Below are positions 1 through 64,000 of a stretch of 64,000 nucleotides of DNA, one piece after another. The position numbers were made by a program, and so were the translations under genes. Every line of letters begins with the position of its first letter. Within the stretch, counting starts at the first letter, position 1. The stretch is from a virus. Location of the stretch: the IMG/VR virus record IMGVR_UViG_3300045988_167906; one strand, written 5' to 3'. The notes beneath the pieces were generated by a model that saw only the letters and a list, made by a program, of their open reading frames with translations, searched no databases and was not told the DNA's origin.

Positions 1-365
1 AGAGGTATAAGAGCGGCTATCAGGTAGCTACTAATGGCGTCGAGGTCATCAGTCCTGAAATGGCAATACAGGCGGTTCGAGAGTTTAAGGGCACATGCGG
101 CATTTGGCTTGAAAATGGCAGATACTACATTGACATTTCCAAACGAGTTTCCACAAAACGCGAGGCGGTTGAAATTGGCAAGAAATGTAATCAGCTTTCG
201 ATTTACAGATGGCGTGGTAATCCGGCTTGCCTTTACATTTAATTCCATATGGGGCTGGAAATCAGCCCCATTTTTCTATCTTTTGGAAATGAATATTTAT
301 ACATTTCAAAATGAATATTCATTTTCTTTAATTCATTATCACTTTAATCAAATGAATTGCCTCGC

Positions 366-413
366 CGGGGCGTGGCGAAATTGCTATATCCACAGCAGGC
401 TCGCCACGCCCCG
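366..413 (+). terminator. GC-rich hairpin (13-bp stem cggggcgtggcga / tcgccacgccccg) in the non-coding leader at the window start
   Basis: Perfect inverted repeat seen in the sequence, followed by a T-rich stretch. Same style as the intergenic hairpins at 2149, 4324, 5465 and 9549. Confidence 0.4.
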
Positions 414-577
414 CATTTTCCATTTAATACCAATTCCGAATATTTCCAGTCAAATTTTACCATATCTGACATTATGTTCCATTTCCCATATCCTACCAGC
501 TTATAACATATAATTCCATACCATTTATTTCCAGAATCTTTGTGCATATTGACGAATAAAAAAATTTGACTTTCCTA

Positions 578-606
578 TTGACATTTGCCATAGGGTGTGC
601 TAATAT
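578..606 (+). promoter_or_regulatory. sigma70-like promoter (TTGACA-17-TAATAT) followed by conserved leader AATTGTTCCAAGGG
   Basis: Canonical -35/-10 hexamers with 17-nt spacing upstream of the first gene. Confidence 0.55.
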
Positions 607-654
607 ATAATTGTTCCAAGGGAACAGATAAAAAATGAAATGGAGATACAAAAA

Positions 655-816
655 ATGACTACTGAAAGAATCGCTGAACTGCTGAACGAATGGATTGATA
701 ATGACCATGATTTCAGTGCGGAATCCATCAATGACTTCTGCAACACATATGCCCGCAACTACGACGAGTATATGGGTCTGTGGTACACAGTCTGCGGTTG
801 CATCGAGGAGGACTAA
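655..816 (+). CDS. hypothetical early protein (53 aa)
   Basis: ATG preceded by GGAGA RBS. Ends TAA. Below the 60-aa cutoff of the six-frame track. Confidence 0.45.
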   Translation: MTTERIAELLNEWIDNDHDFSAESINDFCNTYARNYDEYMGLWYTVCGCIEED

Positions 817-820
817 CATC

Positions 821-961
821 ATGTTTGAATTTGAAATGTACAACGTCAACACGGGTGAAACGGAAACTGCATATGGCTACTCCCTAGCAGACGCTAGGGA
901 GAGAAGCCCAAAGTATGAGAGCCGCGAATGGGTTTGTCTAATGTCTACTTATATTGATTAA
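821..961 (+). CDS. hypothetical early protein (46 aa)
   Basis: ATG immediately after the preceding stop. Listed ORF 695-961 is a frame-fused over-extension. Confidence 0.4.
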   Translation: MFEFEMYNVNTGETETAYGYSLADARERSPKYESREWVCLMSTYID

Positions 962-968
962 GGGGGAA

Positions 969-1163
969 ATGAAAATGAAAATGTCTGAATTTGCAAACAA
1001 CATTCTTGATAAGAAAATGCTGATTGAACTTATTAAACACCTTCCTTCTTGTGAAGCCTGTCCTTTTCAGAAGGCTTGTGAGAAAGCGGTTATTGATAAT
1101 CCGGATGAATCTTGCGAACAGTTCCTTAACCGTTGGATTGAAGATGATAGGAATGAGGGCTAA
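969..1163 (+). CDS. hypothetical early protein
   Basis: AAGGGGG RBS then ATG. Confidence 0.45.
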   Translation: MKMKMSEFANNILDKKMLIELIKHLPSCEACPFQKACEKAVIDNPDESCEQFLNRWIEDDRNEG

Positions 1164-1193
1164 AAAGCCCTCTTCCAAAAGGAGGAAATTAAA

Positions 1194-1517
1194 ATGGATA
1201 TTACAAAATTGCAAGTCAGTCAGCATATCAAGGAAGACCGGCTAGACAGATATGTTGAAATTCAAATGAATACCGGACTTGGCGAACCTGTTGCAAAATT
1301 CAAATATGAGGACAAATGGCAGATTATTACAAGCACAGGAGTGATTTTGATTACAGATAGCCGGATGGAATTTCTAATCACATTATATTATGTCAACATG
1401 GACAAAGCAACTGCAATTTTCAGACGAAACGGGCAGATGAAAATGCCGAAAGTGGTATATGAAGCAATTCAGAAGAACATGGCAAAAAAGCTAATTAAAC
1501 ATAGAAAGGAAAAATAA
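1194..1517 (+). CDS. hypothetical early protein (107 aa)
   Basis: AAGGAGG RBS. Confidence 0.5.
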   Translation: MDITKLQVSQHIKEDRLDRYVEIQMNTGLGEPVAKFKYEDKWQIITSTGVILITDSRMEFLITLYYVNMDKATAIFRRNGQMKMPKVVYEAIQKNMAKKLIKHRKEK

Positions 1518-1519
1518 AA

Positions 1520-1750
1520 ATGAAAATCGAATTTGCACAGAAAAAAGAATTTAGACATTTCGCTTCCTTGGAAGTTGGAACTGTTTTCCGCGACCCAAGG
1601 ACAGACACAATTCATATGAAAACAGAATGTATTGACAATGAGGGCGATGAAATTAACGCAATTGATTTAGCTACCGGAGAATTTGACTGTTTCCCTGATG
1701 ATGCAAAAGTCTACGCCGTAGAAGCTACACTGAATATTAAGGAGTGGTAA
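1520..1750 (+). CDS. hypothetical early protein (76 aa)
   Basis: Tightly packed after the previous stop. Confidence 0.45.
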   Translation: MKIEFAQKKEFRHFASLEVGTVFRDPRTDTIHMKTECIDNEGDEINAIDLATGEFDCFPDDAKVYAVEATLNIKEW

Positions 1751-1962
1751 AAATGGAAGGAGATAAGACGTGGAAATATCTGGTAATTAACTTCTTCCCC
1801 ACAAAAGACTGGCCGCGTCTGTTTTTTGTAGATGCCTCGTGCCGTTCAGAAGCTGAATCCCATATTCAGAAGCACTGTGGAAAAGACTATATGTTAGTCG
1901 AAAATGATGAACCTATCGCAAGAGTTCTTGACGCTTCCGAAATTCCGCATTATAAATTCTAA
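1744..1962 (+). CDS. hypothetical early protein (start may be ATG 1753)
   Basis: Overlapping start typical of phage operons. Confidence 0.4.
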   Translation: MVKMEGDKTWKYLVINFFPTKDWPRLFFVDASCRSEAESHIQKHCGKDYMLVENDEPIARVLDASEIPHYKF

Positions 1963-2148
1963 AATCAATTTGAGTTTCCTCCCATATTTTGGGAGGAAAT
2001 TCTTATTTGAAAATTATAGAAAAAAATAATATAATTTTTTATATAAAAAAAATAATTTTTATTTCTGTTTCAATTCTATAATTTTCCAGTCGAAAAATCA
2101 AATGCGGAAAATTTTGGCAATCCCATAATTTGGGAATTCATTTGAGCC

Positions 2149-2170
2149 AGCCGCGATCCAACGCCGCGGC
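2149..2170 (+). terminator. intergenic hairpin ccagccgcg-atccaacg-ccgcggctgg, one of a conserved family
   Basis: Family members at 4324, 5465, 7762 and 9549 all carry a CCAACG/CCACG loop and are followed by an AT-rich spacer plus a promoter. Confidence 0.5.
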
Positions 2171-2291
2171 TGGAATTTCGCGAATTAAAGTGCTAACGTA
2201 AAAAAGTTTTCCAAATCCTTCCAGCCCAGCCCTTGGAAATTTTTCCCAAAATCTTTGTGTAATTTGACGAAAGTATTTTCCATTTTATGTC

Positions 2292-2320
2292 TTGACATTT
2301 GGCTTGCCCTGTGCTATACT
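2292..2320 (+). promoter_or_regulatory. sigma70-like promoter TTGACA-17-TATACT
   Basis: Hexamers seen in sequence. Confidence 0.55.
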
Positions 2321-2353
2321 ATAAACAATCCAAGAGGAAAGGAACTGATTAAA

Positions 2354-2521
2354 ATGACTGACCGCGAAGCCCTCGACCAAATTCTGGAACATCTGAATGG
2401 GAACTTGCAATCTATTGTTGCTGATGAATCAACATATGTCGAAATTGAGAACGCCTGTTTAGGCGAAGACATTATGTTTGAATTTGACAAAAATGGAAAT
2501 ATTTTGTCAATCGGTTCTTGA
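2354..2521 (+). CDS. hypothetical protein (55 aa)
   Basis: AAGAGGAAAGGA RBS. Confidence 0.4.
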   Translation: MTDREALDQILEHLNGNLQSIVADESTYVEIENACLGEDIMFEFDKNGNILSIGS

Positions 2522-2535
2522 AAGGAGAATCTGAT

Positions 2536-2919
2536 ATGAAAGTCTATATGGCTGGTGCGTTCTTCCGTCCTGAAACAAAATCAAGAATTGATTCATATGC
2601 GGCTGGTTTCCGGCGGCTTGGGTATGATGTATTTGTGCCACAAGAACATACAGTCCCGAACGCTTGGGAGATGTCGCAAGAGGATTGGGCAAGGGAAGTT
2701 TTCAAAATGGATATTGCCGCCATTCAAGAATGTGACATGGTGTTTGTTGTATATGATGGTCTGTATTCTGATTCTGGAACAGCTTGGGAAATCGGATATG
2801 CTTATGCTCTTGGGAAAAATATCCAAATGAGTGTAAATAATGGTGTAAAAGATATGTCTATTATGCCATTTGCAAGTGCTTGGGCTATTGAAAACTATAA
2901 AAATATTAAATTAGTTTGA
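2536..2919 (+). CDS. nucleoside 2-deoxyribosyltransferase-like protein (PF05014-like)
   Basis: MAGAFFRPE ... DSGTAWEIGYAYALGK matches the conserved deoxyribosyltransferase/Rcl core motif. Assignment is from family knowledge. Confidence 0.6.
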   Translation: MKVYMAGAFFRPETKSRIDSYAAGFRRLGYDVFVPQEHTVPNAWEMSQEDWAREVFKMDIAAIQECDMVFVVYDGLYSDSGTAWEIGYAYALGKNIQMSVNNGVKDMSIMPFASAWAIENYKNIKLV

Positions 2920-2928
2920 AAAAAACAC

Positions 2929-2957
2929 TTGACAAATTTGGTTGAACCTGTTATAAT
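2929..2957 (+). promoter_or_regulatory. sigma70-like promoter TTGACA-17-TATAAT
   Basis: Hexamers seen in sequence. Confidence 0.55.
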
Positions 2958-2990
2958 AAAGATACTCCAAAAGAGAAAGGAAATGATAAA

Positions 2991-3464
2991 ATGATTAAGG
3001 AATTATGTTTCGATCTTGATGGAACTCTGGTTGACCTCTATGGTGTGGAAGATTGGCTTGATAAAATTCGAGCCTATGACCCTACACCCTATCAGACCGC
3101 CGAACCGCTGGTTGATATGGCAGAACTTGCTTGTCTGCTCCGTAGCTTGCAGAACTGCGGTATCAATGTCGCAGTTATCACTTGGCTGTCAAAAGAGCCG
3201 AACAAGCAGTATGATGATGAAGTCAGAAAAGCAAAACGAGCTTGGCTGAAAGAATATGGTTTTCCATTTGACAGTCTGCGATGTGTAGCTTATGGAACGC
3301 CGAAGCATAAGGTTGAAGCCGCAAGACTTGCTGATGATGAAGAAGCCCTGATTTTTGATGATGATGCAAGAGTCCGCAGGGATTGGGACTTGGGCGGAGC
3401 AATCGACCCGACTAAGGTTGACATTCTGGAAGTATTGAAAGAAATTTTGAATGGGCTGGAATAA
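2991..3464 (+). CDS. HAD-superfamily hydrolase, 5'(3')-deoxyribonucleotidase-like
   Basis: N-terminal DLDGTL (HAD motif I) and later acidic motifs. Confidence 0.55.
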   Translation: MIKELCFDLDGTLVDLYGVEDWLDKIRAYDPTPYQTAEPLVDMAELACLLRSLQNCGINVAVITWLSKEPNKQYDDEVRKAKRAWLKEYGFPFDSLRCVAYGTPKHKVEAARLADDEEALIFDDDARVRRDWDLGGAIDPTKVDILEVLKEILNGLE

Positions 3465-3488
3465 TCCAGCCCATAAGGGGAAAATGAA

Positions 3489-3707
3489 ATGAATGATATT
3501 CTTAAAGAGCTTACAGACTTGGCAAACCAGATTGGAAAATTAGCTGGAAAAATTTACTGTGAAAAAAAGAATATCTCAAATCCTTATGATTTTACAAACG
3601 CACAAGAATTAAGTGATAAACTGTTTGAAATTCATTCTGATTTACAAAATGACTGTTATACTTTGGCTGTTGCCATTTGGGGAGACGATGAAGATGATGA
3701 TTCCTAA
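3489..3707 (+). CDS. hypothetical protein (72 aa)
   Basis: RBS GGGGAAAATGAAATG. Confidence 0.45.
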   Translation: MNDILKELTDLANQIGKLAGKIYCEKKNISNPYDFTNAQELSDKLFEIHSDLQNDCYTLAVAIWGDDEDDDS

Positions 3708-3882
3708 AAAAATTACTGTCAAATATTCAGGCTATGATGAAAAAAGAGTATATTATAACAATGAATTAGATTTTCGCACAGAACGTGATGCCGATTCATT
3801 TATTTTAGACATGAAAAGACTTATGTTCGGAGTAAAGACCTACACAAAAATTATTACTTGGGGAGAAGAATCAAATGAATGA
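3697..3882 (+). CDS. hypothetical protein (~61 aa)
   Basis: Overlapping start ATGATGA. Confidence 0.4.
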   Translation: MIPKKITVKYSGYDEKRVYYNNELDFRTERDADSFILDMKRLMFGVKTYTKIITWGEESNE

Positions 3883-3960
3883 CGAACAGCTTGACATTTT
3901 GCTTGAAGAAGCAACGGACATTAAAATTTTAATTGCCTTGGGCTGAAAGGATGGATAAAA

Positions 3961-4248
3961 ATGGAAACAAAATTTATTTGGGTAGTTCATTTTGAAGAAG
4001 CAGATTTCAACGACTTGGACTGTGCATTCGACAGTTTTGAAATGGCGAAAGAAGCAGTCCAGACAATTTTTGACAAAGTTTCCGCAGTAAATCCTGCTTG
4101 GCAGAATCTGATGCTGGATGATGAAGATATCGAAGATGAATGGGCTGTTTTCAGTTTTGATTATATCGGAGAAGATGCCAAATTCTTGCTGAAACCAAAT
4201 GTTGGTATTACAGTTTTTCCTTGTCCTCTCAATTCACTTCCTATTTGA
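3961..4248 (+). CDS. hypothetical acidic protein (95 aa)
   Basis: RBS AAGGATGG. Confidence 0.45.
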   Translation: METKFIWVVHFEEADFNDLDCAFDSFEMAKEAVQTIFDKVSAVNPAWQNLMLDDEDIEDEWAVFSFDYIGEDAKFLLKPNVGITVFPCPLNSLPI

Positions 4249-4410
4249 AAAATTTGGGAATCCAGATTTTGGATTCCCATTTTCTTACTTGTCTATTGGA
4301 ATTAAATGGAAATTCTATTTGAGCCTGCCGCGAACCAACGCCGCGGCAGGCATTTTAGATTTTCAGCATTTTCACCAATTTTTCGCCCGGAAATTTGTGC
4401 AAAATGACAG

Positions 4411-4439
4411 TTGACTTTTCTCCCGATACCTGTTATACT
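4411..4439 (+). promoter_or_regulatory. sigma70-like promoter TTGACT-17-TATACT plus AATTGTTCCAAGAG leader
   Basis: Hexamers seen in sequence. Confidence 0.55.
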
Positions 4440-4478
4440 ATAATTGTTCCAAGAGATAATAAGTAAGGAGAATAAACT

Positions 4479-4892
4479 ATGAAAAATCTGTATTGGAAAC
4501 GCATTTACATGAAAATGAATGATGGTCAAGAGTCTATTCTGAATTGGGACCCGCAACTTGTCTATCGCCCCGAACCGCCTGAAAATGAAGTATTGACAAT
4601 TAAAAACACAACAGACCTTGCTGTAGCTATTTGCAGTAATTATGTTAATGGTTTTATCAAGCGTGGAACTTTTGACAGAAGAATCAAAAAATTCCATATC
4701 GAGAATATGAGATACTGGAAAGGCGAAGAATACAAGCCCGAAAAAATCAGTTTCCCTGTTTCACGTGAAACAATTTATAAGCCAGTTGATTATGACATGA
4801 GTTTCAAGAAGTTGTCGGGAGAATTGTCCGCAGAAGATTTTATTCGTTGGATGAAAGACAATGGAATGAACACTTGCCCGATTATGAAATAA
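4479..4892 (+). CDS. hypothetical protein (137 aa)
   Basis: RBS AAGGAG. Confidence 0.5.
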   Translation: MKNLYWKRIYMKMNDGQESILNWDPQLVYRPEPPENEVLTIKNTTDLAVAICSNYVNGFIKRGTFDRRIKKFHIENMRYWKGEEYKPEKISFPVSRETIYKPVDYDMSFKKLSGELSAEDFIRWMKDNGMNTCPIMK

Positions 4893-4899
4893 ATTAGGG

Positions 4900-4928
4900 G
4901 TTGACAAACAACCCCTAATGTGATACAA
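4900..4928 (+). promoter_or_regulatory. sigma70-like promoter TTGACA-17-TACAAT inside the terminator hairpin aggggttg/caacccct
   Basis: Hexamers seen in sequence. Confidence 0.5.
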
Positions 4929-4959
4929 TAGATTTATCAAAAGAAAGGAATTGATAAAA

Positions 4960-5412
4960 ATGAAAGCAACTGGCATTATTCGCAGAATTGATGACCTTGG
5001 ACGTGTTGTTATTCCGAAAGAAATCCGCCGTAACTTGAAGATTCGCGAGGGAGACCCTCTTGAAATCTTTATTGAAGATGATAACTGCGTTTGCTTTAAG
5101 AGGTATTCGGTGCTTGGTTCGCTGACCGAAGATGCTATGCGAATTGCTATTAAAATGGCGTCGAATTCCGGTCTGCGTCCCATCGCAATCTATGATACTA
5201 CCGTGAAACTGCAGGGCATGGAAAACTTTCCAGCTTATGTTCCAACCCAGTGGGAATTTAAAAGAAAGCCGTTTGTTTTCAATAACACTTATGGCGTTTA
5301 CCCGATTTGTGCGGACGGCGAGCTTGTGGGTTATACAGTTTGCGACCGGCAGGACATGGGTTGCGAAATGGACATGATTGCCCGCTACCTCAACCTTATG
5401 TCTGAATGTTAA
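4960..5412 (+). CDS. AbrB/SpoVT-family transcriptional regulator (N-terminal swapped-hairpin domain) with a ~100-aa C-terminal extension
   Basis: MKATGIIRRIDDLGRVVIPKEIRRNLKIREGDPLEIFIED closely matches the AbrB N-domain (MKSTGIVRKVDELGRVVIPIELRRTLGI...). This family is Firmicutes-typical. Confidence 0.75.
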   Translation: MKATGIIRRIDDLGRVVIPKEIRRNLKIREGDPLEIFIEDDNCVCFKRYSVLGSLTEDAMRIAIKMASNSGLRPIAIYDTTVKLQGMENFPAYVPTQWEFKRKPFVFNNTYGVYPICADGELVGYTVCDRQDMGCEMDMIARYLNLMSEC

Positions 5413-5414
5413 AA

Positions 5415-5453
5415 AAATAATACAAGAGGCTTGACAAAATAAGCCTCTTGTAT
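5415..5453 (+). terminator. 14-bp-stem hairpin aatacaagaggctt/aagcctcttgtatt followed by a T run
   Basis: Perfect inverted repeat then TTTTTTGAG. Confidence 0.6.
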
Positions 5454-5551
5454 TATTTTTTGAGCCTCGCGGCCACGGTCCAGCCGCGAGGATTTTTAGA
5501 TTTTTGGCACATTGCACAATTTTTTACTCACAAATTTGGTTATTCTGCCAA

Positions 5552-5580
5552 TAGACAAAAATCCTGAAATCGTGTATAAT
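5552..5580 (+). promoter_or_regulatory. sigma70-like promoter (TAGACA-17-TATAAT) plus GAAAGGAATTGATA initiation motif
   Basis: Hexamers seen in sequence. Confidence 0.5.
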
Positions 5581-5612
5581 TAAGATACAAATTAAGAAAG
5601 GAATTGATAAAA

Positions 5613-5924
5613 ATGATTATGAACGCCGCTATTGTTAAAGCAATGAATTTGCAGGACTTGAACGACTACATAAATAACAAGAAGCCGGAAGAATTACAGA
5701 CCTTAATTGCATTAGCCAAGGAAAGAATTAACCAGTTAGACCAAGAGAAAGAAGCAAAATACATGGCCGCAATCATCAAGTCTGTTCAGGATTATCTGGA
5801 TAATGTTGGAGATTTGACATTCCATGTTGAGTATGAAGACGAAGATGGCCAGGACGCGGCTACTGACATCACCGTAGACAATCTGAATCCGCCTGCTGGT
5901 GGCAATGGAATCATTTATATTTAA
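5613..5924 (+). CDS. hypothetical protein (104 aa)
   Basis: Conserved GAAAGGAATTGATAAAAATG initiation context. Confidence 0.5.
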   Translation: MIMNAAIVKAMNLQDLNDYINNKKPEELQTLIALAKERINQLDQEKEAKYMAAIIKSVQDYLDNVGDLTFHVEYEDEDGQDAATDITVDNLNPPAGGNGIIYI

Positions 5925-5936
5925 GGAGTGATACAA

Positions 5937-6251
5937 ATGCTTACAAATCCGGGTTTTTATTTTGCTTGGTTAGTTTTAACCATTCTTCCTTTAATGATCG
6001 CCATTGTTGCCCCTGAAACTTGGCATGGTAGAGTTGTTGCTGTTCTGATTGCGATTGCTATTGGTTTTGGCGTTGCAACTCTATTGTACAAAGAACAAGA
6101 AAGCAATCATGACCGCTGGAATAATGGTTATTGTGAATGTGGCGGTCAGTATCAATTTTCAAGTGCTACAAATTATCGCGGTTCAAAAGATTATTACTAT
6201 ACTTGCGATAGTTGTGGACACACAGAAGAATTTTCTTCAATCATGAAATAA
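5937..6251 (+). CDS. small membrane protein with C-terminal Cys4 zinc ribbon
   Basis: Two hydrophobic segments, then CECGG...CDSCGH. Confidence 0.5.
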   Translation: MLTNPGFYFAWLVLTILPLMIAIVAPETWHGRVVAVLIAIAIGFGVATLLYKEQESNHDRWNNGYCECGGQYQFSSATNYRGSKDYYYTCDSCGHTEEFSSIMK

Positions 6252-6255
6252 AAAA

Positions 6256-6300
6256 TGCCGGTTGGGAAAAAAATTATAAAAAAAAATTCCCAACCGGCTT
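6256..6300 (+). terminator. hairpin gccggttgggaa...ttcccaaccggc (12-bp stem)
   Basis: Perfect inverted repeat after the stop. Confidence 0.55.
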
Positions 6301-6357
6301 GACAAATTAAAAAAAATTTGATATAATAATAGTACCAAAAGGAAAGGAATTGATACT

Positions 6358-6519
6358 ATGATAGCATTGATGAAATACGAATGTGGGTTAAGATTCACAG
6401 GACTTGTTTTTGAAGATGAAGAAACAGCGGAAAAATACATGAAAGAGCATTGGATAAATCCAAAAGAAGTAAAGTTAGTACCAGCAACTGGATATTTCAA
6501 AAATGGTGAAATTAAGTGA
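6358..6519 (+). CDS. hypothetical protein (53 aa)
   Basis: GGAAAGGAATTGATACTATG context. Confidence 0.4.
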   Translation: MIALMKYECGLRFTGLVFEDEETAEKYMKEHWINPKEVKLVPATGYFKNGEIK

Positions 6520-6534
6520 AAGGAATTGATAAAC

Positions 6535-6945
6535 ATGACTGAAATTACAACCTATGAGTGCGACTTCTGCGGGCAGGTGTTCAACGATGAAGAAGAATGT
6601 ATTCATCACGAATGGAAATGCAGATACGAAGATTTATGTAAATCTGAAAATTGCGAGCCGTTGACGCTGTTCGACCTTGAAGGCAAGGAAATTGAGGGAT
6701 TTAATTATCCTAAATGTGATGAAATTGGGGCGGTGGAAATTCATTCTTATGCCCAAGCACAATTCATCAATGATTATTTTGATGAAATGGGCTATGAAGT
6801 TCCCATTAAAATTGTCATGGGACTGATTGACTACTATGGTCTGTGGTATTATGACCCTGAATACCATTATGGCGAGTGGCGGTCTTATGAAGAAGTTCTT
6901 GAAGATATTCAGGAAATTGGCAAGAAATTTAATCAAGGGGCTTGA
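6535..6945 (+). CDS. hypothetical protein with N-terminal CxxC...HHxxxC zinc-finger-like motif
   Basis: TYECDFCGQVFNDEEECIHHEWKC. Confidence 0.5.
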   Translation: MTEITTYECDFCGQVFNDEEECIHHEWKCRYEDLCKSENCEPLTLFDLEGKEIEGFNYPKCDEIGAVEIHSYAQAQFINDYFDEMGYEVPIKIVMGLIDYYGLWYYDPEYHYGEWRSYEEVLEDIQEIGKKFNQGA

Positions 6946-7000
6946 CAAGCCCCTTGACCTGTGATATAATTGATTTATCAAAAGGAAAGGAAATGATACA

Positions 7001-7276
7001 ATGAATTATCAGGTTATTTTCATGGACAATGAAGGAACTGTTCAAACGGGTATCTGGAATCAGGACAGAGATGAAATTATCTGCGGCTGTTGTGGTGCAA
7101 CAATCGAATCGGGCGATTTTGTCCTGCTTCACATCTATGATGAATGGTTGAACATCACCGATGAAATCTGCGGGGATGACGGAGAAATTCTCAATGAGAT
7201 TGAAGAAAAGGTCGATAGACTAACTACCTCTGAAATTGAGGCAATTCTTGATGGAAAGAAGGATTTTAACGAATGA
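7001..7276 (+). CDS. hypothetical protein (91 aa)
   Basis: GGAAAGGAAATGATACAATG context. Confidence 0.45.
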   Translation: MNYQVIFMDNEGTVQTGIWNQDRDEIICGCCGATIESGDFVLLHIYDEWLNITDEICGDDGEILNEIEEKVDRLTTSEIEAILDGKKDFNE

Positions 7277-7422
7277 GAGGAAAGAGATTTAACAAGGGCG
7301 GTTATACCGCCCAAGTCATCCAGTGGGATGATACAGACGCCTTGTGGATTTGCCAATACTCTTGGGGCGAATACTTCTATGAAGATGATGAATTTATCAG
7401 GGAAAATCTGGTGGAGGATTGA
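7273..7422 (+). CDS. hypothetical protein (49 aa)
   Basis: ATGA overlap with the upstream gene. Below track cutoff. Confidence 0.35.
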   Translation: MRGKRFNKGGYTAQVIQWDDTDALWICQYSWGEYFYEDDEFIRENLVED

Positions 7423-7424
7423 AA

Positions 7425-7745
7425 ATGGCTTTTTTTATTAAGGTTATTATGGCTTGGTTTAGAAGAAATGAAATGCCAGTTGTAATTTATGGTGCAGATG
7501 GTCTTCCCGTTACAAGTTATAATACCACGGTAAAAGATTACTGGTTTCCAAAAAATTTAGGAGAAGCATCAAAAATTGAAAATGGCTGGTATTGTTATCC
7601 ATTGAATGCCAATGGTGAATACTGTGGTTGTATTTGCTGGGAATGGTGGGAAGATGATGATGATTTTGAACAGCCAGACATTTATGATGTTTTGAACATC
7701 TGTAATCTTCTGGAAATTGCTTGCGGTTTGGATGAAAATTCCTAA
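7425..7745 (+). CDS. hypothetical protein (Cys/Trp-rich C-terminus)
   Basis: RBS GGAGGATTGAAAATG. Confidence 0.45.
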   Translation: MAFFIKVIMAWFRRNEMPVVIYGADGLPVTSYNTTVKDYWFPKNLGEASKIENGWYCYPLNANGEYCGCICWEWWEDDDDFEQPDIYDVLNICNLLEIACGLDENS

Positions 7746-7895
7746 AAAAAATGGGCGGTTCGTTTGAGCCGCCCAATTACCAACGCAATTGGGCGGCATT
7801 TTAATTTTTAAGCATTTTGCACAATTTTTTCATGCAAATTTTGTGCAATTTGCCAATAGACAAGAATCCTGAAACATGGTATAATTCATAATGTC

Positions 7896-7995
7896 AAGAG
7901 GGAACAGCAACTAAAAGTGCTTGGCATCATTAGCCGGGCTACACAACTTCCGCGGTTCGTGTGTAAAAAAAATAAAATTCCCTCTTGACAATCCC
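7896..7995 (+). ncRNA. candidate small structured RNA between two promoters (long-range 11-bp inverted repeat tcaagagggaa ... ttccctcttga)
   Basis: Promoter 7857-7885 fires into a ~100-nt region with no ORF or RBS. The ends pair, there is an internal CCGCGG element, and an A-run closes the stem. Confidence 0.3.
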
Positions 7996-8013
7996 CACCT
8001 GATGTGCTATAAT
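7985..8013 (+). promoter_or_regulatory. sigma70-like promoter TTGACA-17-TATAAT
   Basis: Hexamers seen in sequence. Confidence 0.55.
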
Positions 8014-8063
8014 TAAGTCAACAAGTGAAGGAAACACTTAAAAACCAGAAAGGAATTGATACC

Positions 8064-8450
8064 ATGGAAAAGATTAAAGCCCCCACCCGCAAGGAAATGT
8101 TCACCCGCGTTTCTGATTTCCTCGCAGAACATGAAGCAGATACTGCCCTGATTGATTTTGTCAATCACCAGATTGAGCTTCTGGACAGCAAGAAGGAAAA
8201 CAAGAAGCAGGCCAAAGAGCAGGAAGAAAACGCCGCCTACTCTGATGCAATCTATGAGCAGATGGCATTCGAGCGTAAGTACAGCGTCGCAGAGCTGATG
8301 AAGGAGCTTCCGGCTGTCAGCGATTGGAACGCCAACCATGAAACCGAGCTGTCGGTTCAGAAGCTCGCAAGTCTGTTGAAGCCGCTTGTCGATGGTGGCA
8401 AGGTCATTAAGACCACGGAGAAGCGTCGCGTGTTCTACACCAAGGCGTGA
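8064..8450 (+). CDS. paralog family A member 1 (C-terminal DGGKVIKTTEKRRVFYTKA)
   Basis: Paralogous to 10903-11280 and 39816-40211, sharing the conserved C-terminal motif. Confidence 0.55.
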   Translation: MEKIKAPTRKEMFTRVSDFLAEHEADTALIDFVNHQIELLDSKKENKKQAKEQEENAAYSDAIYEQMAFERKYSVAELMKELPAVSDWNANHETELSVQKLASLLKPLVDGGKVIKTTEKRRVFYTKA

Positions 8451-8458
8451 TAAACCAA

Positions 8459-8484
8459 GGGGGGGCGGAGAAATCCGCCCCACT
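8459..8484 (+). terminator. hairpin ggggcgga-gaaa-tccgcccc
   Basis: Inverted repeat. Confidence 0.5.
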
Positions 8485-8499
8485 AATTAAGGAGAGCCT

Positions 8500-8898
8500 A
8501 TGAGAGAATTGACTGAAAAGGAATGGGCAAAAGTCGATAATCTTGTTGACAAGCTGGAATGTTCGATTGATGAAGCAGTTGACATTCTGGACGCCGACAA
8601 AGCTATTGACCGTAATCAAAAGGTTGATTTTGATTTAAGTCCAGAAGAACATAAGCAAGCAATGAAACTTGCTAATGTCAAAGAGCATACGGTCAAGAAA
8701 AGCAATGTGTACCGCCCGCGTAAGCCTAATGAAATTAAAGGTGCGATTATCGCCGGTTTGTCAAAATATTTGGCAGAAATGGCAGATTTTGAAGTGTTGG
8801 ATGAAGAAATCACCAACAAAGAGCGGACGATAATGTTTACAAGTGGCGGCGAACGGTTTGAATTGACCCTTATCCAGAAAAGAAAGCCGAAAAGTTAA
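8500..8898 (+). CDS. paralog family B member 1 (basic C-terminus ...ERFELTLIQKRKPKS)
   Basis: Paralogous to 11373-11735. Confidence 0.5.
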   Translation: MRELTEKEWAKVDNLVDKLECSIDEAVDILDADKAIDRNQKVDFDLSPEEHKQAMKLANVKEHTVKKSNVYRPRKPNEIKGAIIAGLSKYLAEMADFEVLDEEITNKERTIMFTSGGERFELTLIQKRKPKS

Positions 8899-8954
8899 AG
8901 AAAATGGGGATTTTTCCCCATTTTCTTCCAAAAAAATTGAAAAAGGTGATAAAA

Positions 8955-9521
8955 ATGGCAAAAAATCCCACGTATTCTGATTATGTTTCGTCCAACGATT
9001 TTGAGGGTGCAAAGGAAAGATTTGACAATGCAAACAAGCGTTGGAAATCTCATTGGTTTGAAGCTTGCGAAGAAATTTTCAACGCTTGCAAAGATTGGGC
9101 AAAAAAGTATATTCTGGACAAGGTAAATCAAGCAATCCTTATCATTGGTGAGTTTGTTACCAAGAGACGGCCAAAAGAAGAAGGAACAAGTAACACCTAC
9201 CTAATCAAAATGTTTGATGAAGCAGGCAAATGGGTTTTTACAAAAATTGGTAAGGCTAATATAATTGCAAAGAGGATGCAAGGGCTTCTTAAACGTGAAT
9301 ACAAAAGAGGCGGCAGGGTAAAGATTTCTAACATTGAAATTGTAAAGTCTTACCAGTTGCCGAATGATGACCTTGCCCAAGTTCTGGAAAACCTGATGAG
9401 AGCTTATTTCAGAAAAACTCGGAAATTTATTCCAAACGATAGGTTCGAGGCGTTTGAACCGACTGCCGAAGATTTACAAGTTTTTGAAAATAATTACAAT
9501 TTGGTAATGGCGAACGCATAG
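8955..9521 (+). CDS. hypothetical protein (~188 aa)
   Basis: RBS AAAAGGTGATAAAAATG. Confidence 0.5.
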   Translation: MAKNPTYSDYVSSNDFEGAKERFDNANKRWKSHWFEACEEIFNACKDWAKKYILDKVNQAILIIGEFVTKRRPKEEGTSNTYLIKMFDEAGKWVFTKIGKANIIAKRMQGLLKREYKRGGRVKISNIEIVKSYQLPNDDLAQVLENLMRAYFRKTRKFIPNDRFEAFEPTAEDLQVFENNYNLVMANA

Positions 9522-9725
9522 GGGCAGAAATGCCCCTTTTTATTTTGAGCTGCCCGGCCACGACCTAGCCGGGCAGAATTTCCAATATTTACCAGTTTTA
9601 CCAATTTTTTTACCAAAACCCTGCTTCATTTGATTAAAGTATTAAATCCTTAAAGTGCCGCACTTTACCACATTAAAGTGTTAAAGCGTGCATAAATATT
9701 CATTGAAAATGAATAAATATTCTTC

Positions 9726-9754
9726 TTGACATTTTGGGCAAGGTGTGATAATAT
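9726..9754 (+). promoter_or_regulatory. sigma70-like promoter TTGACA / TAATAT
   Basis: Hexamers seen in sequence. Confidence 0.5.
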
Positions 9755-9816
9755 ATAAGAGCAATGAGGGAGCGATGGCAAACCCTGATTGACATTATTA
9801 AAAGGATGGAAACCCT

Positions 9817-10674
9817 ATGACTAAACTTGATAAGCGTCGAAAGTATTACCTGATTCTGGATTGTGAGACGGCTACCTTGCCGTATGCCGCAAAGTTTCCC
9901 GCAGATATGAAGAAGAATGTAGCAATCGCCAAGCCGCTGATTTATGATTTGGGATGGCAGATTGTGGATATTCGGGGCAAGGTCTACAAGCGTGCGTCCT
10001 ATCTCATTTCTGAGATTTTCAGTGTTCCCGCCGTTTTCAATACTGCATATTATGCAAGCAAGCGTCCGATTTATCTTGACCGTCTAAAAGCCGGAGAAAT
10101 CAAGCTGACGGACTGGAATACGGCTGTCGCAGAACTGATTGAAGATTTGGACGCTGTTGTAGCTGTTGGAGCATATAACAGTATGTTCGACTTTAAGAAG
10201 GCTATTCCATTCACTGACCTGTATGTTTCCAAGCTGTACTCGCCTGATTTCTTTGAATGGGAATCTTATCAGAATGAACGATGTGAAGCAATCGCCCATG
10301 GAAGCAAGCCCCATTTGCAGAAAGAGTTTGAACCTGATATTTTCCGCTTCCATGGCAAGGCGTATCCGCTGTTTGACCTGTGGGGCTTGTCTTGTGAACA
10401 TCTGTTGAATAATCCTGACTATAAGCAGATGTGCTATGATAATGAGTGGAGAACGGCAAGCGGCAAATATTATCCGACTAACGCGGAAAAGGCATTTGCC
10501 TATTGTTTCCAGCAGGAAGATTTTGAAGAAGCACATACTGCAATCGAGGACGCAATCATTGAATCCATGCTGTTTGCCCTCATTGGAGAAAAGACCAAGC
10601 ACAAGTTTGAGATGGGTATTGAATATTTCCCCTACAAAAAGTTGGGAAGATTTGACAGTGATTGGGAGCTGTAA
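9817..10674 (+). CDS. DEDD-family (DnaQ-like) 3'-5' exonuclease
   Basis: YLILDCETA (Exo I D-x-E) and HTAIEDA (Exo III H-x-A-x-x-D). Confidence 0.65.
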   Translation: MTKLDKRRKYYLILDCETATLPYAAKFPADMKKNVAIAKPLIYDLGWQIVDIRGKVYKRASYLISEIFSVPAVFNTAYYASKRPIYLDRLKAGEIKLTDWNTAVAELIEDLDAVVAVGAYNSMFDFKKAIPFTDLYVSKLYSPDFFEWESYQNERCEAIAHGSKPHLQKEFEPDIFRFHGKAYPLFDLWGLSCEHLLNNPDYKQMCYDNEWRTASGKYYPTNAEKAFAYCFQQEDFEEAHTAIEDAIIESMLFALIGEKTKHKFEMGIEYFPYKKLGRFDSDWEL

Positions 10675-10802
10675 AAGGCTCCCATCCCTCCCAAAATTTT
10701 CATAGCTACGGTATTGAAATTGCCATTCTGACAAATACTTCCAGCGTTCTGCGATACTTCATTCAAGTCGAAAAAAAATCGTGGAAAATTCAAAATAAGG
10801 TA

Positions 10803-10831
10803 TTGACAAATCAATAGGTTTGTGATACAAT
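10803..10831 (+). promoter_or_regulatory. sigma70-like promoter TTGACA-17-TACAAT plus AATTGTTCCAAGAG leader
   Basis: Hexamers seen in sequence. Confidence 0.55.
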
Positions 10832-10902
10832 ATAATTGTTCCAAGAGAGGAACACAAAACAAATAAGGGTTGCGACCTACCGCTAGAAAGGAATTGATAA
10901 TT

Positions 10903-11280
10903 ATGGAAAAGAAGATTACCTATGCTCAGGCTCTGAACACCGTTCTGAACAATGAGAACATCATCCTTGCATCTGATGTGCGGGAGAAGCTGGAAGCTCT
11001 GCTTGCTTCTGTCTCCAAGAAGTCCGGCGAGAGAAAGGAAACTGCACAGCAGGTGGAGAACGCCGAGATGGTGGAGCGGATTTATCAGGAGATGGAAGCC
11101 AACCGCACCTACTCTATTGCCGAACTGATTAAGGAACTGCCGGTTGTGGCTGACTTCAATGCCAACCATGAGAATGATATGTCCACGCAGAGAATGGCGA
11201 ATCTGCTCAGAACCCTCGTGGAAGATGGCAAGGTTATCAAGACTACTGAAAAGCGGCGTGTCTATTACACCAAGGCATAA
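10903..11280 (+). CDS. paralog family A member 2 (...DGKVIKTTEKRRVYYTKA)
   Basis: Same C-terminal motif as 8064-8450. Confidence 0.55.
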   Translation: MEKKITYAQALNTVLNNENIILASDVREKLEALLASVSKKSGERKETAQQVENAEMVERIYQEMEANRTYSIAELIKELPVVADFNANHENDMSTQRMANLLRTLVEDGKVIKTTEKRRVYYTKA

Positions 11281-11372
11281 GTGAAAAAGAAGTAAGGGGA
11301 GTTTTCTCCCCTTACTTCTCCCAGCTAATTCCAGATAGTTCCCAGCAAAGAAAATTCTAATAGGACGGTAAA

Positions 11373-11735
11373 ATGTCAATGACCGCTGAAAAGTTGGCAA
11401 ATTCGCTTAAAATTTCCATTGAAGAAGCTAACCAAGTTTTGGAAATGGATAAGCGAATTGATAGGGGCGAAAAGTTGTTTGAGTTGCCGCCGGAGTTTGA
11501 AGCAGGAGCGAAAAAGGCAAGACGTGCTGACCGGAAGAAAGTGGAAAATGTAAAACGGGAACGCAAACCTGATGAAGATAAAAGGGAGCTAATCCAGTAT
11601 TTGGAAAGTTCCTTGGAAGATGCCTACCCTGATTTAGATTTGGGTAATATTACCATTACAAATCCAGAACGAGAAATGGAATTTATTTACAATGGAATTA
11701 AATACCGGTTGACCCTGATGCGTCCAAGGAAATAA
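11373..11735 (+). CDS. paralog family B member 2 (...KYRLTLMRPRK)
   Basis: Paralog of 8500-8898. Confidence 0.5.
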   Translation: MSMTAEKLANSLKISIEEANQVLEMDKRIDRGEKLFELPPEFEAGAKKARRADRKKVENVKRERKPDEDKRELIQYLESSLEDAYPDLDLGNITITNPEREMEFIYNGIKYRLTLMRPRK

Positions 11736-12033
11736 TTGGAATGGGATTTTCTCCCATTCCAATTTTTGGAATTATAATTGGAAAATTTTTCCAAGGAAAA
11801 TATTGGAACAGATGGTAATTTCAGCCGGTCGTCACTGGCAGTGATGACCGGAATTCTAGAAAAACTTACCATATGGCAATTTTTTGCTCAATCTAGCGGC
11901 CTCTCATATGCCGCATGTTTTTCCCGAAACTGGTTCGCTTCGCTCACTATATTTGCAATTTTTAAAAAAATATTTTATAATATATATACAGAATAAAGAG
12001 TTCTGAAAATCTTTATAAAGAGGTAATATACAT

Positions 12034-12429
12034 ATGTATGATTTTTATGATCGTCTGATGAAGGGTGAATCCGCAGAGGATATTGCCAAGAGCATCACTG
12101 ATGAACTGAACAAGGCACAGGCCAAGAGAACAGAAGAGTTGAAGGCTCAGGCTGAAAAGTCCAAGAGAGATCAGACAATGGCCGCGGATGCAGAGGCTAT
12201 CTGCACTGGCTTGGCGAAGTTTGCAAAGGATTATTATGGTTATGACATTGAGGTTAAGCCGGAAGACCTGATGAAGGTTTTTGATATGGCTGATAAGATT
12301 GGTCGTGCCATTGAGGACCTTGGTAAGACGGTTGAGAAGCCTGCTGAAAAAGTAAAGGCCAAGGTATACAAGGTCAATGGCTCTGCTGATGAAGTCATTG
12401 ATAAGTTCCTTGATATGATGGGGTGGTGA
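12034..12429 (+). CDS. hypothetical protein (131 aa), last gene of the early block
   Basis: Followed by terminator hairpin aaaagggc/gcccttttc. Confidence 0.5.
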   Translation: MYDFYDRLMKGESAEDIAKSITDELNKAQAKRTEELKAQAEKSKRDQTMAADAEAICTGLAKFAKDYYGYDIEVKPEDLMKVFDMADKIGRAIEDLGKTVEKPAEKVKAKVYKVNGSADEVIDKFLDMMGW

Positions 12430-12814
12430 GGAAAAGGGCTTATGCCCTTTTCTTTTTAGCCTAAAATGGAAATTTTTGGAAAGTCAAATTTGACTTTTAT
12501 AAAAAAATATGATATAATATTAAAAAAAGATATAATTGCATTAGGGTAGAGATTATTTGTTGTCGGTCGATATAGCAATAATAGGGGTGCCACTGGTGCA
12601 GTAGGGCCACACCCACTTCCTCATTTTAATATAATTTTAATATAATTTAGCTTAATTTGGCATTATTTTAATACAATTTAATACTATTTTTAGTAATTTA
12701 ATTCAATTCTTTAAATAATTTAATCTTTAATAATTGACCTTCAATTTTCTGCATAACCAATTTCTTTAACTTTATATTTAATTTTCATTTTCTTTACACT
12801 CTCTACCCTATCTT

Positions 12815-12848
12815 TTTTACCCAGATATTATTTTTATCTGGGTTTTTT
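12815..12848. terminator. bidirectional terminator hairpin acccagatatt...atctgggt with T-run on + and A-run on -
   Basis: Perfect 8-bp stem flanked by oligo-T/oligo-A. It sits exactly at the end of the minus-strand GIY-YIG gene. Confidence 0.55.
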
Positions 12849-13191
12849 ATGTTTCATGATACCTATACGGCTATAATCTACCAGCTATATTTCCAATAGG
12901 CTAATACAATGTAATGAGTGCAAGCTCCATATCCTCTATATCTCTACGTTCTAACTATCTCTCTACTTTTACATCTTTAGTTTTAATCAATGGCTTATAT
13001 TCAACTACATCGCCTTTCTAAATAAGCTTATACACATATAATTCTTTACTATTTGTTCTCAATTTAATCTAATGTTCCTTAAACCGCTTCTCAAAATCCT
13101 ATGTACTACCTATATAATATAAACGCCCATTGACATAAATACCATATACTCCACCTTCAGTCATTTTCTTTAATGCTTTCTTACCCATCAT
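12847..13191 (-). CDS. GIY-YIG nuclease-domain protein (114 aa) containing six in-frame TAG codons
   Basis: Minus-strand translation gives MMGKKALKKMTEGGVYGIYVNGRLYYIGST(Q)DFEKRFKEH(Q)IKL.... This is a clean GIY-YIG motif only when TAG is read as an amino acid. The ORF ends TAA at the terminator. Confidence 0.7.
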
Positions 13192-13284
13192 CTATTCATA
13201 CTCTTCCTATGTGCATACCATATCAAATACCTTATTCTTAAATTCCCAGAATGGTTTATTTAATTTATCCTAATGCGGTCTAAT

Positions 13285-13437
13285 TATCTACATATAGTTA
13301 TTCTATACTACCCATACTCTCTTAAACCCTTTAGCAGAAGGATAATTCTTAATAGGCCCATCTAACTTCTCTATAATCTGTACTAATTCATCGTAATTCT
13401 TTATATTAGCACTAAATCCAAACTTATCAATTTTCAT
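13285..13437 (-). CDS. hypothetical small protein with one in-frame TAG
   Basis: ATG after an RBS. Low confidence. Confidence 0.25.
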
Positions 13438-13529
13438 TTCGTTTTTTCCTTTCAATTTTTGATTTCATTTTTCAATTCATTTCTTTACTGCCACAAGGTC
13501 AATACTGCCATTCAGGAACACACCCCGTT

Positions 13530-13790
13530 ATGTCCTATTTTCCCCGAAGGGGTAAATGGGACATTTTGTCTGTCCCAATGAGACATTTTGATAAAAATGG
13601 GACATTGGGACGGGACATCTTCTTTACTTCGCTTATGTCCCATATGTCCCAATGTCCCATTTTACTTAAAATTTTAAATAAAACATCCAGTGCTTATGTC
13701 CTAATGTCCCATTTTATCTATGATATTCCATTTAAAATGGGACATTTTTCATGTCCCATTTTTTTGAGACATTTATTTGCTTGTGTCTCA
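13530..13790. repeat. iteron-like cluster: at least 10 copies of ATGGGACAT / ATGTCCCAT (plus degenerate variants) in both orientations within ~260 bp
   Basis: Directly counted in sequence. Non-coding, between minus-strand genes. Confidence 0.7.
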
Positions 13791-14288
13791 AAAATTAAAC
13801 TCATCTTTCTAATTAACGAATGTTCCTTTTAACACTTTATCACTAATTTTCTTTATGCCTTCAGCATCCCCTATACCTTCACGACGACTTAATGTTTTTC
13901 TATTAACTGTTATATTATATAACTCCTAACACATATTTATTACATCATTCTACGTAGGTTTTTTATTCTTCTTTTTAGTTGCTTCAACTACAGCATTTAA
14001 CATCTACCCATCAGTAATTTTTTCTTTTTCTCCGCCTTTAGCCCCTGAAGCAGCCTTTTGTTCACTAACCTCTTTAGATTTATCAATAGTAAGTTTCATA
14101 GACTATAACAACATCATAATAACTCCATAGTCTTTATCATTCTCATCAGGTTCAATACCATACAATCCATAGTTAGTTAATGCACTATATAATTTATATT
14201 TTAATTCTACATCTTCATTCTATTCAATAGTTTCTCTCATATTAGCCCAGAAGGTAAATTTATCTTTATTCGGCTTTTCAACTGCCAT
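13788..14288 (-). CDS. hypothetical protein (166 aa) with six in-frame TAG codons, ends TGA
   Basis: A 501-nt minus-strand frame free of TAA/TGA in AT-rich DNA. RBS AAGGAGG precedes the ATG. Translation MAVEKPNKDKFTFWANMRETIE(Q)NEDVELKYKLYSALTNYGLYGIEPDEN... Confidence 0.55.
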
Positions 14289-14294
14289 AAATAA

Positions 14295-14453
14295 TTACCT
14301 CCTTTGAGCTTCAACAAAATCCCTCATAAAATCATCATCAACCTTAAATATCCAACAATTATACTCCGGGTATTTAGGATTGGGCATAGTCTATATAGGG
14401 AAATGACCATTCTCCACCAGCTTTTCCATAACAGCTAATGAATAAATAATCAT
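14295..14453 (-). CDS. hypothetical small protein (52 aa) with one in-frame TAG
   Basis: TAG read-through makes the ORF end at TAA just where the next gene's RBS (AAGGAGG) begins. Confidence 0.45.
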
Positions 14454-14483
14454 ATTTTTATTTTGTTCTTTGTTCACTTTGTA

Positions 14484-14636
14484 TTACTTCTCCTTATCCA
14501 TATATTCTTTAATGGCTTTTCTAATCAATTGCGAAACACTCATATCATTTTCTTTACAGAATTCATCAATACGTGCCTTCTCTTCATCCTTAACACGAGT
14601 TGCAATATTATGATAGCCTTCACGTTTACTTGGCAT
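14484..14636 (-). CDS. ribbon-helix-helix (CopG/Arc-like) DNA-binding protein (50 aa)
   Basis: MPSKREGYHNIATRVKDEEKARIDEFCKENDMSVSQLIRKAIKEYMDKEK is an RHH pattern. RBS GAAAAGGAGAA. Confidence 0.6.
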   Translation of the reverse strand: MPSKREGYHNIATRVKDEEKARIDEFCKENDMSVSQLIRKAIKEYMDKEK

Positions 14637-14788
14637 ATATATTCTCCTTTTCTTTTATTAATCTACTATATATAAAAATATAAATAATATCTTTAACCGC
14701 GGTGGCCCAAAAAATTTTAAGTAATTTATAACAAGTTTAATTGATATAAGTTGAAATAAAAATATACCTATTGGTTTTATAAATAGTG

Positions 14789-14825
14789 GAAAAATATAAA
14801 AAAATTTGATAAAATATATATAAGA
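14789..14825 (+). promoter_or_regulatory. conserved phage middle/late promoter motif (AAAATATAAAAAAATTTGATAAAATATATATAAG)
   Basis: One of about 20 occurrences of TTTTATAAAAAAATATTATAAAATATATATA-like elements ~25-40 nt upstream of gene starts. Confidence 0.5.
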
Positions 14826-14851
14826 TAAAAGATAAGAAAGGAAAATCTTAA

Positions 14852-15319
14852 ATGCCAAATTATCGTGAACAGAATGGCGAAGTTGGTAGCTACAACAACT
14901 TAAAAGTCTGGGTCCTTAATGGTAATGAGTTCCAAAAGAAGCTACTCACCAAGGGCGGACTTAATGCTACTACTATCTACTGCCTTAAAGAATATGATCC
15001 CTATCACAAGCTGCTGCCCGACTGCATGTACGCCTATATGATTAACCCTAATGACCGCGACAACCTCTACTGCCTTGGCACTATGGGCAATTATGGAAAA
15101 GTGAATTTCAAGAAAAATATTGCCGCGTGCGAAAAATTCTCACTTGCCCCTAAGCCTACTCCTAAAACCACATTTGAAGTAGATACTACTAATTATGGTA
15201 ACGCCCCTACTCTTGCAACCATCAATGATATCCTTGCCGATATTCAAAAATGGAATACACAAATTAATTATGCCGACTATACTAAAACAGTAGATAAATA
15301 TTTGGAGGCTCTTACATGA
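14852..15319 (+). CDS. hypothetical protein (155 aa)
   Basis: RBS GAAAGGAAAATCTTAAATG. Confidence 0.5.
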   Translation: MPNYREQNGEVGSYNNLKVWVLNGNEFQKKLLTKGGLNATTIYCLKEYDPYHKLLPDCMYAYMINPNDRDNLYCLGTMGNYGKVNFKKNIAACEKFSLAPKPTPKTTFEVDTTNYGNAPTLATINDILADIQKWNTQINYADYTKTVDKYLEALT

Positions 15320-15525
15320 AAAAGTTTATGTAGTTTGTCCTAGGCGATAATAATATATTTTTCTATGCCGTTAATGATATTGTAAACGTAAAATTCTATA
15401 CTCAAAATGAATTAAATAATGAATTAACTATGGAACTTACAACTAAATCTAACGGCATTGAAACATTTACATTTGATAACATAAGAGACTATCAAGACGC
15501 TATAGACGCATTTAATGACCTATGA
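15316..15525 (+). CDS. hypothetical protein (69 aa) with in-frame TAG at codon 6
   Basis: GGAGG RBS, ATGA overlap with the upstream gene. Open only if TAG is sense. Confidence 0.45.
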
Positions 15526-15818
15526 TTAATCCATATTTCACATTTACAACAGATAATAAAAATTTCTGCTGTTATAAAACATCAGCCATCCTCTATATTA
15601 GTTTTTACACTGACTCAAATGAAAAATATAGAATGCAAATCCAAACAACAGAAAATACTGCATTAGATACTATTGCCCCTTATACATTTAAAAGCAAAAA
15701 ATATTGGGATGCTGCACAAGATAAATGGATGGACATTATGCGGGCCGCACGCAATGAAGCAGCAAATAATACCAATATGAAATATTATGGTAACTATGGA
15801 GATGTTGACCCATGGTAA
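15522..15818 (+). CDS. hypothetical protein (98 aa)
   Basis: ATGA overlap. Confidence 0.45.
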   Translation: MINPYFTFTTDNKNFCCYKTSAILYISFYTDSNEKYRMQIQTTENTALDTIAPYTFKSKKYWDAAQDKWMDIMRAARNEAANNTNMKYYGNYGDVDPW

Positions 15819-16012
15819 AAATCTACACAGGCCTGCAACGCCAAAAGCATGTCAAGACGACAAACATTCGCACAATCCGTTTCTACCCTACTGAACGCAC
15901 CATTAATCTCTACTATTGGAATAATCAAAAAGAAACTATCAAATTTGATGATGAAGATTACTGCCGTGCCGCATATAAAAAACTACACGAATATATTGCT
16001 TATCCGTTTTAA
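15812..16012 (+). CDS. hypothetical protein (66 aa)
   Basis: Overlapping start. Confidence 0.4.
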   Translation: MVKIYTGLQRQKHVKTTNIRTIRFYPTERTINLYYWNNQKETIKFDDEDYCRAAYKKLHEYIAYPF

Positions 16013-16067
16013 TTGAAAAATAAATAAAAATATTATAAAATATATATATAAATGATAGGAGAAAAAA

Positions 16068-16358
16068 ATGGATAAAAATTTATTCGCTAAATTAACTACT
16101 CTTACATCAGAAGCAGAAGTCAATAAAGAGCGTCGGGCAACTGAAAAGGCAGAACAAATCATCGCAAATAACACACCGGCCATGCTGCAAGCGGCAACAA
16201 ATGGTGCTTATGCTTATACCATTGTCATTTCTCCCGATGATACTCCCTCGTCGAACAATTATACCGTTAAGAAACTTCAAGAAATTCTTAATTCTAATAA
16301 CTTTACAACTCAATATTTCCAAGATAATACAATGATTGTTAGGTGGCGTGACGCATGA
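16068..16358 (+). CDS. hypothetical protein (96 aa)
   Basis: Late promoter at 16018-16052 plus RBS AGGAGAAAAAAATG. Confidence 0.5.
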   Translation: MDKNLFAKLTTLTSEAEVNKERRATEKAEQIIANNTPAMLQAATNGAYAYTIVISPDDTPSSNNYTVKKLQEILNSNNFTTQYFQDNTMIVRWRDA

Positions 16359-16630
16359 ACCTTGATGAATACCTTGATCGTGCAACTGAAATGCGAAACG
16401 AGATTGCCGCATATGATGAGAAGATAGTACGCCTTTTGGACGAAAGAGTTCAATTGGCAAAAAACTTGGTAGAACTTAAAAAAGAACATTCTCGTCCGGC
16501 ATATACACCAATAGTAGAAGAAAAGAAGATAGAATATTTAAGCACTCTAACTTCTTATCCAGATTTGATTAAGATGTTATGGCCTATGATTATGGGTTAT
16601 AGCCGCATCCCCTATAACGAAAGGATTTAA
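16355..16630 (+). CDS. chorismate mutase (AroQ, type II)-like protein (91 aa)
   Basis: EMRNEIAAYDEKIVRLLDERVQLAKNLVELKKE...PIVEEKKIEYL follows the AroQ R/D/LL/ER/K...P-x-x-E pattern. Confidence 0.5.
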   Translation: MNLDEYLDRATEMRNEIAAYDEKIVRLLDERVQLAKNLVELKKEHSRPAYTPIVEEKKIEYLSTLTSYPDLIKMLWPMIMGYSRIPYNERI

Positions 16631-16631
16631 T

Positions 16632-16787
16632 TATGAAAATGAAAAACAATGTCTCCGGTAAGACTTACACGATCGCACAAATCTTCCGAGACGATAGCGG
16701 ATATTTCCGTGTCCTTTACTTTGATCCCGAAGCAAATAGATGGCTAACCGAAAGCCTCAACTTCTTTACTCCAGTAGAAAACTAACT
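16632..16787 (+). CDS. hypothetical protein (51 aa)
   Basis: Tightly coupled. Confidence 0.35.
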
Positions 16788-16812
16788 AAAATTAAGAAAG
16801 GAATAGACGTAA

Positions 16813-18222
16813 ATGTATAATGTATATGTTTGTAAAGTAAAAAACATTAGACCTGCGGAGAATGCTAATCGTCTGAATGCCTGTGAAGTATTTGGTATTA
16901 CTACCATTGTTGATAAATCCGTGAATGAAAATGACCTCTACGTCTATTTCCCCACGGATGGTCAAATTAGTGAAGAGTTTGGTAAGGCAAATGACCTCTT
17001 CCGCCGCAAGGATGAGAATGGTAATCCGGCGGGCGGTTTCATTGACCCTGTGAAGCGTAATATTGGTGCAATTCGTCTTCGCGGTAATAAGTCCGAAGGT
17101 CTTATCCTTCCACTTACTTGCCTTACACCTTTTGGTGACATCAGTAATCTGGCCGAAGGTGATATTGTATCTACCTTCAATGGTCATGTAATCGCCGAGA
17201 AGTATGTGCCGATGCATAAGCCCAGAGTTTCAGAGTCTACTGCACGCGGCGAACACAACCATAAGTCTGCAAAGAAATGCCGCATTAAGTATCCATTCTT
17301 CGCAGAACATATTGATACTCCCCAGCTTCGTTTTAATATGGATATGTTTAAGCCGGGCGACATTATCTGCTTGACCGAGAAGGTCCATGGTACCAGTTCT
17401 CGAAACGCATATCAGACTGCAATTGTTGGCGAAAACGGTTTCTTCCTTACCAAGCTTATTGCACATAGCAACTGGCTGCCGAAGAAGTGGCGTATGTCCG
17501 CACAGTCTCACCTTACCCCTAAAACTGAAATGCGTTATCTGATTGGTACTCGCCGCACTGTCCTTACTAACAATAGCACCGGCGGCTTTTATGACAATGA
17601 TGACTTCCGTAAGGCTTGGGGCGAGCGTTTCAAGGGTAAGCTTCTGCCTAATGAGGAATGCTTCGGTGAAATTGCAGGCTTCTACAAAGATAATTATGGC
17701 GGTGCAGTTCCTATCATGTCTCGTGGAGATAATACTAAAACAAAAGATAAGCAATTTATTAAGCAGTATGGTAAGACTACCACTTTCTCTTATGGATGTA
17801 CTGAAACTGGTTATTACACTTATGGTGATGGTACTCATGAAGAAAGACCGCTTAACCGCTATTTTGTTTACCGTATGACTTATACTACTCCTGAAGGTGT
17901 AGTAATTGAATATCCTTGGGACCTTGTTAAGCAGCGTGCAGAACAGATGGGTTTTGAAACTGTGCCTGAACTGGAACGTTTCATCTACACCACTGAAGAG
18001 GATTTCCTCGCACGGATTGCCAAGTATGAGGATATTCCTTCTACGATTGATTCTTCTCATGTAATTGAAGGTGTAGTTATTCGCAAGATGAATGGTACAC
18101 GTTTCGACGTTGCAAAAGATAAATCTTATAATTTTAAGGTACTTGAGAATCTAATTAAGGTTGATGCCGAAGTGCCGGACATGGAAGAAATTGAAGAAGA
18201 AATGACTCTGGAGGATAATTAA
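16813..18222 (+). CDS. ATP-dependent RNA ligase (Rnl2-like nucleotidyltransferase)
   Basis: Motif I LTEKVHGTS (KxHG) as in T4 Rnl2 EKIHGTN, and a large C-terminal domain. No in-frame TAG. Confidence 0.6.
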   Translation: MYNVYVCKVKNIRPAENANRLNACEVFGITTIVDKSVNENDLYVYFPTDGQISEEFGKANDLFRRKDENGNPAGGFIDPVKRNIGAIRLRGNKSEGLILPLTCLTPFGDISNLAEGDIVSTFNGHVIAEKYVPMHKPRVSESTARGEHNHKSAKKCRIKYPFFAEHIDTPQLRFNMDMFKPGDIICLTEKVHGTSSRNAYQTAIVGENGFFLTKLIAHSNWLPKKWRMSAQSHLTPKTEMRYLIGTRRTVLTNNSTGGFYDNDDFRKAWGERFKGKLLPNEECFGEIAGFYKDNYGGAVPIMSRGDNTKTKDKQFIKQYGKTTTFSYGCTETGYYTYGDGTHEERPLNRYFVYRMTYTTPEGVVIEYPWDLVKQRAEQMGFETVPELERFIYTTEEDFLARIAKYEDIPSTIDSSHVIEGVVIRKMNGTRFDVAKDKSYNFKVLENLIKVDAEVPDMEEIEEEMTLEDN

Positions 18223-18445
18223 TGATTATTGGAATGATTTGCGTCTTAATTGGTGCAATTGTAGGAATTGTATTAGCGAGGGCTACTGATTAATGGGACT
18301 ATTTTTCTTAACCATTTTTATTTGTCTTATCTTTTATGCTCTTGGCAGTTTATATAATGATTAAAATACTTATTTTTGGTTTTATAATCATTGCATTCGT
18401 AATGTATTTATTTTGTAAAACAAACGATTTATAAGGAGAATTAAT

Positions 18446-18748
18446 ATGAGAAGTAGAAGTGGTAGTGTCGCAGTAATTCTTGTTGTAATTATTCTTGTAC
18501 TTGGCCTTTTGGTTCTTACTTTCAGTGGTGCGAATTTCCAACGTACCATCAAGAGTTGGAGAAGTAATTACACGGGCGGCCTTTATCGTATTGTGTCTGT
18601 CTATGATTACAATGGTAATCTCTTGCGGGAATATGGTCCGGCAATGATTGACATTAGCGAGTCAGAAAATGAAACATTCTTTGATTATAATGGTAATCGT
18701 ATTGTAATTCATAACGCTATTGTAATCGTTGAAGAAGTAAATAAATAA
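18446..18748 (+). CDS. membrane-anchored hypothetical protein
   Basis: N-terminal TM helix. Confidence 0.45.
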   Translation: MRSRSGSVAVILVVIILVLGLLVLTFSGANFQRTIKSWRSNYTGGLYRIVSVYDYNGNLLREYGPAMIDISESENETFFDYNGNRIVIHNAIVIVEEVNK

Positions 18749-18835
18749 TCAAAGAGCCAGAGCAAATCTGGCTCTTTTATTTTTATAAAAAAATTTGTTA
18801 AAATATATATATAAAAATGAGGGAGAAAATAAATT

Positions 18836-19168
18836 ATGAAGTATGTTGCTTATGATTATTTTGATAATTTCTATCCTGGCATTCTTGGTATTTGCAATAC
18901 CGAAGCTGATGTGCAGGAACTGATTCTTGCCGCCGCCGAAGAAGAAGCATATAGGGCATTCCTTGATGATTATTATTATGATGAAACTGGATTTACAGTA
19001 GAACCTGGTGAAAACCCTATGGAAGTTTATCTCAATGATAAAATTCTTGACTGGAAAGAGTATAATAAATTTAGATTTCCATTTGATGATAAAAATATTT
19101 CTTTCTATGGTTGGACTCTTCTTATGGCTAGTGAATATTATAACTATTCTATCGGAGAGGAGTATTAA
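18836..19168 (+). CDS. tandem paralog 1 of 3 (MKY... acidic small proteins)
   Basis: Shares N-terminal MKY(x)...C(N/D)T(E/R)AD(x)EELILA with the next two genes. Confidence 0.5.
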   Translation: MKYVAYDYFDNFYPGILGICNTEADVQELILAAAEEEAYRAFLDDYYYDETGFTVEPGENPMEVYLNDKILDWKEYNKFRFPFDDKNISFYGWTLLMASEYYNYSIGEEY

Positions 19169-19444
19169 ATGAAATATTTAATTTCTGAAATTGATGATGA
19201 TGCTTGTTGCGAAATCCCTCGATATATTTGCAACACTCGGGCAGACGCCGAAGAACTTATTCTTGCAATAACTGAAGAAGATGTATATAATCAAGCAATG
19301 TACGATGGCGTAGATGATTTCTTTACTTATAGTTTTGCTTTCAGAAGATCCCGCCATCCAGAAGTGAAATGTAAAACTCATTATGGCACAGCTCTTTGGT
19401 TTATGAGTGGTCGATTTATTATTGAAGAATTAGGAGAATATTAA
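19169..19444 (+). CDS. tandem paralog 2 of 3
   Basis: As for 18836-19168. Confidence 0.5.
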   Translation: MKYLISEIDDDACCEIPRYICNTRADAEELILAITEEDVYNQAMYDGVDDFFTYSFAFRRSRHPEVKCKTHYGTALWFMSGRFIIEELGEY

Positions 19445-19720
19445 ATGAAATATATTGTTTGGAATAGCTGTAATGATGATTTAATTTGCTGTGATAACCG
19501 AATTTCTGCCGAAGAACTTGTTCTATCTATCGCCGAGGAAGAAGCATTTATCGAATATAATTATGGCATTAACAAACTTGATGATGCCGATACTCTTGAA
19601 GAATATACAGATACATTACGTGATTGGTGGAAGAAATATCAATGTAGTAATGAATGCATTGCTCTTTTCTTTGGCGGAATTAATTACTACATTAGAGCTA
19701 TTCCAAGTTTGGAGGATTAA
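19445..19720 (+). CDS. tandem paralog 3 of 3
   Basis: As for 18836-19168. Confidence 0.5.
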   Translation: MKYIVWNSCNDDLICCDNRISAEELVLSIAEEEAFIEYNYGINKLDDADTLEEYTDTLRDWWKKYQCSNECIALFFGGINYYIRAIPSLED

Positions 19721-19722
19721 AT

Positions 19723-19953
19723 ATGTATTTTAGATATAAAGTAAACTGGAATTTTGATGACAAGTCAAAAGATGAGACAGGACTTGTGTATTCTGATAAT
19801 GACGTTGATGAAGGATATACTGATGCTATGGAAAAGATCTGTCAGTATTTTGATAGCATCAATAAAGTAGAGCTTGAAGCATTCGCTCCTGATGATTGTC
19901 TTGAAGTAAGTGCCGAAGCACTTGATGCAATTCAGGAGAATGTGCTGTGGTAA
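19723..19953 (+). CDS. hypothetical protein (76 aa)
   Basis: RBS GGAGGATTAAATATG. Confidence 0.45.
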   Translation: MYFRYKVNWNFDDKSKDETGLVYSDNDVDEGYTDAMEKICQYFDSINKVELEAFAPDDCLEVSAEALDAIQENVLW

Positions 19954-20162
19954 ATTTGCGTCGATGCGGCAGATGCGGCTATCGTGTTCAAGGCCAATGC
20001 CGCATCGTCTCTGGCTTACGTGTCGATGATGAAGACCCAGGCTGCAAATTCTTCTGCTCTAACCCGCCGCATTGTACCAGGTGCGGCACTATCCTTCAAA
20101 ATAATCAAGTCCTTATTGTGGATGACAAAATCTATTGTAAAAATTGTGGGAGTAATATATGA
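19947..20162 (+). CDS. zinc-ribbon protein (two CxxC pairs at each end)
   Basis: CGRCGYRV...CTRCG...CKNCG. Confidence 0.5.
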   Translation: MVNLRRCGRCGYRVQGQCRIVSGLRVDDEDPGCKFFCSNPPHCTRCGTILQNNQVLIVDDKIYCKNCGSNI

Positions 20163-20365
20163 TTTATAAAATTAAAGCTGAAGGATATCCATATCCTATT
20201 CATGTTAATACTGCTGTTATTCCTATTATGTATATCATTAAAATTGAAAAAAATTTGTACGAATTAACAATGGTTGAATCTTTATCAAAAAGGTATAAAC
20301 TTACTATTAATGCTCTCGAAAACCGCGATTTTATTGAATTTATGGGAGGAAAAGTAGAAAAATGA
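20159..20365 (+). CDS. hypothetical protein (68 aa)
   Basis: ATGA overlap. Confidence 0.4.
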   Translation: MIYKIKAEGYPYPIHVNTAVIPIMYIIKIEKNLYELTMVESLSKRYKLTINALENRDFIEFMGGKVEK

Positions 20366-20859
20366 TTTTTTTCTTGATCGCCATAGCTATCACTATTGTT
20401 TATAGTATTCAGCAGTATATTAAATATTATAATTTTTCAAAAATTTGGAAGTGGTTTAAGTCCGAATTTCTATGGGCAGCCGTTTGTACTTGTATGGTCG
20501 CTATCGCTATCAGTGGACTATTAGCTGTTATTTATTGTGATAGTCCCAGTGGCAAAGAACATTCAGTAACTAAAATAGAAAATTATCATGAACTTAAGCC
20601 TATGTCAGAAGGTACTTATATCCAATGGGGTAGCGACAATTCCGCAATTGTTCTTTTAGATAATGGTTATTATCAGACATATAAGCTTGATAATAGTTCA
20701 GTATTTATTAAGACCTGTGCCGATGGCGAAGTACCTAATGTAAAAACAATTAATTATACAAAATATAATGATTATCGTCAATGGCTCTGTCTCTGGAATG
20801 CCCTTAGTAATGAAACATTTATTACACTTCCTCCTGGAGTTTATAAACCTATTACATAA
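20362..20859 (+). CDS. membrane protein (2 N-terminal TM helices)
   Basis: Hydrophobic N-terminus. Confidence 0.5.
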   Translation: MIFFLIAIAITIVYSIQQYIKYYNFSKIWKWFKSEFLWAAVCTCMVAIAISGLLAVIYCDSPSGKEHSVTKIENYHELKPMSEGTYIQWGSDNSAIVLLDNGYYQTYKLDNSSVFIKTCADGEVPNVKTINYTKYNDYRQWLCLWNALSNETFITLPPGVYKPIT

Positions 20860-20952
20860 GCCGATTGGTTAACGCCATTCGGCTTCTTTTATTTTTATAA
20901 AAAAATATTGTAAAATATATATAAAGAAATGAGAAATAAAAAAATTAACAAG

Positions 20953-21318
20953 GAGGCATATATCATGAGTGTTGAATATGAAGCGTTTGTCGGTCGTGGT
21001 TTTATGTTTGGTGAAGACGGAACTCCTACTTTCAGAGAATATTGCGAACGAGTAAAGATTGACCCGAATGAAGCATTTGAAATTCTTCAAGAAGATGACC
21101 TTGTAATTTCTGATTGCTATGGCTATGATTGGCTGGATCATATCTTTTTTGGTTATCGTCTTTTTAGTATTGACCTTGATTCATCATTCAATTATAATCG
21201 TCTTAACCATTTTGAAATTGATGTAAATAAAGAACATGAAATGGAAAAAAAGTTTAATGAAGTATTTGGTGAATATCCGCCAATTTTTAGTAGCTATATT
21301 GTAGAGAGGGCATATTAA
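20953..21318 (+). CDS. hypothetical protein
   Basis: Late promoter 20889-20925, RBS AAGGAGG. Confidence 0.5.
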   Translation, partial: EAYIMSVEYEAFVGRGFMFGEDGTPTFREYCERVKIDPNEAFEILQEDDLVISDCYGYDWLDHIFFGYRLFSIDLDSSFNYNRLNHFEIDVNKEHEMEKKFNEVFGEYPPIFSSYIVERAY

Positions 21319-21650
21319 TGGATGGCTTAATTATTATTAATCATTTGCCGCTTGATGAAGGCAATTATGATTTTATGGATACATATAATTTTATTGCCTT
21401 AACGCCTCAGCTTACTTGGCAAGAAACATTCCAAGAGATTGAAGAAGTGCGGCGGACGGTTGTGGAGGATGTAGCAGATGACCTTATCTATTATATCCAG
21501 AAGCAAATCTATGAAACAAGTCTTGAAGCGGCAGAACAGTGGTTCCTATACGAAACGTCTTGCCTGCTTGGGCAAGGTAAATTGGCATTTATGTCTTATG
21601 TAGACAAATTTATTGAATTTATTTATGTGGAGGGTGTGAAACAATGGTAA
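21318..21650 (+). CDS. hypothetical protein (110 aa)
   Basis: Stop/start overlap. Confidence 0.45.
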   Translation: MDGLIIINHLPLDEGNYDFMDTYNFIALTPQLTWQETFQEIEEVRRTVVEDVADDLIYYIQKQIYETSLEAAEQWFLYETSCLLGQGKLAFMSYVDKFIEFIYVEGVKQW

Positions 21651-21979
21651 TAACTGACGAGGATAAATTGATTATTGAAGGGGTAATTGGTCCCAAAGAT
21701 AGTGCGAGTAGAGTTATTTATAAGGCATTGAAATCTATTCCTGATAGTGCTATGATGGTACAGGCAAATCTGACTAATACTCATAGTATTTGGATTGTAC
21801 GTGAAGGTATGGTACAAACAATTAAAATTGCACTTGATAGATGCAGCTGTCATAAGGATATTGATTATACTGTTATTGATAATCCGCCTTATTACGATGC
21901 AATTTTTGTTGTAATTAAAGACCCAGTAGATTATTCTAAGGGTATGTATCAGTATAGAATTAAGGAGTGGAAAAAGTAA
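21644..21979 (+). CDS. hypothetical protein (111 aa)
   Basis: Overlap. Confidence 0.45.
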   Translation: MVITDEDKLIIEGVIGPKDSASRVIYKALKSIPDSAMMVQANLTNTHSIWIVREGMVQTIKIALDRCSCHKDIDYTVIDNPPYYDAIFVVIKDPVDYSKGMYQYRIKEWKK

Positions 21980-22320
21980 TGGATAAGAATTGTAAATATT
22001 GGAATAGTTCTCATAGCTCCAACAGTAAGAACAATCTGAAACGTAAGATTATTCATCGTATCAAGAAGATGAATAAGAATTTGCACGATGATCCTCTGTG
22101 GCAGGGCAGATTTGAAATCCGTTGTGACGATATTTTTCATGCAACTTATGAAGATGGCAGCGGCAATTATGCCATTGTATATCTAACTATTTGGGATAAA
22201 GAAAAGAAACTACTTGGCAGTAAAAGATTTGATGACCTTGATTTTACTATGTTCAATGGGTATCATTTCTGGGAATGGGTAAATCAATTCGTTTGTGATT
22301 GCAATATGGAGGATAAATAA
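21979..22320 (+). CDS. hypothetical protein
   Basis: RBS AAGGAG. Confidence 0.45.
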   Translation: MDKNCKYWNSSHSSNSKNNLKRKIIHRIKKMNKNLHDDPLWQGRFEIRCDDIFHATYEDGSGNYAIVYLTIWDKEKKLLGSKRFDDLDFTMFNGYHFWEWVNQFVCDCNMEDK

Positions 22321-22782
22321 ATGACTATTGTGGCTTTTGTTATTGGCATTATTCTTATTATTGTTGGTGTCATGCTTAATTTAAGATATGGCTCTTATGA
22401 AGAAAAAGGCGTAGGCTGGGTAGTAGTTGGCGGCATCCTTGCATTTTTTGCAGCTGTTGGCATTATCGTTTGTGCTCTATCAATTAGTAAAGTGCCTGAA
22501 TACAATAAGAAAATTGAAGTATATGAAACTGAAATGCAAACCATCCAAGTGACAATTAATGATGTAGTCGCTAATTATCTTGACCACGAAAAAGATACAT
22601 ATGCTGCATTGACTCCTGAAAATGCTATTATCTTCGCATCTATTTATCCTGAATTGTCCAGTAGTGAATTAGTTAAACGGCAGTTGGAAATTTACAATAA
22701 TTATCTAGTGAGCATTAAGAATTGTAAACTTGCCCTTGCAGAAGTATCTACGGCAAAGTGGTGGTTGTATTTTGGTCATTAA
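22321..22782 (+). CDS. membrane protein
   Basis: Two TM helices. Confidence 0.5.
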   Translation: MTIVAFVIGIILIIVGVMLNLRYGSYEEKGVGWVVVGGILAFFAAVGIIVCALSISKVPEYNKKIEVYETEMQTIQVTINDVVANYLDHEKDTYAALTPENAIIFASIYPELSSSELVKRQLEIYNNYLVSIKNCKLALAEVSTAKWWLYFGH

Positions 22783-22973
22783 ATTAATGTTGGCAATTAT
22801 CCATTCTACAATAGACCCGCTATGGTTTCTCATTCCGGGTCTAATTCTATTAGGAGTAGCTATTTATTTACGTTTACATTTAGAAGATTAAATTTTATAT
22901 AGAACTATTTTCTAAATATATTATACAAAAAAATTTTAATTATGTCAAACCATTTTGGGCAAAGGAGGACAAT

Positions 22974-23414
22974 ATGTCATAGGACTATTTATATGAATTT
23001 TGGTCGCCAGAAGGCGATTATAAGAAAGTGTGTGCAACACCTGCCGAAGCACGAAGATATGATATCACTGGCAGCATGTTAATGGATGTAGCTTGTGATT
23101 GCTATGAGAAACATTCAGATAAGTATCGCGATGTAGCTGATGTATTGAGTCAGTGTTATTATACTAAAACTTTAATTACAGATGAAGCTTGTTATAAAAA
23201 GGATAAAGATTGTTTTAGACTTACAGGTTATACTCCTTATGGAGAATATAGCACTTGGCTTATTGCTAATGGTTCTAATAGTGTAGAGCAATTTGAGCAT
23301 TGGATGAAAGAAGAACTAACAGCTGATTGGTGGCCGGAGCATCGTGATGAATACGATGATAAGGAAGATTTCTATAACGCTTGTTATTGTGTAATAGAAA
23401 AAATTGAAAAATAA
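22974..23414 (+). CDS. hypothetical Cys-rich protein (146 aa) with in-frame TAG at codon 3
   Basis: AGGAGG RBS precedes ATG 22974, and TAG at 22980 is in frame with listed ORF 23028-23414. Confidence 0.45.
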
Positions 23415-23460
23415 AAAATAATATTATATAATATTTATATAATAAAGGAGGAAATATTAT

Positions 23461-25584
23461 ATGAGTTATTTATTTACCAGTGAAAGCGTTTTTGCCGGTC
23501 ATCCTGATAAGGTTTGTGATTAGGTAAGTGATGCTATTCTGGATTATGTCCTCCAGCTTGATCCTGATGCACGAGTAGCTTGTGAATGTACTATTAGCCC
23601 AGGCATCTTCCATATTATGGGAGAGATCACAGCTAAAACAGAACAATCTATTCCTTATCAGGAAATTGCAAGAGAGACTTTAAGATTTATTGGTTATGAC
23701 AATGATGAAGCAGGATTTAACTGCGACACTTGTTCATATATTATTAATGTAGTAAATCAATCCCCTGACATCGCTGCGGGTGTTGATAGGGATGGTGCTG
23801 GCGACCAAGGCATGATGTTTGGTTATGCAACCAATGAAACAGAAAATTATATGCCTATCGCTCAGCAACTTGCTAACAATATCTCGGTCATTATGTTTAG
23901 TAAGTATAAAAATGATTTGCTACCTTGGGCATTACCTGACGGCAAATGCCAGATAACTGTCCAATACGATGATGATGGCAACTTTGAAGGGGTAGATACA
24001 ATTGTCGTATCGGCCCAACACAAAGACAAGTATAGTATTAAGGAAATAACGCCCGATATTACGAACATTTGTAATATTGCCCTTCAAGGTTATGCCATTA
24101 AAAAAGATTGTAAATTTTATATTAACCCAACAGGTAAGTTTGTGAAGGGCGGTCCCCAGGCTGATACTGGATTAACAGGACGTAAAATCGTTGTAGATAC
24201 ATATGGTGGCTACGCTCCGCATGGTGGTGGATGCGTAAATGGAGATACAGAATTTTTAACCCTTAATGGGTGGAAAAAAATCTCTGAATTTTCTTCAGAT
24301 GATAAAGTAGCTCAATGGGATGATGGCAAGATTTCATTTGTTAATGGTGAATTTGTAAGGCTACCTAAAACTAAAATGTATCATATTGCTACTAATAAAT
24401 CATTGGATATGATATTATCTGATAATCATAATGTTCTCTATAAAACATCTAAAGGAAATTATCAGAAGAAAACTTGTCAAGAAATTTTAGACTATTATTA
24501 TAAAAATAATGGGTTTAGAAGTATTCAAATCCCTATTTATTTTACTTATGATTTTAAGGATAATCCTGGCCTTGATTTAACTGATGATGAAATTAGACTT
24601 CAAGTAGCATTTTGTGCAGATGGTACTATTCTAAAAGAGAATTCAGGATGGACTGGAAGAATTAGAGTTAAAAAGAAATATAAAAAAGAGGCATTAAGAA
24701 AACTATTCGCTTCAACAGGACTTGATTATAAGGAAACCCCAGATAATGATTGTAGTATTTTTTGGTATAAGCCTTCCTTCGTAAATAAAAAAATGAATGA
24801 ATGTTTATCTAAATGCAATTTGCATCAAGCTCAAATAATTGCTGATGAAGTAATTAAATGGGATGGAGATAGAGATTGTGTTTTTAGAACCACACATAAA
24901 GATGAAGCCGATTTTATTCAATTTATTTTTATGGCAGTTTATGGCACATCTTCTCATTTTTCTATTGATGATAGAATAGGTGAAACATTCAGTGAAAATT
25001 ATACTCGTAGAAGTATTTGTTATGAAGTAAGACAAGGTAAATATAAATATTCTACTCCATTCAGAACTTCAGGTTCTTCAATTGCCAATCTAACTATTGA
25101 AGATTATGAAGATAATGATCCTTGGATGTATTGTATTAATGTACCTTCTCATAATCTTGTATTAAGATATAATAATCGAGTTTTTATTACAGGCAATTGT
25201 TTTAGCGGCAAAGACCCCAGTAAGGTAGACCGTAGTGGTGCATATATGGCACGCTATGTAGCTAAAAATCTTGTAGCTTCTGGCGTTTGTGATAAATGTA
25301 TGATTCAAGTTGCTTATATCATTGGACAGACAGAACCTGCATCTATTGATATTAATTGTTTTGGCACAGAAAAGAAACCTATTGCTGAAATTCTTGATGC
25401 AGTTAATCAGACATTTGATTTTGCACCGCGTAGTATTATTCATAAATTTGATTTAAAGCATACTCGCTATTTACCCTATGCTTGTTTTGGTCATTTTGGT
25501 CGTATTGAATGCAATAGTCCTTGGGAACAACTTGATAAAGTAGACGAATTAAAAACAATTTTTGATTTTGAAAAGGAGAACTAA
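23461..25584 (+). CDS. metK: S-adenosylmethionine synthetase (MetK) interrupted by a 322-aa intein; TAG codon at the conserved Gln
   Basis: MSYLFTSESVFAGHPDKVCD(TAG)VSDAILD aligns with E. coli MetK [34 protein letters not shown] and (after the intein) CFSGKDPSKVDRSGAYMARYVAKN are the other MetK signature motifs. Confidence 0.85.
24232..25197 (+). mobile_element. intein inserted in the MetK HGGG|AFSGKD P-loop (starts Cys, ends Asn, +1 Cys)
   Basis: MetK homology is continuous across the deletion of 24232-25197. The insert begins CVNGDTEFLTLNGW and ends ...RVFITGN followed by CFSGKD. Confidence 0.7.
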
Positions 25585-25673
25585 TATGGACCCCGTAATT
25601 ATTCTTGTTATTGCTATTGGCATCATTGGTGGATTGTATTTTTATAACTATAAGAAAGGAACCAAGTATTAAT

Positions 25674-25907
25674 ATGATTTATTGCCTTGTTCCAAAAGAT
25701 GAACTAAAAGATTTGCTCTATGATAGTTTGAAGCTTCAAGCATTAGAGGTTTCAGGAGTGGACAACTGGACTTGGTACGGAGATTCTATTAGAGATTTTA
25801 TTGATGCTGCCAAGGCAGACTATAATGTTCCAGAAGATGATGATGATTTCGACATTGGCGATATGGCTGATGTAGATGTTGAAGGTTATAGAACAGTGGA
25901 GGAATAA
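25674..25907 (+). CDS. hypothetical acidic protein
   Basis: ATG 25674. A 28-aa TM micro-ORF (25586-25672) precedes it. Confidence 0.4.
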   Translation: MIYCLVPKDELKDLLYDSLKLQALEVSGVDNWTWYGDSIRDFIDAAKADYNVPEDDDDFDIGDMADVDVEGYRTVEE

Positions 25908-25909
25908 TT

Positions 25910-26320
25910 ATGTTATTGTATTTGTTGGCTATTGTTGTTTGCGTAGTTTGTTTTATCATTGGAAAAATTTTAAGTGATAATTTTAGTGATTGGAGTGTTC
26001 TTCCATTCACAGTAGGTTTTATGACGGCTCTTGTAGTATTTATTAGCACTATTGTTTTTATCAGTCAAGGAGTCAGAGAACCTATTGACCGTGCAAATAT
26101 TGAAGCCGAACGTGATGTTATTGTTTATCAGGTAGAACATCATGATAGTTTTCTTGAGACTTCAAGAGTTGGTGTAAATGAATTGTATTATACTCAAGTA
26201 AAAGAGTTTAATGAGAAAGTACGTTTTCACCAGTTTTATAGGAGTAATCCTTGGACAAGCTGGTATGAGCAGCCATTTTGGTCAGAAATTGAATTGATTG
26301 ATTATACAGAGGAGTCTTGA
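25910..26320 (+). CDS. membrane protein
   Basis: Two TM helices. Confidence 0.5.
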   Translation: MLLYLLAIVVCVVCFIIGKILSDNFSDWSVLPFTVGFMTALVVFISTIVFISQGVREPIDRANIEAERDVIVYQVEHHDSFLETSRVGVNELYYTQVKEFNEKVRFHQFYRSNPWTSWYEQPFWSEIELIDYTEES

Positions 26321-26413
26321 TAAGAGACTCCTCTTTTATTTTTATAAAAAAATATTATAAAATATATATATAAAGAAATGAGAGATATAAAGAATTTTAA
26401 AGGAGACGATACT

Positions 26414-26572
26414 ATGGACAAGATTAGAAACGAAGAAGTTGTCAATGCTTATAATAAGGTCGTTGATCTCTGTGTAAGTAATTATGAGTATATTGACAAT
26501 GATGAAGCGGAAGAAATTGACATGGCTCTTGATATTCTTTATAAGCAGCTTTTTGAGGAGGGTGACAGATAA
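26414..26572 (+). CDS. hypothetical protein (52 aa)
   Basis: Late promoter 26338-26375, RBS AAAGGAG. Confidence 0.4.
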   Translation: MDKIRNEEVVNAYNKVVDLCVSNYEYIDNDEAEEIDMALDILYKQLFEEGDR

Positions 26573-27282
26573 TGGCTCTTGTTGCTAAGTCTTATCAGGA
26601 TTTGGAAATTGTTCGTGATACTTATATTGAAAATGGCAAGCGTTATTGTGATGTGCGGACCAAGGATGGCAAGATTAAGAAGGTTAAGAGCTACACCCAG
26701 TCAGAGTATGACCGCTATTATCCTCCTGTGAAAGTTATTAAACCTGGCAATCGTAAGCATATTCTTGGTTTTGATAATGGTTATATTACTCTATTTAAGG
26801 GTAATACTTATGAAAATCTTGAATGGTTTGAACGCTCTAATGCTCGTTTCCACACTATGTTTAAGTGGTATGTTGTTTCTACAGAAGAAGTTCCTGCCGA
26901 TGTGCCGGAAGGTATTACGCCAGTGCAGCTGCCTTGGGAGCTCGTAGGTAATGACGACGGCACTCTGAAAGATGCAGTAGTTATTAATAAGGTAGTTGAA
27001 AACCTTATTTATGATGAAGGCAATAGCCGCTATCAGGGTGAAGTTGGGGACAAGATTGAGCGTGATGTAAAAGTAATTAAAAACATTGAAGCAGAAAATT
27101 ATTATGGTGTTAACCATATTATGACATTCATTGATGCCAATGAGAATCTGTACTGTTGGAGTACAGCTGCCAAGAATTGGGAAATTGGTAAGGAACTTAC
27201 CATTAAGGGAACTATTAAGTCTCTTGGAACTTACCAGAAGCAGAAAATTACTTATTTGACGAGGTGTAGTGAAGTTGGATAA
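26572..27282 (+). CDS. hypothetical protein (236 aa)
   Basis: ATGG overlap. Confidence 0.5.
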   Translation: MALVAKSYQDLEIVRDTYIENGKRYCDVRTKDGKIKKVKSYTQSEYDRYYPPVKVIKPGNRKHILGFDNGYITLFKGNTYENLEWFERSNARFHTMFKWYVVSTEEVPADVPEGITPVQLPWELVGNDDGTLKDAVVINKVVENLIYDEGNSRYQGEVGDKIERDVKVIKNIEAENYYGVNHIMTFIDANENLYCWSTAAKNWEIGKELTIKGTIKSLGTYQKQKITYLTRCSEVG

Positions 27283-27550
27283 TTGGATGGACGTATTTGA
27301 TGCATATGCTGAAGAAGTTTATCAGCATATGATTGTTGAAAAGCATTCTAATGCTCTTAAATATGGTAAGATTGCTATTGATTTACAGAGTGAAGAGAAT
27401 GGAAACTATTATCGTTTGCGTATAATCCTTTGGGATGATATAGTTTATGCAGATTGGATGCGTAATGGAATAGTTATTTTTTGTGAGCCGATTTCTGACA
27501 AGAAAAGTTATAATGAAAGGATTGAAATGAGTAATTGGAATTTGACATGA
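27269..27550 (+). CDS. hypothetical protein
   Basis: Overlap. Confidence 0.4.
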   Translation: MKLDNWMDVFDAYAEEVYQHMIVEKHSNALKYGKIAIDLQSEENGNYYRLRIILWDDIVYADWMRNGIVIFCEPISDKKSYNERIEMSNWNLT

Positions 27551-27963
27551 GCAAGGTAATGTCTGGTCCAGGCAATCCTTTTGTATTTAATCAGATGGAT
27601 TTTTTAATGGGTCGTATTAAGAAAGAAGACACATTAAATAAATACCATATGCTTCTTAAATCAGGCAGAGTTATTCTTGAAGACTATTGGTGTTGGCATG
27701 GTCATGAATGGTATAAAGCATTAGTTAAATGTCTTAATGATTTTTATATTGTAATTATATCAGAAATAGATGTAATTAGTATAGAAAGAATAGAAAATCC
27801 AACAGTAGATTCTATCTATATGGAATATATATTGGCAAGCAGAATGAGAGGAGATGAAGTTGATGGCGACTCTATATATGATGTGCGGCTTGAGTGCAAA
27901 TGGAAAGACTACATTCGCGAAATCCTTCGCAAAGATGAATCACATCCGGTATGTAAACCCTGA
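27535..27963 (+). CDS. hypothetical protein
   Basis: Overlap. Confidence 0.4.
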   Translation: MEFDMSKVMSGPGNPFVFNQMDFLMGRIKKEDTLNKYHMLLKSGRVILEDYWCWHGHEWYKALVKCLNDFYIVIISEIDVISIERIENPTVDSIYMEYILASRMRGDEVDGDSIYDVRLECKWKDYIREILRKDESHPVCKP

Positions 27964-28399
27964 TGAATTGTATGCTGTCTTTAATGGTGATGAATGCAAC
28001 CGTAGTCATAAGTTCGAAGTTTGGCAGACATTGTATCAGATTGTACATTGTGCAGAACTGGACAATGCAGATATTATCATTGATACTAACTGTTTGACTC
28101 TTGGACAGAGAGAAGAAATCAGAAGCCGTTTCCCCCATTTCGATAACTATCAGCTTATGGTTATTATTGCTAGCGTAGAAAATTCAAAGGAATGGAACTC
28201 CCAGAGACATAGAGTAGTGCCGCAGCAGGAGCTTGAACGGCAGGCACGTATTGTAGACTGGCCTAATTTGACTGACCATTATAATGGTTGGAATAATATT
28301 AGATATTATTATAATGATGGCTCTCTGTTTACTAAATATCGTGAAATTTATGATGGTGAAGACCATGACTTGCGGCAGGAGAAGGAGGATAATAAGTAA
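27854..28399 (+). CDS. P-loop kinase (polynucleotide-kinase-like NTPase domain)
   Basis: Walker A GLSANGKTT, Walker-B-like IIIDTN. RBS GAGAGGAG. Confidence 0.5.
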   Translation: MKLMATLYMMCGLSANGKTTFAKSFAKMNHIRYVNPDELYAVFNGDECNRSHKFEVWQTLYQIVHCAELDNADIIIDTNCLTLGQREEIRSRFPHFDNYQLMVIIASVENSKEWNSQRHRVVPQQELERQARIVDWPNLTDHYNGWNNIRYYYNDGSLFTKYREIYDGEDHDLRQEKEDNK

Positions 28400-28998
28400 T
28401 GTTTTTAATTGTTTTAGGTATTTTTATTGTATTTGCTATTATCTGTTTTACAGTATTTAGTTATTTCAAAGACTGGGAAAATTATAAGGGTTTTAAAGAA
28501 GGAGCTATTAAATGGCATGAAAAAACTGTTGAGCTTACCTTCGATGAAGTAATGAAATACTCTGCTATTAAACCTGATAAATGGTGTGTTACTGGTAATA
28601 GCATTTCTTATAAGACTGGTAAGCGTACTCGTAATGGTGGCGAAAATAATTTTTATGTGTATTTTAGTTCTTATAAGGAATATCGTAAATTTATCCAATG
28701 GTGGGAAAATAAAAAGATTAAAGCAAAACAAGAAGACGAATTGCTTAAAGGTCTTGAATTCTGCGATCTTATGAAAAAAGATTGTCAAGCCCTTAAAGAA
28801 GAAAGCCAAGAGGCAATTCGTAAGGCGGCGATTAATAGTGCCAAGCTTATTAAGCAAACGGTTGAAAATGATGCTGAACTTAAACATATTTATAAGTGTG
28901 TAGTTAATGAAGATGGCACTGTTGAACTTGTTAAATATGATTATACTGCAACTGCACAATTGAGTAAACAGCCGGAAGGTTCTATTACTTGTTCATAA
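28399..28998 (+). CDS. hypothetical membrane-anchored protein
   Basis: N-terminal TM. Confidence 0.45.
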   Translation: MFLIVLGIFIVFAIICFTVFSYFKDWENYKGFKEGAIKWHEKTVELTFDEVMKYSAIKPDKWCVTGNSISYKTGKRTRNGGENNFYVYFSSYKEYRKFIQWWENKKIKAKQEDELLKGLEFCDLMKKDCQALKEESQEAIRKAAINSAKLIKQTVENDAELKHIYKCVVNEDGTVELVKYDYTATAQLSKQPEGSITCS

Positions 28999-29058
28999 AT
29001 TTGAAAAAAATAAAAAAATATTATATAATATTTATATAAAAGATAAGGAGTAATTAAT

Positions 29059-29283
29059 ATGTTTGGTTTTGATGATAGCTATTTTTTGTTCATGAATGAA
29101 GCAGAGGGTACTGGAATGGTAAACACTCGTACTGGATGTATTAATACTCTGGTACGTAAGATGCAAGAAAGTCCTCGATGGTATGTTGAGGAAAATTTTA
29201 ATATTATGTGTGAAGAGTGCGGGATTGAGGATATTACACCTGCCGAAGAAGATATGGTATGGGAGATGTATAGCCGAGGATGA
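29059..29283 (+). CDS. hypothetical protein
   Basis: RBS AAGGAG. Confidence 0.45.
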   Translation: MFGFDDSYFLFMNEAEGTGMVNTRTGCINTLVRKMQESPRWYVEENFNIMCEECGIEDITPAEEDMVWEMYSRG

Positions 29284-30860
29284 AAGTTTATTTAAAAGAC
29301 ATATGGCCGATGGACAAGAAAAGAACTTATAGTCCAGTTTATGATGCTAAGGTTTATGATAAAGAAGCTTGGGAAAAACTATTAGAAGATTTTAACGAGA
29401 ATGTTAAAGTAGGAACTTATAGCAAATTACCTTATGCTGATTGGAGAGTTCTTCATCTGATGGATGGAGATTACAAGGTAGTCTGGTTTGAAATTGATAA
29501 TGTATATCTGGCTCCTACGGTAGCTCATATTCAGGAATTTAAATATTTAAAAGATTCAGATAATTTTAGAATGGTAGGTACTGATAAGAAGTATGATACT
29601 TCTGAGGCTTATTCATTTGGTGCATATTTGGCTGATATGCTATTCTATGATTATTTTGATTGTATGGAAACTACTGGAAAGACAGATGATTATAGATTAT
29701 TTGGCTTGAATAATTTAGGAGCATATGGTTCAGAGGATAGTATCGGTTGGCGTGCTATTAATTGGGCACTTAATCCCGCGGTGGAGGGTACAACTGGTCA
29801 AGTGATTTTTAGTGATGTAAAAAAAGATATAAAGAAACTCAATTGCGAGTTTAATAAAACTACTGAAATTATTAATAATTGTTATAATAAAATTAACGAA
29901 AATACTGAATGGCTTAATAAAGTATATGAAGATGTAGATAGAGTAAAAAATACCGCATTTTCTGATACGGCAACTATTAATGTTAGCCCTATTGATCCAG
30001 CTAAACTGGATACTAAAGATGCAACAGCTTCTACTGCTTCTGTTAGTATAGATTGGGGATATCGTCCAACCGCTTCTACAGCTAGTTCTATTATTGGTGG
30101 AGGCGTTGCGGAAAATACTATTAAAATTGGCAATGATGGTTCATATGCAACAACTATTTCAATTGATAGTGGTTTAACTAGCCGTCTTGATACAATGGAA
30201 GAAAGAATTAATAAACTTGAAACAAACAATGATGATGTGAAAGGTAAAGGAAATAATATGAAGATGTTTAATTTTGATTTTGGTCCGATTAAGGATAATG
30301 ATGCTGTCCGTATGTCGCCGTATGGTCTGGCTGTTAAGAATGTTAATGGCACTTATCAGGCATATGATAAGAAGAACGGCGAAATTATGGATGTTGATAT
30401 TTTCAACTTTAAAGCTGATAATATGTTCTTCAAGATGCCTGTTGGTATTGACGCTATTGAAGCTGGCGATGTAATTATTTTCAACAGACGTCCGTGCTTT
30501 GTCTTTGGTTTCTCTGAGCAGGGTGATGTAATTGCAATTGATATTGCAATGGGTGAGAAGAAGACTATTATGCCGACACGTAGTCCTTTCGGTTTTAATT
30601 TCATTACGAAGGTTGTGTCTCTGGCTGATGGCATGCTTGGCGGTACTCCTTCTGCTGAAAATCCCTTCGGTAATATGTGGATGTTTGCAATGATGGATGA
30701 TAAGTCCTCTATGAAAGATATGCTGCCGATGATGATGCTGATGAATGGCAATGCCGGCGGCACAATGGACCCGATGATGCTGTACTTCATGATGAAGGAC
30801 GGCAAGGGTGATGATGAAAGTATGCTTCCTCTTCTTCTTATGATGAATATGAAGAAGTAA
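29280..30860 (+). CDS. large hypothetical protein with Met-rich C-terminus (possible virion protein)
   Basis: 526 aa, no TAG. Confidence 0.5.
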   Translation: MKVYLKDIWPMDKKRTYSPVYDAKVYDKEAWEKLLEDFNENVKVGTYSKLPYADWRVLHLMDGDYKVVWFEIDNVYLAPTVAHIQEFKYLKDSDNFRMVGTDKKYDTSEAYSFGAYLADMLFYDYFDCMETTGKTDDYRLFGLNNLGAYGSEDSIGWRAINWALNPAVEGTTGQVIFSDVKKDIKKLNCEFNKTTEIINNCYNKINENTEWLNKVYEDVDRVKNTAFSDTATINVSPIDPAKLDTKDATASTASVSIDWGYRPTASTASSIIGGGVAENTIKIGNDGSYATTISIDSGLTSRLDTMEERINKLETNNDDVKGKGNNMKMFNFDFGPIKDNDAVRMSPYGLAVKNVNGTYQAYDKKNGEIMDVDIFNFKADNMFFKMPVGIDAIEAGDVIIFNRRPCFVFGFSEQGDVIAIDIAMGEKKTIMPTRSPFGFNFITKVVSLADGMLGGTPSAENPFGNMWMFAMMDDKSSMKDMLPMMMLMNGNAGGTMDPMMLYFMMKDGKGDDESMLPLLLMMNMKK

Positions 30861-31006
30861 GGTTAGTATAGATATTTCTAAATATTTGCCAGTTTAGAAA
30901 ATCACTTCCTTTACGAAATAGACCTCGGTTATCCGGGGTCTATTTTATTTTTATAAAAAAATATAATAAAATATATATATAAATTAAAAGGAAAAGGTGA
31001 ATTAAA

Positions 31007-32671
31007 ATGACAGATTTGAGGACTCTTATTCCAGAAGAAGAAAAGAACCTGCTGCACGATTATATTAAAGAGTACCTTCATTCTGATAATTACTGTACAG
31101 TAGATGAAATTAATCATCTTCTGCGGTTTTGGGCTGTCGAAAAGCCCGACCTGTATAAGCTGTTGGGCAACAACCTGATGGTTAAAGACCATATTGCTTA
31201 TCAGGCATCTGAAGAGGATTTGATGGATAAGTTCAGTGAAATGTATGAAGAAATTTATAATAATCCTGAATTAGCAAACGTTAAAAAATTCATTGACTCT
31301 TACGAGCAGATTACTAATATTTATTATTCTTGGATGGATGCCACTCTTGATAAGGATGAACGTGTTAATTGTTGTAGCATGATTGAGCATTGCCTTGATA
31401 GTGAATCTCTCGTAGCCAATAAAAATGTGTATATGTTTGATTGGGGTCGCAAATCTGTTACTATTCGCCGTGGTCCGCATGCAGATACTTCAAAGCCGCT
31501 TGAACTGAAGAGTGATATGAAGTTGATGCGAATGATGGCTAAAATTGTCGATTGGTTTGAGCTGGACAAAGAAGCATTTGAACAGTTCCGTATTCTTCAT
31601 TCGCGTGTTTTGAATGATCGTATGATTAATGCTAATATTACATTGTCTATTCATCCGCTTGACTATCTTACTATGAGTGACAATGCTTGTGATTGGGAGA
31701 GCTGTATGAACTGGTATCAGGGTGGCGATTATCGTCTTGGTACTGTTGAAATGATGAACTCCCCTGTTATCCTTGAAGCATATGTTGAGTCTGAGCATCC
31801 TTATTGTCCTATTGATCGTGATAATAGAACTTGGAGCAATAAGCGTTGGCGGTGTCTTTATATTGTTAATAAGGATATTATCACTGAAATCAAACAGTAT
31901 CCTTATAATAACATTTATCTGCGTGACTATGTGCTGAATAAGATTAAGCAGTTGGCTGAACAGAATATGGGCTGGCATTATGATGATAAAATGTATGAGG
32001 TTTGGCAGAACCAGAATAATGATACTGATTTTGGTCAGGTTTATATCCGCATGAGGACCGGAGCTATGTATAATGATTATTATGATAATCATTATGCTTA
32101 TATCAATCCAGAAGTCAAAGAAGTAGAAGTTTGTTATTCTGGTGTAGCTGAATGTATGTGTTGCGGCAAAGGCTACGAAGCTGACCCGAGTGGAAATGTA
32201 GATGCATTTGTAGAATGTGATAAAGTCGTATGTGCAACCTGCGAAGGCAAAGTCCAGTGCGATGATTGCGGTGCTTGGATTGATAGTGAAGATGCTTGGT
32301 TTTGTAGTGAAGATGGTGCAACTTATTGTAGTTGGTGTGCAGAGGGCCGCACCCAGGTTTGTAGCTGCTGCGGAGAAACTAAATGGCTTGATTATGATTT
32401 CAAGAAGCAGGCTCTTCCATATATGTTTGAAGTAAAAACTCCTAATGGTAAGCATCGTCGAGATATTGGAAATCCGATTGATGTCTGTGATGATTGCTAT
32501 GAAGATTATTGTTTCGATGATGTACCAAAGGAACCAGACTTGTGGGGAGATTTTCAATATATTGATGTTGACAAGGTAGATAAGAAGGTATGGGAGCCAT
32601 TTCTGTCCCTTGAAAGAATTGCTGATGCCAAGGTGCGGCTAAAGGCAACTTACCCTGATGATTATGTTTAG
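31007..32671 (+). CDS. paralog family C member 1 (HPLDYLTMSDN...WESCMNW...YR.GT.EMMNSP core plus C-terminal multi-CxxC zinc-ribbon array)
   Basis: Paralogous to 38101-39744 and 42339-43664. Ends at a TAG, so the true end may be 32725. Confidence 0.55.
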   Translation: MTDLRTLIPEEEKNLLHDYIKEYLHSDNYCTVDEINHLLRFWAVEKPDLYKLLGNNLMVKDHIAYQASEEDLMDKFSEMYEEIYNNPELANVKKFIDSYEQITNIYYSWMDATLDKDERVNCCSMIEHCLDSESLVANKNVYMFDWGRKSVTIRRGPHADTSKPLELKSDMKLMRMMAKIVDWFELDKEAFEQFRILHSRVLNDRMINANITLSIHPLDYLTMSDNACDWESCMNWYQGGDYRLGTVEMMNSPVILEAYVESEHPYCPIDRDNRTWSNKRWRCLYIVNKDIITEIKQYPYNNIYLRDYVLNKIKQLAEQNMGWHYDDKMYEVWQNQNNDTDFGQVYIRMRTGAMYNDYYDNHYAYINPEVKEVEVCYSGVAECMCCGKGYEADPSGNVDAFVECDKVVCATCEGKVQCDDCGAWIDSEDAWFCSEDGATYCSWCAEGRTQVCSCCGETKWLDYDFKKQALPYMFEVKTPNGKHRRDIGNPIDVCDDCYEDYCFDDVPKEPDLWGDFQYIDVDKVDKKVWEPFLSLERIADAKVRLKATYPDDYV

Positions 32672-32750
32672 TTTAAATTCTTGCCAAAATTGAATACTCG
32701 AAAATTTATAAAAAATTTGATATAATATATATAGAAAGGATGGGAGAGAT

Positions 32751-33194
32751 ATGGAACGCATTTATAAATTGACTTATGGTTCTGACTATGAAGAACAGAA
32801 ACTTGGTTATCTTACAGAAGATAAGCTGAATGATTATCTTGAAGAGTTGTTTCATTCAACTCTGATGAAAGATAGTATTCATAGTCATTTTGAAACTCTC
32901 CGAGCAGAAAAGATTAGATATGCAACCAAGCGTTATAATGCTATTCAGGATATGAATAAATATCTTCCCATCCTTCAGGAAGGCAAAGCAAGTCCTGAAT
33001 ATAGGAATGCCAAGAAAGAATATAAGAAATATGAACGCATTATCATTGATTGTAAATGGCAAATGAAGAAAGCGGATATGCTGCTTGAGGAATGCAAGAA
33101 ATGGACGGCAGTTGATTGGCTTCATTGGGCTGATTATAATTGGGAGCCGATTGAACTTAATGTAATCAGACAAGTTAATGAGGAGGATTGCTAA
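32751..33194 (+). CDS. hypothetical protein, tandem paralog of the next gene
   Basis: Shared YK(L/V)...YLTEDKL..YL...NWEPI pattern. Confidence 0.45.
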   Translation: MERIYKLTYGSDYEEQKLGYLTEDKLNDYLEELFHSTLMKDSIHSHFETLRAEKIRYATKRYNAIQDMNKYLPILQEGKASPEYRNAKKEYKKYERIIIDCKWQMKKADMLLEECKKWTAVDWLHWADYNWEPIELNVIRQVNEEDC

Positions 33195-33652
33195 TGACAA
33201 TTTATAAGGTAAGCCGCGGCAATGCTTGGGATGAATATGACATTGCTTATCTTACAGAAGATAAGTTGGAAGAATATCTCAATGCTGTTTACAATAGCTC
33301 TTGGATGGAACAGCATAAGCATAATCATCTTGATGGTATCAATGAGACAGAGAAAGATTACAAAGAAAGTTTTGATAGATATATTCAAAGCTGTAATTTC
33401 TATCTTCATGCTCCAAAACATGGACAGTTAAGTAAAGAAGCTTCTAAAAATAATTTCAATCAGTGTGAACGAAAAATTATAGAAACACGCAATAGACTTC
33501 AGCAAATCCAAGAGATTAAAGAAGAAGTAGTCAATTGGAGCAAGGAAGATTGGCTGCATCACGCACATTATAATTGGGAACCTATCCGAATTAATGATAT
33601 GGAAAATCTTGAAAGACCTGATGATGACAGAACAAGTGAGGATTGGATGTAA
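33188..33652 (+). CDS. hypothetical protein, tandem paralog of the previous gene
   Basis: As for 32751-33194. Confidence 0.45.
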   Translation: MLMTIYKVSRGNAWDEYDIAYLTEDKLEEYLNAVYNSSWMEQHKHNHLDGINETEKDYKESFDRYIQSCNFYLHAPKHGQLSKEASKNNFNQCERKIIETRNRLQQIQEIKEEVVNWSKEDWLHHAHYNWEPIRINDMENLERPDDDRTSEDWM

Positions 33653-33885
33653 TGGAAAAGAAAAAGATTGTAATTAAAGTTTTGAGTGAGTGCGGTACTC
33701 TGACCGCAAAACAGATTTCTGCATTTGCTAAACGTAAGTATGATTTTGACATTACACCACAGGGTGCCTCGGGTGTAATGCGTGGTCTCATTGGTCAAGG
33801 CTTGGCTGGTAGTTCTAAGGATGAAAATAACCATACAAGATATTGGCTTAATACTTGCTCTTGGAAGGATATGTCAGATGTTTAA
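33643..33885 (+). CDS. hypothetical protein
   Basis: Overlap. Confidence 0.4.
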   Translation: MDVMEKKKIVIKVLSECGTLTAKQISAFAKRKYDFDITPQGASGVMRGLIGQGLAGSSKDENNHTRYWLNTCSWKDMSDV

Positions 33886-34108
33886 AAAATGTATTGTAAC
33901 TATTCTATTAGTTGTAACTGTTGGATTACTTCTTATTTCGTCTTGGAAATATACTTCTAATAAAATTCGTATTTTTCCTAATACCTTTGGTTCTCAGGGT
34001 GTTGAAATTCAGAAACGTGATGGTTATAAAATTAATACAATGCATCCTTATGAAATGATTGAAACAGAAGATGGATATGATTTAATTATTCATTTTATTA
34101 AGGAGTAA
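33878..34108 (+). CDS. membrane-anchored small protein
   Basis: N-terminal TM. Confidence 0.4.
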   Translation: MFKKCIVTILLVVTVGLLLISSWKYTSNKIRIFPNTFGSQGVEIQKRDGYKINTMHPYEMIETEDGYDLIIHFIKE

Positions 34109-34109
34109 T

Positions 34110-34280
34110 ATGGCTGAATGTAAATATTTTAGTTATGAAGATACGACTCCTTGGCACGGTGATGTGTTTGATCATCCTGATTATAAGTATTATTGTTTAA
34201 AGAATGAAAAGAAAAAAGAAATTTTTTCTTGGACTTGTTCAAAATGCCCTTATTATAAGGAGAAGAAAAATGATTCATAA
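34110..34280 (+). CDS. small Cys-rich protein (56 aa)
   Basis: RBS AGGAG. Confidence 0.35.
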   Translation: MAECKYFSYEDTTPWHGDVFDHPDYKYYCLKNEKKKEIFSWTCSKCPYYKEKKNDS

Positions 34281-34542
34281 AATGATTGCATGCTCAGAAG
34301 AATGTCTCCGCTTGGCCTGTTGTAATGTTTGTAAATATGTTATTCTAGATTATTTTTTTGAGAAAGATAAAGATGGAAATATGCAGATTGTAAATGGTGG
34401 ACCATATGGTTGTTCTCTCCATAAAGATAGTGACCATCAAATGATTGCTGAAAGTTATGGCTATTGTCCAGATTTCCATTGCAGAAATGCTACTGAGGAA
34501 AATGAATACAAATGGGTTGTAAAGGAGACTATTGATGACTGA
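34270..34542 (+). CDS. Cys-rich hypothetical protein
   Basis: In frame with listed ORF 34204. Confidence 0.4.
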   Translation: MIHKMIACSEECLRLACCNVCKYVILDYFFEKDKDGNMQIVNGGPYGCSLHKDSDHQMIAESYGYCPDFHCRNATEENEYKWVVKETIDD

Positions 34543-34783
34543 ATATAAATGTAAAGTATATCTGGTTCCGCCGCAGATAGGTTGGCATGGATTTAGTCTA
34601 GTTGCTGCCCTTGATGCTGAATATGCTAATCAAATTATTCGGAAAGCCGCTGGAGAGAGTAGATATTATTGGGGCTATTCACACGTGCGAGAGTATGATG
34701 CTATTGATAATGTTTATTCTGATACTATTGGATTTGTATATGAAGGGATTTTTGAAGACGATGAATATAGCAGAATTGATTAA
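34532..34783 (+). CDS. hypothetical protein
   Basis: Overlap. Confidence 0.4.
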   Translation: MMTEYKCKVYLVPPQIGWHGFSLVAALDAEYANQIIRKAAGESRYYWGYSHVREYDAIDNVYSDTIGFVYEGIFEDDEYSRID

Positions 34784-35000
34784 ACTGGTTGAAAAAACTG
34801 ATTGGAATAAATATCAGAAAGAAGATATTCTTGATTCGGTTAAAGAGCATCCTGAACTTCTGGATATGACACCTGTTCAGCTTCGTACCAGAGCCAGAGA
34901 TTTGGATTGGGATGCTGATGGATATATGAATAAGGTTAATAGCCTTGAAAATGAAGCGGCTTTGACCAGAGATTTAATTGAAATTATGTATGGAGAGTGA
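34761..35000 (+). CDS. hypothetical protein
   Basis: ATG 34761. Confidence 0.4.
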   Translation: MNIAELIKLVEKTDWNKYQKEDILDSVKEHPELLDMTPVQLRTRARDLDWDADGYMNKVNSLENEAALTRDLIEIMYGE

Positions 35001-35005
35001 TAATT

Positions 35006-35812
35006 ATGAATTACCATTCAGATAAATGGGTTATGGATAAGGTAGAAACTCATTTAGAAGCAGCTAATATTAGAAGCGAAAATTGGGTTAGTTTAATGGC
35101 TTATGGTAGCCAGAATTATGGTCTTGATACTCAAAATTCTGATGTAGATACCCGCCTTATTGTTCTTCCTTCATTTGAAGATATTGTATTGAATAAGAAG
35201 CCGGTATCTTATACCAAGATTCTTTCTAATGATGAACACATTGATTTTAAAGATATTCGTTTGTTCATTGATTGTTTGAAGAAACAGAATATGGCTTATC
35301 TTGAATGTATCTTCACGCCTTATAAAATGGCATCAAGTACGTATTGGAATGAGTGGCAGGCACTGCTTAATGAGCGTGAAGCTATTGCACGCTATAATCC
35401 TTACAAGGCAGTTAAGACAATGAAGGGTATTGCTATGGAAAAATACCATGCAATGGAACATAGATATCCTACTAAGGCCCATCTGATTGATACATATGGT
35501 TATGATAGCAAGCAGCTTATGCATCTGCTTCGTATTGAAAGATACCTTGGACGTTATATTGATGGTGTTAAATATGCAGATTGTCTTCAAGCCCCAATGG
35601 GTGATTATCTTCTTGATGTAAAAAATTATCATTATAATCTTGAAACTGCACGAATTGTAGCCAATACTGCTATTAGTAATATTACAAGAGTAGCTGATGA
35701 TTATTGTTCTAAGACCAAGGATGAAGGTAATGAAGAGCTTGAAGATTTTATGAATAAGATTGTTTATCTTATTATGAAAAAAAGAATTGTAAAGGAAATG
35801 TTAAATGTCTGA
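35006..35812 (+). CDS. nucleotidyltransferase (Pol-beta superfamily minimal NTase fold)
   Basis: YGSQNYGLDTQNSDVDTRL matches the G[GS]-x9-13-D-x-D motif. Confidence 0.5.
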   Translation: MNYHSDKWVMDKVETHLEAANIRSENWVSLMAYGSQNYGLDTQNSDVDTRLIVLPSFEDIVLNKKPVSYTKILSNDEHIDFKDIRLFIDCLKKQNMAYLECIFTPYKMASSTYWNEWQALLNEREAIARYNPYKAVKTMKGIAMEKYHAMEHRYPTKAHLIDTYGYDSKQLMHLLRIERYLGRYIDGVKYADCLQAPMGDYLLDVKNYHYNLETARIVANTAISNITRVADDYCSKTKDEGNEELEDFMNKIVYLIMKKRIVKEMLNV

Positions 35813-35996
35813 AGATAATATGACTATTGAAATTGATAGTCGAGATATTGAAGAAATTGAAAATAATTTTGATGATCTTGGTAAATGGCTGACTGAACAT
35901 TTTACCAGATTTGGTGCTCAAGCTGTTGTGCTTAGTGCAGTTATAGAAAAAGTAGAAGAATTAAAGGAAGAGTTGGCTAAAGAAGAAAATACGTAA
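35805..35996 (+). CDS. hypothetical acidic protein
   Basis: Overlap. Confidence 0.4.
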   Translation: MSEDNMTIEIDSRDIEEIENNFDDLGKWLTEHFTRFGAQAVVLSAVIEKVEELKEELAKEENT

Positions 35997-36009
35997 GGAG
36001 GGAACTTCA

Positions 36010-36789
36010 ATGTTCAAGGACTGGGTTGTCCGAGGCGATTGTCATGGCGATTTTACATGGCTTAACGCAAGAATGTTTAGAATTTTAAATCCAAAAGACT
36101 ACGCAATTATTATCCTTGGTGACGTAGGTTTCAATAGTGGCAATACATTCCGGGATGATATGAAGAAAAAGTATGCAAGCCAGTTTGGATATTCTATCTA
36201 TTGCGTGCGTGGTAACCATGAGGTACGTCCTGAGAATGTTGAAGGTATGGAACGCATTTGGGATAGTAATGTTCAAGCTAACGTATGGTATGAGCCGGCC
36301 TACCCTTTGATTAAATATTTTGATAATTATGGGGTTTATTATCTTAAAACAGAAGATAGAGAATATCGCACGTTGGTCATCTGCGGGGCTTACTCTGTTG
36401 ATAAATATTACCGTCTTAAAAATAATCTGCTCTGGTGGGAAGATGAGCAGTTGACTGATGCAGAGAAGTCAGAAGTAGAGAGACTTATTCGGCAGACTAA
36501 CAAGCATTTTGACCTTGTGCTCTCGCACACTTGCCCTTATTCTCTTAGGCCAGTTGATAAATTTCTTTCAGTAGTAGACCAATCTACTGTAGATACATCT
36601 ATGGAAGAGTGGCTTGAAACTATTAAGAATATGATTACATATGATGTATGGCTTAGTGGGCATTATCATGTTGACCGATTTATCAATAAGCATAATATTC
36701 TCTATTTTAATTGCATTGACTCATTAGAGGATATTTTTCTCTGGCATGATAAAATGGATGATACTGTAAATAACATTGACCGCATCTAA
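36010..36789 (+). CDS. calcineurin-like metallophosphoesterase (lambda-phosphatase family)
   Basis: GDCHGD, GDVGFN and RGNHE motifs. Confidence 0.65.
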   Translation: MFKDWVVRGDCHGDFTWLNARMFRILNPKDYAIIILGDVGFNSGNTFRDDMKKKYASQFGYSIYCVRGNHEVRPENVEGMERIWDSNVQANVWYEPAYPLIKYFDNYGVYYLKTEDREYRTLVICGAYSVDKYYRLKNNLLWWEDEQLTDAEKSEVERLIRQTNKHFDLVLSHTCPYSLRPVDKFLSVVDQSTVDTSMEEWLETIKNMITYDVWLSGHYHVDRFINKHNILYFNCIDSLEDIFLWHDKMDDTVNNIDRI

Positions 36790-36882
36790 ACGGTCAATTC
36801 TTTTTAGCTATTAAATTTGACTTTTCATATAAAATATAGTATTATTTACTAGCTATTTATTTTATATTAAAGGAGAATTAAT

Positions 36883-37470
36883 ATGCGAAAATTCTTAAAT
36901 GTCATTCTTGTAATCGCTATGGTTGCTTTAATGATGATGCCAGTAAATGCTTTTAACGTAATAAGTTATAGTGTTGATGGCGGAAGCAGGTCAGAAATCG
37001 AATACGGTCCTACAGAATATTGTAATTGCGGAATCGACCATACTAATAAACCCTTTGAATGGTGGACTGATATTACATCTACTGATAGTCCTCAATGGGA
37101 TTTAATTCATAATTATTTAACTATTTAGGAGAACGGCACATTAGCTACTGATGATGGCTATACTGCTTGTGCTCTTGGAAGGTACTTCGGTAAGATTGGT
37201 TCAAAATGGATTTTTATTTGTGAAGATGGTTCAGAAATTAAGGTAGTTAAAGCTGATGAAAAGCAAGACCGCCATACAAAAAATTGGGATTTAATTCACG
37301 GTATTATTTGTGATGAATTAATTGAGCTTGTTGTAGATAGTAAGATTAGTCAAACTTGCCCAACTGGCAATTTCAAAGACCTTGAAGGTTTTGAAGGTAA
37401 TATAATTGGGTGGAAAGAAGTTCTTAATAATGAATTACCTGATTTGTTAAAAGGAACAATTTATAAATAA
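36883..37470 (+). CDS. secreted hypothetical protein (signal peptide) extended through an in-frame TAG at 37126
   Basis: N-terminal MRKFLNVILVIAMVALMMMPVNA. The frame stays open through TAG until TAA 37468. The motif WDLIH recurs before and after the TAG. Confidence 0.5.
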
Positions 37471-37496
37471 AATAATATTAAATGAGGTAATATAAA

Positions 37497-37997
37497 ATGA
37501 GCGTAGTTGCCGCAAAGGTATATGATAATAATATTCAAATGTCTGCGGACAGTATTTTAACTAATGGATGGGAAAAAGACCCTAACACTAACTTTACTAA
37601 AATTATTTCTTTAAATGATATGATTGTCGGTAGCGTTGGTAATGCGGATGAATGTAGTCTTATGTGGCTGTATATGGAAAATCATCAACCACTTAATGCT
37701 ACAGAAAGAGAAATTCTTAATTATTTTACTGAATTTGGTAAATGGAAAGGCGAGATTTCTAATACTCGTGAGATTAGGAATAGTTATTTAATGGCTTTTG
37801 GAGGTCATCTTTTTCAGATTTGTGGATACTTAGTTAGAGAAATTAAAGATTATTATGCTATCGGTGCTGGCGCTCCTTATGCTTTGACAGCACTTCATCT
37901 TGGACATGATTCAGAAGAAGCTGTTAAAGTTTCTTGTGCTATGTGTTGCTTCGTTTGTGAACCTATTGTGACATATAATCAGAAAAAAGATAATTAA
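37497..37997 (+). CDS. HslV / proteasome-beta-like Ntn-hydrolase peptidase
   Basis: ...AIGAGAPYALTALHLG matches HslV IAIGSGGPYAQAAARAL, and the N-terminal small-residue nucleophile region matches too. Confidence 0.45.
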   Translation: MSVVAAKVYDNNIQMSADSILTNGWEKDPNTNFTKIISLNDMIVGSVGNADECSLMWLYMENHQPLNATEREILNYFTEFGKWKGEISNTREIRNSYLMAFGGHLFQICGYLVREIKDYYAIGAGAPYALTALHLGHDSEEAVKVSCAMCCFVCEPIVTYNQKKDN

Positions 37998-38100
37998 ACA
38001 TAGATAAAAAGGGATAAAGATTTGATTCTTTATCCCTTTTTTATTTTTATAAAAAAATATTATAAAATATTTATAGAAAAAATAAAGGGAGTAAATAATC

Positions 38101-39744
38101 ATGACACCTTATGAAGCATTGACTGCACAAGATAAGGAATATATTACTGAATATATTGAAACATGGGGTGGCGTTAATTCCCCAATTAAACTCAAAGCAT
38201 CTCTTGATTATATCCTTCGAGAATGGAATAAGAGTAAACAAACTCTATTTAATATTTTTGGCGAAAAGTTAATGTTGGAGAAGGAAATCCAGGTTGAAGA
38301 TGGAGATAACAAAAAAGTAAGAGAAGTTAATGAGTATCTCTATAGCACTAATCCTGGTATCAATTTTATTACAAATCTTTGTAGATTATTTGAATCTGAT
38401 ACTACTTATTTTGAAAATACTTATGCAACAAGGCATGCGATATATAATTTAACTCAAGCTTATCAACTTTTTACTAATAGAGTTGTTAAAGGATTTACTT
38501 ATCACAATAAAGATGGTAAAGTAGTTAAAGTTCCAGAAGGAGCTAAGGTAATGAAAGTTCTTCAGAAAATGGCTAAAGAATTTGATTTGCCTGATTTTGA
38601 AATTTTTCGCAATCATGTTTCACGTATTACTGAAGTACGTAAATCTAAAATTAAATTTACTTTATCTATTCATCCCTTGGATTATATGACTATGAGCGAT
38701 AATATAAATGGTTGGGAAAGTTGTATGAACTGGACTCAAGGGCCAGGCTCTTACCGTGCAGGCACTATTGAAATGATGAATAGTCCATTAGTTGTTGTAG
38801 CATATATTACTACTAAACCTTATTATCCAGCAAATACTTCAATTGAGTGGACTTCCAAAAGTTGGAGAGAATTGATTATTGTTCATCCAAAAGCTATTTG
38901 TTCTGTAAAATCTTATCCTTATTACAATATTGCATTTGATAAAGCTCTTGTTAATTGGCTTGCTAATTTGGTTGAAGAAAAAACTGAATGGCGTTATAAC
39001 AGAAAAAAGCCACAAGAAAGTTTAGATAGTTGTTCCTATATCGAAGCTTGGCAAGATAAAGAAGATAAGGATAATCGTTTCCTGTTGGATTTTGAAACAA
39101 ATGAAATGTATAATGATTTTGGTAATACAGAAAATTATGGAATTTTTTCAATTAATCCACCAGACAATAAATATCGTACATTCGCAATTAATTATTCTGG
39201 TTTAATGACTTGTATGTGTTGTGGCGAAAATGGTTATTGGTCTGATGACACTGAAATGGTGGTTTGTGAAGATTGTGATCCACCCACTTATTGTTATTGC
39301 TGTGGTGAACGAGTTAACGTAAATGATGCAATTGAAGTAGATGGTGAATGGATTTGTGAAGATTGTTATCATGATTTACATAGATGCTTATGTTGCGAGG
39401 ACGTTCATTTTGATGAAGATTTCACTCCCGTATTCATTGGACATATTGACAATCAAACTATTAATATTGATTATGATGAGCATTATATTTGTAATGAATG
39501 TCTTGCCAATAAAGAATATTTAAAGTATCTAGGAGATACTGATATTAGAGCTGAAACAATTCGATTGGATGGCGGTCCTTATTATGGTATGGTGGCTCTC
39601 TTAATTGAAGAAGATGATTTAAATGTAGAGGCTAAAAAGATAATTTCTAATGATCCTTATTCTACTATAATTACTGATTATACTTATGCTATTCGTCGTT
39701 ATCCTGAGCGTTTTTATAGTTACAATAAGTCAATTGCGATTTAA
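38101..39744 (+). CDS. paralog family C member 2
   Basis: SIHPLDYMTMSDN...WESCMNWTQG...YRAGTIEMMNSP plus CMCCGENGY...CEDCD zinc ribbons. Confidence 0.55.
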   Translation: MTPYEALTAQDKEYITEYIETWGGVNSPIKLKASLDYILREWNKSKQTLFNIFGEKLMLEKEIQVEDGDNKKVREVNEYLYSTNPGINFITNLCRLFESDTTYFENTYATRHAIYNLTQAYQLFTNRVVKGFTYHNKDGKVVKVPEGAKVMKVLQKMAKEFDLPDFEIFRNHVSRITEVRKSKIKFTLSIHPLDYMTMSDNINGWESCMNWTQGPGSYRAGTIEMMNSPLVVVAYITTKPYYPANTSIEWTSKSWRELIIVHPKAICSVKSYPYYNIAFDKALVNWLANLVEEKTEWRYNRKKPQESLDSCSYIEAWQDKEDKDNRFLLDFETNEMYNDFGNTENYGIFSINPPDNKYRTFAINYSGLMTCMCCGENGYWSDDTEMVVCEDCDPPTYCYCCGERVNVNDAIEVDGEWICEDCYHDLHRCLCCEDVHFDEDFTPVFIGHIDNQTINIDYDEHYICNECLANKEYLKYLGDTDIRAETIRLDGGPYYGMVALLIEEDDLNVEAKKIISNDPYSTIITDYTYAIRRYPERFYSYNKSIAI

Positions 39745-39815
39745 TTGAAATTTTTAAAATAAAATAATATAATATATACATAAAATAAAGGAAAAATAAA
39801 AGGAGTTATTAAATT

Positions 39816-40211
39816 ATGGAAAAGAAGTTTACAAAGCGTGAGCTGTATGATGCTCTGATTGGCAAGCTGTGTGGTGAAGAGGTCGAAGTTGATGCACAGA
39901 CTCTGGTCGATTTTTGTCAGGCAGAGATTGATCGTATTGATCAGCGTAACGCCAAGGACCGTGAGAAGCGTGAAGCTAAGAAGGCAGAGCCTGATGTTGC
40001 ACGCGAGAAGGTGTTTGCCGCAGTTGATGAGCAGTTCCGTACTGCCGATGTGATTCATGATACTATTGATGATGAAGAGATTACCCTTGGCAAGGTTCGT
40101 CATCGTCTGGCAGGTCTTGTCCGCGATGGTCTGGTGAAGAAGCAGGAGATGAAGGTCCCCGGCGGCGAGGGTGAGAAGACGCGGCACGCCATGTGCTACG
40201 CGAGAGCTTAA
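39816..40211 (+). CDS. paralog family A member 3 (divergent C-terminus)
   Basis: Begins MEKKFTKRELYDAL like the other A members. Confidence 0.5.
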   Translation: MEKKFTKRELYDALIGKLCGEEVEVDAQTLVDFCQAEIDRIDQRNAKDREKREAKKAEPDVAREKVFAAVDEQFRTADVIHDTIDDEEITLGKVRHRLAGLVRDGLVKKQEMKVPGGEGEKTRHAMCYARA

Positions 40212-40377
40212 TAAATGAAGGGTCGGGAAACCGACCCTTTTGTTTTGCCATTTTAAGGTGCTGCTCCGGCCAAGGTCAGGCGTCTATACCGAACATCCAA
40301 ATTGAAAGGCGTTTTAAGAATTTTTTTGACTAAATGCTAATAATATGGTAAAATAATATAAAAAGGAGTAGATAAAA

Positions 40378-41205
40378 ATGAAAGTTTGTTTAAGACATAA
40401 TCAAGAAGAACAGTATCTCCAAAAGGCAGATTAGATTGAAGTTAAATGGGCATATATTGATCAACTTCTTGATTTGGTAGAGAAATATCCTGATAAAGAT
40501 TTTATTATAGATGCTCCAAAAGGCAAACCAATGGATTGGAAAAGTATAGCCGCATGCAAGGCCGGCCTGCATTAGGGTCATACCTTCTATATTCGGCTGC
40601 ATGATCTAAATCCTTTGCTTACATTACGCTGGATGGAGAAATACGATTTTAAATTTTTTTATAGTGAACCGGCAAAAACATATTATGAGCTGTATAATCT
40701 AAAAAAATTAGGTGTATCATATGCTTATATTGATGCTCCCATTTTCTTTGATTTAAATGAAGTAAAAAAAATAGATATTCCATTAAGACTTGTGCCAAAT
40801 CGGGCATATATTCAAGGGCATATTCCACAACTGAGTGGCTTACATGGCACTTGGGTCCGTCCGGAAAAACTTGATATTTATGAACCATATTTTGATGTTT
40901 GTGAATTTGAAAATGATGGACCTACGCAAGAACGAGCCTTTTACCGCATTTATTTTGAAGATAAGTCTTGGCCGAATGACATGAATTCATTAATTTTTGG
41001 TCTTAATACTAATATTGATGATAGATTAGTATATGAAGGTCTTGATGAAATGCGTCTTAATTGTAAACAAGTATGTGAAACACCTAAGCCCTATTGTCAA
41101 ATGTGTGATAAAGTATTATATTTCGAACGGGCCGGACGTCAATGGGCCAAGGAGTACATTGCTGAACATGAGGGAGAAGACCAAGAACAGATAAGCCCTA
41201 ATTGA
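40378..41205 (+). CDS. hypothetical protein (275 aa) containing two in-frame TAGs
   Basis: AAAAGGAG RBS precedes ATG 40378. TAGs at 40432 and 40573 are in frame with listed ORF 40615-41205. Confidence 0.5.
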
Positions 41206-41259
41206 TTATTTAATAAAATTATTATATAATATTTATATAATAATAGAAGGGAATAAGAA

Positions 41260-42258
41260 ATGGGTAAAAAAGTTTTAGTTCCTGATTTTACTGAAAATTG
41301 TAGAGGGCTTTTGGAAGGGCTATTCAAGATTAGTGAAGTAGGTCTTTTAAAAGCTCTTGGTGATTTTGTATCTAATAAATATTCTAATGTAGAAATTACA
41401 GAAGATTATGTATACGCTGAAGGCAATATTCCTGTAATGCTTATCGCACACGTAGATACTGTATTTAGACAGCCAATTCGTCAATTTACTTATAATGAGA
41501 AAAGAGCTGTTTATAAAGGCAAGGAAGGTCTTGGAGCAGACGATAGAGCAGGTGTTTTTGCGATTATTCAAATTTTGCGTAAGAAGTATAGACCTTATGT
41601 CCTTTTTACAACAGATGAAGAAATGGGCGGTTATGGTGCCCATATGTTCATTGAAGCACATCCAGTAGCCCCAGATATTAAATATATGATTGAGCTGGAT
41701 AGAGCTGGTGAAAAAGATTGTGTTTTCTATGAATGTGAAAATTTTACATTTGTAGATTATGTTGAAAGTTTTGGTTTTAGGCAAGCAATTGGATCATTTA
41801 CAGATATTAGTATTATTATGCCTGAATGGGAAATTGCCGGAGTAAATTTATCAGTTGGCTATCATCATGAACATACTCAAAATGAAGATTTACATATTAG
41901 AACATTGTATAATACAATTAATAAAGTATGTAAAATGCTTGATGATATCGAAAATGCAGATAAATATAAGTTTATTCCTAGTAAGGAATATCTTCAGTGG
42001 ATTACATTAACTAATAAATATCATATGCCTTATGATTTTGATGATGATAAACTTCTTAATTGTAGTTTTTGTAATCAGTTGTATTATGAGTGGGAAGATT
42101 TTCCTCTTGATATTGATGGAGTAAAAGTTCATGTATGTCCTGAATGTTTGGCCCTTGATCCTAATATTCATCAATGTGAAAAGTGCTATAATTTATTTTA
42201 TTCAAATAATATGAGAGAAAGAGTATGTGATAAATGTCGAGTCCCTGTTGTAATTTAA
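41260..42258 (+). CDS. M20/M28-family zinc metallopeptidase-like protein with C-terminal zinc-ribbon tail
   Basis: IAHVDTV, GADDRAGV, TTDEEMGG resemble M20 (ArgE/DapE/PepT) metal-binding motifs. C-terminal CxxC x4. Confidence 0.5.
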   Translation: MGKKVLVPDFTENCRGLLEGLFKISEVGLLKALGDFVSNKYSNVEITEDYVYAEGNIPVMLIAHVDTVFRQPIRQFTYNEKRAVYKGKEGLGADDRAGVFAIIQILRKKYRPYVLFTTDEEMGGYGAHMFIEAHPVAPDIKYMIELDRAGEKDCVFYECENFTFVDYVESFGFRQAIGSFTDISIIMPEWEIAGVNLSVGYHHEHTQNEDLHIRTLYNTINKVCKMLDDIENADKYKFIPSKEYLQWITLTNKYHMPYDFDDDKLLNCSFCNQLYYEWEDFPLDIDGVKVHVCPECLALDPNIHQCEKCYNLFYSNNMRERVCDKCRVPVVI

Positions 42259-42338
42259 ATGAAATTAAAGAACAAGTAAAGAAGGTTATTGCCTATTCAT
42301 AGGGGCTGGACATTAACCTTTTAAATATTGATAAATTA

Positions 42339-43664
42339 ATGAATGATTGGGAAGAGAATAAATGCAAATTTTATAGTAGGCTTCCTGGTAATAAATTAAT
42401 TTATCAAAGCCATACACCTATTACAATGTCTATTTCAGAAGATGATAAAAAAGCTGAATTAGATTGTTTTATTGATAATATTCGTTGGCGTTATGGCTTA
42501 TTTGAATTAAGAGATTTTGTTGAAAATAATAGAAAAAATTTTTATAATAATATTTTAAATGAAGATTATTCAATGAATAATGGAACTGTTATTCCAAAAG
42601 GAATGAAAATAATTAAAGCATTTAAATATTTTGTAGAAGATAAGGAAATTCTTACTGAAATACAAGATAAAGCTAGTATGCTTATTCAAAATACAAAAAT
42701 TAGTGGATATTTTTGTATGTCAGTTCATCCATTGGATTATCTTAGTTTGAGTGAAAATACACATAATTGGCGGTCATGCCATGCCCTTGATGGAGAATAC
42801 CGTGCTGGTAATTTATCTTATATGGCAGATAATTGTACAATTATATGCTATATTAAGAGTGAACATGATGCGGTTTTACCTAGATTCCCAGATGATGTAC
42901 CATGGGCAGATAAGAAGTGGCGTATGCTTCTTCATGTATCTGATGATGACACTATGGTTATTTCAGGTCGGCATTATCCTTATGAAAGTAAAGGATTGCA
43001 AGATTTTGCTCTTGAGTTATATGAAACATTTTTCGGGCAAGGATACCGTTTTACTGATTGGTGTCATGAAAAATATAATACATTTACAATAAATGATAAA
43101 ATCTTTTCTAATGATAGCCGTTTATTGCCTACTGGATATGTAATGACTCCAGATATTAAGGTTATTGTTGACCCAAAAAATCCTTTACATTACAATGACC
43201 CTCTTCATTCTACTGTATATGACTATTGGTTCAGTATTGCTTATAGTGAACCTTATTGGCATGAAGAAGGTATTCCGCAAGATAAATTAATTCTTCCAAG
43301 AACTCGTACCACTACTAAAGTTAATATAGGACATGATGTAAAATGCTGTATTTGTGGTAAAAATGATTGTGTTTTAACAGATACGATGCTTTGTATTGAT
43401 TGTGAACTTAAATATGGTACAGAAGAAACAGAAGATTTTACTTTCTGTAGAGAGTGCGGTAGACGTATTTATATTCCTGAAGCAATATCATTAGATGATG
43501 ATGATGGTTATGTATGTCGCAATTGCGGAGATAATTATTAGATATGTGATAATTGTAATATGTATTATGATAAAAAAGATTTAATTTATGATGAAGAAAA
43601 CAATGCTTACTACTGTGAAGCTTGTTATGATGAAATTTTATTTGATAGGGAGAATAATGAATAA
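42339..43664 (+). CDS. paralog family C member 3, extended through TAG 43539
   Basis: VHPLDYLSLSEN...W.SC...YRAG core. Read-through adds CDNCNMYY...CEACYDE, another CxxC pair like its paralogs. Confidence 0.55.
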
Positions 43665-43972
43665 TGGCAAAAGGTAGTATTGCTAAAGATGCTGTTGTAG
43701 AAAAAATTGCAGAAGCATTTGGCGAAGATTTCCTCGGATCTTATGATAAAAAGTATTATGTGCGAGCTAAAGAAAATGGACAATATATTCAGATTGCAAT
43801 TAGTCTGACTTGTCCAAAAACTCCAGTTGAATCTTTTGGTTCTATGGATTTTGGTAATAATGAACTTAATTTTGAAGATGGAGCAACAATTCAGCCTGCG
43901 AAAAAGGCTACAGAAATTAGTCCAGAAGAAGAAGAAAATTTAAAAGCTTTAATTGAAAAGCTTGGTTTGTAA
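43664..43972 (+). CDS. hypothetical protein (102 aa)
   Basis: Followed by terminator gagaaagtca/tgactttctc. Confidence 0.45.
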   Translation: MAKGSIAKDAVVEKIAEAFGEDFLGSYDKKYYVRAKENGQYIQIAISLTCPKTPVESFGSMDFGNNELNFEDGATIQPAKKATEISPEEEENLKALIEKLGL

Positions 43973-44079
43973 GAGAAAGTCAAATTGACTTTCTCTTATT
44001 TTTATGTTATAATTATTTATATAGGGCATATTATATTAATTAAATAATTAAATTTCTTATATAAGAAAGGAATAAAAAT

Positions 44080-44361
44080 ATGAAGAAGATTATAATTCCT
44101 CAAGAAGAAGTAAATTATCTTTAGAAATTAAATTATGAAATTGAAGCTAGAAAAAATTTATGTCAATTTTTAATTAGACAAAATATTAGAAATAAAGCTT
44201 TTGATGATTATCATAATGAGTATATAGAATTATTTGCTGAATATGAATTAGCTAAATTAGAATTAGAAAATAATTATATTAAACCAGTAATTGGAAATCA
44301 AACTTGTAATTGGAATTTAGATTTTTAGACAAACGAGGTAAATATTGATGTTATTTCCTAA
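44080..44361 (+). CDS. small protein (93 aa, two in-frame TAGs) preceding the radical-SAM gene
   Basis: RBS AAAGGAATAAAAATATG. Open to TAA only with TAG as sense. Confidence 0.4.
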
Positions 44362-45688
44362 GATAGTTAATATTCCTGAAGAATTTTCTGATTTTATAAG
44401 TCGTTTATATTCTAATGATTGCTTAAATTCTTAGGCTGTATTTACATTAACTTTTTAGGTTACAGATGATTGTTGTCTAAATTGTGTTTATTGTTATCAA
44501 GGACATAAAGGAAAACATAAATTATCCTTTAATACAGCTAAATAGATGATTGATTAGATACTAACAAGAGACAGTAAAGTTATTAATTATATTGACTCTT
44601 ATAAAATACCAGGAGTAGTAATAGAATTTATAGGTGGAGAGCCATTTTTAGAAATTGAATTAATTGATTAGATTACTGATTATTTTATTAATAAAATGAT
44701 TGAATTGCGGCATCCTTGGGCCACTAAATATAAAATTTCAATTAGTTCTAATGGTATTTTATATTTTGAACCAAAAGTACAAGAGTATATTAAAAAAAAT
44801 AATGAAAATTTAAGTTTATCAATTTCTATTGATGGAAATAAAAAATTACATGATGCTTGTAGAGTTTTCCCTGATGGTAGTGGTAGTTATGATAAAGCAT
44901 TGTCCGCCGCATTACATTATAGCCATAATTATAACAAATGGATCGGGAGTAAAATGACTATCTCTCCATTTAATATAGATTATTTATATGACGCTGTTTT
45001 AGAAATGATAAACAATGGTTATAGTCAAATCAATCTAAATTGTGTGTATGAAAAAGGTTGGGAACTTAACCATGCCACTACATTATATTATTAGTTAAAA
45101 AAAATTGCTGATTATTTATTAAATAATGATTTGTGGGATAAAGTTTATTTATCTATTTTTTATATTAATGATGGAAGTAAAAATTTATCTAATGATAATT
45201 GGTGCGGCGGGAATGGTCGTATGTTAGCCTTAAATTGGAAAGGTAAATATTATCCCTGTTTACGTTATATGGAAGATAGCATAAGTAATCAGCCAGAATA
45301 TTATATTGGAGATATTTATTAGGGAATAGGCCAAGATAATTTAACCATCAATAGATTAAAAGATTTATCTGAAATAACAGTTATTAGTCAATCTCCTCAA
45401 AAATGTTTAGATTGTGAAATTTCTGGAGGATGCTCTTGGTGTACAGCTTATAATTATCAAGAAACAGGTAATGTTAATAAAAGAGTTACTTATATTTGTG
45501 ATATGCATTATGCTATAGTTCTAGCTTCTTTATATTATTTAAATTCTATTTTAAAAAAAATAAACTCGAATAAACGATTTAAATTTAATGGAGATATGGA
45601 AAAAGCATTAAAAATTATCTCTTAGGATGAATATAATATAATAAAGGAGGCAATGACAAATGAAAATAGGCACGACAATAACTTCTGA
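44348..45688 (+). CDS. radical SAM / SPASM-domain peptide-modifying enzyme (anSME/sactisynthase-like) containing eight in-frame TAG codons
   Basis: DDCCLNCVYCYQ (CxxxCxxC), FIGGEPFL (GGE SAM motif), C-terminal CGGNGRMLALNWKGKYYPC...CLDCEISGGCSWC (SPASM). Listed ORFs 44696-45094 and 45131-45322 are two fragments of this single frame. Confidence 0.8.
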
Positions 45689-46310
45689 TAGATTCAATGA
45701 ATTAAAGAAAAAAATAAAGGCTGAATGTTTACGTCGTAAATATATAGGTAGTGTAAGTTCATATGGAGGGACTTCTTATGATTATACTACTTAGCCTAAT
45801 AATGGAAAAGTTATTTCAAAAGAACATATAACAAAACTGGTAGAACCTATGGCGGCAATAAATATTGAAAATCAGAATGAAAATATAAATGTTATTAAAG
45901 ATGATGATTTAAGTACATTAGAGGCAAAAATTACAGCTTATCAAGCTATGGGATTAACTGATTCGAATACTGGATGTTCAGCTTATTGCACTGGATTATG
46001 TTCTACTAGTTGTAGTGAAAGTTGTGGAGTACAATGTCAGGGAACTTGTTTAGGCAGTTGTAAGAATACTTGCCAAGGAGGCTGCCAAAACACTTGCAGA
46101 GGCGGATGTCGAAGCAGTTGTAGTGGCAGTTGTGATGGATGCAGTGGTTCTTGCTCAGGTGGATGCCAGACTGGGTGTAGCGGATGCAGCGGTAGCTGTA
46201 CAAGACATTGTGCTAACGATTGTACTGGATTGTGTGGAGGAAGTTGTTCTGGATTATGCACAAGTTGTACTGGCACATGTAGTGGAACTGGTAGGAATGA
46301 ACCATTATAA
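45660..46310 (+). CDS. RiPP-like precursor: ~105-aa leader plus ~110-aa core of 35 cysteines in (C-x3)/(C-x2) repeats; one in-frame TAG
   Basis: AGGAGG RBS then ATG 45660, in frame (through TAG 45792) with listed ORF 45849-46310. Core is CSAYCTGLCSTSCSESCGVQCQGTCLGSCKNTC..., ends TAA. Confidence 0.65.
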
Positions 46311-46428
46311 TTTAAAAACATTTATTGAAAATATATATAATTGTAAAATATATTATATGTATCTTATACAAAATAATATTTTATTTTGTATAAGTGATTA
46401 TAAAAATATAAACTTTCAAAAATATGAT

Positions 46429-46998
46429 ATGGATATTTAGATTTTATCTATTTATGAATATTTATTTCAAAAGTATATTTTACATAAAGATATATTAAAA
46501 CAATATAAAGGTATAGAATTATATAAAATTATGGAAATTCAAGATAAAATTTTTATTAATAGATATAAATTATTATTGTAGATTATTAATAATAATTATA
46601 ATTTTGATAATTAGTTAATATACACTGATTTTAATAATTTTAATTTTGAACAAAATATTAGTTATATAAATTATTGTTTAAAATTACTATTTAATAATTT
46701 TAAAAAAATAGATAAACAATTTTGGAAAATTTTAGATTAGATTTATTTTTTAATTAATGGTAAAACTAATTTATTTTTATTGTTGGGAAATTTTTATTTG
46801 AATAAAAGTAATTTATAGCAATTTACTGAAGAAATAAAAAAAATTCCTGGAATTAAAGAATAGCTCTCTTTTAGTTATACAGCTTTAAATTTAGCTATTG
46901 AAATTGATAAAGTTGCAGAAAATAAAAATTATCTTAATGAATTAATTGAAATTATTGATAATCATTCACAAGAAAAAATTTATAAATTTGATATTTAA
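46429..46998 (+). CDS. hypothetical protein (189 aa) with six in-frame TAGs in extremely AT-rich DNA
   Basis: A 570-nt frame free of TAA/TGA despite ~85 percent AT. Ends TAA. Confidence 0.45.
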
Positions 46999-47267
46999 TA
47001 AAAATTAATATATAATATATATACAAAATAAAGAAAATAAAGACTTTAACAGCAAAGAAATGGACAGTAAATCCGTCGCGAATGCTACGCAGGTTCGAAT
47101 CCTGCCCTCCCCACCACTATATGGCGGAGGTAGGGAAGCGGTTAAACCCAGCGGAACCAAACCAAATAAGTCTTGTTTGAATAAAATAATTATTTGATTT
47201 TTAATAAAAAATATTATATAATATTTATATGAAAAGAGAAAGGCTTTTACAGCAACTTAAACTTTTT

Positions 47268-47342
47268 TCCGTGGTCGAATAACTGGATAATTCATCAGAG
47301 TTAATTCTGAAAATAAGGATTCAAATTCCTTCCTTGGAGCCA
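47268..47342 (+). tRNA. tRNA-like gene with non-canonical 6-8 nt anticodon loop centred on TTAA; CCA encoded
   Basis: Acceptor tccgtgg/ccttgga (6 of 7), D stem gaat/attc, anticodon stem tcaga/tctga with loop gttaat, T arm aagga-ttcaaat-tcctt, discriminator G plus CCA. Late promoter directly upstream. Confidence 0.4.
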
Positions 47343-47433
47343 AGTATAAAAAGTCTTGGGTAAATTTCTTAATTTGAAAAAATTAAAAAAATATAATATA
47401 ATATATAAGTAATCAATAAGAAATTAAATAAAT

Positions 47434-47582
47434 GCTCTCGTAGCTCAATTGGTCAGAGCCGGCGACTTATCCAAAATTAGTTTAAATGGTAAAATAGTTT
47501 ATGCGCAAGAAAGATGTAAGTTCAAATCTAACATTTTGGGCCAAATCGCCAGATGTGGGTTCAAATCCCGACGGGAGCACCA
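47434..47582 (+). tRNA. tRNA interrupted by a ~78-nt insertion after the anticodon loop; the insertion itself has tRNA-like ends (ccaaaat...attttgg-g-cca, 47471-47543)
   Basis: Outer acceptor gctctcg/cgggagc plus A plus CCA, D arm gctc-aattggtca-gagc, anticodon stem ggcga/tcgcc split by the insert, T arm with ttcaaat. Confidence 0.4.
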
Positions 47583-47608
47583 TATTCCAATAGAAAGGAA
47601 TTAAAATA

Positions 47609-47848
47609 ATGAAGTTGACAAATATTAAGCAGGTTGAAGATTTTATTTCAGCAGTTAATCGTGCTCATAGTAATGTATGGCTGGTTAGTCCGCAGGGCGA
47701 TAGATACAATATGAAATCTGCACTTTCACAGTATATTGCACTTGGTGCATTACTTGGTCAGCATGGCGATGAACTGGAACTTTTTTGTGATAGTAAGCAA
47801 GATGAAGGTTTATTTATTGAATTTTTTGTTCGTCATTCTGAAGTTTAA
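47609..47848 (+). CDS. hypothetical protein (79 aa)
   Basis: GAAAGGAATTAAAATAATG initiation motif. Confidence 0.45.
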   Translation: MKLTNIKQVEDFISAVNRAHSNVWLVSPQGDRYNMKSALSQYIALGALLGQHGDELELFCDSKQDEGLFIEFFVRHSEV

Positions 47849-47903
47849 TAAATTTGATTTTTAATAAAAATATTATTATATTATATAGAGAGTGAGGGAA
47901 AGA

Positions 47904-48863
47904 ATGACTATTATTGAATTATTTGCGGGAATTGGGACATAGATTTCAGCTTTGGTTAAAATTGATCCAAATATTAGATCAATAGGTATTAGCGAAATTG
48001 ATGAACGACCATTGAAAGCATATAAAGTTTTGAATGGTGAATATAATAATTTTGGTGATATCACAAAAATTGATATTTTACCCTATGCAGATATTTGGAC
48101 TTATTCTTTCCCTTGTACTGATTTATCTATTGCAGGGAAGCAAGAAGGTTTTCAAGGAAAAAATTCTTCATTAATTTATGAGGTATATCGTCTCTTGCTT
48201 TCTTCTCCAAAGCCAAAAATTCTTTTAATGGAAAATGTGGCCAATATTTGTAATAATACTTTTATGCCAAAATTTCAAGAGTGGATTAATAGTTTAGCTG
48301 AATTAGGTTATGTATCTAGCTGGAAGAAAATAAAAGCTTATGAATATGGCGGAGCAACTATTAGAGATCGTGTATTCATGGTTTCAGTAATTTCTCCTTT
48401 AAAAAAGTTTATTTTCCCTTTAGCTGAAAATGTTAAAACTACTTTAAAAGATTTTTTAGAGCCAATTAACGAAGAATATTTCATTGATAGTTATGATGGC
48501 CCAAGTGATATTACTACACCATATTATAATGGAGCTAAAAAACTCTGTGATTATAAAAATGGTGGTCAAGGAAATCGAATTTATTCTATATTTGGGCAAG
48601 GAGTTACATTAACTGCTTCTGGTGGAGGAAAAGCCGGATCAAGCGGTGGTTTGTATCTTCGTAATAATAGTATTTATAAACTTACTCCAATTGAGATTTG
48701 TAAAATAATGGGTTGGACTAAAGCAGAAGCAGAAAAGATTTGTTCTGTTTTAACCCCTAGAGAAGTGGGTTTTTGCTTGGGCAATGCCATTGATAGAAAT
48801 GTGTTAATTCATATTTTTAAAGGGATAAAGGAACAATATTATGATGAATTGGGAGAAAAGTGA
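47904..48863 (+). CDS. DNA (cytosine-5)-methyltransferase; TAG at codon 13
   Basis: Motif I ELFAGIGT (upstream of the TAG), motif IV FPCTDLSIAGKQEG (PC motif), motif VI LMENV. Confidence 0.75.
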
Positions 48864-49467
48864 AAAGAAAGCATTTGAATGGTTTAAAAATAACTATGAT
48901 AATGATGCGATTTATCAAGGACGTAATGATTCTACTATTTCAGATATTTATTCTCCTTTATATAATTGCTATATTGAAGTAAAAGATATTACTAATGGTG
49001 CTCGATGCGGGCAATTTACTAAAAGTACCATCAGTAATAACCCATATGCTGAAGCTATTTATTTGGGTAAAAATGATGAAGAAACTTGTATAAATTTTGT
49101 AAAAGAGCATTATAGAGCTAAACGAGTAGGAGCTTTTATCATTATTAATAATAATAATATTTCTCTTGTGGCTTTTGATGATTTTTTTAATAATTATACT
49201 TTTGAAATTCAAAAACCTTATTGCAAAAGAAGCGGCACTTCATCGGCTCCAATTAAAGATAAAGAAACTCTTTTAAAATTTAATACAGCATTTTATCAAG
49301 AAAATAATAAAGTTTTTTGTTCTGATCAAAATTTATTTGGTACTTATTGTTCAATATTTAATCCTTTTGATTATTTTATCAGTAAAACAACTGGTGAATT
49401 AAGAAAAAGAAGTAATACTAATAATATGACTTGGCATATTGTAATTAAAGAAAAATTGAAAAATTGA
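48841..49467 (+). CDS. hypothetical protein overlapping the MTase stop (candidate cognate endonuclease or Vsr-like partner)
   Basis: ATGATGA overlap with the MTase. No recognisable motif. Confidence 0.4.
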   Translation: MMNWEKSEKKAFEWFKNNYDNDAIYQGRNDSTISDIYSPLYNCYIEVKDITNGARCGQFTKSTISNNPYAEAIYLGKNDEETCINFVKEHYRAKRVGAFIIINNNNISLVAFDDFFNNYTFEIQKPYCKRSGTSSAPIKDKETLLKFNTAFYQENNKVFCSDQNLFGTYCSIFNPFDYFISKTTGELRKRSNTNNMTWHIVIKEKLKN

Positions 49468-49529
49468 AAAATTGAAAAATTAAAAAAAATATTATAAAAT
49501 ATATATACAAAATAAATGAGAAATAAATT

Positions 49530-49606
49530 CTCATTTGTATGGGACAGTAGCTTACGAGGTCGGAGCATTGGTCTGAAAAACCAAAGGATGGAGGCTCGAT
49601 ACCTCC
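49530..49606 (+). tRNA. tRNA-Phe (GAA)
   Basis: Acceptor gggacag/ctgtccc, anticodon loop ctGAAaa, CCA encoded. Late promoter motif at 49480-49515. Confidence 0.8.
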
Positions 49607-49616
49607 CTGTCCCACC

Positions 49617-49690
49617 AATTGGTCTTACACATGGGGTTTCCGATTTGAACTAGGCAGATTAGTCACCTGCCGTTGGCAATAGACCAATTA
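49617..49690 (+). ncRNA. structured RNA candidate bounded by an 8-bp inverted repeat (attggtct / agaccaat) with internal hairpin ggcag-attagtcac-ctgcc
   Basis: No ORF. Co-transcribed position inside the tRNA array. Confidence 0.25.
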
Positions 49691-49835
49691 AAAATAAACT
49701 GAGGCAAAGGGAAATCGGGTAGTTATGATGAACTTCATAATGAAATCCTCTTGTAATCAAGCTAATTGGGAGAGAGGTAGCACGGGAACGGGGAGAAGCG
49801 TGCTATAAAAGGTGAAATACTTCTTTCCACCATAA

Positions 49836-49900
49836 GCCGGTGTAGCCGAATGGCATAGGCGAATGGAATTGAACTGAAAATTTTTTGGTTCAATTCCATT
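49836..49900 (+). pseudogene. 5' part of a tRNA gene (acceptor gccggtg, D arm gcc-gaatggcata-ggc, then a 13-bp perfect hairpin) whose 3' part lies at 50773-50800
   Basis: gccggtg pairs with caccggt of the downstream T-arm/acceptor/CCA fragment. The HNH ORF lies between them. Confidence 0.35.
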
Positions 49901-49947
49901 AATGAATAATTTTTAATTTCTAATATATTATGAAAGGAGAGATTGTT

Positions 49948-50760
49948 ATGGCTCGTTCAGATATTTTAGAAAAAGAAAAAGAAATTCGTTAGTGGATAAA
50001 CGAAGAAAAATCTAAACGTTATATATGTGAATAGTTGCATTGTAAACCTGAAACTTTAAATTCTTATTTGGAGAAAATGAATATTGAATATAAGGGATAG
50101 CCTTATAAAAAAGGATAGAATAAAAATCCTCGATGTTATAAGCCAGCTATTTATTATATTGATAATCATAAGTATATTAGCTCTTCTGTTTTAAGACAAA
50201 AATTAGTAAAAGATGGATTGAAAAAAGACAAATGTGAAATTTGTGGTATTTCTATGTGGCAAGGAATTAAATTACCTTTAGAATTACATCATAAAAATGG
50301 AAACCATTTTGATAATGATTTAAATAATCTACAAATTTTATGTCCTAATTGTCATTCAATTCAAAATGGAAATAGTGGAGCAAATATCGGTAAATACGCG
50401 GGATTGCTGGAATAGGTAGACAACTCATCTTTAGACGGTGAGGCCGACAGGTGTGAGGGTCCGAGTCCCTCATCCCGCACCAATCATATTCAAAAGAAAA
50501 ATTATTGTTGTGATTGTGGAAAAGAGATATGTTTAAAAGCTATTAGATGTAAATCTTGTGCATCTAAATTTAGACAAAATTCTAAATCTCCAGATAGAGA
50601 AATTTTAAAAGAATTAATTAGAACTACACCATTTGTAACTATAGGGAAAATGTATGAAGTTTCTGATAATGCTGTCAGAAAATGGTGTAAAAATTATGAT
50701 TTACCTTATTAGTCATTAAAAATTAAAAAAATTTCTGATGAAGATTGGAAAAATATTTAA
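49948..50760 (+). CDS. HNH homing endonuclease with N- and C-terminal HTH-like domains; six in-frame TAGs
   Basis: CEICG...ELHHKNGNHFDNDLNNLQILCPNCH is an HNH motif. A single 813-nt frame runs from the AAAGGAG RBS through six TAGs to TAA. Listed ORF 50218-50415 is an internal fragment. Confidence 0.65.
50398..50482 (+). other. tRNA-like element (gcgggat...atcccgc-A-CCA, T arm gaggg-tccgagt-ccctc) embedded in frame inside the HNH ORF
   Basis: A 7-bp perfect acceptor pairing, T arm and CCA are all present. D and anticodon arms do not fold. Confidence 0.3.
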
Positions 50761-50772
50761 TATATAAGGTGT

Positions 50773-50800
50773 GAAGGTTCGAATCCTTTCACCGGTACCA
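50773..50800 (+). pseudogene. 3' tRNA fragment (T arm gaagg-ttcgaat-ccttt, acceptor caccggt, A, CCA) immediately after the HNH gene
   Basis: See 49836-49900. Confidence 0.4.
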
Positions 50801-51293
50801 ACAGTGAAGTAGTAGCTATACTCATTATAATCAAGGCTCGGTGGTTGGTGGCTCCATCGTTATGTAAATAAGCCATATGTATATTACTTCTTGGTGTAAT
50901 GGAAGCATACTGCCTGAAAGAGGCGGAGGTATTGGTTCGATCCCGATAGAAGGAGTAATTAAAGCTAGGAAATGATAATCGCCTAAATAAATAAAGGATT
51001 ATTATTAAAGGTTATTTAGATTAAGGAAGCGGTTGAAGTTATTACTTACTTGATTATAAAATAACATGACCGCAAGACGAGTGTTTGAAGCTTGTCTATA
51101 AACAAATTCTTCATATGTTGTCTTTTTATACTTTCTCTTTGGTTGTTTCTTGACATATAAGTAAAAACGGAAAGGGAGTTAAAGGTTTAGCTATAAAACC
51201 GGTTTGTTTTTAATAAGATTTTTAAAATTAGGTGACAAAATCTTATTTGAGTGACGCTGCTCAGGAGGGTCCGGAACCTCTGAAATGCGATAT

Positions 51294-51370
51294 GCGGTTG
51301 TAGCTCAGTTGGTAGCAGCATTTGCCTTTTAAGCAAAGGGTCGGGAGTTCGAGCCTCCCCAACCGCACCA
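51294..51370 (+). tRNA. tRNA-Lys (TTT)
   Basis: Acceptor gcggttg/caaccgc, anticodon loop ctTTTaa, T arm gggag-ttcgagc-ctccc, CCA encoded. Confidence 0.8.
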
Positions 51371-51740
51371 GGTCAAGTTTGAGAAATTTCATAAAGCATC
51401 GCTGACGTTAAATGGCACTTATATGAAAACGCGTAAGTAATATAAGATAGCAAAATTCTCGTAGTTCATCCTATTAGAGAATCTTAAAGAGTAATGGCAA
51501 GGTCATATCGCGGGAGACCGTGCGTATGAGATACCAATAAAGGTAGCACATCTTGTGTTGAACAAGATAAAAGATGGAAAGGATACCTGCCATACTTGGA
51601 CGGTAAAAGAAGGCGTTGAATGTAATCGAAAAATATTCCGTTGGTTCTTAGGGGAGCGACGTAACAGTGAAACCCGAGGTTTGAGTTACCTTGTCCAAAC
51701 GCTATGTATAGTCAAAGTCTAGGCAACAAGGTTTTAATTT

Positions 51741-51817
51741 GCGGGATTAGCTCAGCTGGTTAGAGCGTTTGGTTTACACCCAAGAGGTCATTGGTTCAAA
51801 TCCAATATTCCGCACCA
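51741..51817 (+). tRNA. tRNA-Val (TAC) copy 1
   Basis: gcgggat/attccgc, loop ttTACac, T arm attgg-ttcaaat-ccaat, CCA encoded. Confidence 0.85.
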
Positions 51818-51820
51818 TAA

Positions 51821-51858
51821 GCAGGGCAACGCGGGTTCGATCCCCGCCTGGCGCACCA
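51821..51858 (+). other. tRNA 3'-half-like element (T arm gcggg-ttcgatc-cccgc, acceptor ctggcgc, A, CCA) with no matching 5' half
   Basis: Directly abuts tRNA-Val copy 1. Confidence 0.4.
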
Positions 51859-52064
51859 TTTGAGTTAAAAAGTATAAATCTTATAAACTCCCTGTAAAAT
51901 CAGGCGGACAGATGGACCGATAGTACCATTATTGTGGAAGTCAGGCAGGTCCATTTTACTGGGCTTACTGTAAAAGCCAGTTTAATACACCCTCCATACC
52001 CAATGAGGAATTTTTATAAAGGTCTATTTAATTTTTCTTGGTAGTTTAGTTAAATAGACTGTAT

Positions 52065-52141
52065 GCGGGATTAGCTCAGTTGGTTAGAGCGTTTGGTTTA
52101 CACCCAAGAGGTCATTGGTTCGAATCCAATATCCTGCACCA
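52065..52141 (+). tRNA. tRNA-Val (TAC) copy 2
   Basis: Near-identical to copy 1 (three substitutions). Confidence 0.85.
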
Positions 52142-52206
52142 ATAAATTTGAAAATTTAAAAAAAATATTATATAATATATATATAATAATAAAGGAGATA
52201 TTTGAA

Positions 52207-52374
52207 ATGGCAACTACTAAGAAACCTGCAATTAAAATGGACAGCACAGAGTTGAACGAGTATCTTCTGTTCCGCCGTCGTAGATCAATTGTGCCTGCCA
52301 AGAAAGGTAAGGGCATGGAATATGATAGAGCGAAGGAAAAAGAAAAATCTGAAAAAATGATTTCTGATGAATAA
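52207..52374 (+). CDS. small basic protein (55 aa)
   Basis: Late promoter 52150-52190, RBS AAGGAG. Confidence 0.4.
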   Translation: MATTKKPAIKMDSTELNEYLLFRRRRSIVPAKKGKGMEYDRAKEKEKSEKMISDE

Positions 52375-52378
52375 ATAT

Positions 52379-52451
52379 GCTCCCATCGACAAGTGGTCTA
52401 AGTCACCAGCCTTTCACGCTGGAGTCGCCGGTTCAAATCCGGCTGGGAGTA
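52379..52451 (+). tRNA. tRNA-Glu (TTC)
   Basis: gctccca/tgggagt, 3-bp D stem, loop ctTTCac, T arm gccgg-ttcaaat-ccggc. No encoded CCA. Confidence 0.7.
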
Positions 52452-52535
52452 GAGATACAAATTCTACAACCTTCACGCGGTGTATCTTGTTTTAACTAAT
52501 GTAGAATAAAGTAAATAAAAAGGAGCTGTTTAATT

Positions 52536-53159
52536 ATGGCATACATTTATTAGATTATTAATGATATAAATTAGAAAATTTATGTTGGTAAAACTGAATT
52601 TTCTATTGAAAAACGTTTTAAAGAACATTGTAAAGATGCTTTTAGAGAGCGCAATGAAAAACGTCCATTATATTCAGCAATGCGAAAATATGGAGTAGAA
52701 CATTTTCATATTGAACTAATTGAAGAAACTGATGATGCTAATAATCGAGAAACTTATTGGATTGAAAAATTAGGTTCTTTTAAATGGGGATATAATGCTA
52801 CAATAGGCGGAGATGGTAAAAAGTATCTTGATTATGATTTAATTATTGCTTCTTATCAAGAAATTAAAAATATTGAAGAAACTGCTCGTAAATTAGGAAT
52901 TTCTTCTGATAGTGTAGAAAGAATTCTTAAAGAAAAAAAAGAAAAAATTTATTCTCAACAAGAAGTTAATTTAGTTAAATCAGGTAAAAAAGTTGCTCAA
53001 TGTGATAAAAAAACTGGAAAAATTTTAAATATATTTCCATCTATTGGAAGTGCAGGTAGAGCTATTAATAAACCTGATATTACTCATATAAGCGCTGTAT
53101 GTTTAGGTAAAAGACAAAGTGCTTATGGTTATAAATGGAAATTTATTGAAAATAATTAA
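52536..53159 (+). CDS. GIY-YIG homing endonuclease (I-TevI/Seg-like) with two in-frame TAGs
   Basis: MAYIY(TAG)IINDIN(TAG)KIYVGKTEFSIEKRFKEH matches the I-TevI N-terminus GIYQIKNTLNNKVYVGSA...KRWKRH, with the first TAG falling on the Q of GIYQI. C-terminal ...AYGYKWKF tail. Confidence 0.75.
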
Positions 53160-53173
53160 AATTATTCTTATAT

Positions 53174-53250
53174 GGTGCTATAGTTCAGTTGGCTAGAATG
53201 TCGGACTGTCTCTCCGAAGGTCAGGGGTTCGAGTCCCCTTAGCATCGCCA
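53174..53250 (+). tRNA. tRNA-Asp (GTC)
   Basis: D arm tagttcagttggctagaat as in bacterial tRNA-Asp, loop ctGTCtc, T arm agggg-ttcgagt-cccct, CCA encoded. Confidence 0.75.
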
Positions 53251-53282
53251 TTCGTTTTCTCGATATAAGCGATTTTGTTACA

Positions 53283-53345
53283 TAGAACTTGATAGAGCGT
53301 TCTATTAATCTGGTTAGATTAAGTTTTATAACTATCATATTTGGG
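53283..53345 (+). repeat. ~65-bp double-hairpin element (tagaac...gttcta; ttaatct...agattaa), repeated at 54432-54510
   Basis: Two near-identical copies, each immediately upstream of a tRNA. Confidence 0.5.
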
Positions 53346-53418
53346 GCACGGGACTGCATGGAGTGGTCGTCTCCCTTGCAAGGAGAAAAGCAGATGAGTT
53401 CGATTCTCATGTGTTCCA
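53343..53418 (+). tRNA. tRNA-Ala (TGC), with G3:U70
   Basis: ggggcac/gtgttcc gives a G3:U70 pair, anticodon arm tctcc-ctTGCaa-ggaga, T arm atgag-ttcgatt-ctcat. No CCA. Confidence 0.55.
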
Positions 53419-53557
53419 GTCATCTAAGATCCACAACCGCCACGAGGTAGATGATGGGTAATGCTAATAGTGGACAAAAATAAAAATCGGGCAAAGTTAA
53501 TTAAACTCCTCAAAAATTTTGCTAAATATAATAGAAGGAAAAAAGGAGTTGAATTAA

Positions 53558-54190
53558 ATGCCTAGAAAATTAACTCAAGAAGAATTTGAACAAAGAGTTT
53601 ATAAATGTGTAGGGGATAAATATTTTGTTATAAGTGAATATAAAGGAAAATCTAAACCAATAGATTTAAAATGCAATATTCATGATATTGTTTTTCAAGC
53701 ATCCGCAGAATGTTTTATGCGAGGTCCAAAAGAAGTAAGATGCTCTTGCCCTAAATGTTCAGAAGAAAAGAAAAATGAAAAATTTTCTGCAAATAGAACT
53801 GAATTAGAATGTGCTTATTGTGGAAAGAAATTTATTCGTCCAAATTCTAAATTGAATAATTCAAAAAGTGGAATATATTTTTGCTGTAGAGAACATAAAG
53901 ATTTAGCTCAACGGATAGAGTTTGGTTTGAAAGAAATTCAACCAAATCATTATGGAAATAATATTGAAAGTATATATACTTATCGTAAAAATGCTTTTAA
54001 ATATTATCCTCATAAATGTGCTATCTGTGGTTGGGATGAAGATAAAGATATTTTAGAAGTTCATCATATTAATGAAAATAGAGAACACAATGAATTAGAG
54101 AATTTAATCATATTATGTCCTATTTGTCATAAAAAATTAACTTCTCATAAATATAAATTAATTAATAGGGAAAAAATTATTTCTTATTAA
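53558..54190 (+). CDS. HNH homing endonuclease
   Basis: C-terminal CAICGWDEDKDILEVHHINENREHNELENLIILCPICH. Confidence 0.7.
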   Translation: MPRKLTQEEFEQRVYKCVGDKYFVISEYKGKSKPIDLKCNIHDIVFQASAECFMRGPKEVRCSCPKCSEEKKNEKFSANRTELECAYCGKKFIRPNSKLNNSKSGIYFCCREHKDLAQRIEFGLKEIQPNHYGNNIESIYTYRKNAFKYYPHKCAICGWDEDKDILEVHHINENREHNELENLIILCPICHKKLTSHKYKLINREKIISY

Positions 54191-54213
54191 TTTATGAAAA
54201 ATTTATAATATTT

Positions 54214-54256
54214 GGAGCTTGAGGCAAAGCGAGTTCGACTCTCGCAAGTTCCACCA
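54214..54256 (+). other. tRNA minihelix (acceptor ggagctt/aagttcc, T arm gcgag-ttcgact-ctcgc, A, CCA) lacking D and anticodon arms
   Basis: 43 nt. Folds as an acceptor/T coaxial stack only. Confidence 0.4.
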
Positions 54257-54328
54257 TTAAGTGTGATATATTCCAAACACGTAGGGTGGTAAGCACACGG
54301 GTTTTCTAGAAGCCTTCCCTATGAATAT

Positions 54329-54404
54329 GGATGCATAGCTCAGTTGGTAGAGCAATTGACTGTTAATCAATGGGTCGGAGGATCATACCCTTCTGCATCC
54401 GCCA
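54329..54404 (+). tRNA. tRNA-Asn (GTT)
   Basis: ggatgca/tgcatcc, loop ctGTTaa, CCA encoded. Confidence 0.8.
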
Positions 54405-54508
54405 CCGCACTCGCGGAAAACATACAACTCAACTGGTGCATAGAACTTGATGGAGCGTTCTATTAGTCTGATGCCTGCATTAGATTAAGTTTTATAACCA
54501 TCATATTT

Positions 54509-54582
54509 GGGGACATAGTTTATGGTAGGAAAACGTTGAATTTAATTCAAAGTCGAGGGTGCGATTCCCTCTGGCTCCACCA
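54509..54582 (+). tRNA. type-I tRNA with anticodon loop aT-TTA-At (anticodon UUA); nonsense-suppressor candidate
   Basis: Acceptor ggggaca/tggctcc (6 of 7), D arm gttt-atggtagga-aaac, anticodon stem tga(a)/(t)tca, T arm gaggg-tgcgatt-ccctc, discriminator A, CCA encoded. Confidence 0.5.
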
Positions 54583-54716
54583 TTTATGAAAGACAATACA
54601 GCAATTATAAATTTGCTTTGGGAGCCGTGTGTTGTAGGTTCGAGTCCTACTGTCTGGTTGAAGATCGGATATAGCGTAATTGGTAGCGCAACGTATAAAA
54701 ATTGTCTTGTTAATAT

Positions 54717-54792
54717 TGCGGGATCGTCAAGTGGTTAAGACACCAGCCTCATAAACTGGTTATCGTGGGTTCGAATCCCACTCCCGCAACCA
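54717..54792 (+). tRNA. tRNA-Met/fMet/Ile2 (CAT)
   Basis: tgcggga/tcccgca, anticodon loop ctCATaa, T arm gtggg-ttcgaat-cccac, CCA encoded. Preceded by a degenerate 5' tRNA half at 54665-54716. Confidence 0.65.
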
Positions 54793-54916
54793 TATGAAAA
54801 GCCCACACAGCAATTTTTAATAAGGTTAAATAAGAAATTCTGCAAAAATTTTTTAGAGTTGGTTCAAATCCAGCAAATGATTTTAGGGCTTTGTTAAAAT
54901 TGTTAAGGAGAAAATA

Positions 54917-55102
54917 ATGAAGTTCAATCCAGGAGATAAGGTCTGGTGTAAGAAGTATGGCAAGGGTAAGTGCCGCAAGACTGATGATAAGGACAATTTC
55001 ATGACTTATCTTTTCAGATTTTATGATGGTACTCTGATTTGGATGCCAAAACGTCAGGCTGAACATTTTGTAAGAGTTCGTTCCACCGAGGCCACGGTGT
55101 GA
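54917..55102 (+). CDS. hypothetical small protein (61 aa)
   Basis: RBS AAGGAG. Confidence 0.4.
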   Translation: MKFNPGDKVWCKKYGKGKCRKTDDKDNFMTYLFRFYDGTLIWMPKRQAEHFVRVRSTEATV

Positions 55103-55261
55103 ATATAAAGTCCGGTTATAGGAAATCCTGTCATTAGGCGGCAGGCTACCGGTAATCCTTTCTTATATATTTAAATATGTAAGGAACAAAAACTATACAA
55201 TAGATAGAGTTTTTACGCCTTGGCGCAATGCTTGTTTTTTACTATCTATTTTTTTATATTC

Positions 55262-55348
55262 GGAGTCGTGGGATAATGGTATTCCAATGGATTGCTAATC
55301 CATCCTACCTCTTGGGTAGTCCGCGTTCGAGTCGCGGCGATTCCGCCA
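55262..55348 (+). tRNA. tRNA-Ser (GCT), type II
   Basis: ggagtcg/cgattcc, 3-bp D stem, loop ttGCTaa, long variable arm ctacc-tctt-gggtag, T arm ccgcg-ttcgagt-cgcgg, CCA encoded. Confidence 0.8.
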
Positions 55349-55354
55349 TTATAT

Positions 55355-55442
55355 GTAGGAGTGCCAGAGTGGTCGATTGGGTTAGTCTCCAAAACTAATT
55401 GTAGCTGCACATCCAGGGTTCGAATCCCTTGCTCCTATGCCA
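55355..55442 (+). tRNA. type-II tRNA (Ser/Leu-like architecture) with apparent anticodon CCA
   Basis: Acceptor pairing, 3-bp D stem, anticodon arm ttagt-ctCCAaa-actaa, ~15-nt variable arm, T arm with ttcgaat, CCA present. Confidence 0.5.
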
Positions 55443-55715
55443 TACGTATTAAGACTCATTTTCAGCAAACTTTTGCCTGTAAAGGCTCTACAATACTTAT
55501 TTATTACTAATAGATGAAAAAGTATAATAAAGAAAATAAAGTATATTTTGAAAAGTTTTTTCTTTTTAGCTAGTTTAGTAAACTAAATTTCGCATTTTTT
55601 CTTCTGGCTTTTCAATGAGTCTTGTTTATTAAAATAATTGGTATCGCTAAGCTTTATGGTAATTGTGGTGTATTTAAATCATAGATAGTTAAGGGTCTAT
55701 AGCCAATTATGGTAT

Positions 55716-55804
55716 GCGGAATTAACTTGCCCGGCGGTAAGCCTTGTCTTGAAAACAAGTGGTCCTGTGACAGGGATGGGGATCGACACCTCAGTTCCGC
55801 GCCA
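55716..55804 (+). tRNA. tRNA-Ser (TGA)-like, type II; D arm degenerate
   Basis: gcggaat/gttccgc, anticodon arm cttgt-ctTGAaa-acaag, long variable arm, T arm tgggg-atcgaca-cctca, G plus CCA. Confidence 0.45.
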
Positions 55805-55850
55805 CTCGTTTCAAATTCGTTCATTGCATTTCATCCTTTCTATAAAGATG

Positions 55851-55888
55851 GACTGATTAGATTAATCAGTCCATCTTTTTTTTTATAT
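55851..55888 (+). terminator. strong rho-independent terminator (13-bp stem gatggactgatta/taatcagtccatc plus T9) closing the tRNA array
   Basis: Perfect hairpin plus TTTTTTTTT. Confidence 0.8.
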
Positions 55889-56167
55889 ATTTTAAAGACA
55901 GTAGGTTATAAGTTGCTCTGGCCGGCTTGGACCATTAAAACCAAATGCTTAAATTAAAATTCCATTTAAGAAATTTTCGGTCCAACAGGTATAGAGCAAT
56001 ATAAAATAATTTTAAATATGAAAGGAGAAGGACAATATGAAAATGTTTATTCTTTCATATAAGGGCGGCAAAGATGGCGGCGATATTGACAAAGAAGATA
56101 CTTCCAAGTCAACAGGCGGCTGGGATGGCGGCTCTATAGATGATGATTAAAGAAAGGAGAACACGAG

Positions 56168-57229
56168 ATGGCTGAAATTATTAAGTTAAGACGCGGTAAA
56201 TCAACTAGTTGGTCTAAAAAGAATATAGTCCTGGCAGCTGGTGAAATCGGCGTAGAACTTAATACACATTAGATTAAAGTCGGCGATGGTTCAACCCCTT
56301 GGAATGAACTATCTTATGTAGGCGGAACTAAAGTTGTTAATGTTCAAGAATACACTGATAATCCAGCAGTTGTAGATGGCGTGCCTTATCAATCTATTGA
56401 TGTAGCATTTATGAAGGCTCCAGCAGGAAGTACAATTCGTCTTAATGCTAACTTTGATAACAGTGTTTCTATTGATAAAGCATTGACTATTGAATTAAAT
56501 GGTAATGATATTATTAATAATGAAAAAACTCCAATAGATATCAAAGCAAACGGCGATTTAACTATTAAGGGCCAAGGTACTATTGAATGTAATAAGAATG
56601 AAAATGCCGCAGTTTTTAATAATGGTAATATTACTATTAATAATGGTAAATTACAACGTACTACTGATGTATCAGGTAATGGTTATTATACTGCTGTTAA
56701 TCATGGCACTATGACAATCAATGGCGGCATGTTTATGAGTGGTGGCGAATTTTCCAGTATGATTGAAAATGGCTATTGGGATTATCACGCTGGTAATACT
56801 ACTAATGGCTATGTTCAAGGTCAAAATGCTGAAGCACCTACATTAACTATTAATGATGGTACATTTGCTGGCGGTTTATATGCTATAAAAAATGACGATA
56901 ATGCTATTTTAAATATTAATGGCGGCACATTCTATAATACTATTCTTGCTAATGGTAAGTCAATGACTATCACTGATGGGTATTTTGAAAATAGTAAGCC
57001 AAGTCAAGGCGAATATAATTTTTATCTTCGTAAATTAAGTGAAGATTTAAATCCTCAAAATACATATATTAGTGGCGGTACATTTATTACTGCACAAGAT
57101 AAGAATTTCAAGGTTGAGGGCGATCCTCATATTGAAATTAGTGGTGGTCGTTTTAATAGAGAATTAGATCCTTCTTATTTGGCTCCTGGCTATAGACAAA
57201 TACTTGTCAATGGCTTCTATACTGTCTAG
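56168..57229 (+). CDS. tailspike / tail-fibre protein with right-handed beta-helix repeats; TAG at 56279
   Basis: N-terminal anchor MAEIIKLRRGKSTSWSKKN...LNTH(TAG)IKVGDGSTPWNELSYVGG shared with 57245, 57783, 61719 and 63467. Downstream N-x-x-G / INGG repeats. Confidence 0.65.
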
Positions 57230-57244
57230 AAGGAGGAATAATCT

Positions 57245-57760
57245 ATGGCTGATATCATCAAGTTCAAAAGAGGTCGATCAACTACATGGCGCGAAAAAAA
57301 CTTATTACTTAAGGATGGCGAACCTGGATTTGAATTAGATACTCATAAACTGAAAATTGGTGATGGTAAAACCTTATGGAATGATTTACCATATATCGGT
57401 GGCGAAAGTGGTACAATTGATCTTCCTGATAATGTAATGGAATTTTTAGGCACAGTTGATACACTTCCAGCTACTGCTGAAGATGGAGAAATGTGTATTT
57501 ATGATGGTAAATTATATATTTATGATGGTAAATGGACAACTACAGAAACTTCTTCTTCAGCACAAAATTCTTTCAATTCTTTAGTAGATGCAATTAACTA
57601 TATCACTTAGCATAATTGTGTTGGTCAAATTGTATCTATCTTTTAGAATAATAAATGGTTGCCTTATATTGTAGATGTAAATAATGATCTTGTACCTATT
57701 CAATATGGAGAAGATAGTTATAATATTCTCAATGGCGGCGACGCAAATACTCTTAATTAA
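57245..57760 (+). CDS. tail-fibre protein (short), extended through two TAGs
   Basis: MADIIKFKRGRSTTWREKN...LKIGDGKTLWNDLPYIGG. Read-through restores C-terminal ...LNGGDANTLN, matching ...LNGGNASTLI at the end of 59028-61670. Confidence 0.6.
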
Positions 57761-57782
57761 TTTTATAGGAGGAAAATGATTT

Positions 57783-59003
57783 ATGGCTGATAAAACTCTT
57801 AATACTCGTATTCAAGTATTAAATGATACTGCTGAAGCTCTTGAAAAAAAGAGTACTGCCGTCCCTCTTAAAGGCGAAATCGTTTATGACCAAACTAATC
57901 GCAAGATGAAGATTGGTGATGGCACTACTGCCTTGGGCAATTTAAAGTTTGTTGGCGGCGATGAAGCTCAAAATTTTGAAGCTACTCCAAAAAATGAGGA
58001 AACTGATGTTCAGGCTATTACTCGTGTTGTAGCTTCCGCAGAACTTCATAATGGCGATACTGCTATTGTAAAGCGTGCTATTACTGGCGATAAGATTTCT
58101 TATACTGCCTATGTATATGACGGCGAATGGAAGGCCATGGATGGCAACTATCGTGCTGATAATGTTTATTTTGATGATGACATTACTTATACCGTTGCTA
58201 TTGGTACTCTTTCTAAGCCTTCGGGTTCTGCTAAATTCGCGGCAAAAGGCAAGAGTGTTGAATATGTTCTGTCCAAGTTAATGGCACAGGAAGCTAACTC
58301 ATCCAAGACTAATCCTGCTGTTAGTTTCAGCGCACAGGGTGGTTTTGGCACATTTGAGATTGGTACTAAGAAGAATCTGACATATACAGCGGCACTATCT
58401 GCTGGTGGTTATACTTATGGCCCACCTACTGGTATTACGGCTCAGAGTTGGAATGTAAAATGCACTGGTATTGATGAAGCTAAGGCTACTGCAACAGGTA
58501 CTTTTGAAAATGTCATTGCTGAAGCGACACCTAAGAAGATTACTGCTACTGCTACTTATGGCGAAGGTAGTATTCCTGTGACCAATCTTGGTAATCCTTA
58601 TCCTGCTGGTAAGATTACTGCTGGTTCTGCTTCTAAAGATAGTGATAGTTTAGTTGGCGTTCGTCATATGTTCTATGGTGTTGTTAAGTCTGCTGATTTT
58701 GAACTTAACTCTGCTAATATTCGTAGCTTAAAGCATGAAACCGCTGCTAAAAAGACCATTGGCACATTTACTGCTGGTGAAGGCACGGTTAAGGTTATCG
58801 TTGCTTGCCCTGCGGGTCACAATGTGACTAAAGTTACTCTTCCTTCTGCTATGGGTGCTGATGCTACTGCTGACTTCGTAAAGCAGGCTGGCACTGTCGC
58901 TGTTGAAGGCGCTGAGGGCTACACTTCTGCTCCTTACACTGTTTGGGTTTTTGAGCCTGCTTCTATTCCAAGCACTCAGAGCTACAGTATTGTAATTGGT
59001 TAA
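57783..59003 (+). CDS. tail-fibre protein
   Basis: MADKTLNTRIQVLNDT...KIGDGTTALGNLKFVGG N-terminal anchor. Confidence 0.6.
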   Translation: MADKTLNTRIQVLNDTAEALEKKSTAVPLKGEIVYDQTNRKMKIGDGTTALGNLKFVGGDEAQNFEATPKNEETDVQAITRVVASAELHNGDTAIVKRAITGDKISYTAYVYDGEWKAMDGNYRADNVYFDDDITYTVAIGTLSKPSGSAKFAAKGKSVEYVLSKLMAQEANSSKTNPAVSFSAQGGFGTFEIGTKKNLTYTAALSAGGYTYGPPTGITAQSWNVKCTGIDEAKATATGTFENVIAEATPKKITATATYGEGSIPVTNLGNPYPAGKITAGSASKDSDSLVGVRHMFYGVVKSADFELNSANIRSLKHETAAKKTIGTFTAGEGTVKVIVACPAGHNVTKVTLPSAMGADATADFVKQAGTVAVEGAEGYTSAPYTVWVFEPASIPSTQSYSIVIG

Positions 59004-59027
59004 TTTATAAAGGAGGAATAAATTGTT

Positions 59028-61670
59028 ATGGCATTAATTAAAAAAGATGGTAATTTCATGGGCCTCCCCATGAATATTCAACGTGGTAACCCCATTCCTC
59101 TTGACGATAGTTCTGTATATTATGACAGAGCTACGATGGAAACTTATGCTAAATCTGGCGTAACTGCTTATGTTGGTCAGATTATTACATTAGTCGATGA
59201 AACTAATAAATCTTGCGAAGCTTATATGATCAGCAACGAAGCTGGCACTCTTGTTAAGCTTGCTTCTACTACTGCTTCTGGTGATCTTGCTTCTGATGTT
59301 TCTACATTACAAGGTAAAGTTGCTTCTCTTATTGAGAAGGTCGGTGCAGCCAAGGAAGGCGAAACCGCAGCAACTGGCTTATACGCATTAATTGAAGCAG
59401 CTCAAAAGCAAGCAGATAAGGGTGTTACTGATGCAAAGACTGCTGATGGTAAGGCTGTTGCAGCACAGAAAGACGTAGATGCCCTTGAAACTATTGTTGG
59501 TGCTGATGATACTGCTGGTCTTCGTAAACGTATTAAGACTAATGAAGATGCTATTGGTGTTCTAAAGGGCACTGGTGAAGGTTCAGTCGCGAAGGCTGTT
59601 AATGATGCTATTGATGCATTTGCTACCAAGGCTACTGATAATGGTACTATTGATACCTTCAAGGAATTAGTCGATTGGGTCGCAACCCATCCAGAAATTG
59701 TTAATGGTTTAACTGGCGATATTAATAAATTAAAAGCTATTCTTAAAGGATTTGGTACTGCTGAAGGTCAATCTCCTGAAGTAAAGGCTTATATTGATGG
59801 CGCTATTAAGGCTCTTAAGATTGAGGATTATGCTAAGGCTGCTGATTTAACTACTCTTGCCGGACGCGTGAGTGTAGTTGAAAAACTTCCTGCAGCTGGT
59901 ATTACTGCTGAAGATATTGAAAAGTGGAACGCAAAGCAAAATGCTGGTAATTTTGTTGATCAATCTGCTTACGATACTAAAGTAGCAGCTCTTGAAAAAG
60001 CTGATAACGATAATGCAACTGCTATTGCTGCTGTGAAAAAGACGGCTGATGCTGCTGTTGTTGCTAATACCGCAATTACTGGTGCTACGGCTACTAAGAT
60101 TACCTATGATGCTAAAGGTCTTGTAACTAAGGGTGAAAATCTTGCCGTTTCTGACATTCCTGCTCTTGGCATTTCCAAGATTGATGGTCTTCAAGGTGCT
60201 CTTGATGCTAAGCAGAATAATTTAACATTTGAGGGTGCTTATAATGCTGGCACTAACAAAGTTGCTACTGAAAGCACTGTTAATACTGCTGTTGATAATT
60301 TAATTCATACTCTTGGCGGCGAAGATGGTAAGACTGATATTGATACCAAGGATAGCAATACCATCCATGGTACAAAGATGTATGCAGATGAAGTCGGTAA
60401 GACTACTCTTGCTTCTGCTAAAACTTATGCTGATGGTTTAGTTGGCGATACTTCTGCCATTGGTAAGAAAGTTGCCGCTCTTGAAGGTAAGGTTGATGTT
60501 GATAGCGTAAGTGGTGCAATTGATACAGCTAAGACCGAAGCTATTAATACTGCAGGTACTAATGCTGATACTAAAATTGCAACTGCTAAAACCGCTATTC
60601 TTGGTGAAGGACATACTGGCACTGTAAAAGAAGCTTATGAACTTGCTGCTTCTAAGACTACAATGAAAGAAGTCGAAGCCAAGGGTTATGCAGTTAAGAC
60701 TGAAGTTGACACTGCTGTTGCTGATGCAAAGAAAGCTAGCACTAATGCTCAAACTTCTGTTAATGCATTAAGCGATAAAGTTGGTACTGTCCCAGCAGAT
60801 AAGACAATTGTTCAGATGATTGCTGATGCCCAAGCAGCTGCTACTTATGATGATAGCACTGTTAAGGCAAGTATCAAAGCTAATGCTGATGCTATTACTA
60901 AGTTAAATGGCACTGATACTGTTGAAGGCTCTGTGGCTAAAACAGTTAAGGATGCAGTTGCTGCTGAACAGGCACGTGCAGAAGGTAAAGAACAAGCAAA
61001 TGCTACTGCTATTGCTAGTGTCAAATCTCGTGTTGATACCTTCCTTGCCGATGCAGATCTTACTACTAATGCTGTTGACACCTTAAAAGAATTACAAGAT
61101 TATATTACAAATCATGGTACTGAAGCTGCGGGCTGGACTGCTAAGATTAGTGCGAATGAAGCAGCTATTAAAACTGAAGAAACTCGTGCCAAGGGTGAAG
61201 AAACAAAGCTTAATACTGCAATTACCGATGAAGCTGCTCGTGCAAAGGGTATTGAAAGTGGCTTAGCTACTCGTCTTACTACTCTTGAAGGTGCTGATAC
61301 TGTTGAAGGCTCTGTAGCTAAGACAGTTAAGGATGCAGTCGATGCTCTCGATATCACTCAGTACGCAAAAGATGCTGATGTTGTTAAGAAGGAAACTGGT
61401 AAGAGCTTAATTGCTGATACCAAGATTACTAAACTTGATGGTATTGCTGAAGGTGCTCAAGTTAACGTAATTGAAAAGATTACAGTTAATGGTACAGAAC
61501 AGACTCCTACTAAGAAGACAATAGCTCTTGAAAGCTATAAGGGTGATGGCACTTCTATTGAGAATAATGCTAATCATACTCTTAGCGTAAAGGCAGTTTC
61601 TACTGATCTTCTTGAATAGGGTACACTTACCCTTGTTCTTAATGGTGGTAACGCTAGTACTTTAATTTAA
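59028..61670 (+). CDS. long Ala/Thr/Lys-rich fibrous tail-fibre protein (880 aa) extended through TAG 61617
   Basis: Coiled-coil-like composition. The post-TAG tail GTLTLVLNGGNASTLI matches the C-terminus of 57245-57760. Confidence 0.6.
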
Positions 61671-61718
61671 TAAATCATAAGGGGAGAGAAATCTCCCCTT
61701 TCTATTAGGAGGATTGGA

Positions 61719-62060
61719 ATGGCTGATAAAACTTTAAATATTCGTATTAAGTCTAAATACGATACACTTGCTAATTGGACTGCAAACAAATCAAAAGTTT
61801 TACTTGCCGGTGAAGTGGGATTTTGTTATGTACCAGCACTTACATCTGGTACAACAACCACAGCTCCTACTGTATTATTTAAAGTTGGCGATGGTACGAC
61901 CACATGGGAAAACCTACCTTGGGGTGCAGGGCTTGGAGCAGATGTTCCGGCATGGGCTAAGGCACCTACAAAGCCATCCTATACTCTTGATGAAATAGGC
62001 GCTAACCCTGATGCCAACTATGTAATTTTTGATTGCGGTTCTTCAACTGTAAATATATAA
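61719..62060 (+). CDS. tail-fibre N-terminal-anchor paralog (113 aa)
   Basis: MADKTLNIRIKSKYDT...KVGDGTTTWENLPWG. Terminator follows. Confidence 0.55.
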   Translation: MADKTLNIRIKSKYDTLANWTANKSKVLLAGEVGFCYVPALTSGTTTTAPTVLFKVGDGTTTWENLPWGAGLGADVPAWAKAPTKPSYTLDEIGANPDANYVIFDCGSSTVNI

Positions 62061-62178
62061 CAATAAAGACTCCAAAATGGAGTCTTTATTTTTTTTTATC
62101 TGGACTAATTTAAATAATTTAATATTTTTATTTTTTATATAATTTTAGAATAAGAAACATTGAAAGGAGGAACTTTCA

Positions 62179-63321
62179 TTGGCAGATAAACAATTAAAAT
62201 CTTTGAAAATGCCAGGCTTAGAAGATCGATACCTTGTTAAACTAACTGTTAATGAATTATAGGATTTATTAACTCATATAGAATTCAATGGTGGGATAGC
62301 TTATCAAAATGATTTATTTAGTGGCAATTATAAAGATTTAAATAACGCTCCAAAGACTGAAGAAATTGTATTTAGAAATGAATTAAAAAGTGAACTAGCT
62401 AAATTAGAATATGTAACATTAGATGATTTAAAAAATCATACTAAAATGTTAGAAGCAAAATTTAATGGTAATGAAGAAAATGATTTAAGTGAAACCTGGA
62501 TTATTCATAAAGCCCCATCTTTCTATTTTAAAAGTAATATTGAATTTGTTTCTAATGGAATAACTTATTCTTCTATAGAATATAAAAAAAATACTTAGCC
62601 CAAGAAAGATGGTATTATTCTTGAAGATATGTTATATTATGATACCACTTGTGTTGGTCATAATCCTCAAGATAATTCTACTATTAATTACAAAGAAATA
62701 TCTTGGGAAAATTAGGCTTATAATACAATTACATTTACCAAAGAAAAGCCAACAGGTGATTTATTAAGATGGCTACAAGAAGATGGAACAATTAAAGGGC
62801 CTAATACATTTCAAGGACTATTTAATTATGTAAATAATTAGGATAATGAAACTTTAAAAAAGGCTAAAACGTATATAAATGATGTCATGAATAATTATCA
62901 TGCTCCAATAGCTGGTGAAAATACATTAGGTATAGTTATGGGCGGCGGAACTGGTATCGGTATTGATGAAAATGGTAGATTATATGCAACAGGAGAAATT
63001 ATAGCTGATGCAAATATCTTATGGTCTAAGATAGTAGAAAAACCTACTACTTTAGAAGCAATCAGCAAAGATGCAATGTGTCGAGCTATTATAAATAGTT
63101 TACCATCTAGCAGCTAGTCAGGTAATTATGCTGATTTATTAAATAAACCAGATTTATCTAAATATGCTTTAAAAACAGACATATCTGAATACACATTACC
63201 AACTGCCTCAACTTCTACTCTTGGCGGCGTAAAAATAGATAATAGTACAATTGGTATTAGTGATGGATTTATTTATGTAAAAAATACTAATTCAGCCGTT
63301 TGGACTAAATGGACAGGATAA
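62179..63321 (+). CDS. tail-fibre-like protein with five in-frame TAGs (TTG start; alternative ATG at 62209)
   Basis: AAAGGAGG RBS. An 1143-nt frame open only with TAG as sense. C-terminus GGVKIDNSTIGISDGFIYVKN. Confidence 0.5.
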
Positions 63322-63466
63322 GTTTGAAATTGATAACTTATTTATTATAATCTTTACTCTTTTGAAAATAGATGATTGAGAAAGATATTTAATATAGGGA
63401 AATAAATATCTTGAACTATTTTCAAGATATTTATTTCCCTATATTTTTGTTTAAGGAGGAAATATA

Positions 63467-64000
63467 ATGGCAAATAATACATTCCAAGGCCGTATGATTT
63501 AGAAGCATGATACAAAAGCTAATTGGGATAAAGCAACTAATTTTGTCCCCTTAAAAGGCGAAATTATTATATATGATGATTTAAAGAAAATAAAAATAGG
63601 TGATGGAGCTACTAAAGTAGGAAATCTGGTTTTTATTAATGACTTAGATACTATAAATGGAAAATATTTACCTCTTGCTGGCGGTACTATGACTGGTAAT
63701 ATTAATATTAATAATAAAACAATTACTAATTTAAAAACTCCAACAGCCGATACAGAAGCCGCAAATAAAAAATATGTAGATGACTAGGTTGCCGCTAATG
63801 ACCATATAGTAAATAGATTTACATTTACTGCAACAGCAGGTTAGTCTACATTTACTATTCCATTTGATTTTGAAGACAGTAGCGCCCTTACTCTCTATTA
63901 TAATGGTGTAATGATGAAAGAAACAGACAACTACACAGTATCTGGTAAAGTAATTACTCTTGCTGGATTCACAGCCGAAGCTGGTGATTATCTTACTGTA
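63467..64000 (+). CDS. tail-fibre protein, 5' part (continues past window end); three in-frame TAGs
   Basis: ...KIGDGATKVGNLVFIND...LPLAGGTMTGNININNKTITNLKTPTADTEAANKKYVDD is the classic tail-fibre motif. Confidence 0.6.

Follow-up and report, generated by a model that had tools for sequence, protein, structure and literature searches.

Four genes scattered through the genome of a large gut phage raise the question of whether they encode one pathway for mending broken RNA or simply share a genome. All lie on the + strand of the 64,000-nt stretch of IMG/VR record IMGVR_UViG_3300045988_167906 that was analyzed (the window, whose numbering is used here), and a sequence-only reading had taken them for an RNA ligase, a kinase, a nucleotidyltransferase and a calcineurin-like phosphoesterase that together would mend tRNAs cut by host anticodon nucleases, as a counter-defense. 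The four open reading frames were confirmed where that reading had placed them, with catalytic motifs that are intact and conserved across each family, and every family guess was matched by a profile: PF09414 for the ligase (16813–18222, 469 aa), AAA_33 for the polynucleotide kinase (27854–28399, 181 aa), PF10127 (RlaP) for the nucleotidyltransferase (34997 or 35006–35812, 268 aa from 35006), and Metallophos for the metallophosphoesterase (36010–36789, 259 aa). The metagenome gene call starts the kinase at Met4 (27863), which gives 178 aa and is the probable start, and it agrees with the sequence-only reading on 35006 as the start of the nucleotidyltransferase. This phage recodes TAG; because none of the four genes contains an internal TAG and all of them end in TAA or TGA, they are unaffected by the recoding.

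The ligase had been called Rnl2-like, and in this respect the reading was wrong. The protein has an N-terminal OB fold (approximately residues 1–130) followed by a C-terminal nucleotidyltransferase domain, in which motif I is K190-V-H-G (KxHG, conserved across the family, with Lys190 as the predicted adenylylation site), motif III is GEIAG (285–289), motif IV is EGVVIR (419–424; EGVVxR in the family) and motif V is K435-D-K437 (family pattern K435-x-K437). This domain order is that of the Naegleria/Deinococcus RNA ligases (Rnl5), not that of Rnl2. With T4 Rnl2 the window protein shares only the KxHG motif I and a borderline match of a nucleotidyltransferase-only profile to the PDB structure (E = 0.011), and the Rnl2 C-terminal domain is missing. 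The ligase matched PF09414 RNA_ligase (30.9 bits; cut-off 27), PHA02142 OB (21 bits) and PHROG 968 "RNA ligase" (1.9e-53), as well as TIGR02306 DRB0094 at 5e-12, which is under the model cut-off. Its family profile matched the OB domain of NgrRnl (E = 0.005), and the top 13 Foldseek matches were all to NgrRnl (~1e-6), the catalytic domain being modeled at low confidence (pLDDT 55.6). A DNA ligase identity was rejected, given that there is no DNA_ligase_A_M match and that the OB fold lies at the N terminus, not at the C terminus.

The kinase is a standalone protein with no fused phosphatase domain. It has the P-loop GLSANGKT (G12-LSAN-G17-K18-T), and D37, D77 and R118..P123 are invariant in the family alignment, with Asp37 as a candidate general base. 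In addition to matches to AAA_33 (1.2e-12) and the PHROG 505 polynucleotide kinase (5.6e-8), the profile of its family (A3) had T4 Pnk (1LY1) as its best match (1.7e-19), and also matched Pnkp1 (2.9e-17) and the kinase domain of C. thermocellum Pnkp (1.8e-16). Judged from these matches, the protein is a member of the T4-Pnkp polynucleotide-kinase clade. Zeta toxin was considered and rejected, since no zeta-toxin match was found and the family profile leads to polynucleotide kinases. Most members have an Arg after the catalytic Asp, but the subgroup with the window protein lacks it, N-P-D-E-L-Y taking the place of S-R-D-x-x-R.

The phosphoesterase (2.6e-13 against Metallophos) has a calcineurin fold and carries the motifs GDCHG (9–13), GD38, GNHE (68–71), H173 and GH218xH220, all conserved across its family. 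Its nearest structures are phosphodiesterases and nucleases of the Dbr1 and Mre11 (also Mre11/SbcD) type, and known RNA 3'-phosphatases are not among them. It resembles neither lambda-phosphatase nor Pnkp-type nor protein Ser/Thr phosphatases, and these readings were rejected. We predict that it heals RNA ends bearing a 2',3'-cyclic phosphate or 3'-phosphate. The nucleotidyltransferase is defined by the motifs GSQNYG (G34-S35) and S45-D46-V-D48 together with the invariant D83. It scored 31.3 bits against PF10127 (cut-off 23), a model matched by 14 of 21 members of its family. RlaP adds one or two NMPs to RNA 3'-OH ends, RNA being its sole substrate among cellular macromolecules (PMC12776372; 2025), and by analogy the window protein is predicted to do the same. 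The set had been likened to the healing and sealing systems of the Pnkp/Rnl type. However, the phosphoesterase is not of the lambda-phosphatase-like type found in bacterial Pnkp, and the nucleotide-restoring step, for which the window set has RlaP, is foreign to Pnkp/Rnl systems.

Joint action of the four genes, originally a pure inference, now has the support of gene linkage that is conserved across many other phages. A neighbor-joining tree of 160 phosphoesterases contained two monophyletic sister clades, B, which includes the window protein, and A, which is of prophage type. RlaP, ligase, kinase or cREC genes lay within 8–10 kb of the phosphoesterase in 50 of 53 clade B loci with full flanks, whereas in clade A, the internal control, this was true of 0 of 33 loci. 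Because clade A thrives in prophages without these partners, the fold alone does not imply an RNA substrate. Among 80 phosphoesterase-centered viral loci, RlaP was present in 48, ligase in 50, kinase in 33 and cREC in 35, the loci for these linkage counts having been chosen via the phosphoesterase or the ligase and many being related to one another. Dereplication at 70% identity left 23 clusters, with RlaP in 16 (directly upstream in 13), ligase in 17, kinase in 15 and at least one of these in 22. RlaP is usually directly upstream of the phosphoesterase in clade B loci. For example, the window nucleotidyltransferase is 45% identical to the protein encoded directly before the Metallophos gene of contig L009, where cREC, YAcAr, RlaP, Metallophos, ligase, Band_7, NADAR and kinase genes occupy 9 kb. 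In 28 loci, a ligase of the window's own subfamily (36–43% identity) is placed 2–4 kb away from the RlaP-phosphoesterase pair, and two mutually unalignable ligase subfamilies fill the same position near this pair, which speaks for a functional tie and not just for an inherited gene order. In Lysinibacillus phage LC76P1, a ligase (OB + RNA_ligase), RlaP and a kinase-HD fusion are consecutive, an order repeated in locus L098, while in Bacillus phage Nate a kinase-HD fusion comes after a ligase of the Rnl1 type. In both LC76P1 and Nate, the kinase portion of these ligase-adjoining fusions is a homologue of the window kinase. The phosphoesterase is absent from all five kinase-HD loci and HD from all 35 loci with both kinase and phosphoesterase, making the two complementary 3' healers across loci.

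Sets that combine RNA ligase, PNK, phosphoesterase and RlaP are already described from phages, in rare cases with calcineurin-like and HD phosphatases (PMC7824862), and the window set is a new, scattered example of these RNA-repair systems rather than a new principle. The clustering of the four families as a cassette in many related phages makes it very probable that an RNA break-repair pathway of a known kind is involved, and we consider it probable that the four window genes are a split-up version of the RNA end-healing-and-sealing pathway already predicted for large phages. Reasoning from family membership, intact catalytic residues and gene linkage, we infer the following steps. Breakage of an RNA, most plausibly a tRNA, would produce a 2',3'-cyclic-phosphate (or 3'-phosphate) end and a 5'-OH end. 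The binuclear metallophosphoesterase would take off the 3' blocking phosphate to leave a 3'-OH, the T4-Pnkp-like kinase would phosphorylate the 5'-OH, RlaP would add one or two nucleotides to the 3'-OH if a nucleotide had been lost, and the adenylylated ligase would seal the 3'-OH/5'-phosphate ends. Such a pathway could be a counter-defense to host tRNA nucleases, could process tRNAs cut by the phage's own ribozymes, or could do both. Characterized Rnl5 ligases seal duplex nicks (PMC7261155), a geometry that a cut anticodon loop does not obviously share.

Of the four genes, only RlaP and the phosphoesterase are still together in this phage, with the kinase 8 kb and the ligase 18 kb upstream. 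Even within the pair, a 63-aa ORF (35805–35996, +) overlaps the RlaP stop codon, whereas the two genes abut directly in most other phages. This ORF is lineage-specific, with a homologue only in the collinear relative L014 and no match in a Pfam family search. The cREC cyclic-phosphate enzyme of relatives is absent. Terminator-like hairpins on the + strand were found downstream of the ligase unit (18751–18777, 11 bp plus T-run), between ligase and kinase (26308–26334), and between kinase and the RlaP-phosphoesterase pair (30915–30946, 14 bp), and the ligase, the kinase and the pair appear to be separate transcription units. With the genes not co-located and three strong hairpins between them, they may not be co-regulated.

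Such spacing also fits a reading in which the genes have no functional connection beyond their presence in one large genome: the kinase would act on nucleotides or small molecules, the phosphoesterase would degrade signaling nucleotides or be either a nuclease or a protein phosphatase, some other target would be modified by the nucleotidyltransferase, and the ligase would work by itself. AAA_33 and Metallophos are broad superfamilies, clade A phosphoesterases work without any partner, and the kinase slot is variable, L014 having no kinase at that position. We nevertheless regard this as very unlikely, because the linkage is strong and specific to one clade, with RlaP directly adjoining the phosphoesterase in over half of the dereplicated clusters, and because the kinase profile points specifically to polynucleotide kinases, which in other phages are fused to HD and adjoin ligases. 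T4 Pnkp and mammalian PNKP act on DNA ends too, and the likeness of the phosphoesterase to Mre11/SbcD nucleases would similarly suit a set that mends DNA, healing and sealing phage DNA whose nicks carry 3'-phosphate and 5'-OH ends, either as it replicates or once a host nuclease has attacked it. Deinococcus Rnl5 contributes to radiation resistance (PMC5397189), which would also fit. However, Rnl5 enzymes require an RNA 3'-OH strand (PMC7261155), RlaP used only RNA among cellular macromolecules (PMC12776372), and the ligase has neither the domain order of DNA ligases nor a Pfam DNA-ligase match, so that repair of DNA is extremely improbable.

The large tRNA array noted by the sequence-only reading is real and may bear on the substrate. 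ARAGORN found 14 tRNAs at 49.5–55.4 kb and Rfam two more. Among the high-confidence tRNAs, 12 have an encoded CCA; it is missing only in tRNA-Glu(UUC) (52379–52451, +) and tRNA-Ala(UGC) (53343–53418, +; with the G3-U70 identity pair), both of which end at the discriminator A73 and are candidate endogenous substrates. Directly 3' of each lies a candidate ribozyme: a minimal HDV-like "theta" element at 52452–52507 (+), with its G1 directly adjoining A73 of tRNA-Glu, and a second at 53419–53486 (+) behind A73 of tRNA-Ala. The latter fits the published descriptor ACC-N-CC-ACGN-GGT-P1'-GG-GTAATG-CTAA, a format shared with examples in the supplement of PMC10879173. Against RF02682 it scored 24.5 bits, and the tRNA-Glu candidate, with imperfect P1.1 pairing, gave a full-length match of 19.4 bits, both under the gathering score of 44. 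A structural descriptor matched both candidates, the tRNA-Glu copy at offset 0 from the tRNA end, and gave 0 matches in 5 shuffles of 2.8 Mb. HDV-type cleavage yields 2',3'-cyclic-phosphate and 5'-OH ends, and cleavage at tRNA-Glu would leave the cyclic phosphate on the tRNA.

The phage's own candidate tRNA-cutting ribozymes would thus be a rival origin for RNA ends of this type, and the main task of the toolkit, or at any rate of RlaP and the phosphoesterase, might be to finish these tRNAs, the breaks being self-inflicted rather than host-made. The ribozymes would free tRNA-Glu and tRNA-Ala exactly after A73, and the resulting 2',3'-cyclic phosphate would stand in the way of CCA until the phosphoesterase had taken it off; extension of the 3' end would then fall to RlaP, to the host CCA-adding enzyme, or to both. 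Beyond the position of the two elements, the missing CCAs and the clean shuffled background, this account is favored by further theta-like matches in cassette-type loci (L172, beside tRNA-Pro, L089, L032 and L053), with none in clade A loci, and by the finding that 3 of ~73 canonical-theta-ribozyme contigs were within the ~92 sampled cassette contigs. Kienbeck et al. (PMC10879173), who do not discuss the cyclic-phosphate end, report that DRB0094-type RNA ligase is enriched 140-fold in phages with theta ribozymes, 54.5% of whose genomes carry it, but this may reflect shared lineage or large genome size. Moreover, 3'-end maturation needs neither ligase nor 5'-kinase, RlaP adds only one or two nucleotides in vitro whereas CCA has three, and both ribozyme matches are weak by the Rfam standard. 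Cassette genes are also rarely near theta ribozymes (9 of 75 short stretches, mostly Band_7), and Bacillus and Lysinibacillus phages, from which theta ribozymes are not known, have this cassette too. We thus view self-processing as a possible but unlikely main role, and prefer the repair of broken RNA as the function of the four genes. Even so, the location of candidate theta ribozymes exactly at the 3' ends of the only two CCA-less tRNAs suggests a second use, namely that the phage may also employ these enzymes to heal tRNA ends of its own making. The tRNA array, for its part, may also serve TAG recoding.

The window is part of a ~189 kb phage genome that is repeatedly present in metagenome assemblies; identical ligase proteins are encoded on metagenome contigs of 188-189 kb, an IMG/VR relative is 91% identical, and no close relative at the DNA level was found among deposited phage genomes. 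Its genes lie almost entirely on the + strand and its GC content is ~35%. All four ORFs that the sequence-only reading had combined into an RNA-repair toolkit were present as described, and each of its superfamily guesses scored above the curated Pfam threshold: RNA_ligase for the ligase (30.9 bits, cut-off 27), AAA_33 for the kinase (48.8, cut-off 27), RlaP for the nucleotidyltransferase (31.3 bits, cut-off 23) and Metallophos for the phosphoesterase (51.3, cut-off 21.5). The catalytic motifs that it named were found in columns invariant across diverse homologues. The proposal that the four genes form a joint toolkit is partly supported by the analysis below: they belong to a real gene set that is conserved in other phages, with a substrate and a purpose that are inferred, and the labels "Rnl2" and "Pnkp-like phosphatase" needed revision.

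The ligase (16813-18222, + strand) has an OB-fold domain (PHA02142) at residues 6-101 and the RNA_ligase domain at residues 185-434. RNA ligases of the Rnl1-4 and Rnl6 families begin with the nucleotidyltransferase domain and continue into a clade-specific C-terminal domain, DNA ligases carry their OB fold at the C-terminus, and Rnl5 alone combines an N-terminal OB fold with a C-terminal nucleotidyltransferase (PMC7261155). The window ligase therefore has the Rnl5 order, as do Deinococcus DraRnl and Naegleria NgrRnl. Several searches agreed with this placement for the OB domain. The Deinococcus-type NCBIfam model TIGR02306 aligned with residues 8-203 (E 5e-12), although at 45.3 bits the protein is far under the cut-off of 151, and a profile of 18 ligase homologues had the NgrRnl OB domain as its sole match in the PDB (E 0.005). 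A structure model was confident only at residues 1-130, the OB domain (pLDDT 55.6 overall); the best 13 Foldseek matches to it were all Naegleria RNA ligase (~1e-6), and T4 Rnl2 appeared at noise level only. Placing the catalytic domain by fold failed, and the model was used for the OB domain only.

The catalytic core leans in another direction. K190-V-H-G-T, GEIAG, EGVVxR and KxK are invariant among the 18 homologues, and motif I of T4 Rnl2 is KxHGxN. The corresponding motif of NgrRnl is K170-x-D172 (PMC7261155), so that the window ligase differs from Rnl5 enzymes in having KxHG (KVHG) instead of KxDG. Similarity to the NgrRnl catalytic domain was not detectable at the sequence level, and the only PDB match of a profile restricted to the catalytic domain was T4 Rnl2, at a borderline E of 0.011. 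The earlier label "Rnl2-like" is thus apt for motif I and for this borderline match but not for the domain order: compared with T4 Rnl2, the nucleotidyltransferase domain is C-terminal and the Rnl2 C-terminal domain is absent, since motif V occupies residues 435-437 of 469 and the acidic tail beyond it leaves no space for one. The protein is also longer than Rnl5 ligases (469 versus ~340 aa), owing to insertions in the catalytic domain. The sequence-only reading had named homology to a DNA ligase as a result that would count against it; the window ligase has no DNA-ligase match in Pfam and its OB fold is N-terminal, in contrast to the true DNA ligase of phage Nate, which matches DNA_ligase_A_M at 5.5e-22. 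Judged by sequence, the enzyme is an OB-first, Rnl5-like ligase with a catalytic core leaning to Rnl2, and a DNA ligase is excluded. Its closest homologues in deposited phages (~41% identical) are found in the large Bacillus siphoviruses PBC2, Thrax1/3, Kirov and vB_BcoS-136. Phage members of Rnl5 were known already, and the physiological role of the family is called uncharted in the literature; characterized members seal 3'-OH(RNA)/5'-phosphate nicks in duplexes (PMC7261155).

For the kinase (27854-28399, + strand), a family profile of 20 members matched T4 polynucleotide kinase best in the PDB (E 1.7e-19), with further matches to Pnkp1 (2.9e-17), seryl-tRNA(Sec) kinase, the kinase domain of C. 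thermocellum Pnkp (1.8e-16) and mammalian PNKP. When the window subgroup alone was aligned to T4 Pnk with hhalign, the probability was 95.9%, over 37 columns only. The protein has the P-loop, the catalytic Asp ~20 residues further on, D-x-T-N and R...VP of polynucleotide kinases, and little or no variation is seen at G12, G17, K18, D37, D77, R86, N115, R118 and P123. A zeta toxin, the alternative that had been raised for this protein, found no favor: Zeta_toxin gave no match to it at E <= 0.1 in Pfam, and no zeta toxin was among the PDB matches of the profile. At 181 aa the protein is a kinase domain alone, with no fused 3'-phosphatase of the HAD, Metallophos or HD type. The ORF translationally coupled to it (28399-28998) was considered as a detached HD phosphatase and rejected, having neither similarity to the HD half of the Lysinibacillus phage LC76P1 fusion protein nor a Pfam match, and family HMMs detected no HD domain anywhere in the window.

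The nucleotidyltransferase (35006-35812, + strand) belongs to a family of which 14 of 21 members matched PF10127 (RlaP). In the family alignment the GS...DxD motif is invariant, as is a third Asp (D46, D48 and D83), and three strictly conserved Asp residues are reported for RlaP (PMC12776372). According to the same 2025 preprint, RlaP from Pseudomonas extends RNA 3'-OH ends by one or two NMP and favors damaged RNAs, and its authors propose that RlaP counters nucleotide-removing ribotoxins (PMC12776372). By analogy with the Pseudomonas enzymes, the only ones for which it is shown, addition of one or two NMP is predicted for the window protein. The nucleotidyltransferase of phage phAss-1 matches it as well. 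The family profile matched no solved structure in the PDB copy searched, and single-sequence PDB searches with the kinase, nucleotidyltransferase and phosphoesterase were uninformative.

For the phosphoesterase (36010-36789, + strand), the ligands of a binuclear metal site (D10, H12, D38, N69, H70, H173, H218 and H220) are invariant in the family, and the structure model was confident (pLDDT 91.6). Its top-scoring fold neighbors were CWF19L1 (15.5), aq_1956 (14.6) and the RNA lariat-debranching enzyme Dbr1 (14.2), with purple acid phosphatase, PptH, MPPED2, GpdQ and SbcD/Mre11 next in rank and lambda phosphatase (6.8) and PP5 (6.4) scoring far lower; the Foldseek ranking was concordant. Lambda or Pnkp phosphatases were not the closest fold neighbors, and no close similarity to PPP enzymes, NinI-like ones included, was seen in sequence or fold. 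This ranking indicates that the protein is neither a protein phosphatase nor a lambda-like Pnkp domain. The worry that it might be a protein Ser/Thr phosphatase was accordingly unfounded, but the description "Pnkp-like phosphatase" has to be dropped, because the fold is far from the lambda-like domain of bacterial Pnkp.

Evidence for a shared function comes from the neighborhoods of these genes in other phages. In an unrelated 182-kb contig (L009), cREC, YAcAr, RlaP, a small ORF, the phosphoesterase, an OB-ligase, Band_7, NADAR and the kinase are packed into 9 kb, with RlaP and phosphoesterase 45% and 47% identical to those of the window. In phage LC76P1, consecutive genes specify a ligase of the window type, RlaP and a kinase-HD fusion, an order repeated at a second sampled locus (L098). 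Among 80 viral loci centered on the phosphoesterase, RlaP was found in 48, usually with its end no more than 10 bp from the start of the phosphoesterase, a ligase in 50, cREC in 35 and a kinase in 33. After dereplication at 70% identity, counting only loci with full flanks, 23 clusters were left; at least one partner was present in 22 of them, and RlaP lay directly upstream of the phosphoesterase in 13. The ligase subfamily of the window was located 2-4 kb from the RlaP-phosphoesterase pair in 28 loci, and in other loci the same place was taken by a second ligase subfamily that has the same architecture but cannot be aligned to the first. This proximity, and the use of one slot by two subfamilies, support functional coupling of the cassette. 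No other neighboring ORF of the four genes recurred with the cassette in distant phages.

In the bacterial genomes and MAGs scanned, phosphoesterase homologues mostly stand alone, which is explained by a split in the family. In a 160-sequence tree, a monophyletic, prophage-type clade (clade A, median 237 aa) had partners at none of 33 full-flank loci, whereas the sister clade containing the window protein (clade B, median 270 aa) had them at 50 of 53. An HD-fused kinase was present at 5 loci and the phosphoesterase together with a kinase at 35, with none carrying both HD and phosphoesterase in a sample that was selected on these genes. This fits the view that HD and phosphoesterase are alternative 3'-end healers, and the clade B phosphoesterase, paired with RlaP and apparently alternating with the kinase-fused HD domain, is a likely candidate for that role. 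We did not find earlier descriptions of the tight, clade-specific RlaP-phosphoesterase gene pair, of the Dbr1/Mre11-like and non-lambda-like character of the RlaP-paired enzyme, or of its apparent alternation with HD, all of which emerged from ~180 sampled loci. Clade A enzymes (~237 aa; L103-L182 and L003) are frequently encoded by gut Clostridia and Erysipelotrichaceae, in genomes as well as MAGs, and also occur in a temperate Oscillospirales phage, always without RNA-repair partners; their function may differ from that of the window protein.

In this phage the cassette has been pulled apart. RlaP, a 63-aa ORF and the phosphoesterase are still together, with reading frames that overlap or nearly abut, but the kinase lies 8 kb and the ligase ~17-18 kb upstream of the pair, whereas in relatives RlaP and ligase are adjacent or within a few kb. 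Three strong terminator-like hairpins fall between the ligase, kinase and RlaP/phosphoesterase sites, and the dispersed layout is retained in relatives that are 87-98% identical. A collinear relative (L014) retains a genuine cREC (Pfam 4.7e-18) immediately 5' of RlaP and lacks a kinase at the corresponding position. Family HMMs detected no cREC, HD, NADAR, Band_7 or YAcAr in the window, and six-frame HMM and tblastn searches for the last four were likewise negative. The ORF in the place of that cREC (34204-34542) was rejected as a divergent version, as it matched neither Pfam nor a 34-sequence cREC HMM, and an HslV-like peptidase (37497-37997) was rejected as a cassette member, since it shows no relationship to the protease that phage Nate has close to its repair genes. 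Should the proposed pathway operate, scattered RNA healing-and-sealing sets can be recognized through the compact cassettes of their relatives.

Sets of this kind have been described. In the part of Iyer et al. 2021 that summarizes Burroughs & Aravind 2016, an ATP-dependent RNA ligase, polynucleotide kinase, phosphoesterase and RlaP beside phage tRNA arrays are predicted to serve counter-defence, and calcineurin-like and HD phosphatases are treated as rare alternatives to HAD phosphatases (PMC7824862). The window set, which shares the four activities, the predicted order and the association with a tRNA array, is therefore a new, dispersed member. Compared with the sets as that summary presents them, its genes are spread over 20 kb rather than clustered, it lacks cREC, its phosphoesterase comes from a particular clade tightly paired with RlaP, and the phage recodes TAG. 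The tRNA repair system of T4 (Pnkp and Rnl1, with Rnl2 and the RlaP homologue NrdC.11 elsewhere) follows the same healing-then-sealing logic, has a kinase domain homologous to the window kinase and also includes an RlaP homologue; its repair genes are likewise scattered in the genome. It differs in that the T4 kinase is fused to a HAD 3'-phosphatase, whereas the window kinase is standalone and the candidate 3' healer a metallophosphoesterase, and in its ligases, Rnl1 and Rnl2 as opposed to an OB-first enzyme. Bacterial Pnkp (C. thermocellum Pnkp, Pnkp1) unites kinase, metallophosphatase and ligase in one polypeptide; its kinase domain is homologous and a binuclear metallophosphoesterase is likewise the 3' healer proposed for the window, but the window proteins are separate and have no Hen1 partner. 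The toolkit alone is an expected feature of large tRNA-rich phages.

Recoding was apparent from an in-frame TAG (23521-23523) in the S-adenosylmethionine synthetase gene, within the GHPDKxxDQxSDA motif, at a position where Gln is conserved in MetK proteins. A near-identical contig has the same TAG, and the gene models of the metagenome continue through TAG in several window genes. Further in-frame TAGs interrupt otherwise intact genes at 32669, 37126, 43539 and 61617 and at 8 sites within 44342-45688; the four toolkit genes contain none. TAG thus appears to be read as Gln in this phage (genetic code 15), with the consequence that standard-code ORF lists truncate or split several window genes. 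TAG-to-Gln recoding has been described in gut phages (PMC9523058) and in phage phAss-1 (PMC10607447), and minimal HDV-like "theta" ribozymes at the 3' ends of tRNAs are a frequent feature of recoded gut phages (PMC10879173).

Two full-length matches to the HDV-like family RF02682 start right after A73 of tRNA-Glu(UUC) (52452-52507) and tRNA-Ala(UGC) (53419-53486), with scores (19.4 and 24.5 bits, respectively) below the gathering score of 44. Within the window, a structural descriptor picked out both of these sites and no others, each at offset 0 from its tRNA end, compared with 11 sites in 2.8 Mb of sampled sequence and 0 in five shuffles. Both fit a nested P1, P2, P3 and P1.1 fold in which J4/2 contains the catalytic C, with the predicted cleavage site no more than 1 nt from the tRNA 3' end, and the tRNA-Ala copy agrees with the published theta descriptor; the two elements are candidate theta ribozymes. 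An encoded CCA is absent only from tRNA-Glu and tRNA-Ala and present in the other 12 high-confidence tRNAs. Cleavage of the HDV type produces an upstream fragment that ends in a 2',3'-cyclic phosphate and a downstream fragment that starts with a 5'-OH, so these two tRNAs should need the 3'-end healing predicted for the phosphoesterase.

These candidate ribozymes raise a rival, or perhaps complementary, explanation of the toolkit, namely that it heals ribozyme-generated ends, and we give it a modest probability. In its favor, the window shares with theta phages the descriptor, the site at the tRNA 3' end, the CCA-less tRNAs, recoding and a DRB0094-type ligase, and a "DRB0094 family RNA ligase" is reported from 54.5% of the genomes of theta-ribozyme phages, where its enrichment is given as 140-fold (Kienbeck et al. 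2024, PMC10879173). Those authors proposed an aminoacylation-like role for the ligase and did not connect the cyclic-phosphate product of the ribozyme with healing enzymes (PMC10879173); their ribozymes also differ from those of the window, which flank tRNA-Glu and tRNA-Ala, not a suppressor tRNA. End healing, however, gives no account of the ligase or kinase. Nor is physical proximity the link: a theta ribozyme was close to cassette genes in only 9 of 75 stretches, and such rarity means that any connection between ribozyme and cassette must be at the level of the genome. Of ~73 canonical theta contigs, 3 coincided with the ~92 sampled cassette contigs.

A broader version, which we consider unlikely, holds that in TAG-recoded gut phages the RNA "repair" genes are part of the phage's own tRNA-production line. 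Theta ribozymes would release CCA-less tRNAs (here tRNA-Glu and tRNA-Ala) ending in a 2',3'-cyclic phosphate, the conserved RlaP-metallophosphoesterase pair would heal and extend that 3' end, and the Rnl5-like ligase and kinase would handle other products or unusual tRNA genes, for example that at 47434-47579. If true, this proposal would provide a concrete physiological substrate for the widespread Rnl5 and RlaP families and explain the enrichment of DRB0094-type ligases in theta-ribozyme phages. The ribozyme connection is a concrete, testable lead: the presence in the window of a complete toolkit and of candidate ribozymes predicted to leave cyclic-phosphate tRNA ends makes a direct experiment with defined, phage-encoded substrates possible.

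The tRNA region has other unusual features. The anticodon loop of the tRNA gene at 47434-47579 (Rfam 42.7 bits, encoded CCA, anticodon-loop context CU-UAU; no ARAGORN call) is interrupted by 76 extra nt, which are closed by a 7-bp helix, hold a T-loop-like GTTCAAATC and fall far below the size of a group I intron; the gene is identical in the close relatives L011 and L091. The tRNA at 54509-54582, which Rfam alone detected (48.5 bits), combines a G3-U70 pair with an anticodon arm whose 7-nt loop can be drawn as AUUUAAU. With the anticodon UUA read from this drawing, it would decode UAA and perhaps UAG, making it a possible suppressor in a phage with a recoded stop; a tRNA with a CUA anticodon was not found in the window. 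Just downstream, 54590-54716 resembles tRNA fragments in the order T-arm, acceptor 3' strand, acceptor 5' strand and D-arm, with weak Rfam matches to YrlA and permuted tmRNA. A permuted tRNA was rejected, as ARAGORN called no tRNA on any rotation. Genes for GIY-YIG and HNH homing endonucleases (50218-50760 and 52680-54190; 4754-6408 in locus L092) are interspersed among the tRNA genes.

Several observations concern other genes. The ligase gene is a compositional outlier (GC 0.42, ORF mean 0.348, sd 0.028). A type II chorismate mutase gene (16355-16630; Pfam CM_2, 3.9e-13), an unusual metabolic gene for a phage, lies just 5' of it. An island of low GC and negative GC skew that carries GIY-YIG endonuclease, DUF6291 and RHH-type protein genes on the minus strand (~12000-16500) ends just upstream of the ligase and differs between the otherwise near-identical contigs L006 and L007. 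The S-adenosylmethionine synthetase gene (23461-25584) contains a 322-aa intein (24232-25197) at its HGGG|AFSGKD motif, with Cys as first and Asn as last residue and Cys following; the L007 allele is an uninterrupted 385 aa, so the intein is polymorphic in the population. A paralogous family of 450-570 aa proteins without a clear Pfam assignment occurs, together with its neighbors, at 31007-32725, 38101-39744, 42234-43664, 44342-45688 and 45657-46310, beside a weak radical-SAM protein, whose gene has TAG in frame at 8 sites, and a protein that weakly matches the "tSAM_targ_Cxxx" repeat, and these may form a peptide-modification cluster; paralogues are also found near the phosphoesterase in L014, L016 and L054. 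Finally, two adjacent proteins with Mtd_N (major tropism determinant) domains are encoded at 56147-57760, and also in L092, with a third further downstream on the parent contig, and could belong to the retroelement-diversified type of receptor-binding protein.

Follow-up and report, generated by a model that had tools for sequence, protein, structure and literature searches.

Three large genes in a phage genome from a metagenome encode paralogs with a shared polar core and a cysteine-rich tail, and all three lie upstream of a radical-SAM gene and a Cys-rich ORF. The locus therefore raises the question of what these proteins are and whether they serve that peptide cassette or a different partner. 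The DNA analyzed, hereafter the window, is a 64,000-nt stretch of one strand of IMG/VR record IMGVR_UViG_3300045988_167906, and the features on which the argument turns are as follows.

29280-30860, + strand: p526, C-terminal domain conserved, tail Met-rich
31007-32725, + strand: par1, type A, 572 aa with TAG read as Gln
38101-39744, + strand: par2, type A, 547 aa, without in-frame TAG, six CxxC pairs
39816-40211, + strand: p131
40378-41205, + strand: p282, 275 aa, two in-frame TAGs
41260-42258, + strand: M20/M28-type (clan MH) metallopeptidase (Pfam M28, M42 and M20)
42234-43664, + strand: par3, type B, 475 aa, ATG at 42234
43664-43972, + strand: p102, small, with an acidic C-terminus
44348-45688: radical-SAM gene, downstream of the paralogs
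45849-46310: Cys-rich ORF, downstream of the radical-SAM gene

Gene models and genetic code

The original prediction placed three large paralogs at 31007, 38101, and 42339. All three are present on the plus strand, and BLASTP (database size 1e8) shows that they are homologous, with par1 and par2 matching at 32% over 450 aa (E 1e-46) and par3 matching either of them at 24-29% (E about 1e-13). The proposed S-x-H-P-L-D-Y…S-D/E-N…W-x-S-C…Y-R-x-G core is common to the three: the motif block of par1 reads SIHPLDYLTMSDN…WESCMNW…GDYRLGTVEMMNSP, that of par2 is almost the same, and that of par3 is more divergent (SVHPLDYLSLSEN…WRSCHAL…GEYRAGNLSYMADN). In par1, an N-terminal helical region leads into an alpha/beta core (SIHPLDY…WESC…YRLG) and then into an acidic tail with six CxxC pairs. 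The paralogs are intact, expressed-looking genes of one ancient family with two subtypes, in which par1 and par2 are a lineage-specific duplication of type A and par3 is type B. The first two gene starts stand as predicted; the third needed revision, since 42339 is an internal Met of par3 and the real start is the ATG at 42234, inside the last 25 nt of the peptidase gene.

Two of the gene models depend on how TAG is read. The standard-code stop of par1 lies at 32669-32671, yet its ORF runs through to 32725, and the 18-aa extension past this TAG is also found in orthologs P0001 (91%) and P0027 (76%). In par3, in-frame TAG (Gln) codons occur at 42300-42302 and 43539-43541. The first is codon 23, which aligns with a family-invariant Gln (Q23, without exception across 83 type-B homologs); the second precedes the third predicted zinc site, and the CxxC…CxxC beyond it is kept in all homologs and confidently folded in the model of par3 ortholog P0121 (pLDDT 88-97). 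Read-through had been expected to add one CxxC pair to a single paralog. It does lengthen one array, that of par3, but by CDNC plus CEAC, which make up one whole third predicted Zn site.

Nor is read-through peculiar to that paralog. The radical-SAM gene contains eight in-frame TAGs, three of them at conserved sites where homologs carry Gln in 72/76, 73/81, and 66/80 cases. Conserved genes are thus interrupted by in-frame TAGs at positions aligned with Gln in homologs, the criterion for code 15, and at the level of residues this is clean evidence for TAG-to-Gln recoding in this lineage. We conclude that TAG is read as Gln genome-wide in this phage (code 15 recoding), as deduced from these alignments, and the par1 and par3 gene models have been corrected on that basis. 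With its in-frame, Gln-aligned TAGs in conserved genes, this phage resembles the gut phages already known to use code 15 (Borges et al., bioRxiv 10.1101/2021.08.26.457843; Peters et al., PMC9523058). It differs in that no suppressor tRNA(CUA) is among the 14 tRNAs of the window, which covers all but roughly 130 kb of the genome.

Core fold, putative zinc-binding tail, and family

To characterize the core, we combined family alignments with structure prediction. A near-invariant polar constellation (par2 numbering: S189, H191, P192, D194, S199, N201, W205, S207, C208, Y218, and R219) sits on the loop from beta1 to the following alpha-helix, and K253, R256, Y272, P273, and D339 are further near-invariant core residues. 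Across 90 diverse family sequences sharing about 25% identity, 13 residues are 100% invariant, including S, D, C, K, R, Y, and D. This pattern fits an active or ligand-binding site. Two of the conspicuous residues are replaced in Enterococcus phage paralogs (H191 by D or R; R219 by G, T, or N), so H191 and R219 are not universally catalytic. The core has one and the same topology in the models of the two subtypes, with pLDDT 88.9 for the AlphaFold2 model of par2 (pTM 0.80) and 91.8 for the other. The fold in these two confident predictions has no clear match among solved structures. A core-only profile gave 0 hits against PDB sequences at E up to 10, and structure prediction returned no known virion or structural fold for the paralogs. 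The only recurring PDB matches in Foldseek were LIM domains, none of them significant (best E 0.12-0.17).

The CxxC arrays are present as predicted, although each paralog has six pairs rather than three or four. Six is also the mode of the family (225/353 members), a number that would suffice for three Zn(Cys)4 sites. The mean net charge of the tail is -13 per 100 aa. Its tandem CxxC…CxxC zinc sites resemble those of LIM, binuclear treble-clef, and double zinc-ribbon fingers (CRP1/CRP2, PINCH), and the tail part of the family profile matches CRP2 LIM in PDB sequences (E 2.7e-7). LIM domains consist of two consecutive zinc fingers with eight Cys/His/Asp ligands and follow the spacing C-x2-C-x16-23-H-x2-C-x2-C-x2-C-x16-21-C-x2-(C/H/D), with a 2-residue inter-finger spacer. 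This canonical spacing does not occur in par1, par2, or par3, where 5 residues (par1, par2) or 14 (par3) separate the second CxxC from the third. The ligands are all Cys, without His, and form three sites instead of two; moreover, the tail is joined to a large unrelated core. Pfam LIM (PF00412) matched none of the three paralogs, and the best family member (P0279) scored 16.7 bits against a cut-off of 22.9.

The modeled core topology is weakly reminiscent of GNAT-fold acyl- and aminoacyl-transferases (RimJ, PatZ, MccE, Fem, ATE1). GNAT enzymes bind the pyrophosphate of acetyl-CoA through motif A, Q/R-x-x-G-x-G/A, at the beta4-alpha3 junction. That motif is absent here, the core junction reading Y272-P273-Y274-x-N with an invariant Y-P, and no Pfam Acetyltransf_* model matched at E up to 1 (the three paralogs) or up to 10 (10 further members).

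The family comprises 3,535 clusters at 50% identity (E 1e-3 or better), or 2,078 at 1e-30. It was seen only on phage contigs of 150-200 kb, mostly in Bacillota bins, and in a few Enterococcus phages; the matches in genome collections were all MAG contigs, mostly from Bacillota bins, and many measured 150-176 kb. A tblastn search of 50,697 annotated phages found hypothetical proteins only, which came from seven phages of Enterococcus and a single faecal contig, and a homolog search seeded with the Enterococcus proteins gave 11 unnamed hits. The absence of a recognized family, noted in the original prediction, is borne out: Pfam, NCBIfam, PADLOC, and PDB assigned none, and PHROGs returned only function-unknown families. 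For the core, the three paralogs gave no match in Pfam, NCBIfam, or PADLOC. Extension of the Pfam scan to 20 further members (ten chosen for diversity, among them the three EF5 proteins, and the ten of greatest length, scanned to check for domain fusions) and of the NCBIfam and PADLOC scans to four further members yielded only sub-threshold zinc-finger matches, and no PADLOC anti-phage defence model matched the family proteins at E up to 1.

Par3 matches phrog_18912 (E 1.2e-19) and phrog_29713 (E 1.3e-4), to which par1 and par2 fall below threshold and are connected through the family alignment. These PHROGs hold function-unknown proteins of Enterococcus phages EF1, EF5, and VRE9, which are true homologs: they share the core motif S-x-x-P-x-D…W-x-[ST]-C…Y-x-x-G…K-x-W-R…Y-P…Y-N-D and have the same peptidase neighbour. 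The Enterococcus versions differ in having fewer or no zinc sites, a 399-aa protein retaining only an acidic tail and a 335-aa protein one ribbon. We did not find the family described in the phage literature on zinc-ribbon and LIM proteins.

Conserved gene block and radical-SAM cassette

The paralogs belong to a seven-gene block of the order p526 – type A – p131 – p282 – M20/M28 peptidase – type B – p102, which is conserved in 150-200 kb animal-gut phages, many of them TAG- or TGA-recoded, and takes a reduced form in Enterococcus phages. Of 65 family loci in IMG/VR that extend 6 kb or more downstream, 64 contain p282 and 64 the peptidase; the same count finds p102 (after type B) in 61, and type B in 59; p131 keeps its position in at least 39, and p526 lies immediately upstream of type A in at least 37. 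The peptidase, directly upstream of type B, keeps the PepT-like metal/catalytic motifs HxD, GADD, DEE, and H. It falls in PHROG 34186 together with an EF5 gene flanked by two family members, and the 623-, 399-, and 335-aa family members of EF5 are grouped around this same peptidase PHROG. Overlap between the peptidase gene and a family member recurs, at 25 nt in the window, 49 nt in L008, and 13 nt in EF5. A few genomes (L026, L028) lack type B, or type B and the peptidase, and the partnership is thus not obligate for type A.

The C-terminal half of p131 is weakly winged helix-turn-helix-like (profile vs. PDB, wHTH E 0.13), the one hint from PDB and PHROG profiles of the block neighbours; p282 ends in an invariant C-x3-C-x4-C-x2-C (C225, C229, C234, and C237 in A4). 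Neither p282 nor p102 matched Pfam, PHROGs, or PDB, and p526 matched neither PHROG nor PDB. We considered p526 as a fourth paralog and rejected it (hhalign vs. the family, probability 0.2%). In the surroundings of the block, a sigma-70 factor gene is a neighbour in L008, and baseplate and fibre genes are encoded on this strand some 13 kb further downstream.

As first described, the paralogs flank the peptidase and precede the radical-SAM gene and the Cys-rich ORF, but the proposed functional association with the Cys-peptide/radical-SAM system finds no support. Profiling of neighbourhoods of about 10 kb against radical-SAM/precursor presence shows no conserved co-occurrence: a radical-SAM gene is near the family in 5/65 family loci, and among the best 80 radical-SAM loci a Cys-rich peptide is found in 67 and the family in five. 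The cassette is a 3-kb indel of low GC (25-27%), and L006, a relative with 94% DNA identity, keeps all paralogs while wholly missing 43973-47000. Enterococcus phages with the family have no radical-SAM homolog, and no RiPP recognition element or tailoring domain from Pfam or NCBIfam was detected in the paralogs or in the members scanned. The idea that the paralogs are enzymes of a RiPP-like pathway for the Cys-rich peptide draws on their adjoining the cassette in the window and on the cassette lying downstream of the block in L041, L051, and L106, three lineages that are more divergent; many cassette carriers, on the other hand, are contigs of only 30-60 kb that may be fragments. On these counts, that reading is already largely refuted, and we regard it as highly improbable. 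We infer that the cassette is a separate, unrelated mobile insert. The conserved partner of the paralogs is the M20/M28 peptidase module, not the radical-SAM cassette.

Proposed function and alternatives

We tentatively favor, with rather less than even confidence, the view that the paralogs are zinc-finger-tethered enzymes, or enzyme-derived ligand binders, that work with the peptidase. The substrate of the conserved Asp/Cys/Lys/Arg/Tyr pocket would be a protein or a peptide-like molecule, and docking onto a protein partner would fall to the acidic zinc-finger tail. Type B may form a complex with the peptidase, as the gene overlap suggests, and type A may work in the same pathway. Of the conceivable chemistries the likeliest, which is a guess, would be a cycle of acyl or aminoacyl transfer and trimming, proposed because the core is weakly GNAT-like and adjoins an M20/M28 hydrolase, whose clan includes deacylases. 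Of the original idea of a novel enzyme family, the conservation pattern is retained and the link to the Cys-peptide system is not.

The enzymatic reading must be weighed against the acidic all-Cys tail, which would also suit a purely regulatory or inhibitory binding protein. The paralogs could be noncatalytic host-takeover or regulatory proteins whose pocket binds a ligand or host protein and whose tail serves as a nucleic-acid mimic or as a block on a basic host factor (such as RNA polymerase, a nucleoid protein, or a defence protein). The tail is strongly acidic and LIM-like, LIM being a protein-interaction module; in a comparison of the window with L002, identity is 70-80% for the paralogs and p526, vs. 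93-96% for p131, p282, and the peptidase, as would suit host-interaction proteins; and the neighbours include the possible wHTH protein and, in L008, the sigma-70 factor. Set against this, the invariance of 13 residues at such low identity is more typical of enzymes, and it is the core, rather than the tail, that is most conserved across the whole family. We consider a host-takeover role possible but somewhat unlikely. Less probable still, and in our judgment improbable, is a virion-associated, ejected, or internal role for the paralogs, perhaps with processing by the peptidase next to them. M20/M28 enzymes are not known to act as prohead proteases; searches gave neither a structural fold nor a structural PHROG; and the block is set among genes of nucleic-acid metabolism (RNA ligase, PhoH, kinase, and SAM synthetase). 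A virion role would nonetheless accord with the downstream baseplate and fibre genes and with the TAGs inside par3 and p282 and at the end of par1, past which the ORF continues, since stop-codon recoding is proposed as a marker of late genes (bioRxiv 10.1101/2021.08.26.457843).

If the favored enzyme or ligand-binder reading is extended, types A and B might found a new enzyme superfamily, its alpha/beta fold new or diverged beyond recognition, with a Cys/Asp/Lys/Arg active site and a docking tail that holds three zinc sites; joined by the M20/M28 hydrolase and three or four other proteins, they might make up a machinery that modifies proteins or peptides and is near-universal among one major clade of large recoded gut phages. 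This wider proposal is doubtful.

The results correct a tempting but wrong RiPP annotation and bring to light a large, diverse family (more than 3,500 clusters at 50% identity) that is invisible to all current annotation libraries. It is a marker of the conserved block in 150-200 kb gut-Bacillota phages, a large group on which hardly any experimental biology exists. Homologs are also encoded, with the same peptidase partner, by Enterococcus phages that can be cultured (EF1, EF5, VRE9, and H1), so phage genetics can test the function of the family directly, which is rare among metagenomic dark matter.

Paralogs and recoded reading frames

The ORF survey gave three family genes, two of type A (par1 and par2) and one of type B (par3):

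31007-32671, + strand, par1, extent under the standard code
38101-39744, + strand, par2
42339-43541, + strand, par3, as first given

The products align with one another over their full length, with 32% identity over 450 aa between par1 and par2 (BLASTP, E 1e-46) and 24-29% between par3 and either of them (BLASTP, E ~1e-13), which bears out the existence of three paralogs. The motif quoted in the original prediction is found in all of them, par3 being the most divergent copy; that description was largely right, except that gene boundaries and CxxC counts needed correction, each tail containing six CxxC pairs and not three or four. The corrected par3 start is ATG 42234, producing a 25-nt overlap with the peptidase gene. 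Its codon 23 is TAG (42300-42302), a position occupied by Gln in all of 83 homologs, and a second TAG (43539-43541) precedes a C-x-x-C…C-x-x-C stretch that is kept in every type-B homolog examined and is folded (pLDDT 88-97) in the AlphaFold model of P0121, a 95%-identical par3 ortholog. In par1, TAG (32669-32671) is followed by 18 further codons, and the same extension occurs in orthologs at 91% and 76% identity.

Many long ORFs of the window are broken by TAG alone. The radical-SAM gene downstream of par3 contains 8 in-frame TAGs, and homologs carry Gln at its three conserved TAG sites (72/76, 73/81, and 66/80). Because homologs show Gln at these sites and at par3 codon 23, and because the post-TAG extensions of par3 and par1 are conserved, TAG is read as Gln (code 15) in this phage. 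Such recoding is already known from gut phages (bioRxiv 10.1101/2021.08.26.457843; PMC9523058). No suppressor tRNA (anticodon CUA) was found among the 14 tRNAs of the 64-kb window.

In-frame TAGs also occur in the module gene p282 (40378-41205), p199 (36871-37470), a SAM synthetase gene (23446-25584), and a fibre-like ORF (62164-63321). The p199 product, of 195 aa with one TAG, bears a hydrophobic segment resembling a signal peptide at its N-terminus (MRKFLNVILVIAMVALMMMPVNAF) and seems to be either secreted or a membrane protein. The SAM synthetase is ~709 aa with one TAG (709 aa likewise in the L001-L003 ortholog) and its central domain is separated from the C-terminal one by an insertion of ~340 aa, which may represent an intein or a homing-endonuclease insertion. 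The p282 ortholog at L029:3133-3972, from the same phage clade, contains five in-frame TGA codons; therefore, the clade seems to comprise both TAG- and TGA-recoded members.

Architecture and distribution of the family

The AlphaFold2 model of par2 (102 sequences; pLDDT 88.9, pTM 0.80) and the AlphaFold model of the type-B ortholog P0121 (83 sequences; pLDDT 91.8, pTM 0.86) follow one plan, in which a helical region at the N-terminus precedes an alpha/beta core and a tail of short hairpins. In both, beta1 of the core ends in S-x-H-P-x-D and leads into a long ordered loop, after which two helices bear S-D/E-N, W-x-S-C, and Y-R-x-G; the rest of the core consists of three long antiparallel strands, a long helix, and more strands. 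Across 90 diverse members, S174, S189, P192, D194, W205, C208, G216, G221, K253, R256, Y272, P273, and D339 (par2 numbering) are 100% conserved, and conservation is at least 93% for H191, S199, N201, S207, Y218, R219, Y235, W250, and W255. In profile comparison the tail is similar to LIM domains (E 2.7e-7); in 353 members its modal number of CxxC pairs is six, and it is strongly acidic (mean net charge -13 per 100 aa).

As originally predicted, the core matches no known family: searches of Pfam, NCBIfam, and PADLOC returned no match, nor did PDB sequences up to E 10, and matches in BFVD were uncharacterised phage proteins and nothing else. Against 1.84 billion representatives, the core profile recovered 3,535 clusters (50% identity), 2,078 of them at E 1e-30, and none of the listed homologs is named or matches Pfam in the core; the ABC-transporter domain of one of them, P0034, presumably reflects a chimeric gene call. 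The family and its predicted fold fall outside everything characterised.

All 28 loci in the species-genome collection are on MAG contigs, mostly in Bacillota bins (such as Lachnospiraceae and other Clostridia), and many of these contigs are phage-sized (150-176 kb). IMG/VR contains at least 154 family loci, chiefly on contigs of 90-200 kb. The only isolated phages with homologs are seven Enterococcus phages.

A peptidase module and an independent cassette

A tblastn search of window proteins against the 28 MAG loci and 78 IMG/VR loci revealed a single conserved order: p526 – type A – p131 – p282 – M20/M28 peptidase – type B – p102.

Module genes among the 65 IMG/VR loci having enough downstream sequence
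p282: 64/65
M20/M28 peptidase: 64/65
p102: 61/65
type B: 59/65

The peptidase retains PepT-like metal and catalytic motifs, and its overlap with the type-B gene is seen in the window and in L008. In Enterococcus phage EF5, a 399-aa family member overlaps a gene of the same peptidase PHROG, a 335-aa member follows the peptidase, and a third member, of 623 aa, is encoded 1.2 kb upstream of the 399-aa one. Type A is duplicated in the window lineage, where par1 adjoins p526, par2 adjoins p131, and RlaP, a metallophosphatase, and small genes are inserted between them. An RNA-repair-like set is spread over the window (RNA ligase, AAA_33 kinase, RlaP nucleotidyltransferase, and metallophosphoesterase; 16813-18222, 27854-28399, 34997-35812, and 36010-36789), its last two genes lying between the type-A paralogs in this lineage only.

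The original prediction tied the paralogs to a Cys-peptide (RiPP) cassette, which lies within a 3-kb tract of low GC (43973-47000; 25-27%):

44348-45688, radical-SAM gene (radical-SAM/SPASM enzyme)
45849-46310, Cys-rich ORF, 153 aa, possibly 216 aa, ~25 CxxxC-type repeats

The tract also holds an AT-rich ORF with 7 TAGs. That tie is wrong: the cassette stands beside the module at 5 of the 65 loci (close relatives of the window plus L041, L051, and L106), and is absent from L006, which matches the window at 94% DNA identity until 43972 and again from 47000, with ~620 bp in its place. Conversely, the enzyme is tightly paired with a Cys-rich peptide, present at 67 of the best 80 radical-SAM loci, while the family is at 5 of these 80; many of the loci lie on unrelated phage contigs of 30-60 kb. 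Among annotated phages, Erwinia and Salmonella jumbo phages and Campylobacter phages have radical-SAM homologs without the family, and the Enterococcus phages bearing the family lack the gene. The cassette thus behaves as a mobile unit independent of the module, downstream of which it has inserted in some genomes, and it is highly improbable that the paralogs are RiPP enzymes.

Two further regions vary. A second variable island beside the tRNA array (47887-49470) comprises a C5 cytosine DNA methyltransferase (47952-48863) and an adjoining 208-aa ORF, both absent from close relatives L004 and L005; the 14-tRNA array itself (49541-55442), mixed with small ORFs and an HNH endonuclease (53558-54190), differs in spacing among close relatives. 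Near the baseplate and fibre genes, a 406-aa protein with an Mtd_N (major tropism determinant N-terminal) domain (57783-59003) could be a diversity-generating retroelement target.

Possible function

Observed here are a shared architecture, its conservation, and a module that couples the family to the peptidase. Our leading, tentative reading is that the paralogs are zinc-finger-tethered enzymes acting with the peptidase; any particular chemistry is much less probable. Because its polar residues are invariant despite ~25% overall identity, the pocket would serve catalysis or specific ligand binding. The tail, being acidic and all-Cys, may dock proteins rather than bind nucleic acid, and the gene overlap suggests that type B could form a complex with the peptidase. 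With a GNAT-like resemblance as the sole structural lead, plus an M20/M28 hydrolase, a protein or peptide might be the target of acyl- or aminoacyl-transfer combined with trimming.

Somewhat less probable is that the paralogs are non-catalytic binders of host factors. This alternative draws on a comparison with L002, in which p526 (29280-30860), par1 (31007-32725), and par2 (38101-39744) are 70-80% identical and the interleaved p131, p282, and peptidase 93-96%, so that the paralogs diverge faster; by sequence comparison, this contrast indicates either mosaic recombination or accelerated paralog evolution. That they are virion or ejected proteins is unlikely. The family's function is testable in culturable Enterococcus phages.

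Follow-up and report, generated by a model that had tools for sequence, protein, structure and literature searches.

The closest described counterpart of the locus considered here is the CXXX-repeat radical SAM modification system. Its families were defined by comparative genomics and appear to have been in curated databases since about 2011. They are TIGR04114, TIGR04115 (named in NCBIfam the 'radical SAM peptide maturase, CXXX-repeat target family'), and TIGR04116 (CXXX repeat peptide modification system protein, CXXX_rpt_assoc), and the substrate is also held in Pfam as PF27846. No published biochemistry of this system was found in the literature searched, and it is catalogued without a known product, chemistry, or role. 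The closest mechanistic precedent for a periodic cysteine substrate is PapB, the maturase of the ranthipeptide freyrasin, which installs one thioether per CXXXD unit and forms six thioethers in repeated CXXXD motifs (PMC12373016).

The window analysed here is a stretch of 64,000 nucleotides from the virus record IMGVR_UViG_3300045988_167906, part of a ~188-kb gut phage genome to which no deposited phage genome is near-identical; a relative with a complete genome of 187.7 kb is ENA ERZ5839929 (scaffold_1). An earlier note, made from the sequence alone, had recognised a radical SAM/SPASM enzyme and a Cys-repeat substrate as partners in a phage that recodes TAG. This pairing is supported, but the combination does not constitute an undescribed signature, since the enzyme and the substrate map onto the curated families TIGR04115 and TIGR04114 and the small protein probably corresponds to TIGR04116. 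Sequence comparison identifies the cassette as a phage-borne member of the CXXX-repeat radical SAM modification system in which TAG is read as glutamine. It is a known family member, recoded and apparently expressed late, and not a new class of system. What is new is the context: there are more than 1,000 relatives, they fall into two architectures, and the long form carried by phages sits mostly beside tail genes. By the same kind of comparison, the largest and most diverse branch of the CXXX-repeat system is phage-borne, and this branch is usually found in the tail-fibre region.

Gene layout and recoding of the cassette

Once TAG is read as sense, the cassette consists of overlapping open reading frames on the plus strand. 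These encode a small partner protein of 93 aa (44080..44361), a radical SAM/SPASM maturase of 446 aa (44348..45688), and a Cys-repeat protein of 216 aa (45660..46310), the last with AGGAGG 11 nt upstream of its ATG. All three frames of the unit as first described are present, but a fourth overlapping gene on the same strand (46297..46998), which encodes 233 aa and contains six sense TAGs, had been missed. This gene is lineage-specific: it is a called gene in two close relatives (L001 and L002), its homologues occur only in the closest relatives (L001, L002, L009, and L010, and weakly L003/L004), and it has no Pfam or PHROG match.

The overlap of the cassette genes fits a single operon. A terminator-like hairpin on the plus strand (43969..43999), with a 14-bp stem and a T run, closes the upstream gene at 43664-43972 and precedes the cassette, which therefore appears to be its own transcription unit in this phage. 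A promoter-like site on the same strand (43985..44013) comprises TTGACT, a 17-nt spacer, TATAAT, and a TG extension. Although it matches at 11 of 12 positions, it is a consensus match only, and sites of this kind are no more frequent in the region than expected (34 found against 34.9 expected). The surroundings are those of a detached operon among non-structural genes (a metallophosphatase, an M28 peptidase, and a DNA methylase), with a tRNA array nearby. The cassette is ~10 kb away from the Mtd_N fibre genes and outside the tail/baseplate module.

A SAM synthetase at 23461 and a peptidase at 41260 had been proposed to serve the cassette. Both genes are real, although the peptidase belongs to M28 and not to M20. 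A functional link of either the M28 peptidase or MetK was rejected as unsupported, because their co-occurrence with the cassette is confined to the closest lineage and conservation stops outside it.

The partner, enzyme, and Cys-repeat genes contain 2, 8, and 1 sense TAGs, respectively, which confirms the earlier count of 11; those of the partner lie at codons 15 and 83. As first noted, sense TAGs are denser in these frames than in any other credible gene of the window (1.8–2.2 per 100 codons). The first 22 kb of the window show zero TAG usage, and the density in the cassette is that of the tail-fibre genes. The reading of TAG as glutamine in this phage is well supported by sequence conservation. 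Glutamine is the commonest residue at three of the eight enzyme TAG positions (in 35/58, 22/58, and 42/58 standard-code homologues, against a background of 3.3%), and CAA or CAG replaces the window's TAG in close relatives, at five of the eight positions in L004. In-frame TAG codons at conserved glutamine positions that swap with CAA/CAG are the pattern of a code 15-like assignment. No suppressor tRNA with a CUA anticodon was found among the 14 ARAGORN tRNAs and extra tRNA-like elements in the 64-kb window, and the odd tRNA-like elements bear short TTA-containing loops instead of CUA.

The cassette had also been described as invisible to standard gene callers. This is the case only under code 11, where the enzyme splits into ORFs of 132, 63, and 40 aa, but full-length translations already exist in public catalogues (P0001, which is 99% identical, and gene calls in L001). 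The TAG-rich writing of the cassette suggests that it is expressed late.

The enzyme, its target, and the small partner

The enzyme matches TIGR04115 at 426.6 bits, against a cutoff of 350, over positions 3-359 of the 359 in the profile, and matches phrog_1802 with an E-value of 8e-64. The CxxxCxxC motif, the GGE motif, and the twin-cluster SPASM domain seen at first reading are all present, and their columns are invariant in an 18-sequence alignment. The CxxxCxxC cysteines are C42, C46, and C49 (44471-44494), and GGE is formed by G96-G97-E98. Seven SPASM cysteines (C286, C304, C353, C356, C362, C365, and C384; 45203-45499) are spaced as C286-x13-G-x4-C304 and C353-x2-C-x5-C-x2-C365, followed by C384. 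The fourth SPASM spacing is x2 where x3 is usual.

The comparison with HMM families that the earlier note had suggested for the TAG-to-Q translation returned TIGR04115 as the best family, with thioether formers next. Other NCBIfam matches were the PapB family (159.9 bits), SCIFF maturase (106.6), CcpM (98.7), and RumMC (57.2), all below their curated cutoffs of 340, 425, 500, and 720. Membership of the sactipeptide or ranthipeptide type, as originally proposed, is not supported, as the enzyme misses the sactipeptide, ranthipeptide, and SCIFF maturase cutoffs. QhpD is also among the next-best matches, and the closest solved relative is the CteB structure 5WGG (E 1.3e-33). On sequence, the enzyme's nearest characterised relatives are thus thioether-forming peptide maturases, and relatedness to PapB, SCIFF maturase, CteB, and QhpD suggests that its own chemistry is of the thioether type. 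The enzyme has no N-terminal RRE: its core motif begins at residue 42, and the alignment covers only residues 91-446 of CteB.

The target gene can be divided into an N-terminal domain of ~105 aa (residues 1-105, 45660..45974, with a TAG at codon 45), a repeat region (residues 106-207, 45975..46280), and a C-terminal tail, SGTGRNEPL, with its TAA stop (46281..46310), all on the plus strand. The protein just reaches the TIGR04114 cutoff (21 bits against 20) and matches phrog_6085 (E 2e-7), and PF27846 is recorded on a near-identical gene in L001. A leader length of ~105 aa agrees with the position of the first repeat cysteine at residue 106. The repeat had been credited with 35 cysteines, but it contains 27 (28 in the whole protein). 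Its near-perfect C-x3 periodicity is nevertheless genuine: 23 of 26 Cys-Cys intervals have this spacing (an interval of 4) and three are C-x2, while 200,000 shuffles of the same residues gave an average of 2.8 intervals of 4 and a maximum of 11. Slippage is not the explanation, because the DNA of the Cys region contains no tandem repeat. The region starts with the family-wide motif CxxxCTGLC, and Ser, Thr, and Gly are abundant at its x positions, with no conserved acceptor residue. The protein was called a giant precursor; it is long, but ordinary for a phage branch that reaches 98 cysteines.

It is improbable that the cysteine array escapes thioether crosslinking and instead forms a metal-binding, iron–sulfur-binding, or disulfide-rich domain while the enzyme performs another modification, such as epimerisation, anSME-like cysteine oxidation, or C–C/cyclophane formation. 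Such a scenario gains from the many reactions that SPASM enzymes catalyse, from the weaker matches to anSME, cyclophane formers, and PqqE-like families, and from the unconserved acceptor. Cys-x3 spacing with a Gly-rich x2 also resembles metal-binding repeats, although this likeness is a lead only. However, the strongest non-self matches of the enzyme are thioether formers (PapB 160, SCIFF maturase 107, and CcpM 99 bits, against 65 for anSME), and its best solved relative is CteB. Cysteine is, moreover, the only invariant residue in the repeat, which fits cysteine as the reacting donor.

The N-terminal domain is conserved in 107 loci. Its relatives were recovered with an alignment query and an exhaustive search of 1.84 billion proteins, which gave 527 representative clusters; a word-index search gave only two proteins. 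The Cys run is present in 92 of 100 full-length members. Structure models were made for homologues of the target (P0124) and of the small partner (P0330). In the P0124 model, residues 10-100 have a pLDDT of about 90 and form four helices, while the Cys array is below 50. No fold match was found for the N-terminal domain, nor any known fibre fold or family for it or for the C-terminal globular domain that some relatives carry, and the N-terminal domain is absent from other fibre types, one chimera (P0275) excepted. The window's Cys-repeat protein has no tail PHROG match and no signal peptide.

The 93-aa protein has no direct NCBIfam or Pfam match, and the TIGR04116 HMM is silent even at E-values up to 1. 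When the phage small-partner family was aligned with TIGR04116-type proteins by hhalign, a probability of 95.1% was obtained (E 3e-8, 92 columns), and the two have a common C-terminal motif, W-x-(I/L)-D-(F/Y)-x-T. Judged by profile comparison, it is probably a remote homologue of TIGR04116, the third system component. A homologue lies directly upstream of the radical SAM gene in 87 loci. The suggestion that this protein or the enzyme's N-terminus might be an RRE or PqqD-like domain proved negative for both. No PqqD signal was detected in Pfam for 27 members of the small-partner family and none against PDB sequences, and the confident P0330 model (pLDDT 93), in which a single beta strand is combined with a helical and a beta hairpin, lacks the RRE fold.

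Two architectures and the fate of the product

The more than 1,000 relatives are split between bacterial short-form and phage/prophage long-form loci. Short-form loci encode multi-copy peptides of 52-67 aa with short leaders, together with an ABC transporter and an S8 protease. Long-form targets consist of the ~105-aa N-terminal domain and 18-98 cysteines, and it is to this branch that the window cassette belongs. Baseplate and tail-fibre genes accompany 27 of 43 long-form loci but none of 12 short-form loci. Conversely, an ABC transporter or S8 protease is found in 1/43 long-form and 10/12 short-form loci, and classical TIGR04116 in 0/43 and 9/12. Cultured lysogens that bear the cassette include Desnuesiella massiliensis mt10 (L094), Neglectibacter timonensis SN17 (L100), and Anaerobacterium chartisolvens DSM 27016 (L123).

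The link between enzyme and substrate holds whichever of the two is taken as the starting point. A same-strand Cys-repeat ORF adjoins the radical SAM gene in 156 of the 169 loci found through that gene. Look-ups from the Cys-repeat protein located a radical SAM gene 0-3 genes away in all five informative cases. The small partner occurs in all five as well. In four it is a separate gene of ~93-101 aa directly upstream of the radical SAM gene, and in L171 the Cys-repeat protein and the partner are fused into a single ORF.

Independent precomputed Pfam calls give the order Baseplate_J, Mu_Gp48, cassette, and lysin in L171, and place PhageMin_Tail near the cassette in L172 and L173. Cassettes in relatives are tightly packed (median gaps of 4 and 6 nt), share the strand of their neighbours in 48 of 56 cases, and track the GC content of their flanks across a range of 0.26 to 0.64. 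Some targets carry additional domains. P0250 has an adsorption-type domain (phrog_5499, 2e-14; weak CBM_4_9) and is encoded directly after a tail-fibre gene, and L082 and P0189 have an added C-terminal globular domain of ~190 aa. The L082-type domain has no PHROG or NCBIfam match, its P0189 homologue no Pfam match, and cultured phages no tblastn match.

The location of most long-form cassettes beside phage tail-fibre genes suggests an enzyme-stapled virion protein and not a small secreted antibiotic. The reading tentatively preferred here is that the product is a radical SAM-crosslinked protein that is kept intact and is probably virion-associated. The operon would be translated late in infection, after TAG decoding starts. 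The small partner, the enzyme, or both would recognise the target by its N-terminal domain and by the conserved CxxxCTGLC motif that opens the array. The enzyme, with its radical SAM cluster and two auxiliary clusters, would then install many intramolecular Cys-S-to-carbon (thioether-type) crosslinks on the 27-Cys array, for which PapB and CteB, acting on shorter peptides, offer a precedent. With neither export nor trimming, the product would be a stapled rod, resistant to protease and redox, on a folded domain. Most likely, it would become part of the virion, where it would resemble an adhesin or be associated with the tail fibres.

The architecture split, the tight packing, the GC match, the confident N-terminal fold, and the extra domains favour a product that probably remains a protein and probably has a virion role. 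Against this role, the window's own cassette is preceded by the terminator-like hairpin and the promoter-like site and stands outside the tail module, with non-structural genes around it. Cargo genes (morons), too, are classically found between tail-fibre and lysis genes, and synteny alone is therefore no proof of a structural role. No virion proteome evidence for the Cys-repeat protein was found in the literature searched. The narrower proposal that long-form proteins are fibres or adhesins of the virion's tail-fibre slot, with a single-chain shaft stapled by dozens of thioethers during assembly, is possible but more doubtful.

The main rival to a virion protein is a lysis-released RiPP, which is less likely. 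Here, the N-terminal domain would be only a long leader, removed after crosslinking by the phage M28 or a host protease, and the ~110-aa core, thioether-rich and bacteriocin-like or signalling, would be freed at lysis to the benefit of phage or lysogen. The enzyme's relatives all work on leader-bearing peptides, bacterial family members show the standard secreted-RiPP layout of short leaders, multi-copy precursors, ABC transporter, and S8 protease, and the N-terminal domain, which may by analogy with NHLP/Nif11 precursors act as a long recognition leader, occurs almost only with Cys arrays. The window cassette is also a self-contained operon, with the M28 peptidase two genes upstream here and in L004, and a C39-like peptidase lies two genes downstream in L006. 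However, an exporter or protease is present in just one of the 43 phage-type loci, and the junction between domain and array has no double-glycine or other conserved cleavage motif. Some members are joined to the partner in one ORF or contain sizeable additional folded domains, and cassettes match the GC of their flanks and are packed in late tail operons, not set apart like a moron. Heavy TAG use would also exclude expression in a lysogen that lacks a suppressor. The leader-cleaved RiPP proposed in the earlier note is consequently not the best-supported reading: related phage cassettes almost never come with an exporter or leader protease and are mostly found in tail modules, and the 'leader' is a confidently folded domain in the homologue model.

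Still less probable than either a released peptide or an unstapled array is an intracellular effector of late infection, such as a thiol/redox sink, an anti-defence decoy, or a scaffold, that would stay out of the particle and would not be set free as a bioactive peptide. The window cassette's position among non-structural genes, near a DNA methylase and the tRNA array, would suit such a role, as would a product with no signal peptide from loci with no exporter. Nothing points to a specific intracellular target, however, and placement in the tail module across many unrelated phage lineages would be hard to explain.

If one crosslink is formed per repeat, few known ribosomal products would be as heavily crosslinked as the target, which would offer a natural route to protease- and redox-proof rods useful for peptide and protein stapling. 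Should the preferred virion location prove correct, radical SAM chemistry would be added to phage assembly and gut host recognition. If the virion fibre reading is true, these proteins would be phage structural proteins of a new class, crosslinked by an enzyme. The class would be widespread among gut Bacillota phages, would extend to recoded ~188-kb phages, and would have a distant echo in cultured SPN3US-like jumbo phages.

Comparison with known systems

The window cassette resembles the catalogued CXXX-repeat system in having an enzyme above the family cutoff, a C-x3 target, and, beside the enzyme, a ~93-aa partner related to TIGR04116 at profile level. It differs in the target, which is 216 aa long with a folded ~105-aa domain, whereas known peptides have 52-67 aa, and in the partner, which does not reach the TIGR04116 HMM threshold and is encoded upstream of the enzyme instead of downstream. 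The window also lacks the ABC transporter and S8 protease, and its copy is phage-carried with TAG read as glutamine.

PapB/PapA and CteB/SCIFF belong to the same superfamily branch and share the full 7-Cys SPASM. The window enzyme scores far too low for either family (160 bits where PapB requires 340, and 107 where SCIFF maturase requires 425) and lacks an N-terminal RRE. In contrast to the PapB and CteB substrates, the target, which is 5 to 15 times longer, contains no Asp, Glu, or Thr acceptor at periodic positions.

Literature searched on CXXX repeats, phage-encoded radical SAM RiPPs, cysteine-rich tail fibres with radical SAM enzymes, and radical SAM proteins of SPN3US or other jumbo phages yielded nothing on this system. 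A distant parallel exists in gp102/gp103 of the Salmonella jumbo phage SPN3US and its Erwinia, Salmonella, and Cronobacter relatives (phrog_1802), which are radical SAM/SPASM proteins with TIGR04115 as their best NCBIfam family. Tandem Cys-x3 proteins of 130-134 aa are encoded just upstream of the paired radical SAM genes, and neighbouring genes code for a virion structural protein and a DUF4376 protein. These Cys ORFs are not annotated in RefSeq, and one is called in the wrong frame; the unannotated ORFs of SPN3US lie on the complement of NC_027402.1 at 143828-144220, 143413-143817, and 143191-143397. The SPN3US enzyme is only 26% identical to that of the window and, at 125.6 bits, is below the TIGR04115 cutoff. 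The Cys-x3 proteins have a different N-terminal region of ~50 aa, and a second radical SAM protein replaces the small partner.

The nearest counterparts are the long-form cassettes in phages and prophages of Oscillospiraceae, Lachnospiraceae, and Clostridia (IMG/VR and GTDB loci L005-L138 and L170-L173), for which no name was found in the literature searched. They share with the window the N-terminal domain, the CTGLC opening, and the upstream partner, and their radical SAM enzymes are 42-67% identical to that of the window. While these relatives use the standard code and lie between baseplate/tail-fibre genes and lysin, the window copy belongs to a recoded ~188-kb phage, forms an operon of its own away from the tail module, and includes the extra 233-aa gene.

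A recoded four-gene cassette

Translated with table 11, the region at 44080-46310 appears broken: the enzyme is fragmented into three ORFs (132, 63 and 40 aa), and the Cys-rich one begins at an internal Met. When TAG is read as sense, four + strand genes emerge, overlapping at their ends. They encode a small partner (44080-44361, 93 aa, 2 sense TAG codons), which overlaps the next gene by 14 nt; a radical SAM (rSAM)/SPASM enzyme (44348-45688, 446 aa, 8 sense TAG, 29-nt overlap); a Cys-repeat target protein (45660-46310, 216 aa, 1 sense TAG, 14-nt overlap); and a fourth protein (46297-46998, 233 aa, 6 sense TAG), whose gene does not overlap its successor. All three genes of the unit described in the earlier note are present, and the fourth extends it. 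The sequence AGGAGG lies 11 nt upstream of the target's ATG (45660), and GAGG precedes that of the enzyme (44348). Because a terminator-like hairpin (14 bp, 43969-43999) directly 5' of 44080 is overlapped by a promoter-like site (43985-44013, 11/12 matches), the four genes look like one separate operon in the window genome.

Sequence comparison establishes TAG as a real sense codon for Gln in the window. Alignment of the enzyme with 58 standard-code homologues shows Q as the most frequent residue at three of its eight TAG positions (35/58, 22/58 and 42/58, against a background of 3.3%). Among close relatives TAG interchanges with CAA and CAG: one (L004) has CAA at five of these eight positions and another (L009) has CAG at one. 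Recoded codons reportedly concentrate in late phage genes. TAG is absent in frame from + strand ORFs of the first 22 kb, reaches 0.6-1.4 per 100 codons in the window's Mtd_N-type tail-fibre genes, and 1.8-2.2 in three of the four cassette genes, a pattern from which we infer that the cassette is expressed late.

No CUA-anticodon tRNA lies within the window, about two-thirds of the ~188-kb genome being outside it. An array of 14 tRNA genes (49541-55442) includes two tRNA-Val(TAC), two tRNA-Phe and one tRNA-Trp; tRNA-Sup(CUA) is absent from it, despite the reading of TAG as Gln. Two tRNA-like genes (47268-47342 and 54509-54579) have TTA-containing anticodon loops shortened to 6 and 5 nt; neither is a standard decoder or a CUA suppressor. 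Just 3' of the cassette, a tRNA-Trp(CCA) gene (47434-47582; Rfam 42.7 bits) carries a 73-nt insertion in its anticodon loop, and is detected by ARAGORN only when introns are allowed. A tmRNA-like 3' piece (47040-47170; T arm, acceptor strand and ACCA) reaches 14.7 bits against a gathering score of 47 and is followed by a G-rich stretch, a possible 5' acceptor strand; the element is perhaps a tmRNA or tRNA gene in permuted or degenerate form.

Enzyme, target and partner

Against NCBIfam TIGR04115 ('radical SAM peptide maturase, CXXX-repeat target family'; cutoff 350), the enzyme reaches 426.6 bits. The next-best families match far below their cutoffs: PapB (159.9 bits, cutoff 340), SCIFF (106.6, 425), CcpM (98.7, 500), QhpD (81.3, 453) and anSME (65.2, 349). 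The motifs read from the sequence in the earlier note hold, and are invariant across 18 homologues: CxxxCxxC (C42/C46/C49), GGE (residues 96-98) and a complete seven-Cys SPASM set (C286, C304, C353, C356, C362, C365 and C384). Among solved structures, CteB (5WGG; E 1.3e-33) is the best-matching relative. CteB has an N-terminal RRE, whereas the window enzyme does not, since its residues 24-395 align only with CteB residues 91-446; the earlier note had proposed a check for such a fold at the rSAM N-terminus.

A proposed cofactor supplier, the SAM synthetase, is genuine (23461-25584, with Pfam N, M and C domains). Between its central and C-terminal domains lies an intein-like insert of ~320 aa, which begins C-VNGDTEFL and ends FITGN|C, and has no intein HMM match at E <= 0.001. 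An rSAM homologue from the database (P0051, 768 aa, 56% identical to the window enzyme) contains the intein domains Hint_2, Intein_splicing and LAGLIDADG_3.

The target reaches TIGR04114 (21 bits, cutoff 20), and its copy in a near-identical relative carries Pfam PF27846, tSAM_targ_Cxxx_rpt. The repeat was said to hold 35 Cys; the count is 27 in residues 106-207 (28 in the whole protein). Its near-perfect periodicity is borne out, as 23 of 26 intervals are C-x3 (the other three C-x2), against a mean of 2.8 and a maximum of 11 when these residues were shuffled 200,000 times. No DNA-level tandem repeat was found in the Cys region, which indicates that periodicity is maintained at the protein level.

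The N-domain is confidently modelled. Its family comprises 527 representative clusters (E <= 1e-3) among 1.84 billion representatives, and 92 of 100 full-length members have a Cys run, the eight exceptions being frame-shifted, truncated or chimeric. The array nearly always opens C-x3-C-(T/S)-G-(L/M)-C, as in the window's CSAYCTGLC, and often ends C-(F/Y)-G. The x positions of the C-x3 units are rich in Ser/Thr/Gly (x2 is 41% Gly), and hold no conserved acidic or other candidate acceptor. That the array undergoes different chemistry, or binds metal, is improbable in our judgement.

The small partner has no direct family match in NCBIfam and Pfam profile searches. Proteins of ~100 aa beside the enzyme in bacterial loci match TIGR04116 (61-81 bits), which is named 'CXXX repeat peptide modification system protein'. 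The profile built from 27 of the phage small proteins matches that of TIGR04116-type proteins at 95.1% probability (E 3e-8), and the motif W-x-(I/L)-D-(F/Y)-x-T-x-E occurs near the C-terminus in both. A homologue lies directly upstream of the enzyme gene in 87 loci. In a temperate phage (L171 6001-7005), a single 334-aa ORF (P0191) between Baseplate_J/Mu_Gp48 and the rSAM gene joins the Cys-repeat protein to the partner. This natural fusion, the constant adjacency and the remote homology together suggest the partner's role.

Two locus architectures

At E <= 1e-10 the databases hold 3,103 homologues of the enzyme. Pattern scans of IMG/VR and of species-representative genomes confirm at least 495 and at least 560 relatives, respectively. 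A same-strand Cys-repeat ORF adjoins the enzyme in 156 of 169 loci, and the N-domain is recognisable in 107. Starting from the target, an rSAM gene lies 0-3 genes away in 5/5 informative cases, which answers the refuting condition of the earlier note that the Cys protein be conserved without the enzyme. The partner is present in all five: four have it as a gene of its own immediately 5' of the rSAM gene, and in the temperate phage it is joined to the target.

Once the loci had been dereplicated to 90 groups and all their neighbours clustered, two main layouts were apparent. Bacterial (short-form) loci have enzymes 36-41% identical to the window's, one to three peptides of 52-67 aa (leader ~16-24 aa, 8-13 Cys, often a GPG tail), a classical TIGR04116 protein downstream of the enzyme, and an ABC transporter and S8 protease as neighbours. 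Phage and prophage (long-form) loci have enzymes 42-67% identical, a target with a ~105-aa N-domain and 18-98 Cys, and the small partner directly upstream of the enzyme; the window's target, called giant, is typical of this branch. Their neighbours are baseplate wedge (phrog_120), gpJ-like (phrog_6), gpI-like (phrog_1160/48) and tail-fibre proteins (phrog_2163, 1780, 26419) and endolysin. A simple classifier of 43 long-form and 12 short-form loci found tail genes within 8 kb in 27/43 versus 0/12, an ABC transporter or S8 protease in 1/43 versus 10/12, and classical TIGR04116 in 0/43 versus 9/12. We consider a leader-cleaved RiPP released at lysis unlikely. The window peptidase at 41260, reported as M20-like, is M28 instead (31.4 bits, M20 below threshold). 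On either side of it lie two paralogous proteins of 476-547 aa (38101-39744 and 42234-43664) with C-terminal CxxC zinc-ribbon-like clusters (phrog_18912), conserved in L004.

Independent precomputed Pfam calls in three loci agree with the tail-module setting. The temperate phage has the order tape measure, LysM, Sheath_initiator, Baseplate_J, Mu_Gp48, 216-aa protein, cassette, GH25 lysin, integrase; in the others (L172, L173) the cassette adjoins PhageMin_Tail genes. Phages of ~60 kb (L082 type) have a siphovirus-type order of Dit, minor tail protein, 792-aa fibre-like protein, then cassette. Tight packing (median gaps 4 and 6 nt), a strand shared with neighbours (48/56 upstream, 45/55 downstream) and an enzyme GC that follows its flanks over 0.26-0.64 (median difference -0.01) make the cassette unlike a recently acquired moron.

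Targets vary. In P0250, encoded directly after a tail-fibre gene, a ~210-aa domain between N-domain and array resembles phage host-range/adsorption and tail proteins (phrog_5499, 2e-14; phrog_1330, 2e-12; CBM_4_9 weakly). In L082, L055 and P0189 the target has an additional globular domain of ~190 aa at its C-terminus, for which no relatives are detectable. Some prophage loci (L049 6316-7644; L110 5843-7527) divide the substrate between two proteins: the first has 176 aa, the N-domain, 18 Cys and a conserved terminal GSGCTT motif, and the second, leaderless with 64-96 Cys, starts within ~10 nt of it. Several long-form loci have proteins of ~215-225 aa beside the Cys-repeat gene (L134 9103-9780; L122 6514-7158), with a nucleotidyltransferase-type GS...DxD motif by eye and no PHROG match; in the near-identical L001 a weak RlaP match lies ~9 kb upstream of the cassette.

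Possible function and relation to known systems

We propose that the operon would be expressed late in infection, and that the substrate would be recognised through its N-domain and the CTGLC array start. By analogy with PapB, which installs six thioethers in repeated CXXXD motifs (PMC12373016), and with CteB, the enzyme may then make many Cys-to-carbon thioether crosslinks. The product would stay a protein, probably virion-associated; we give this reading, of a crosslinked and retained protein, slightly less than an even chance. Its specific form, an rSAM-stapled virion fibre, is possible but rather doubtful, and a structural reading is weakened by the window copy, which lies apart from the tail genes, with terminator and promoter-like signals of its own. 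Cargo genes, too, are known to occupy the junction between fibre and lysis genes. We consider an intracellular effector very unlikely. Elsewhere in the window, three consecutive genes (56168-59003) begin with an Mtd_N (major tropism determinant N-terminal) domain and probably encode tail fibres of the kind that diversity-generating retroelements target.

The cassette is genuine and well-formed, yet a member of a known curated family. All three conserved parts appear to map to the computationally defined CXXX-repeat system, the enzyme through TIGR04115, the target through TIGR04114/PF27846 and the partner, remotely, through TIGR04116. Full-length recoded proteins are already in public catalogues (P0001 is 99% identical), and JGI and NCBI name homologues by family name. 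The literature searched yielded no paper on the system's chemistry or role. Several features appear undescribed there: phages and prophages dominate among the loci; the N-domain is folded and the partner has diverged; the cassette has its home in tail modules, and adsorption-type domains are fused to some targets; the window's copy is recoded and relocated; and cultured jumbo phages of the SPN3US type have a distant analogue, in which the Cys ORFs either lack annotation or are called in the wrong frame. In Salmonella phage SPN3US (NC_027402.1), the paired rSAM genes gp102 and gp103 are preceded by three tandem Cys-x3 repeat ORFs (complement 143191-144220; 130, 134 and 68 aa); RefSeq's sole annotation over these is a 111-aa ORF, which overlaps the second in another frame. 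The best NCBIfam match of gp103 is TIGR04115 (125.6 bits, under cutoff), and SPN3US provides a cultured, tractable analogue of the cassette.
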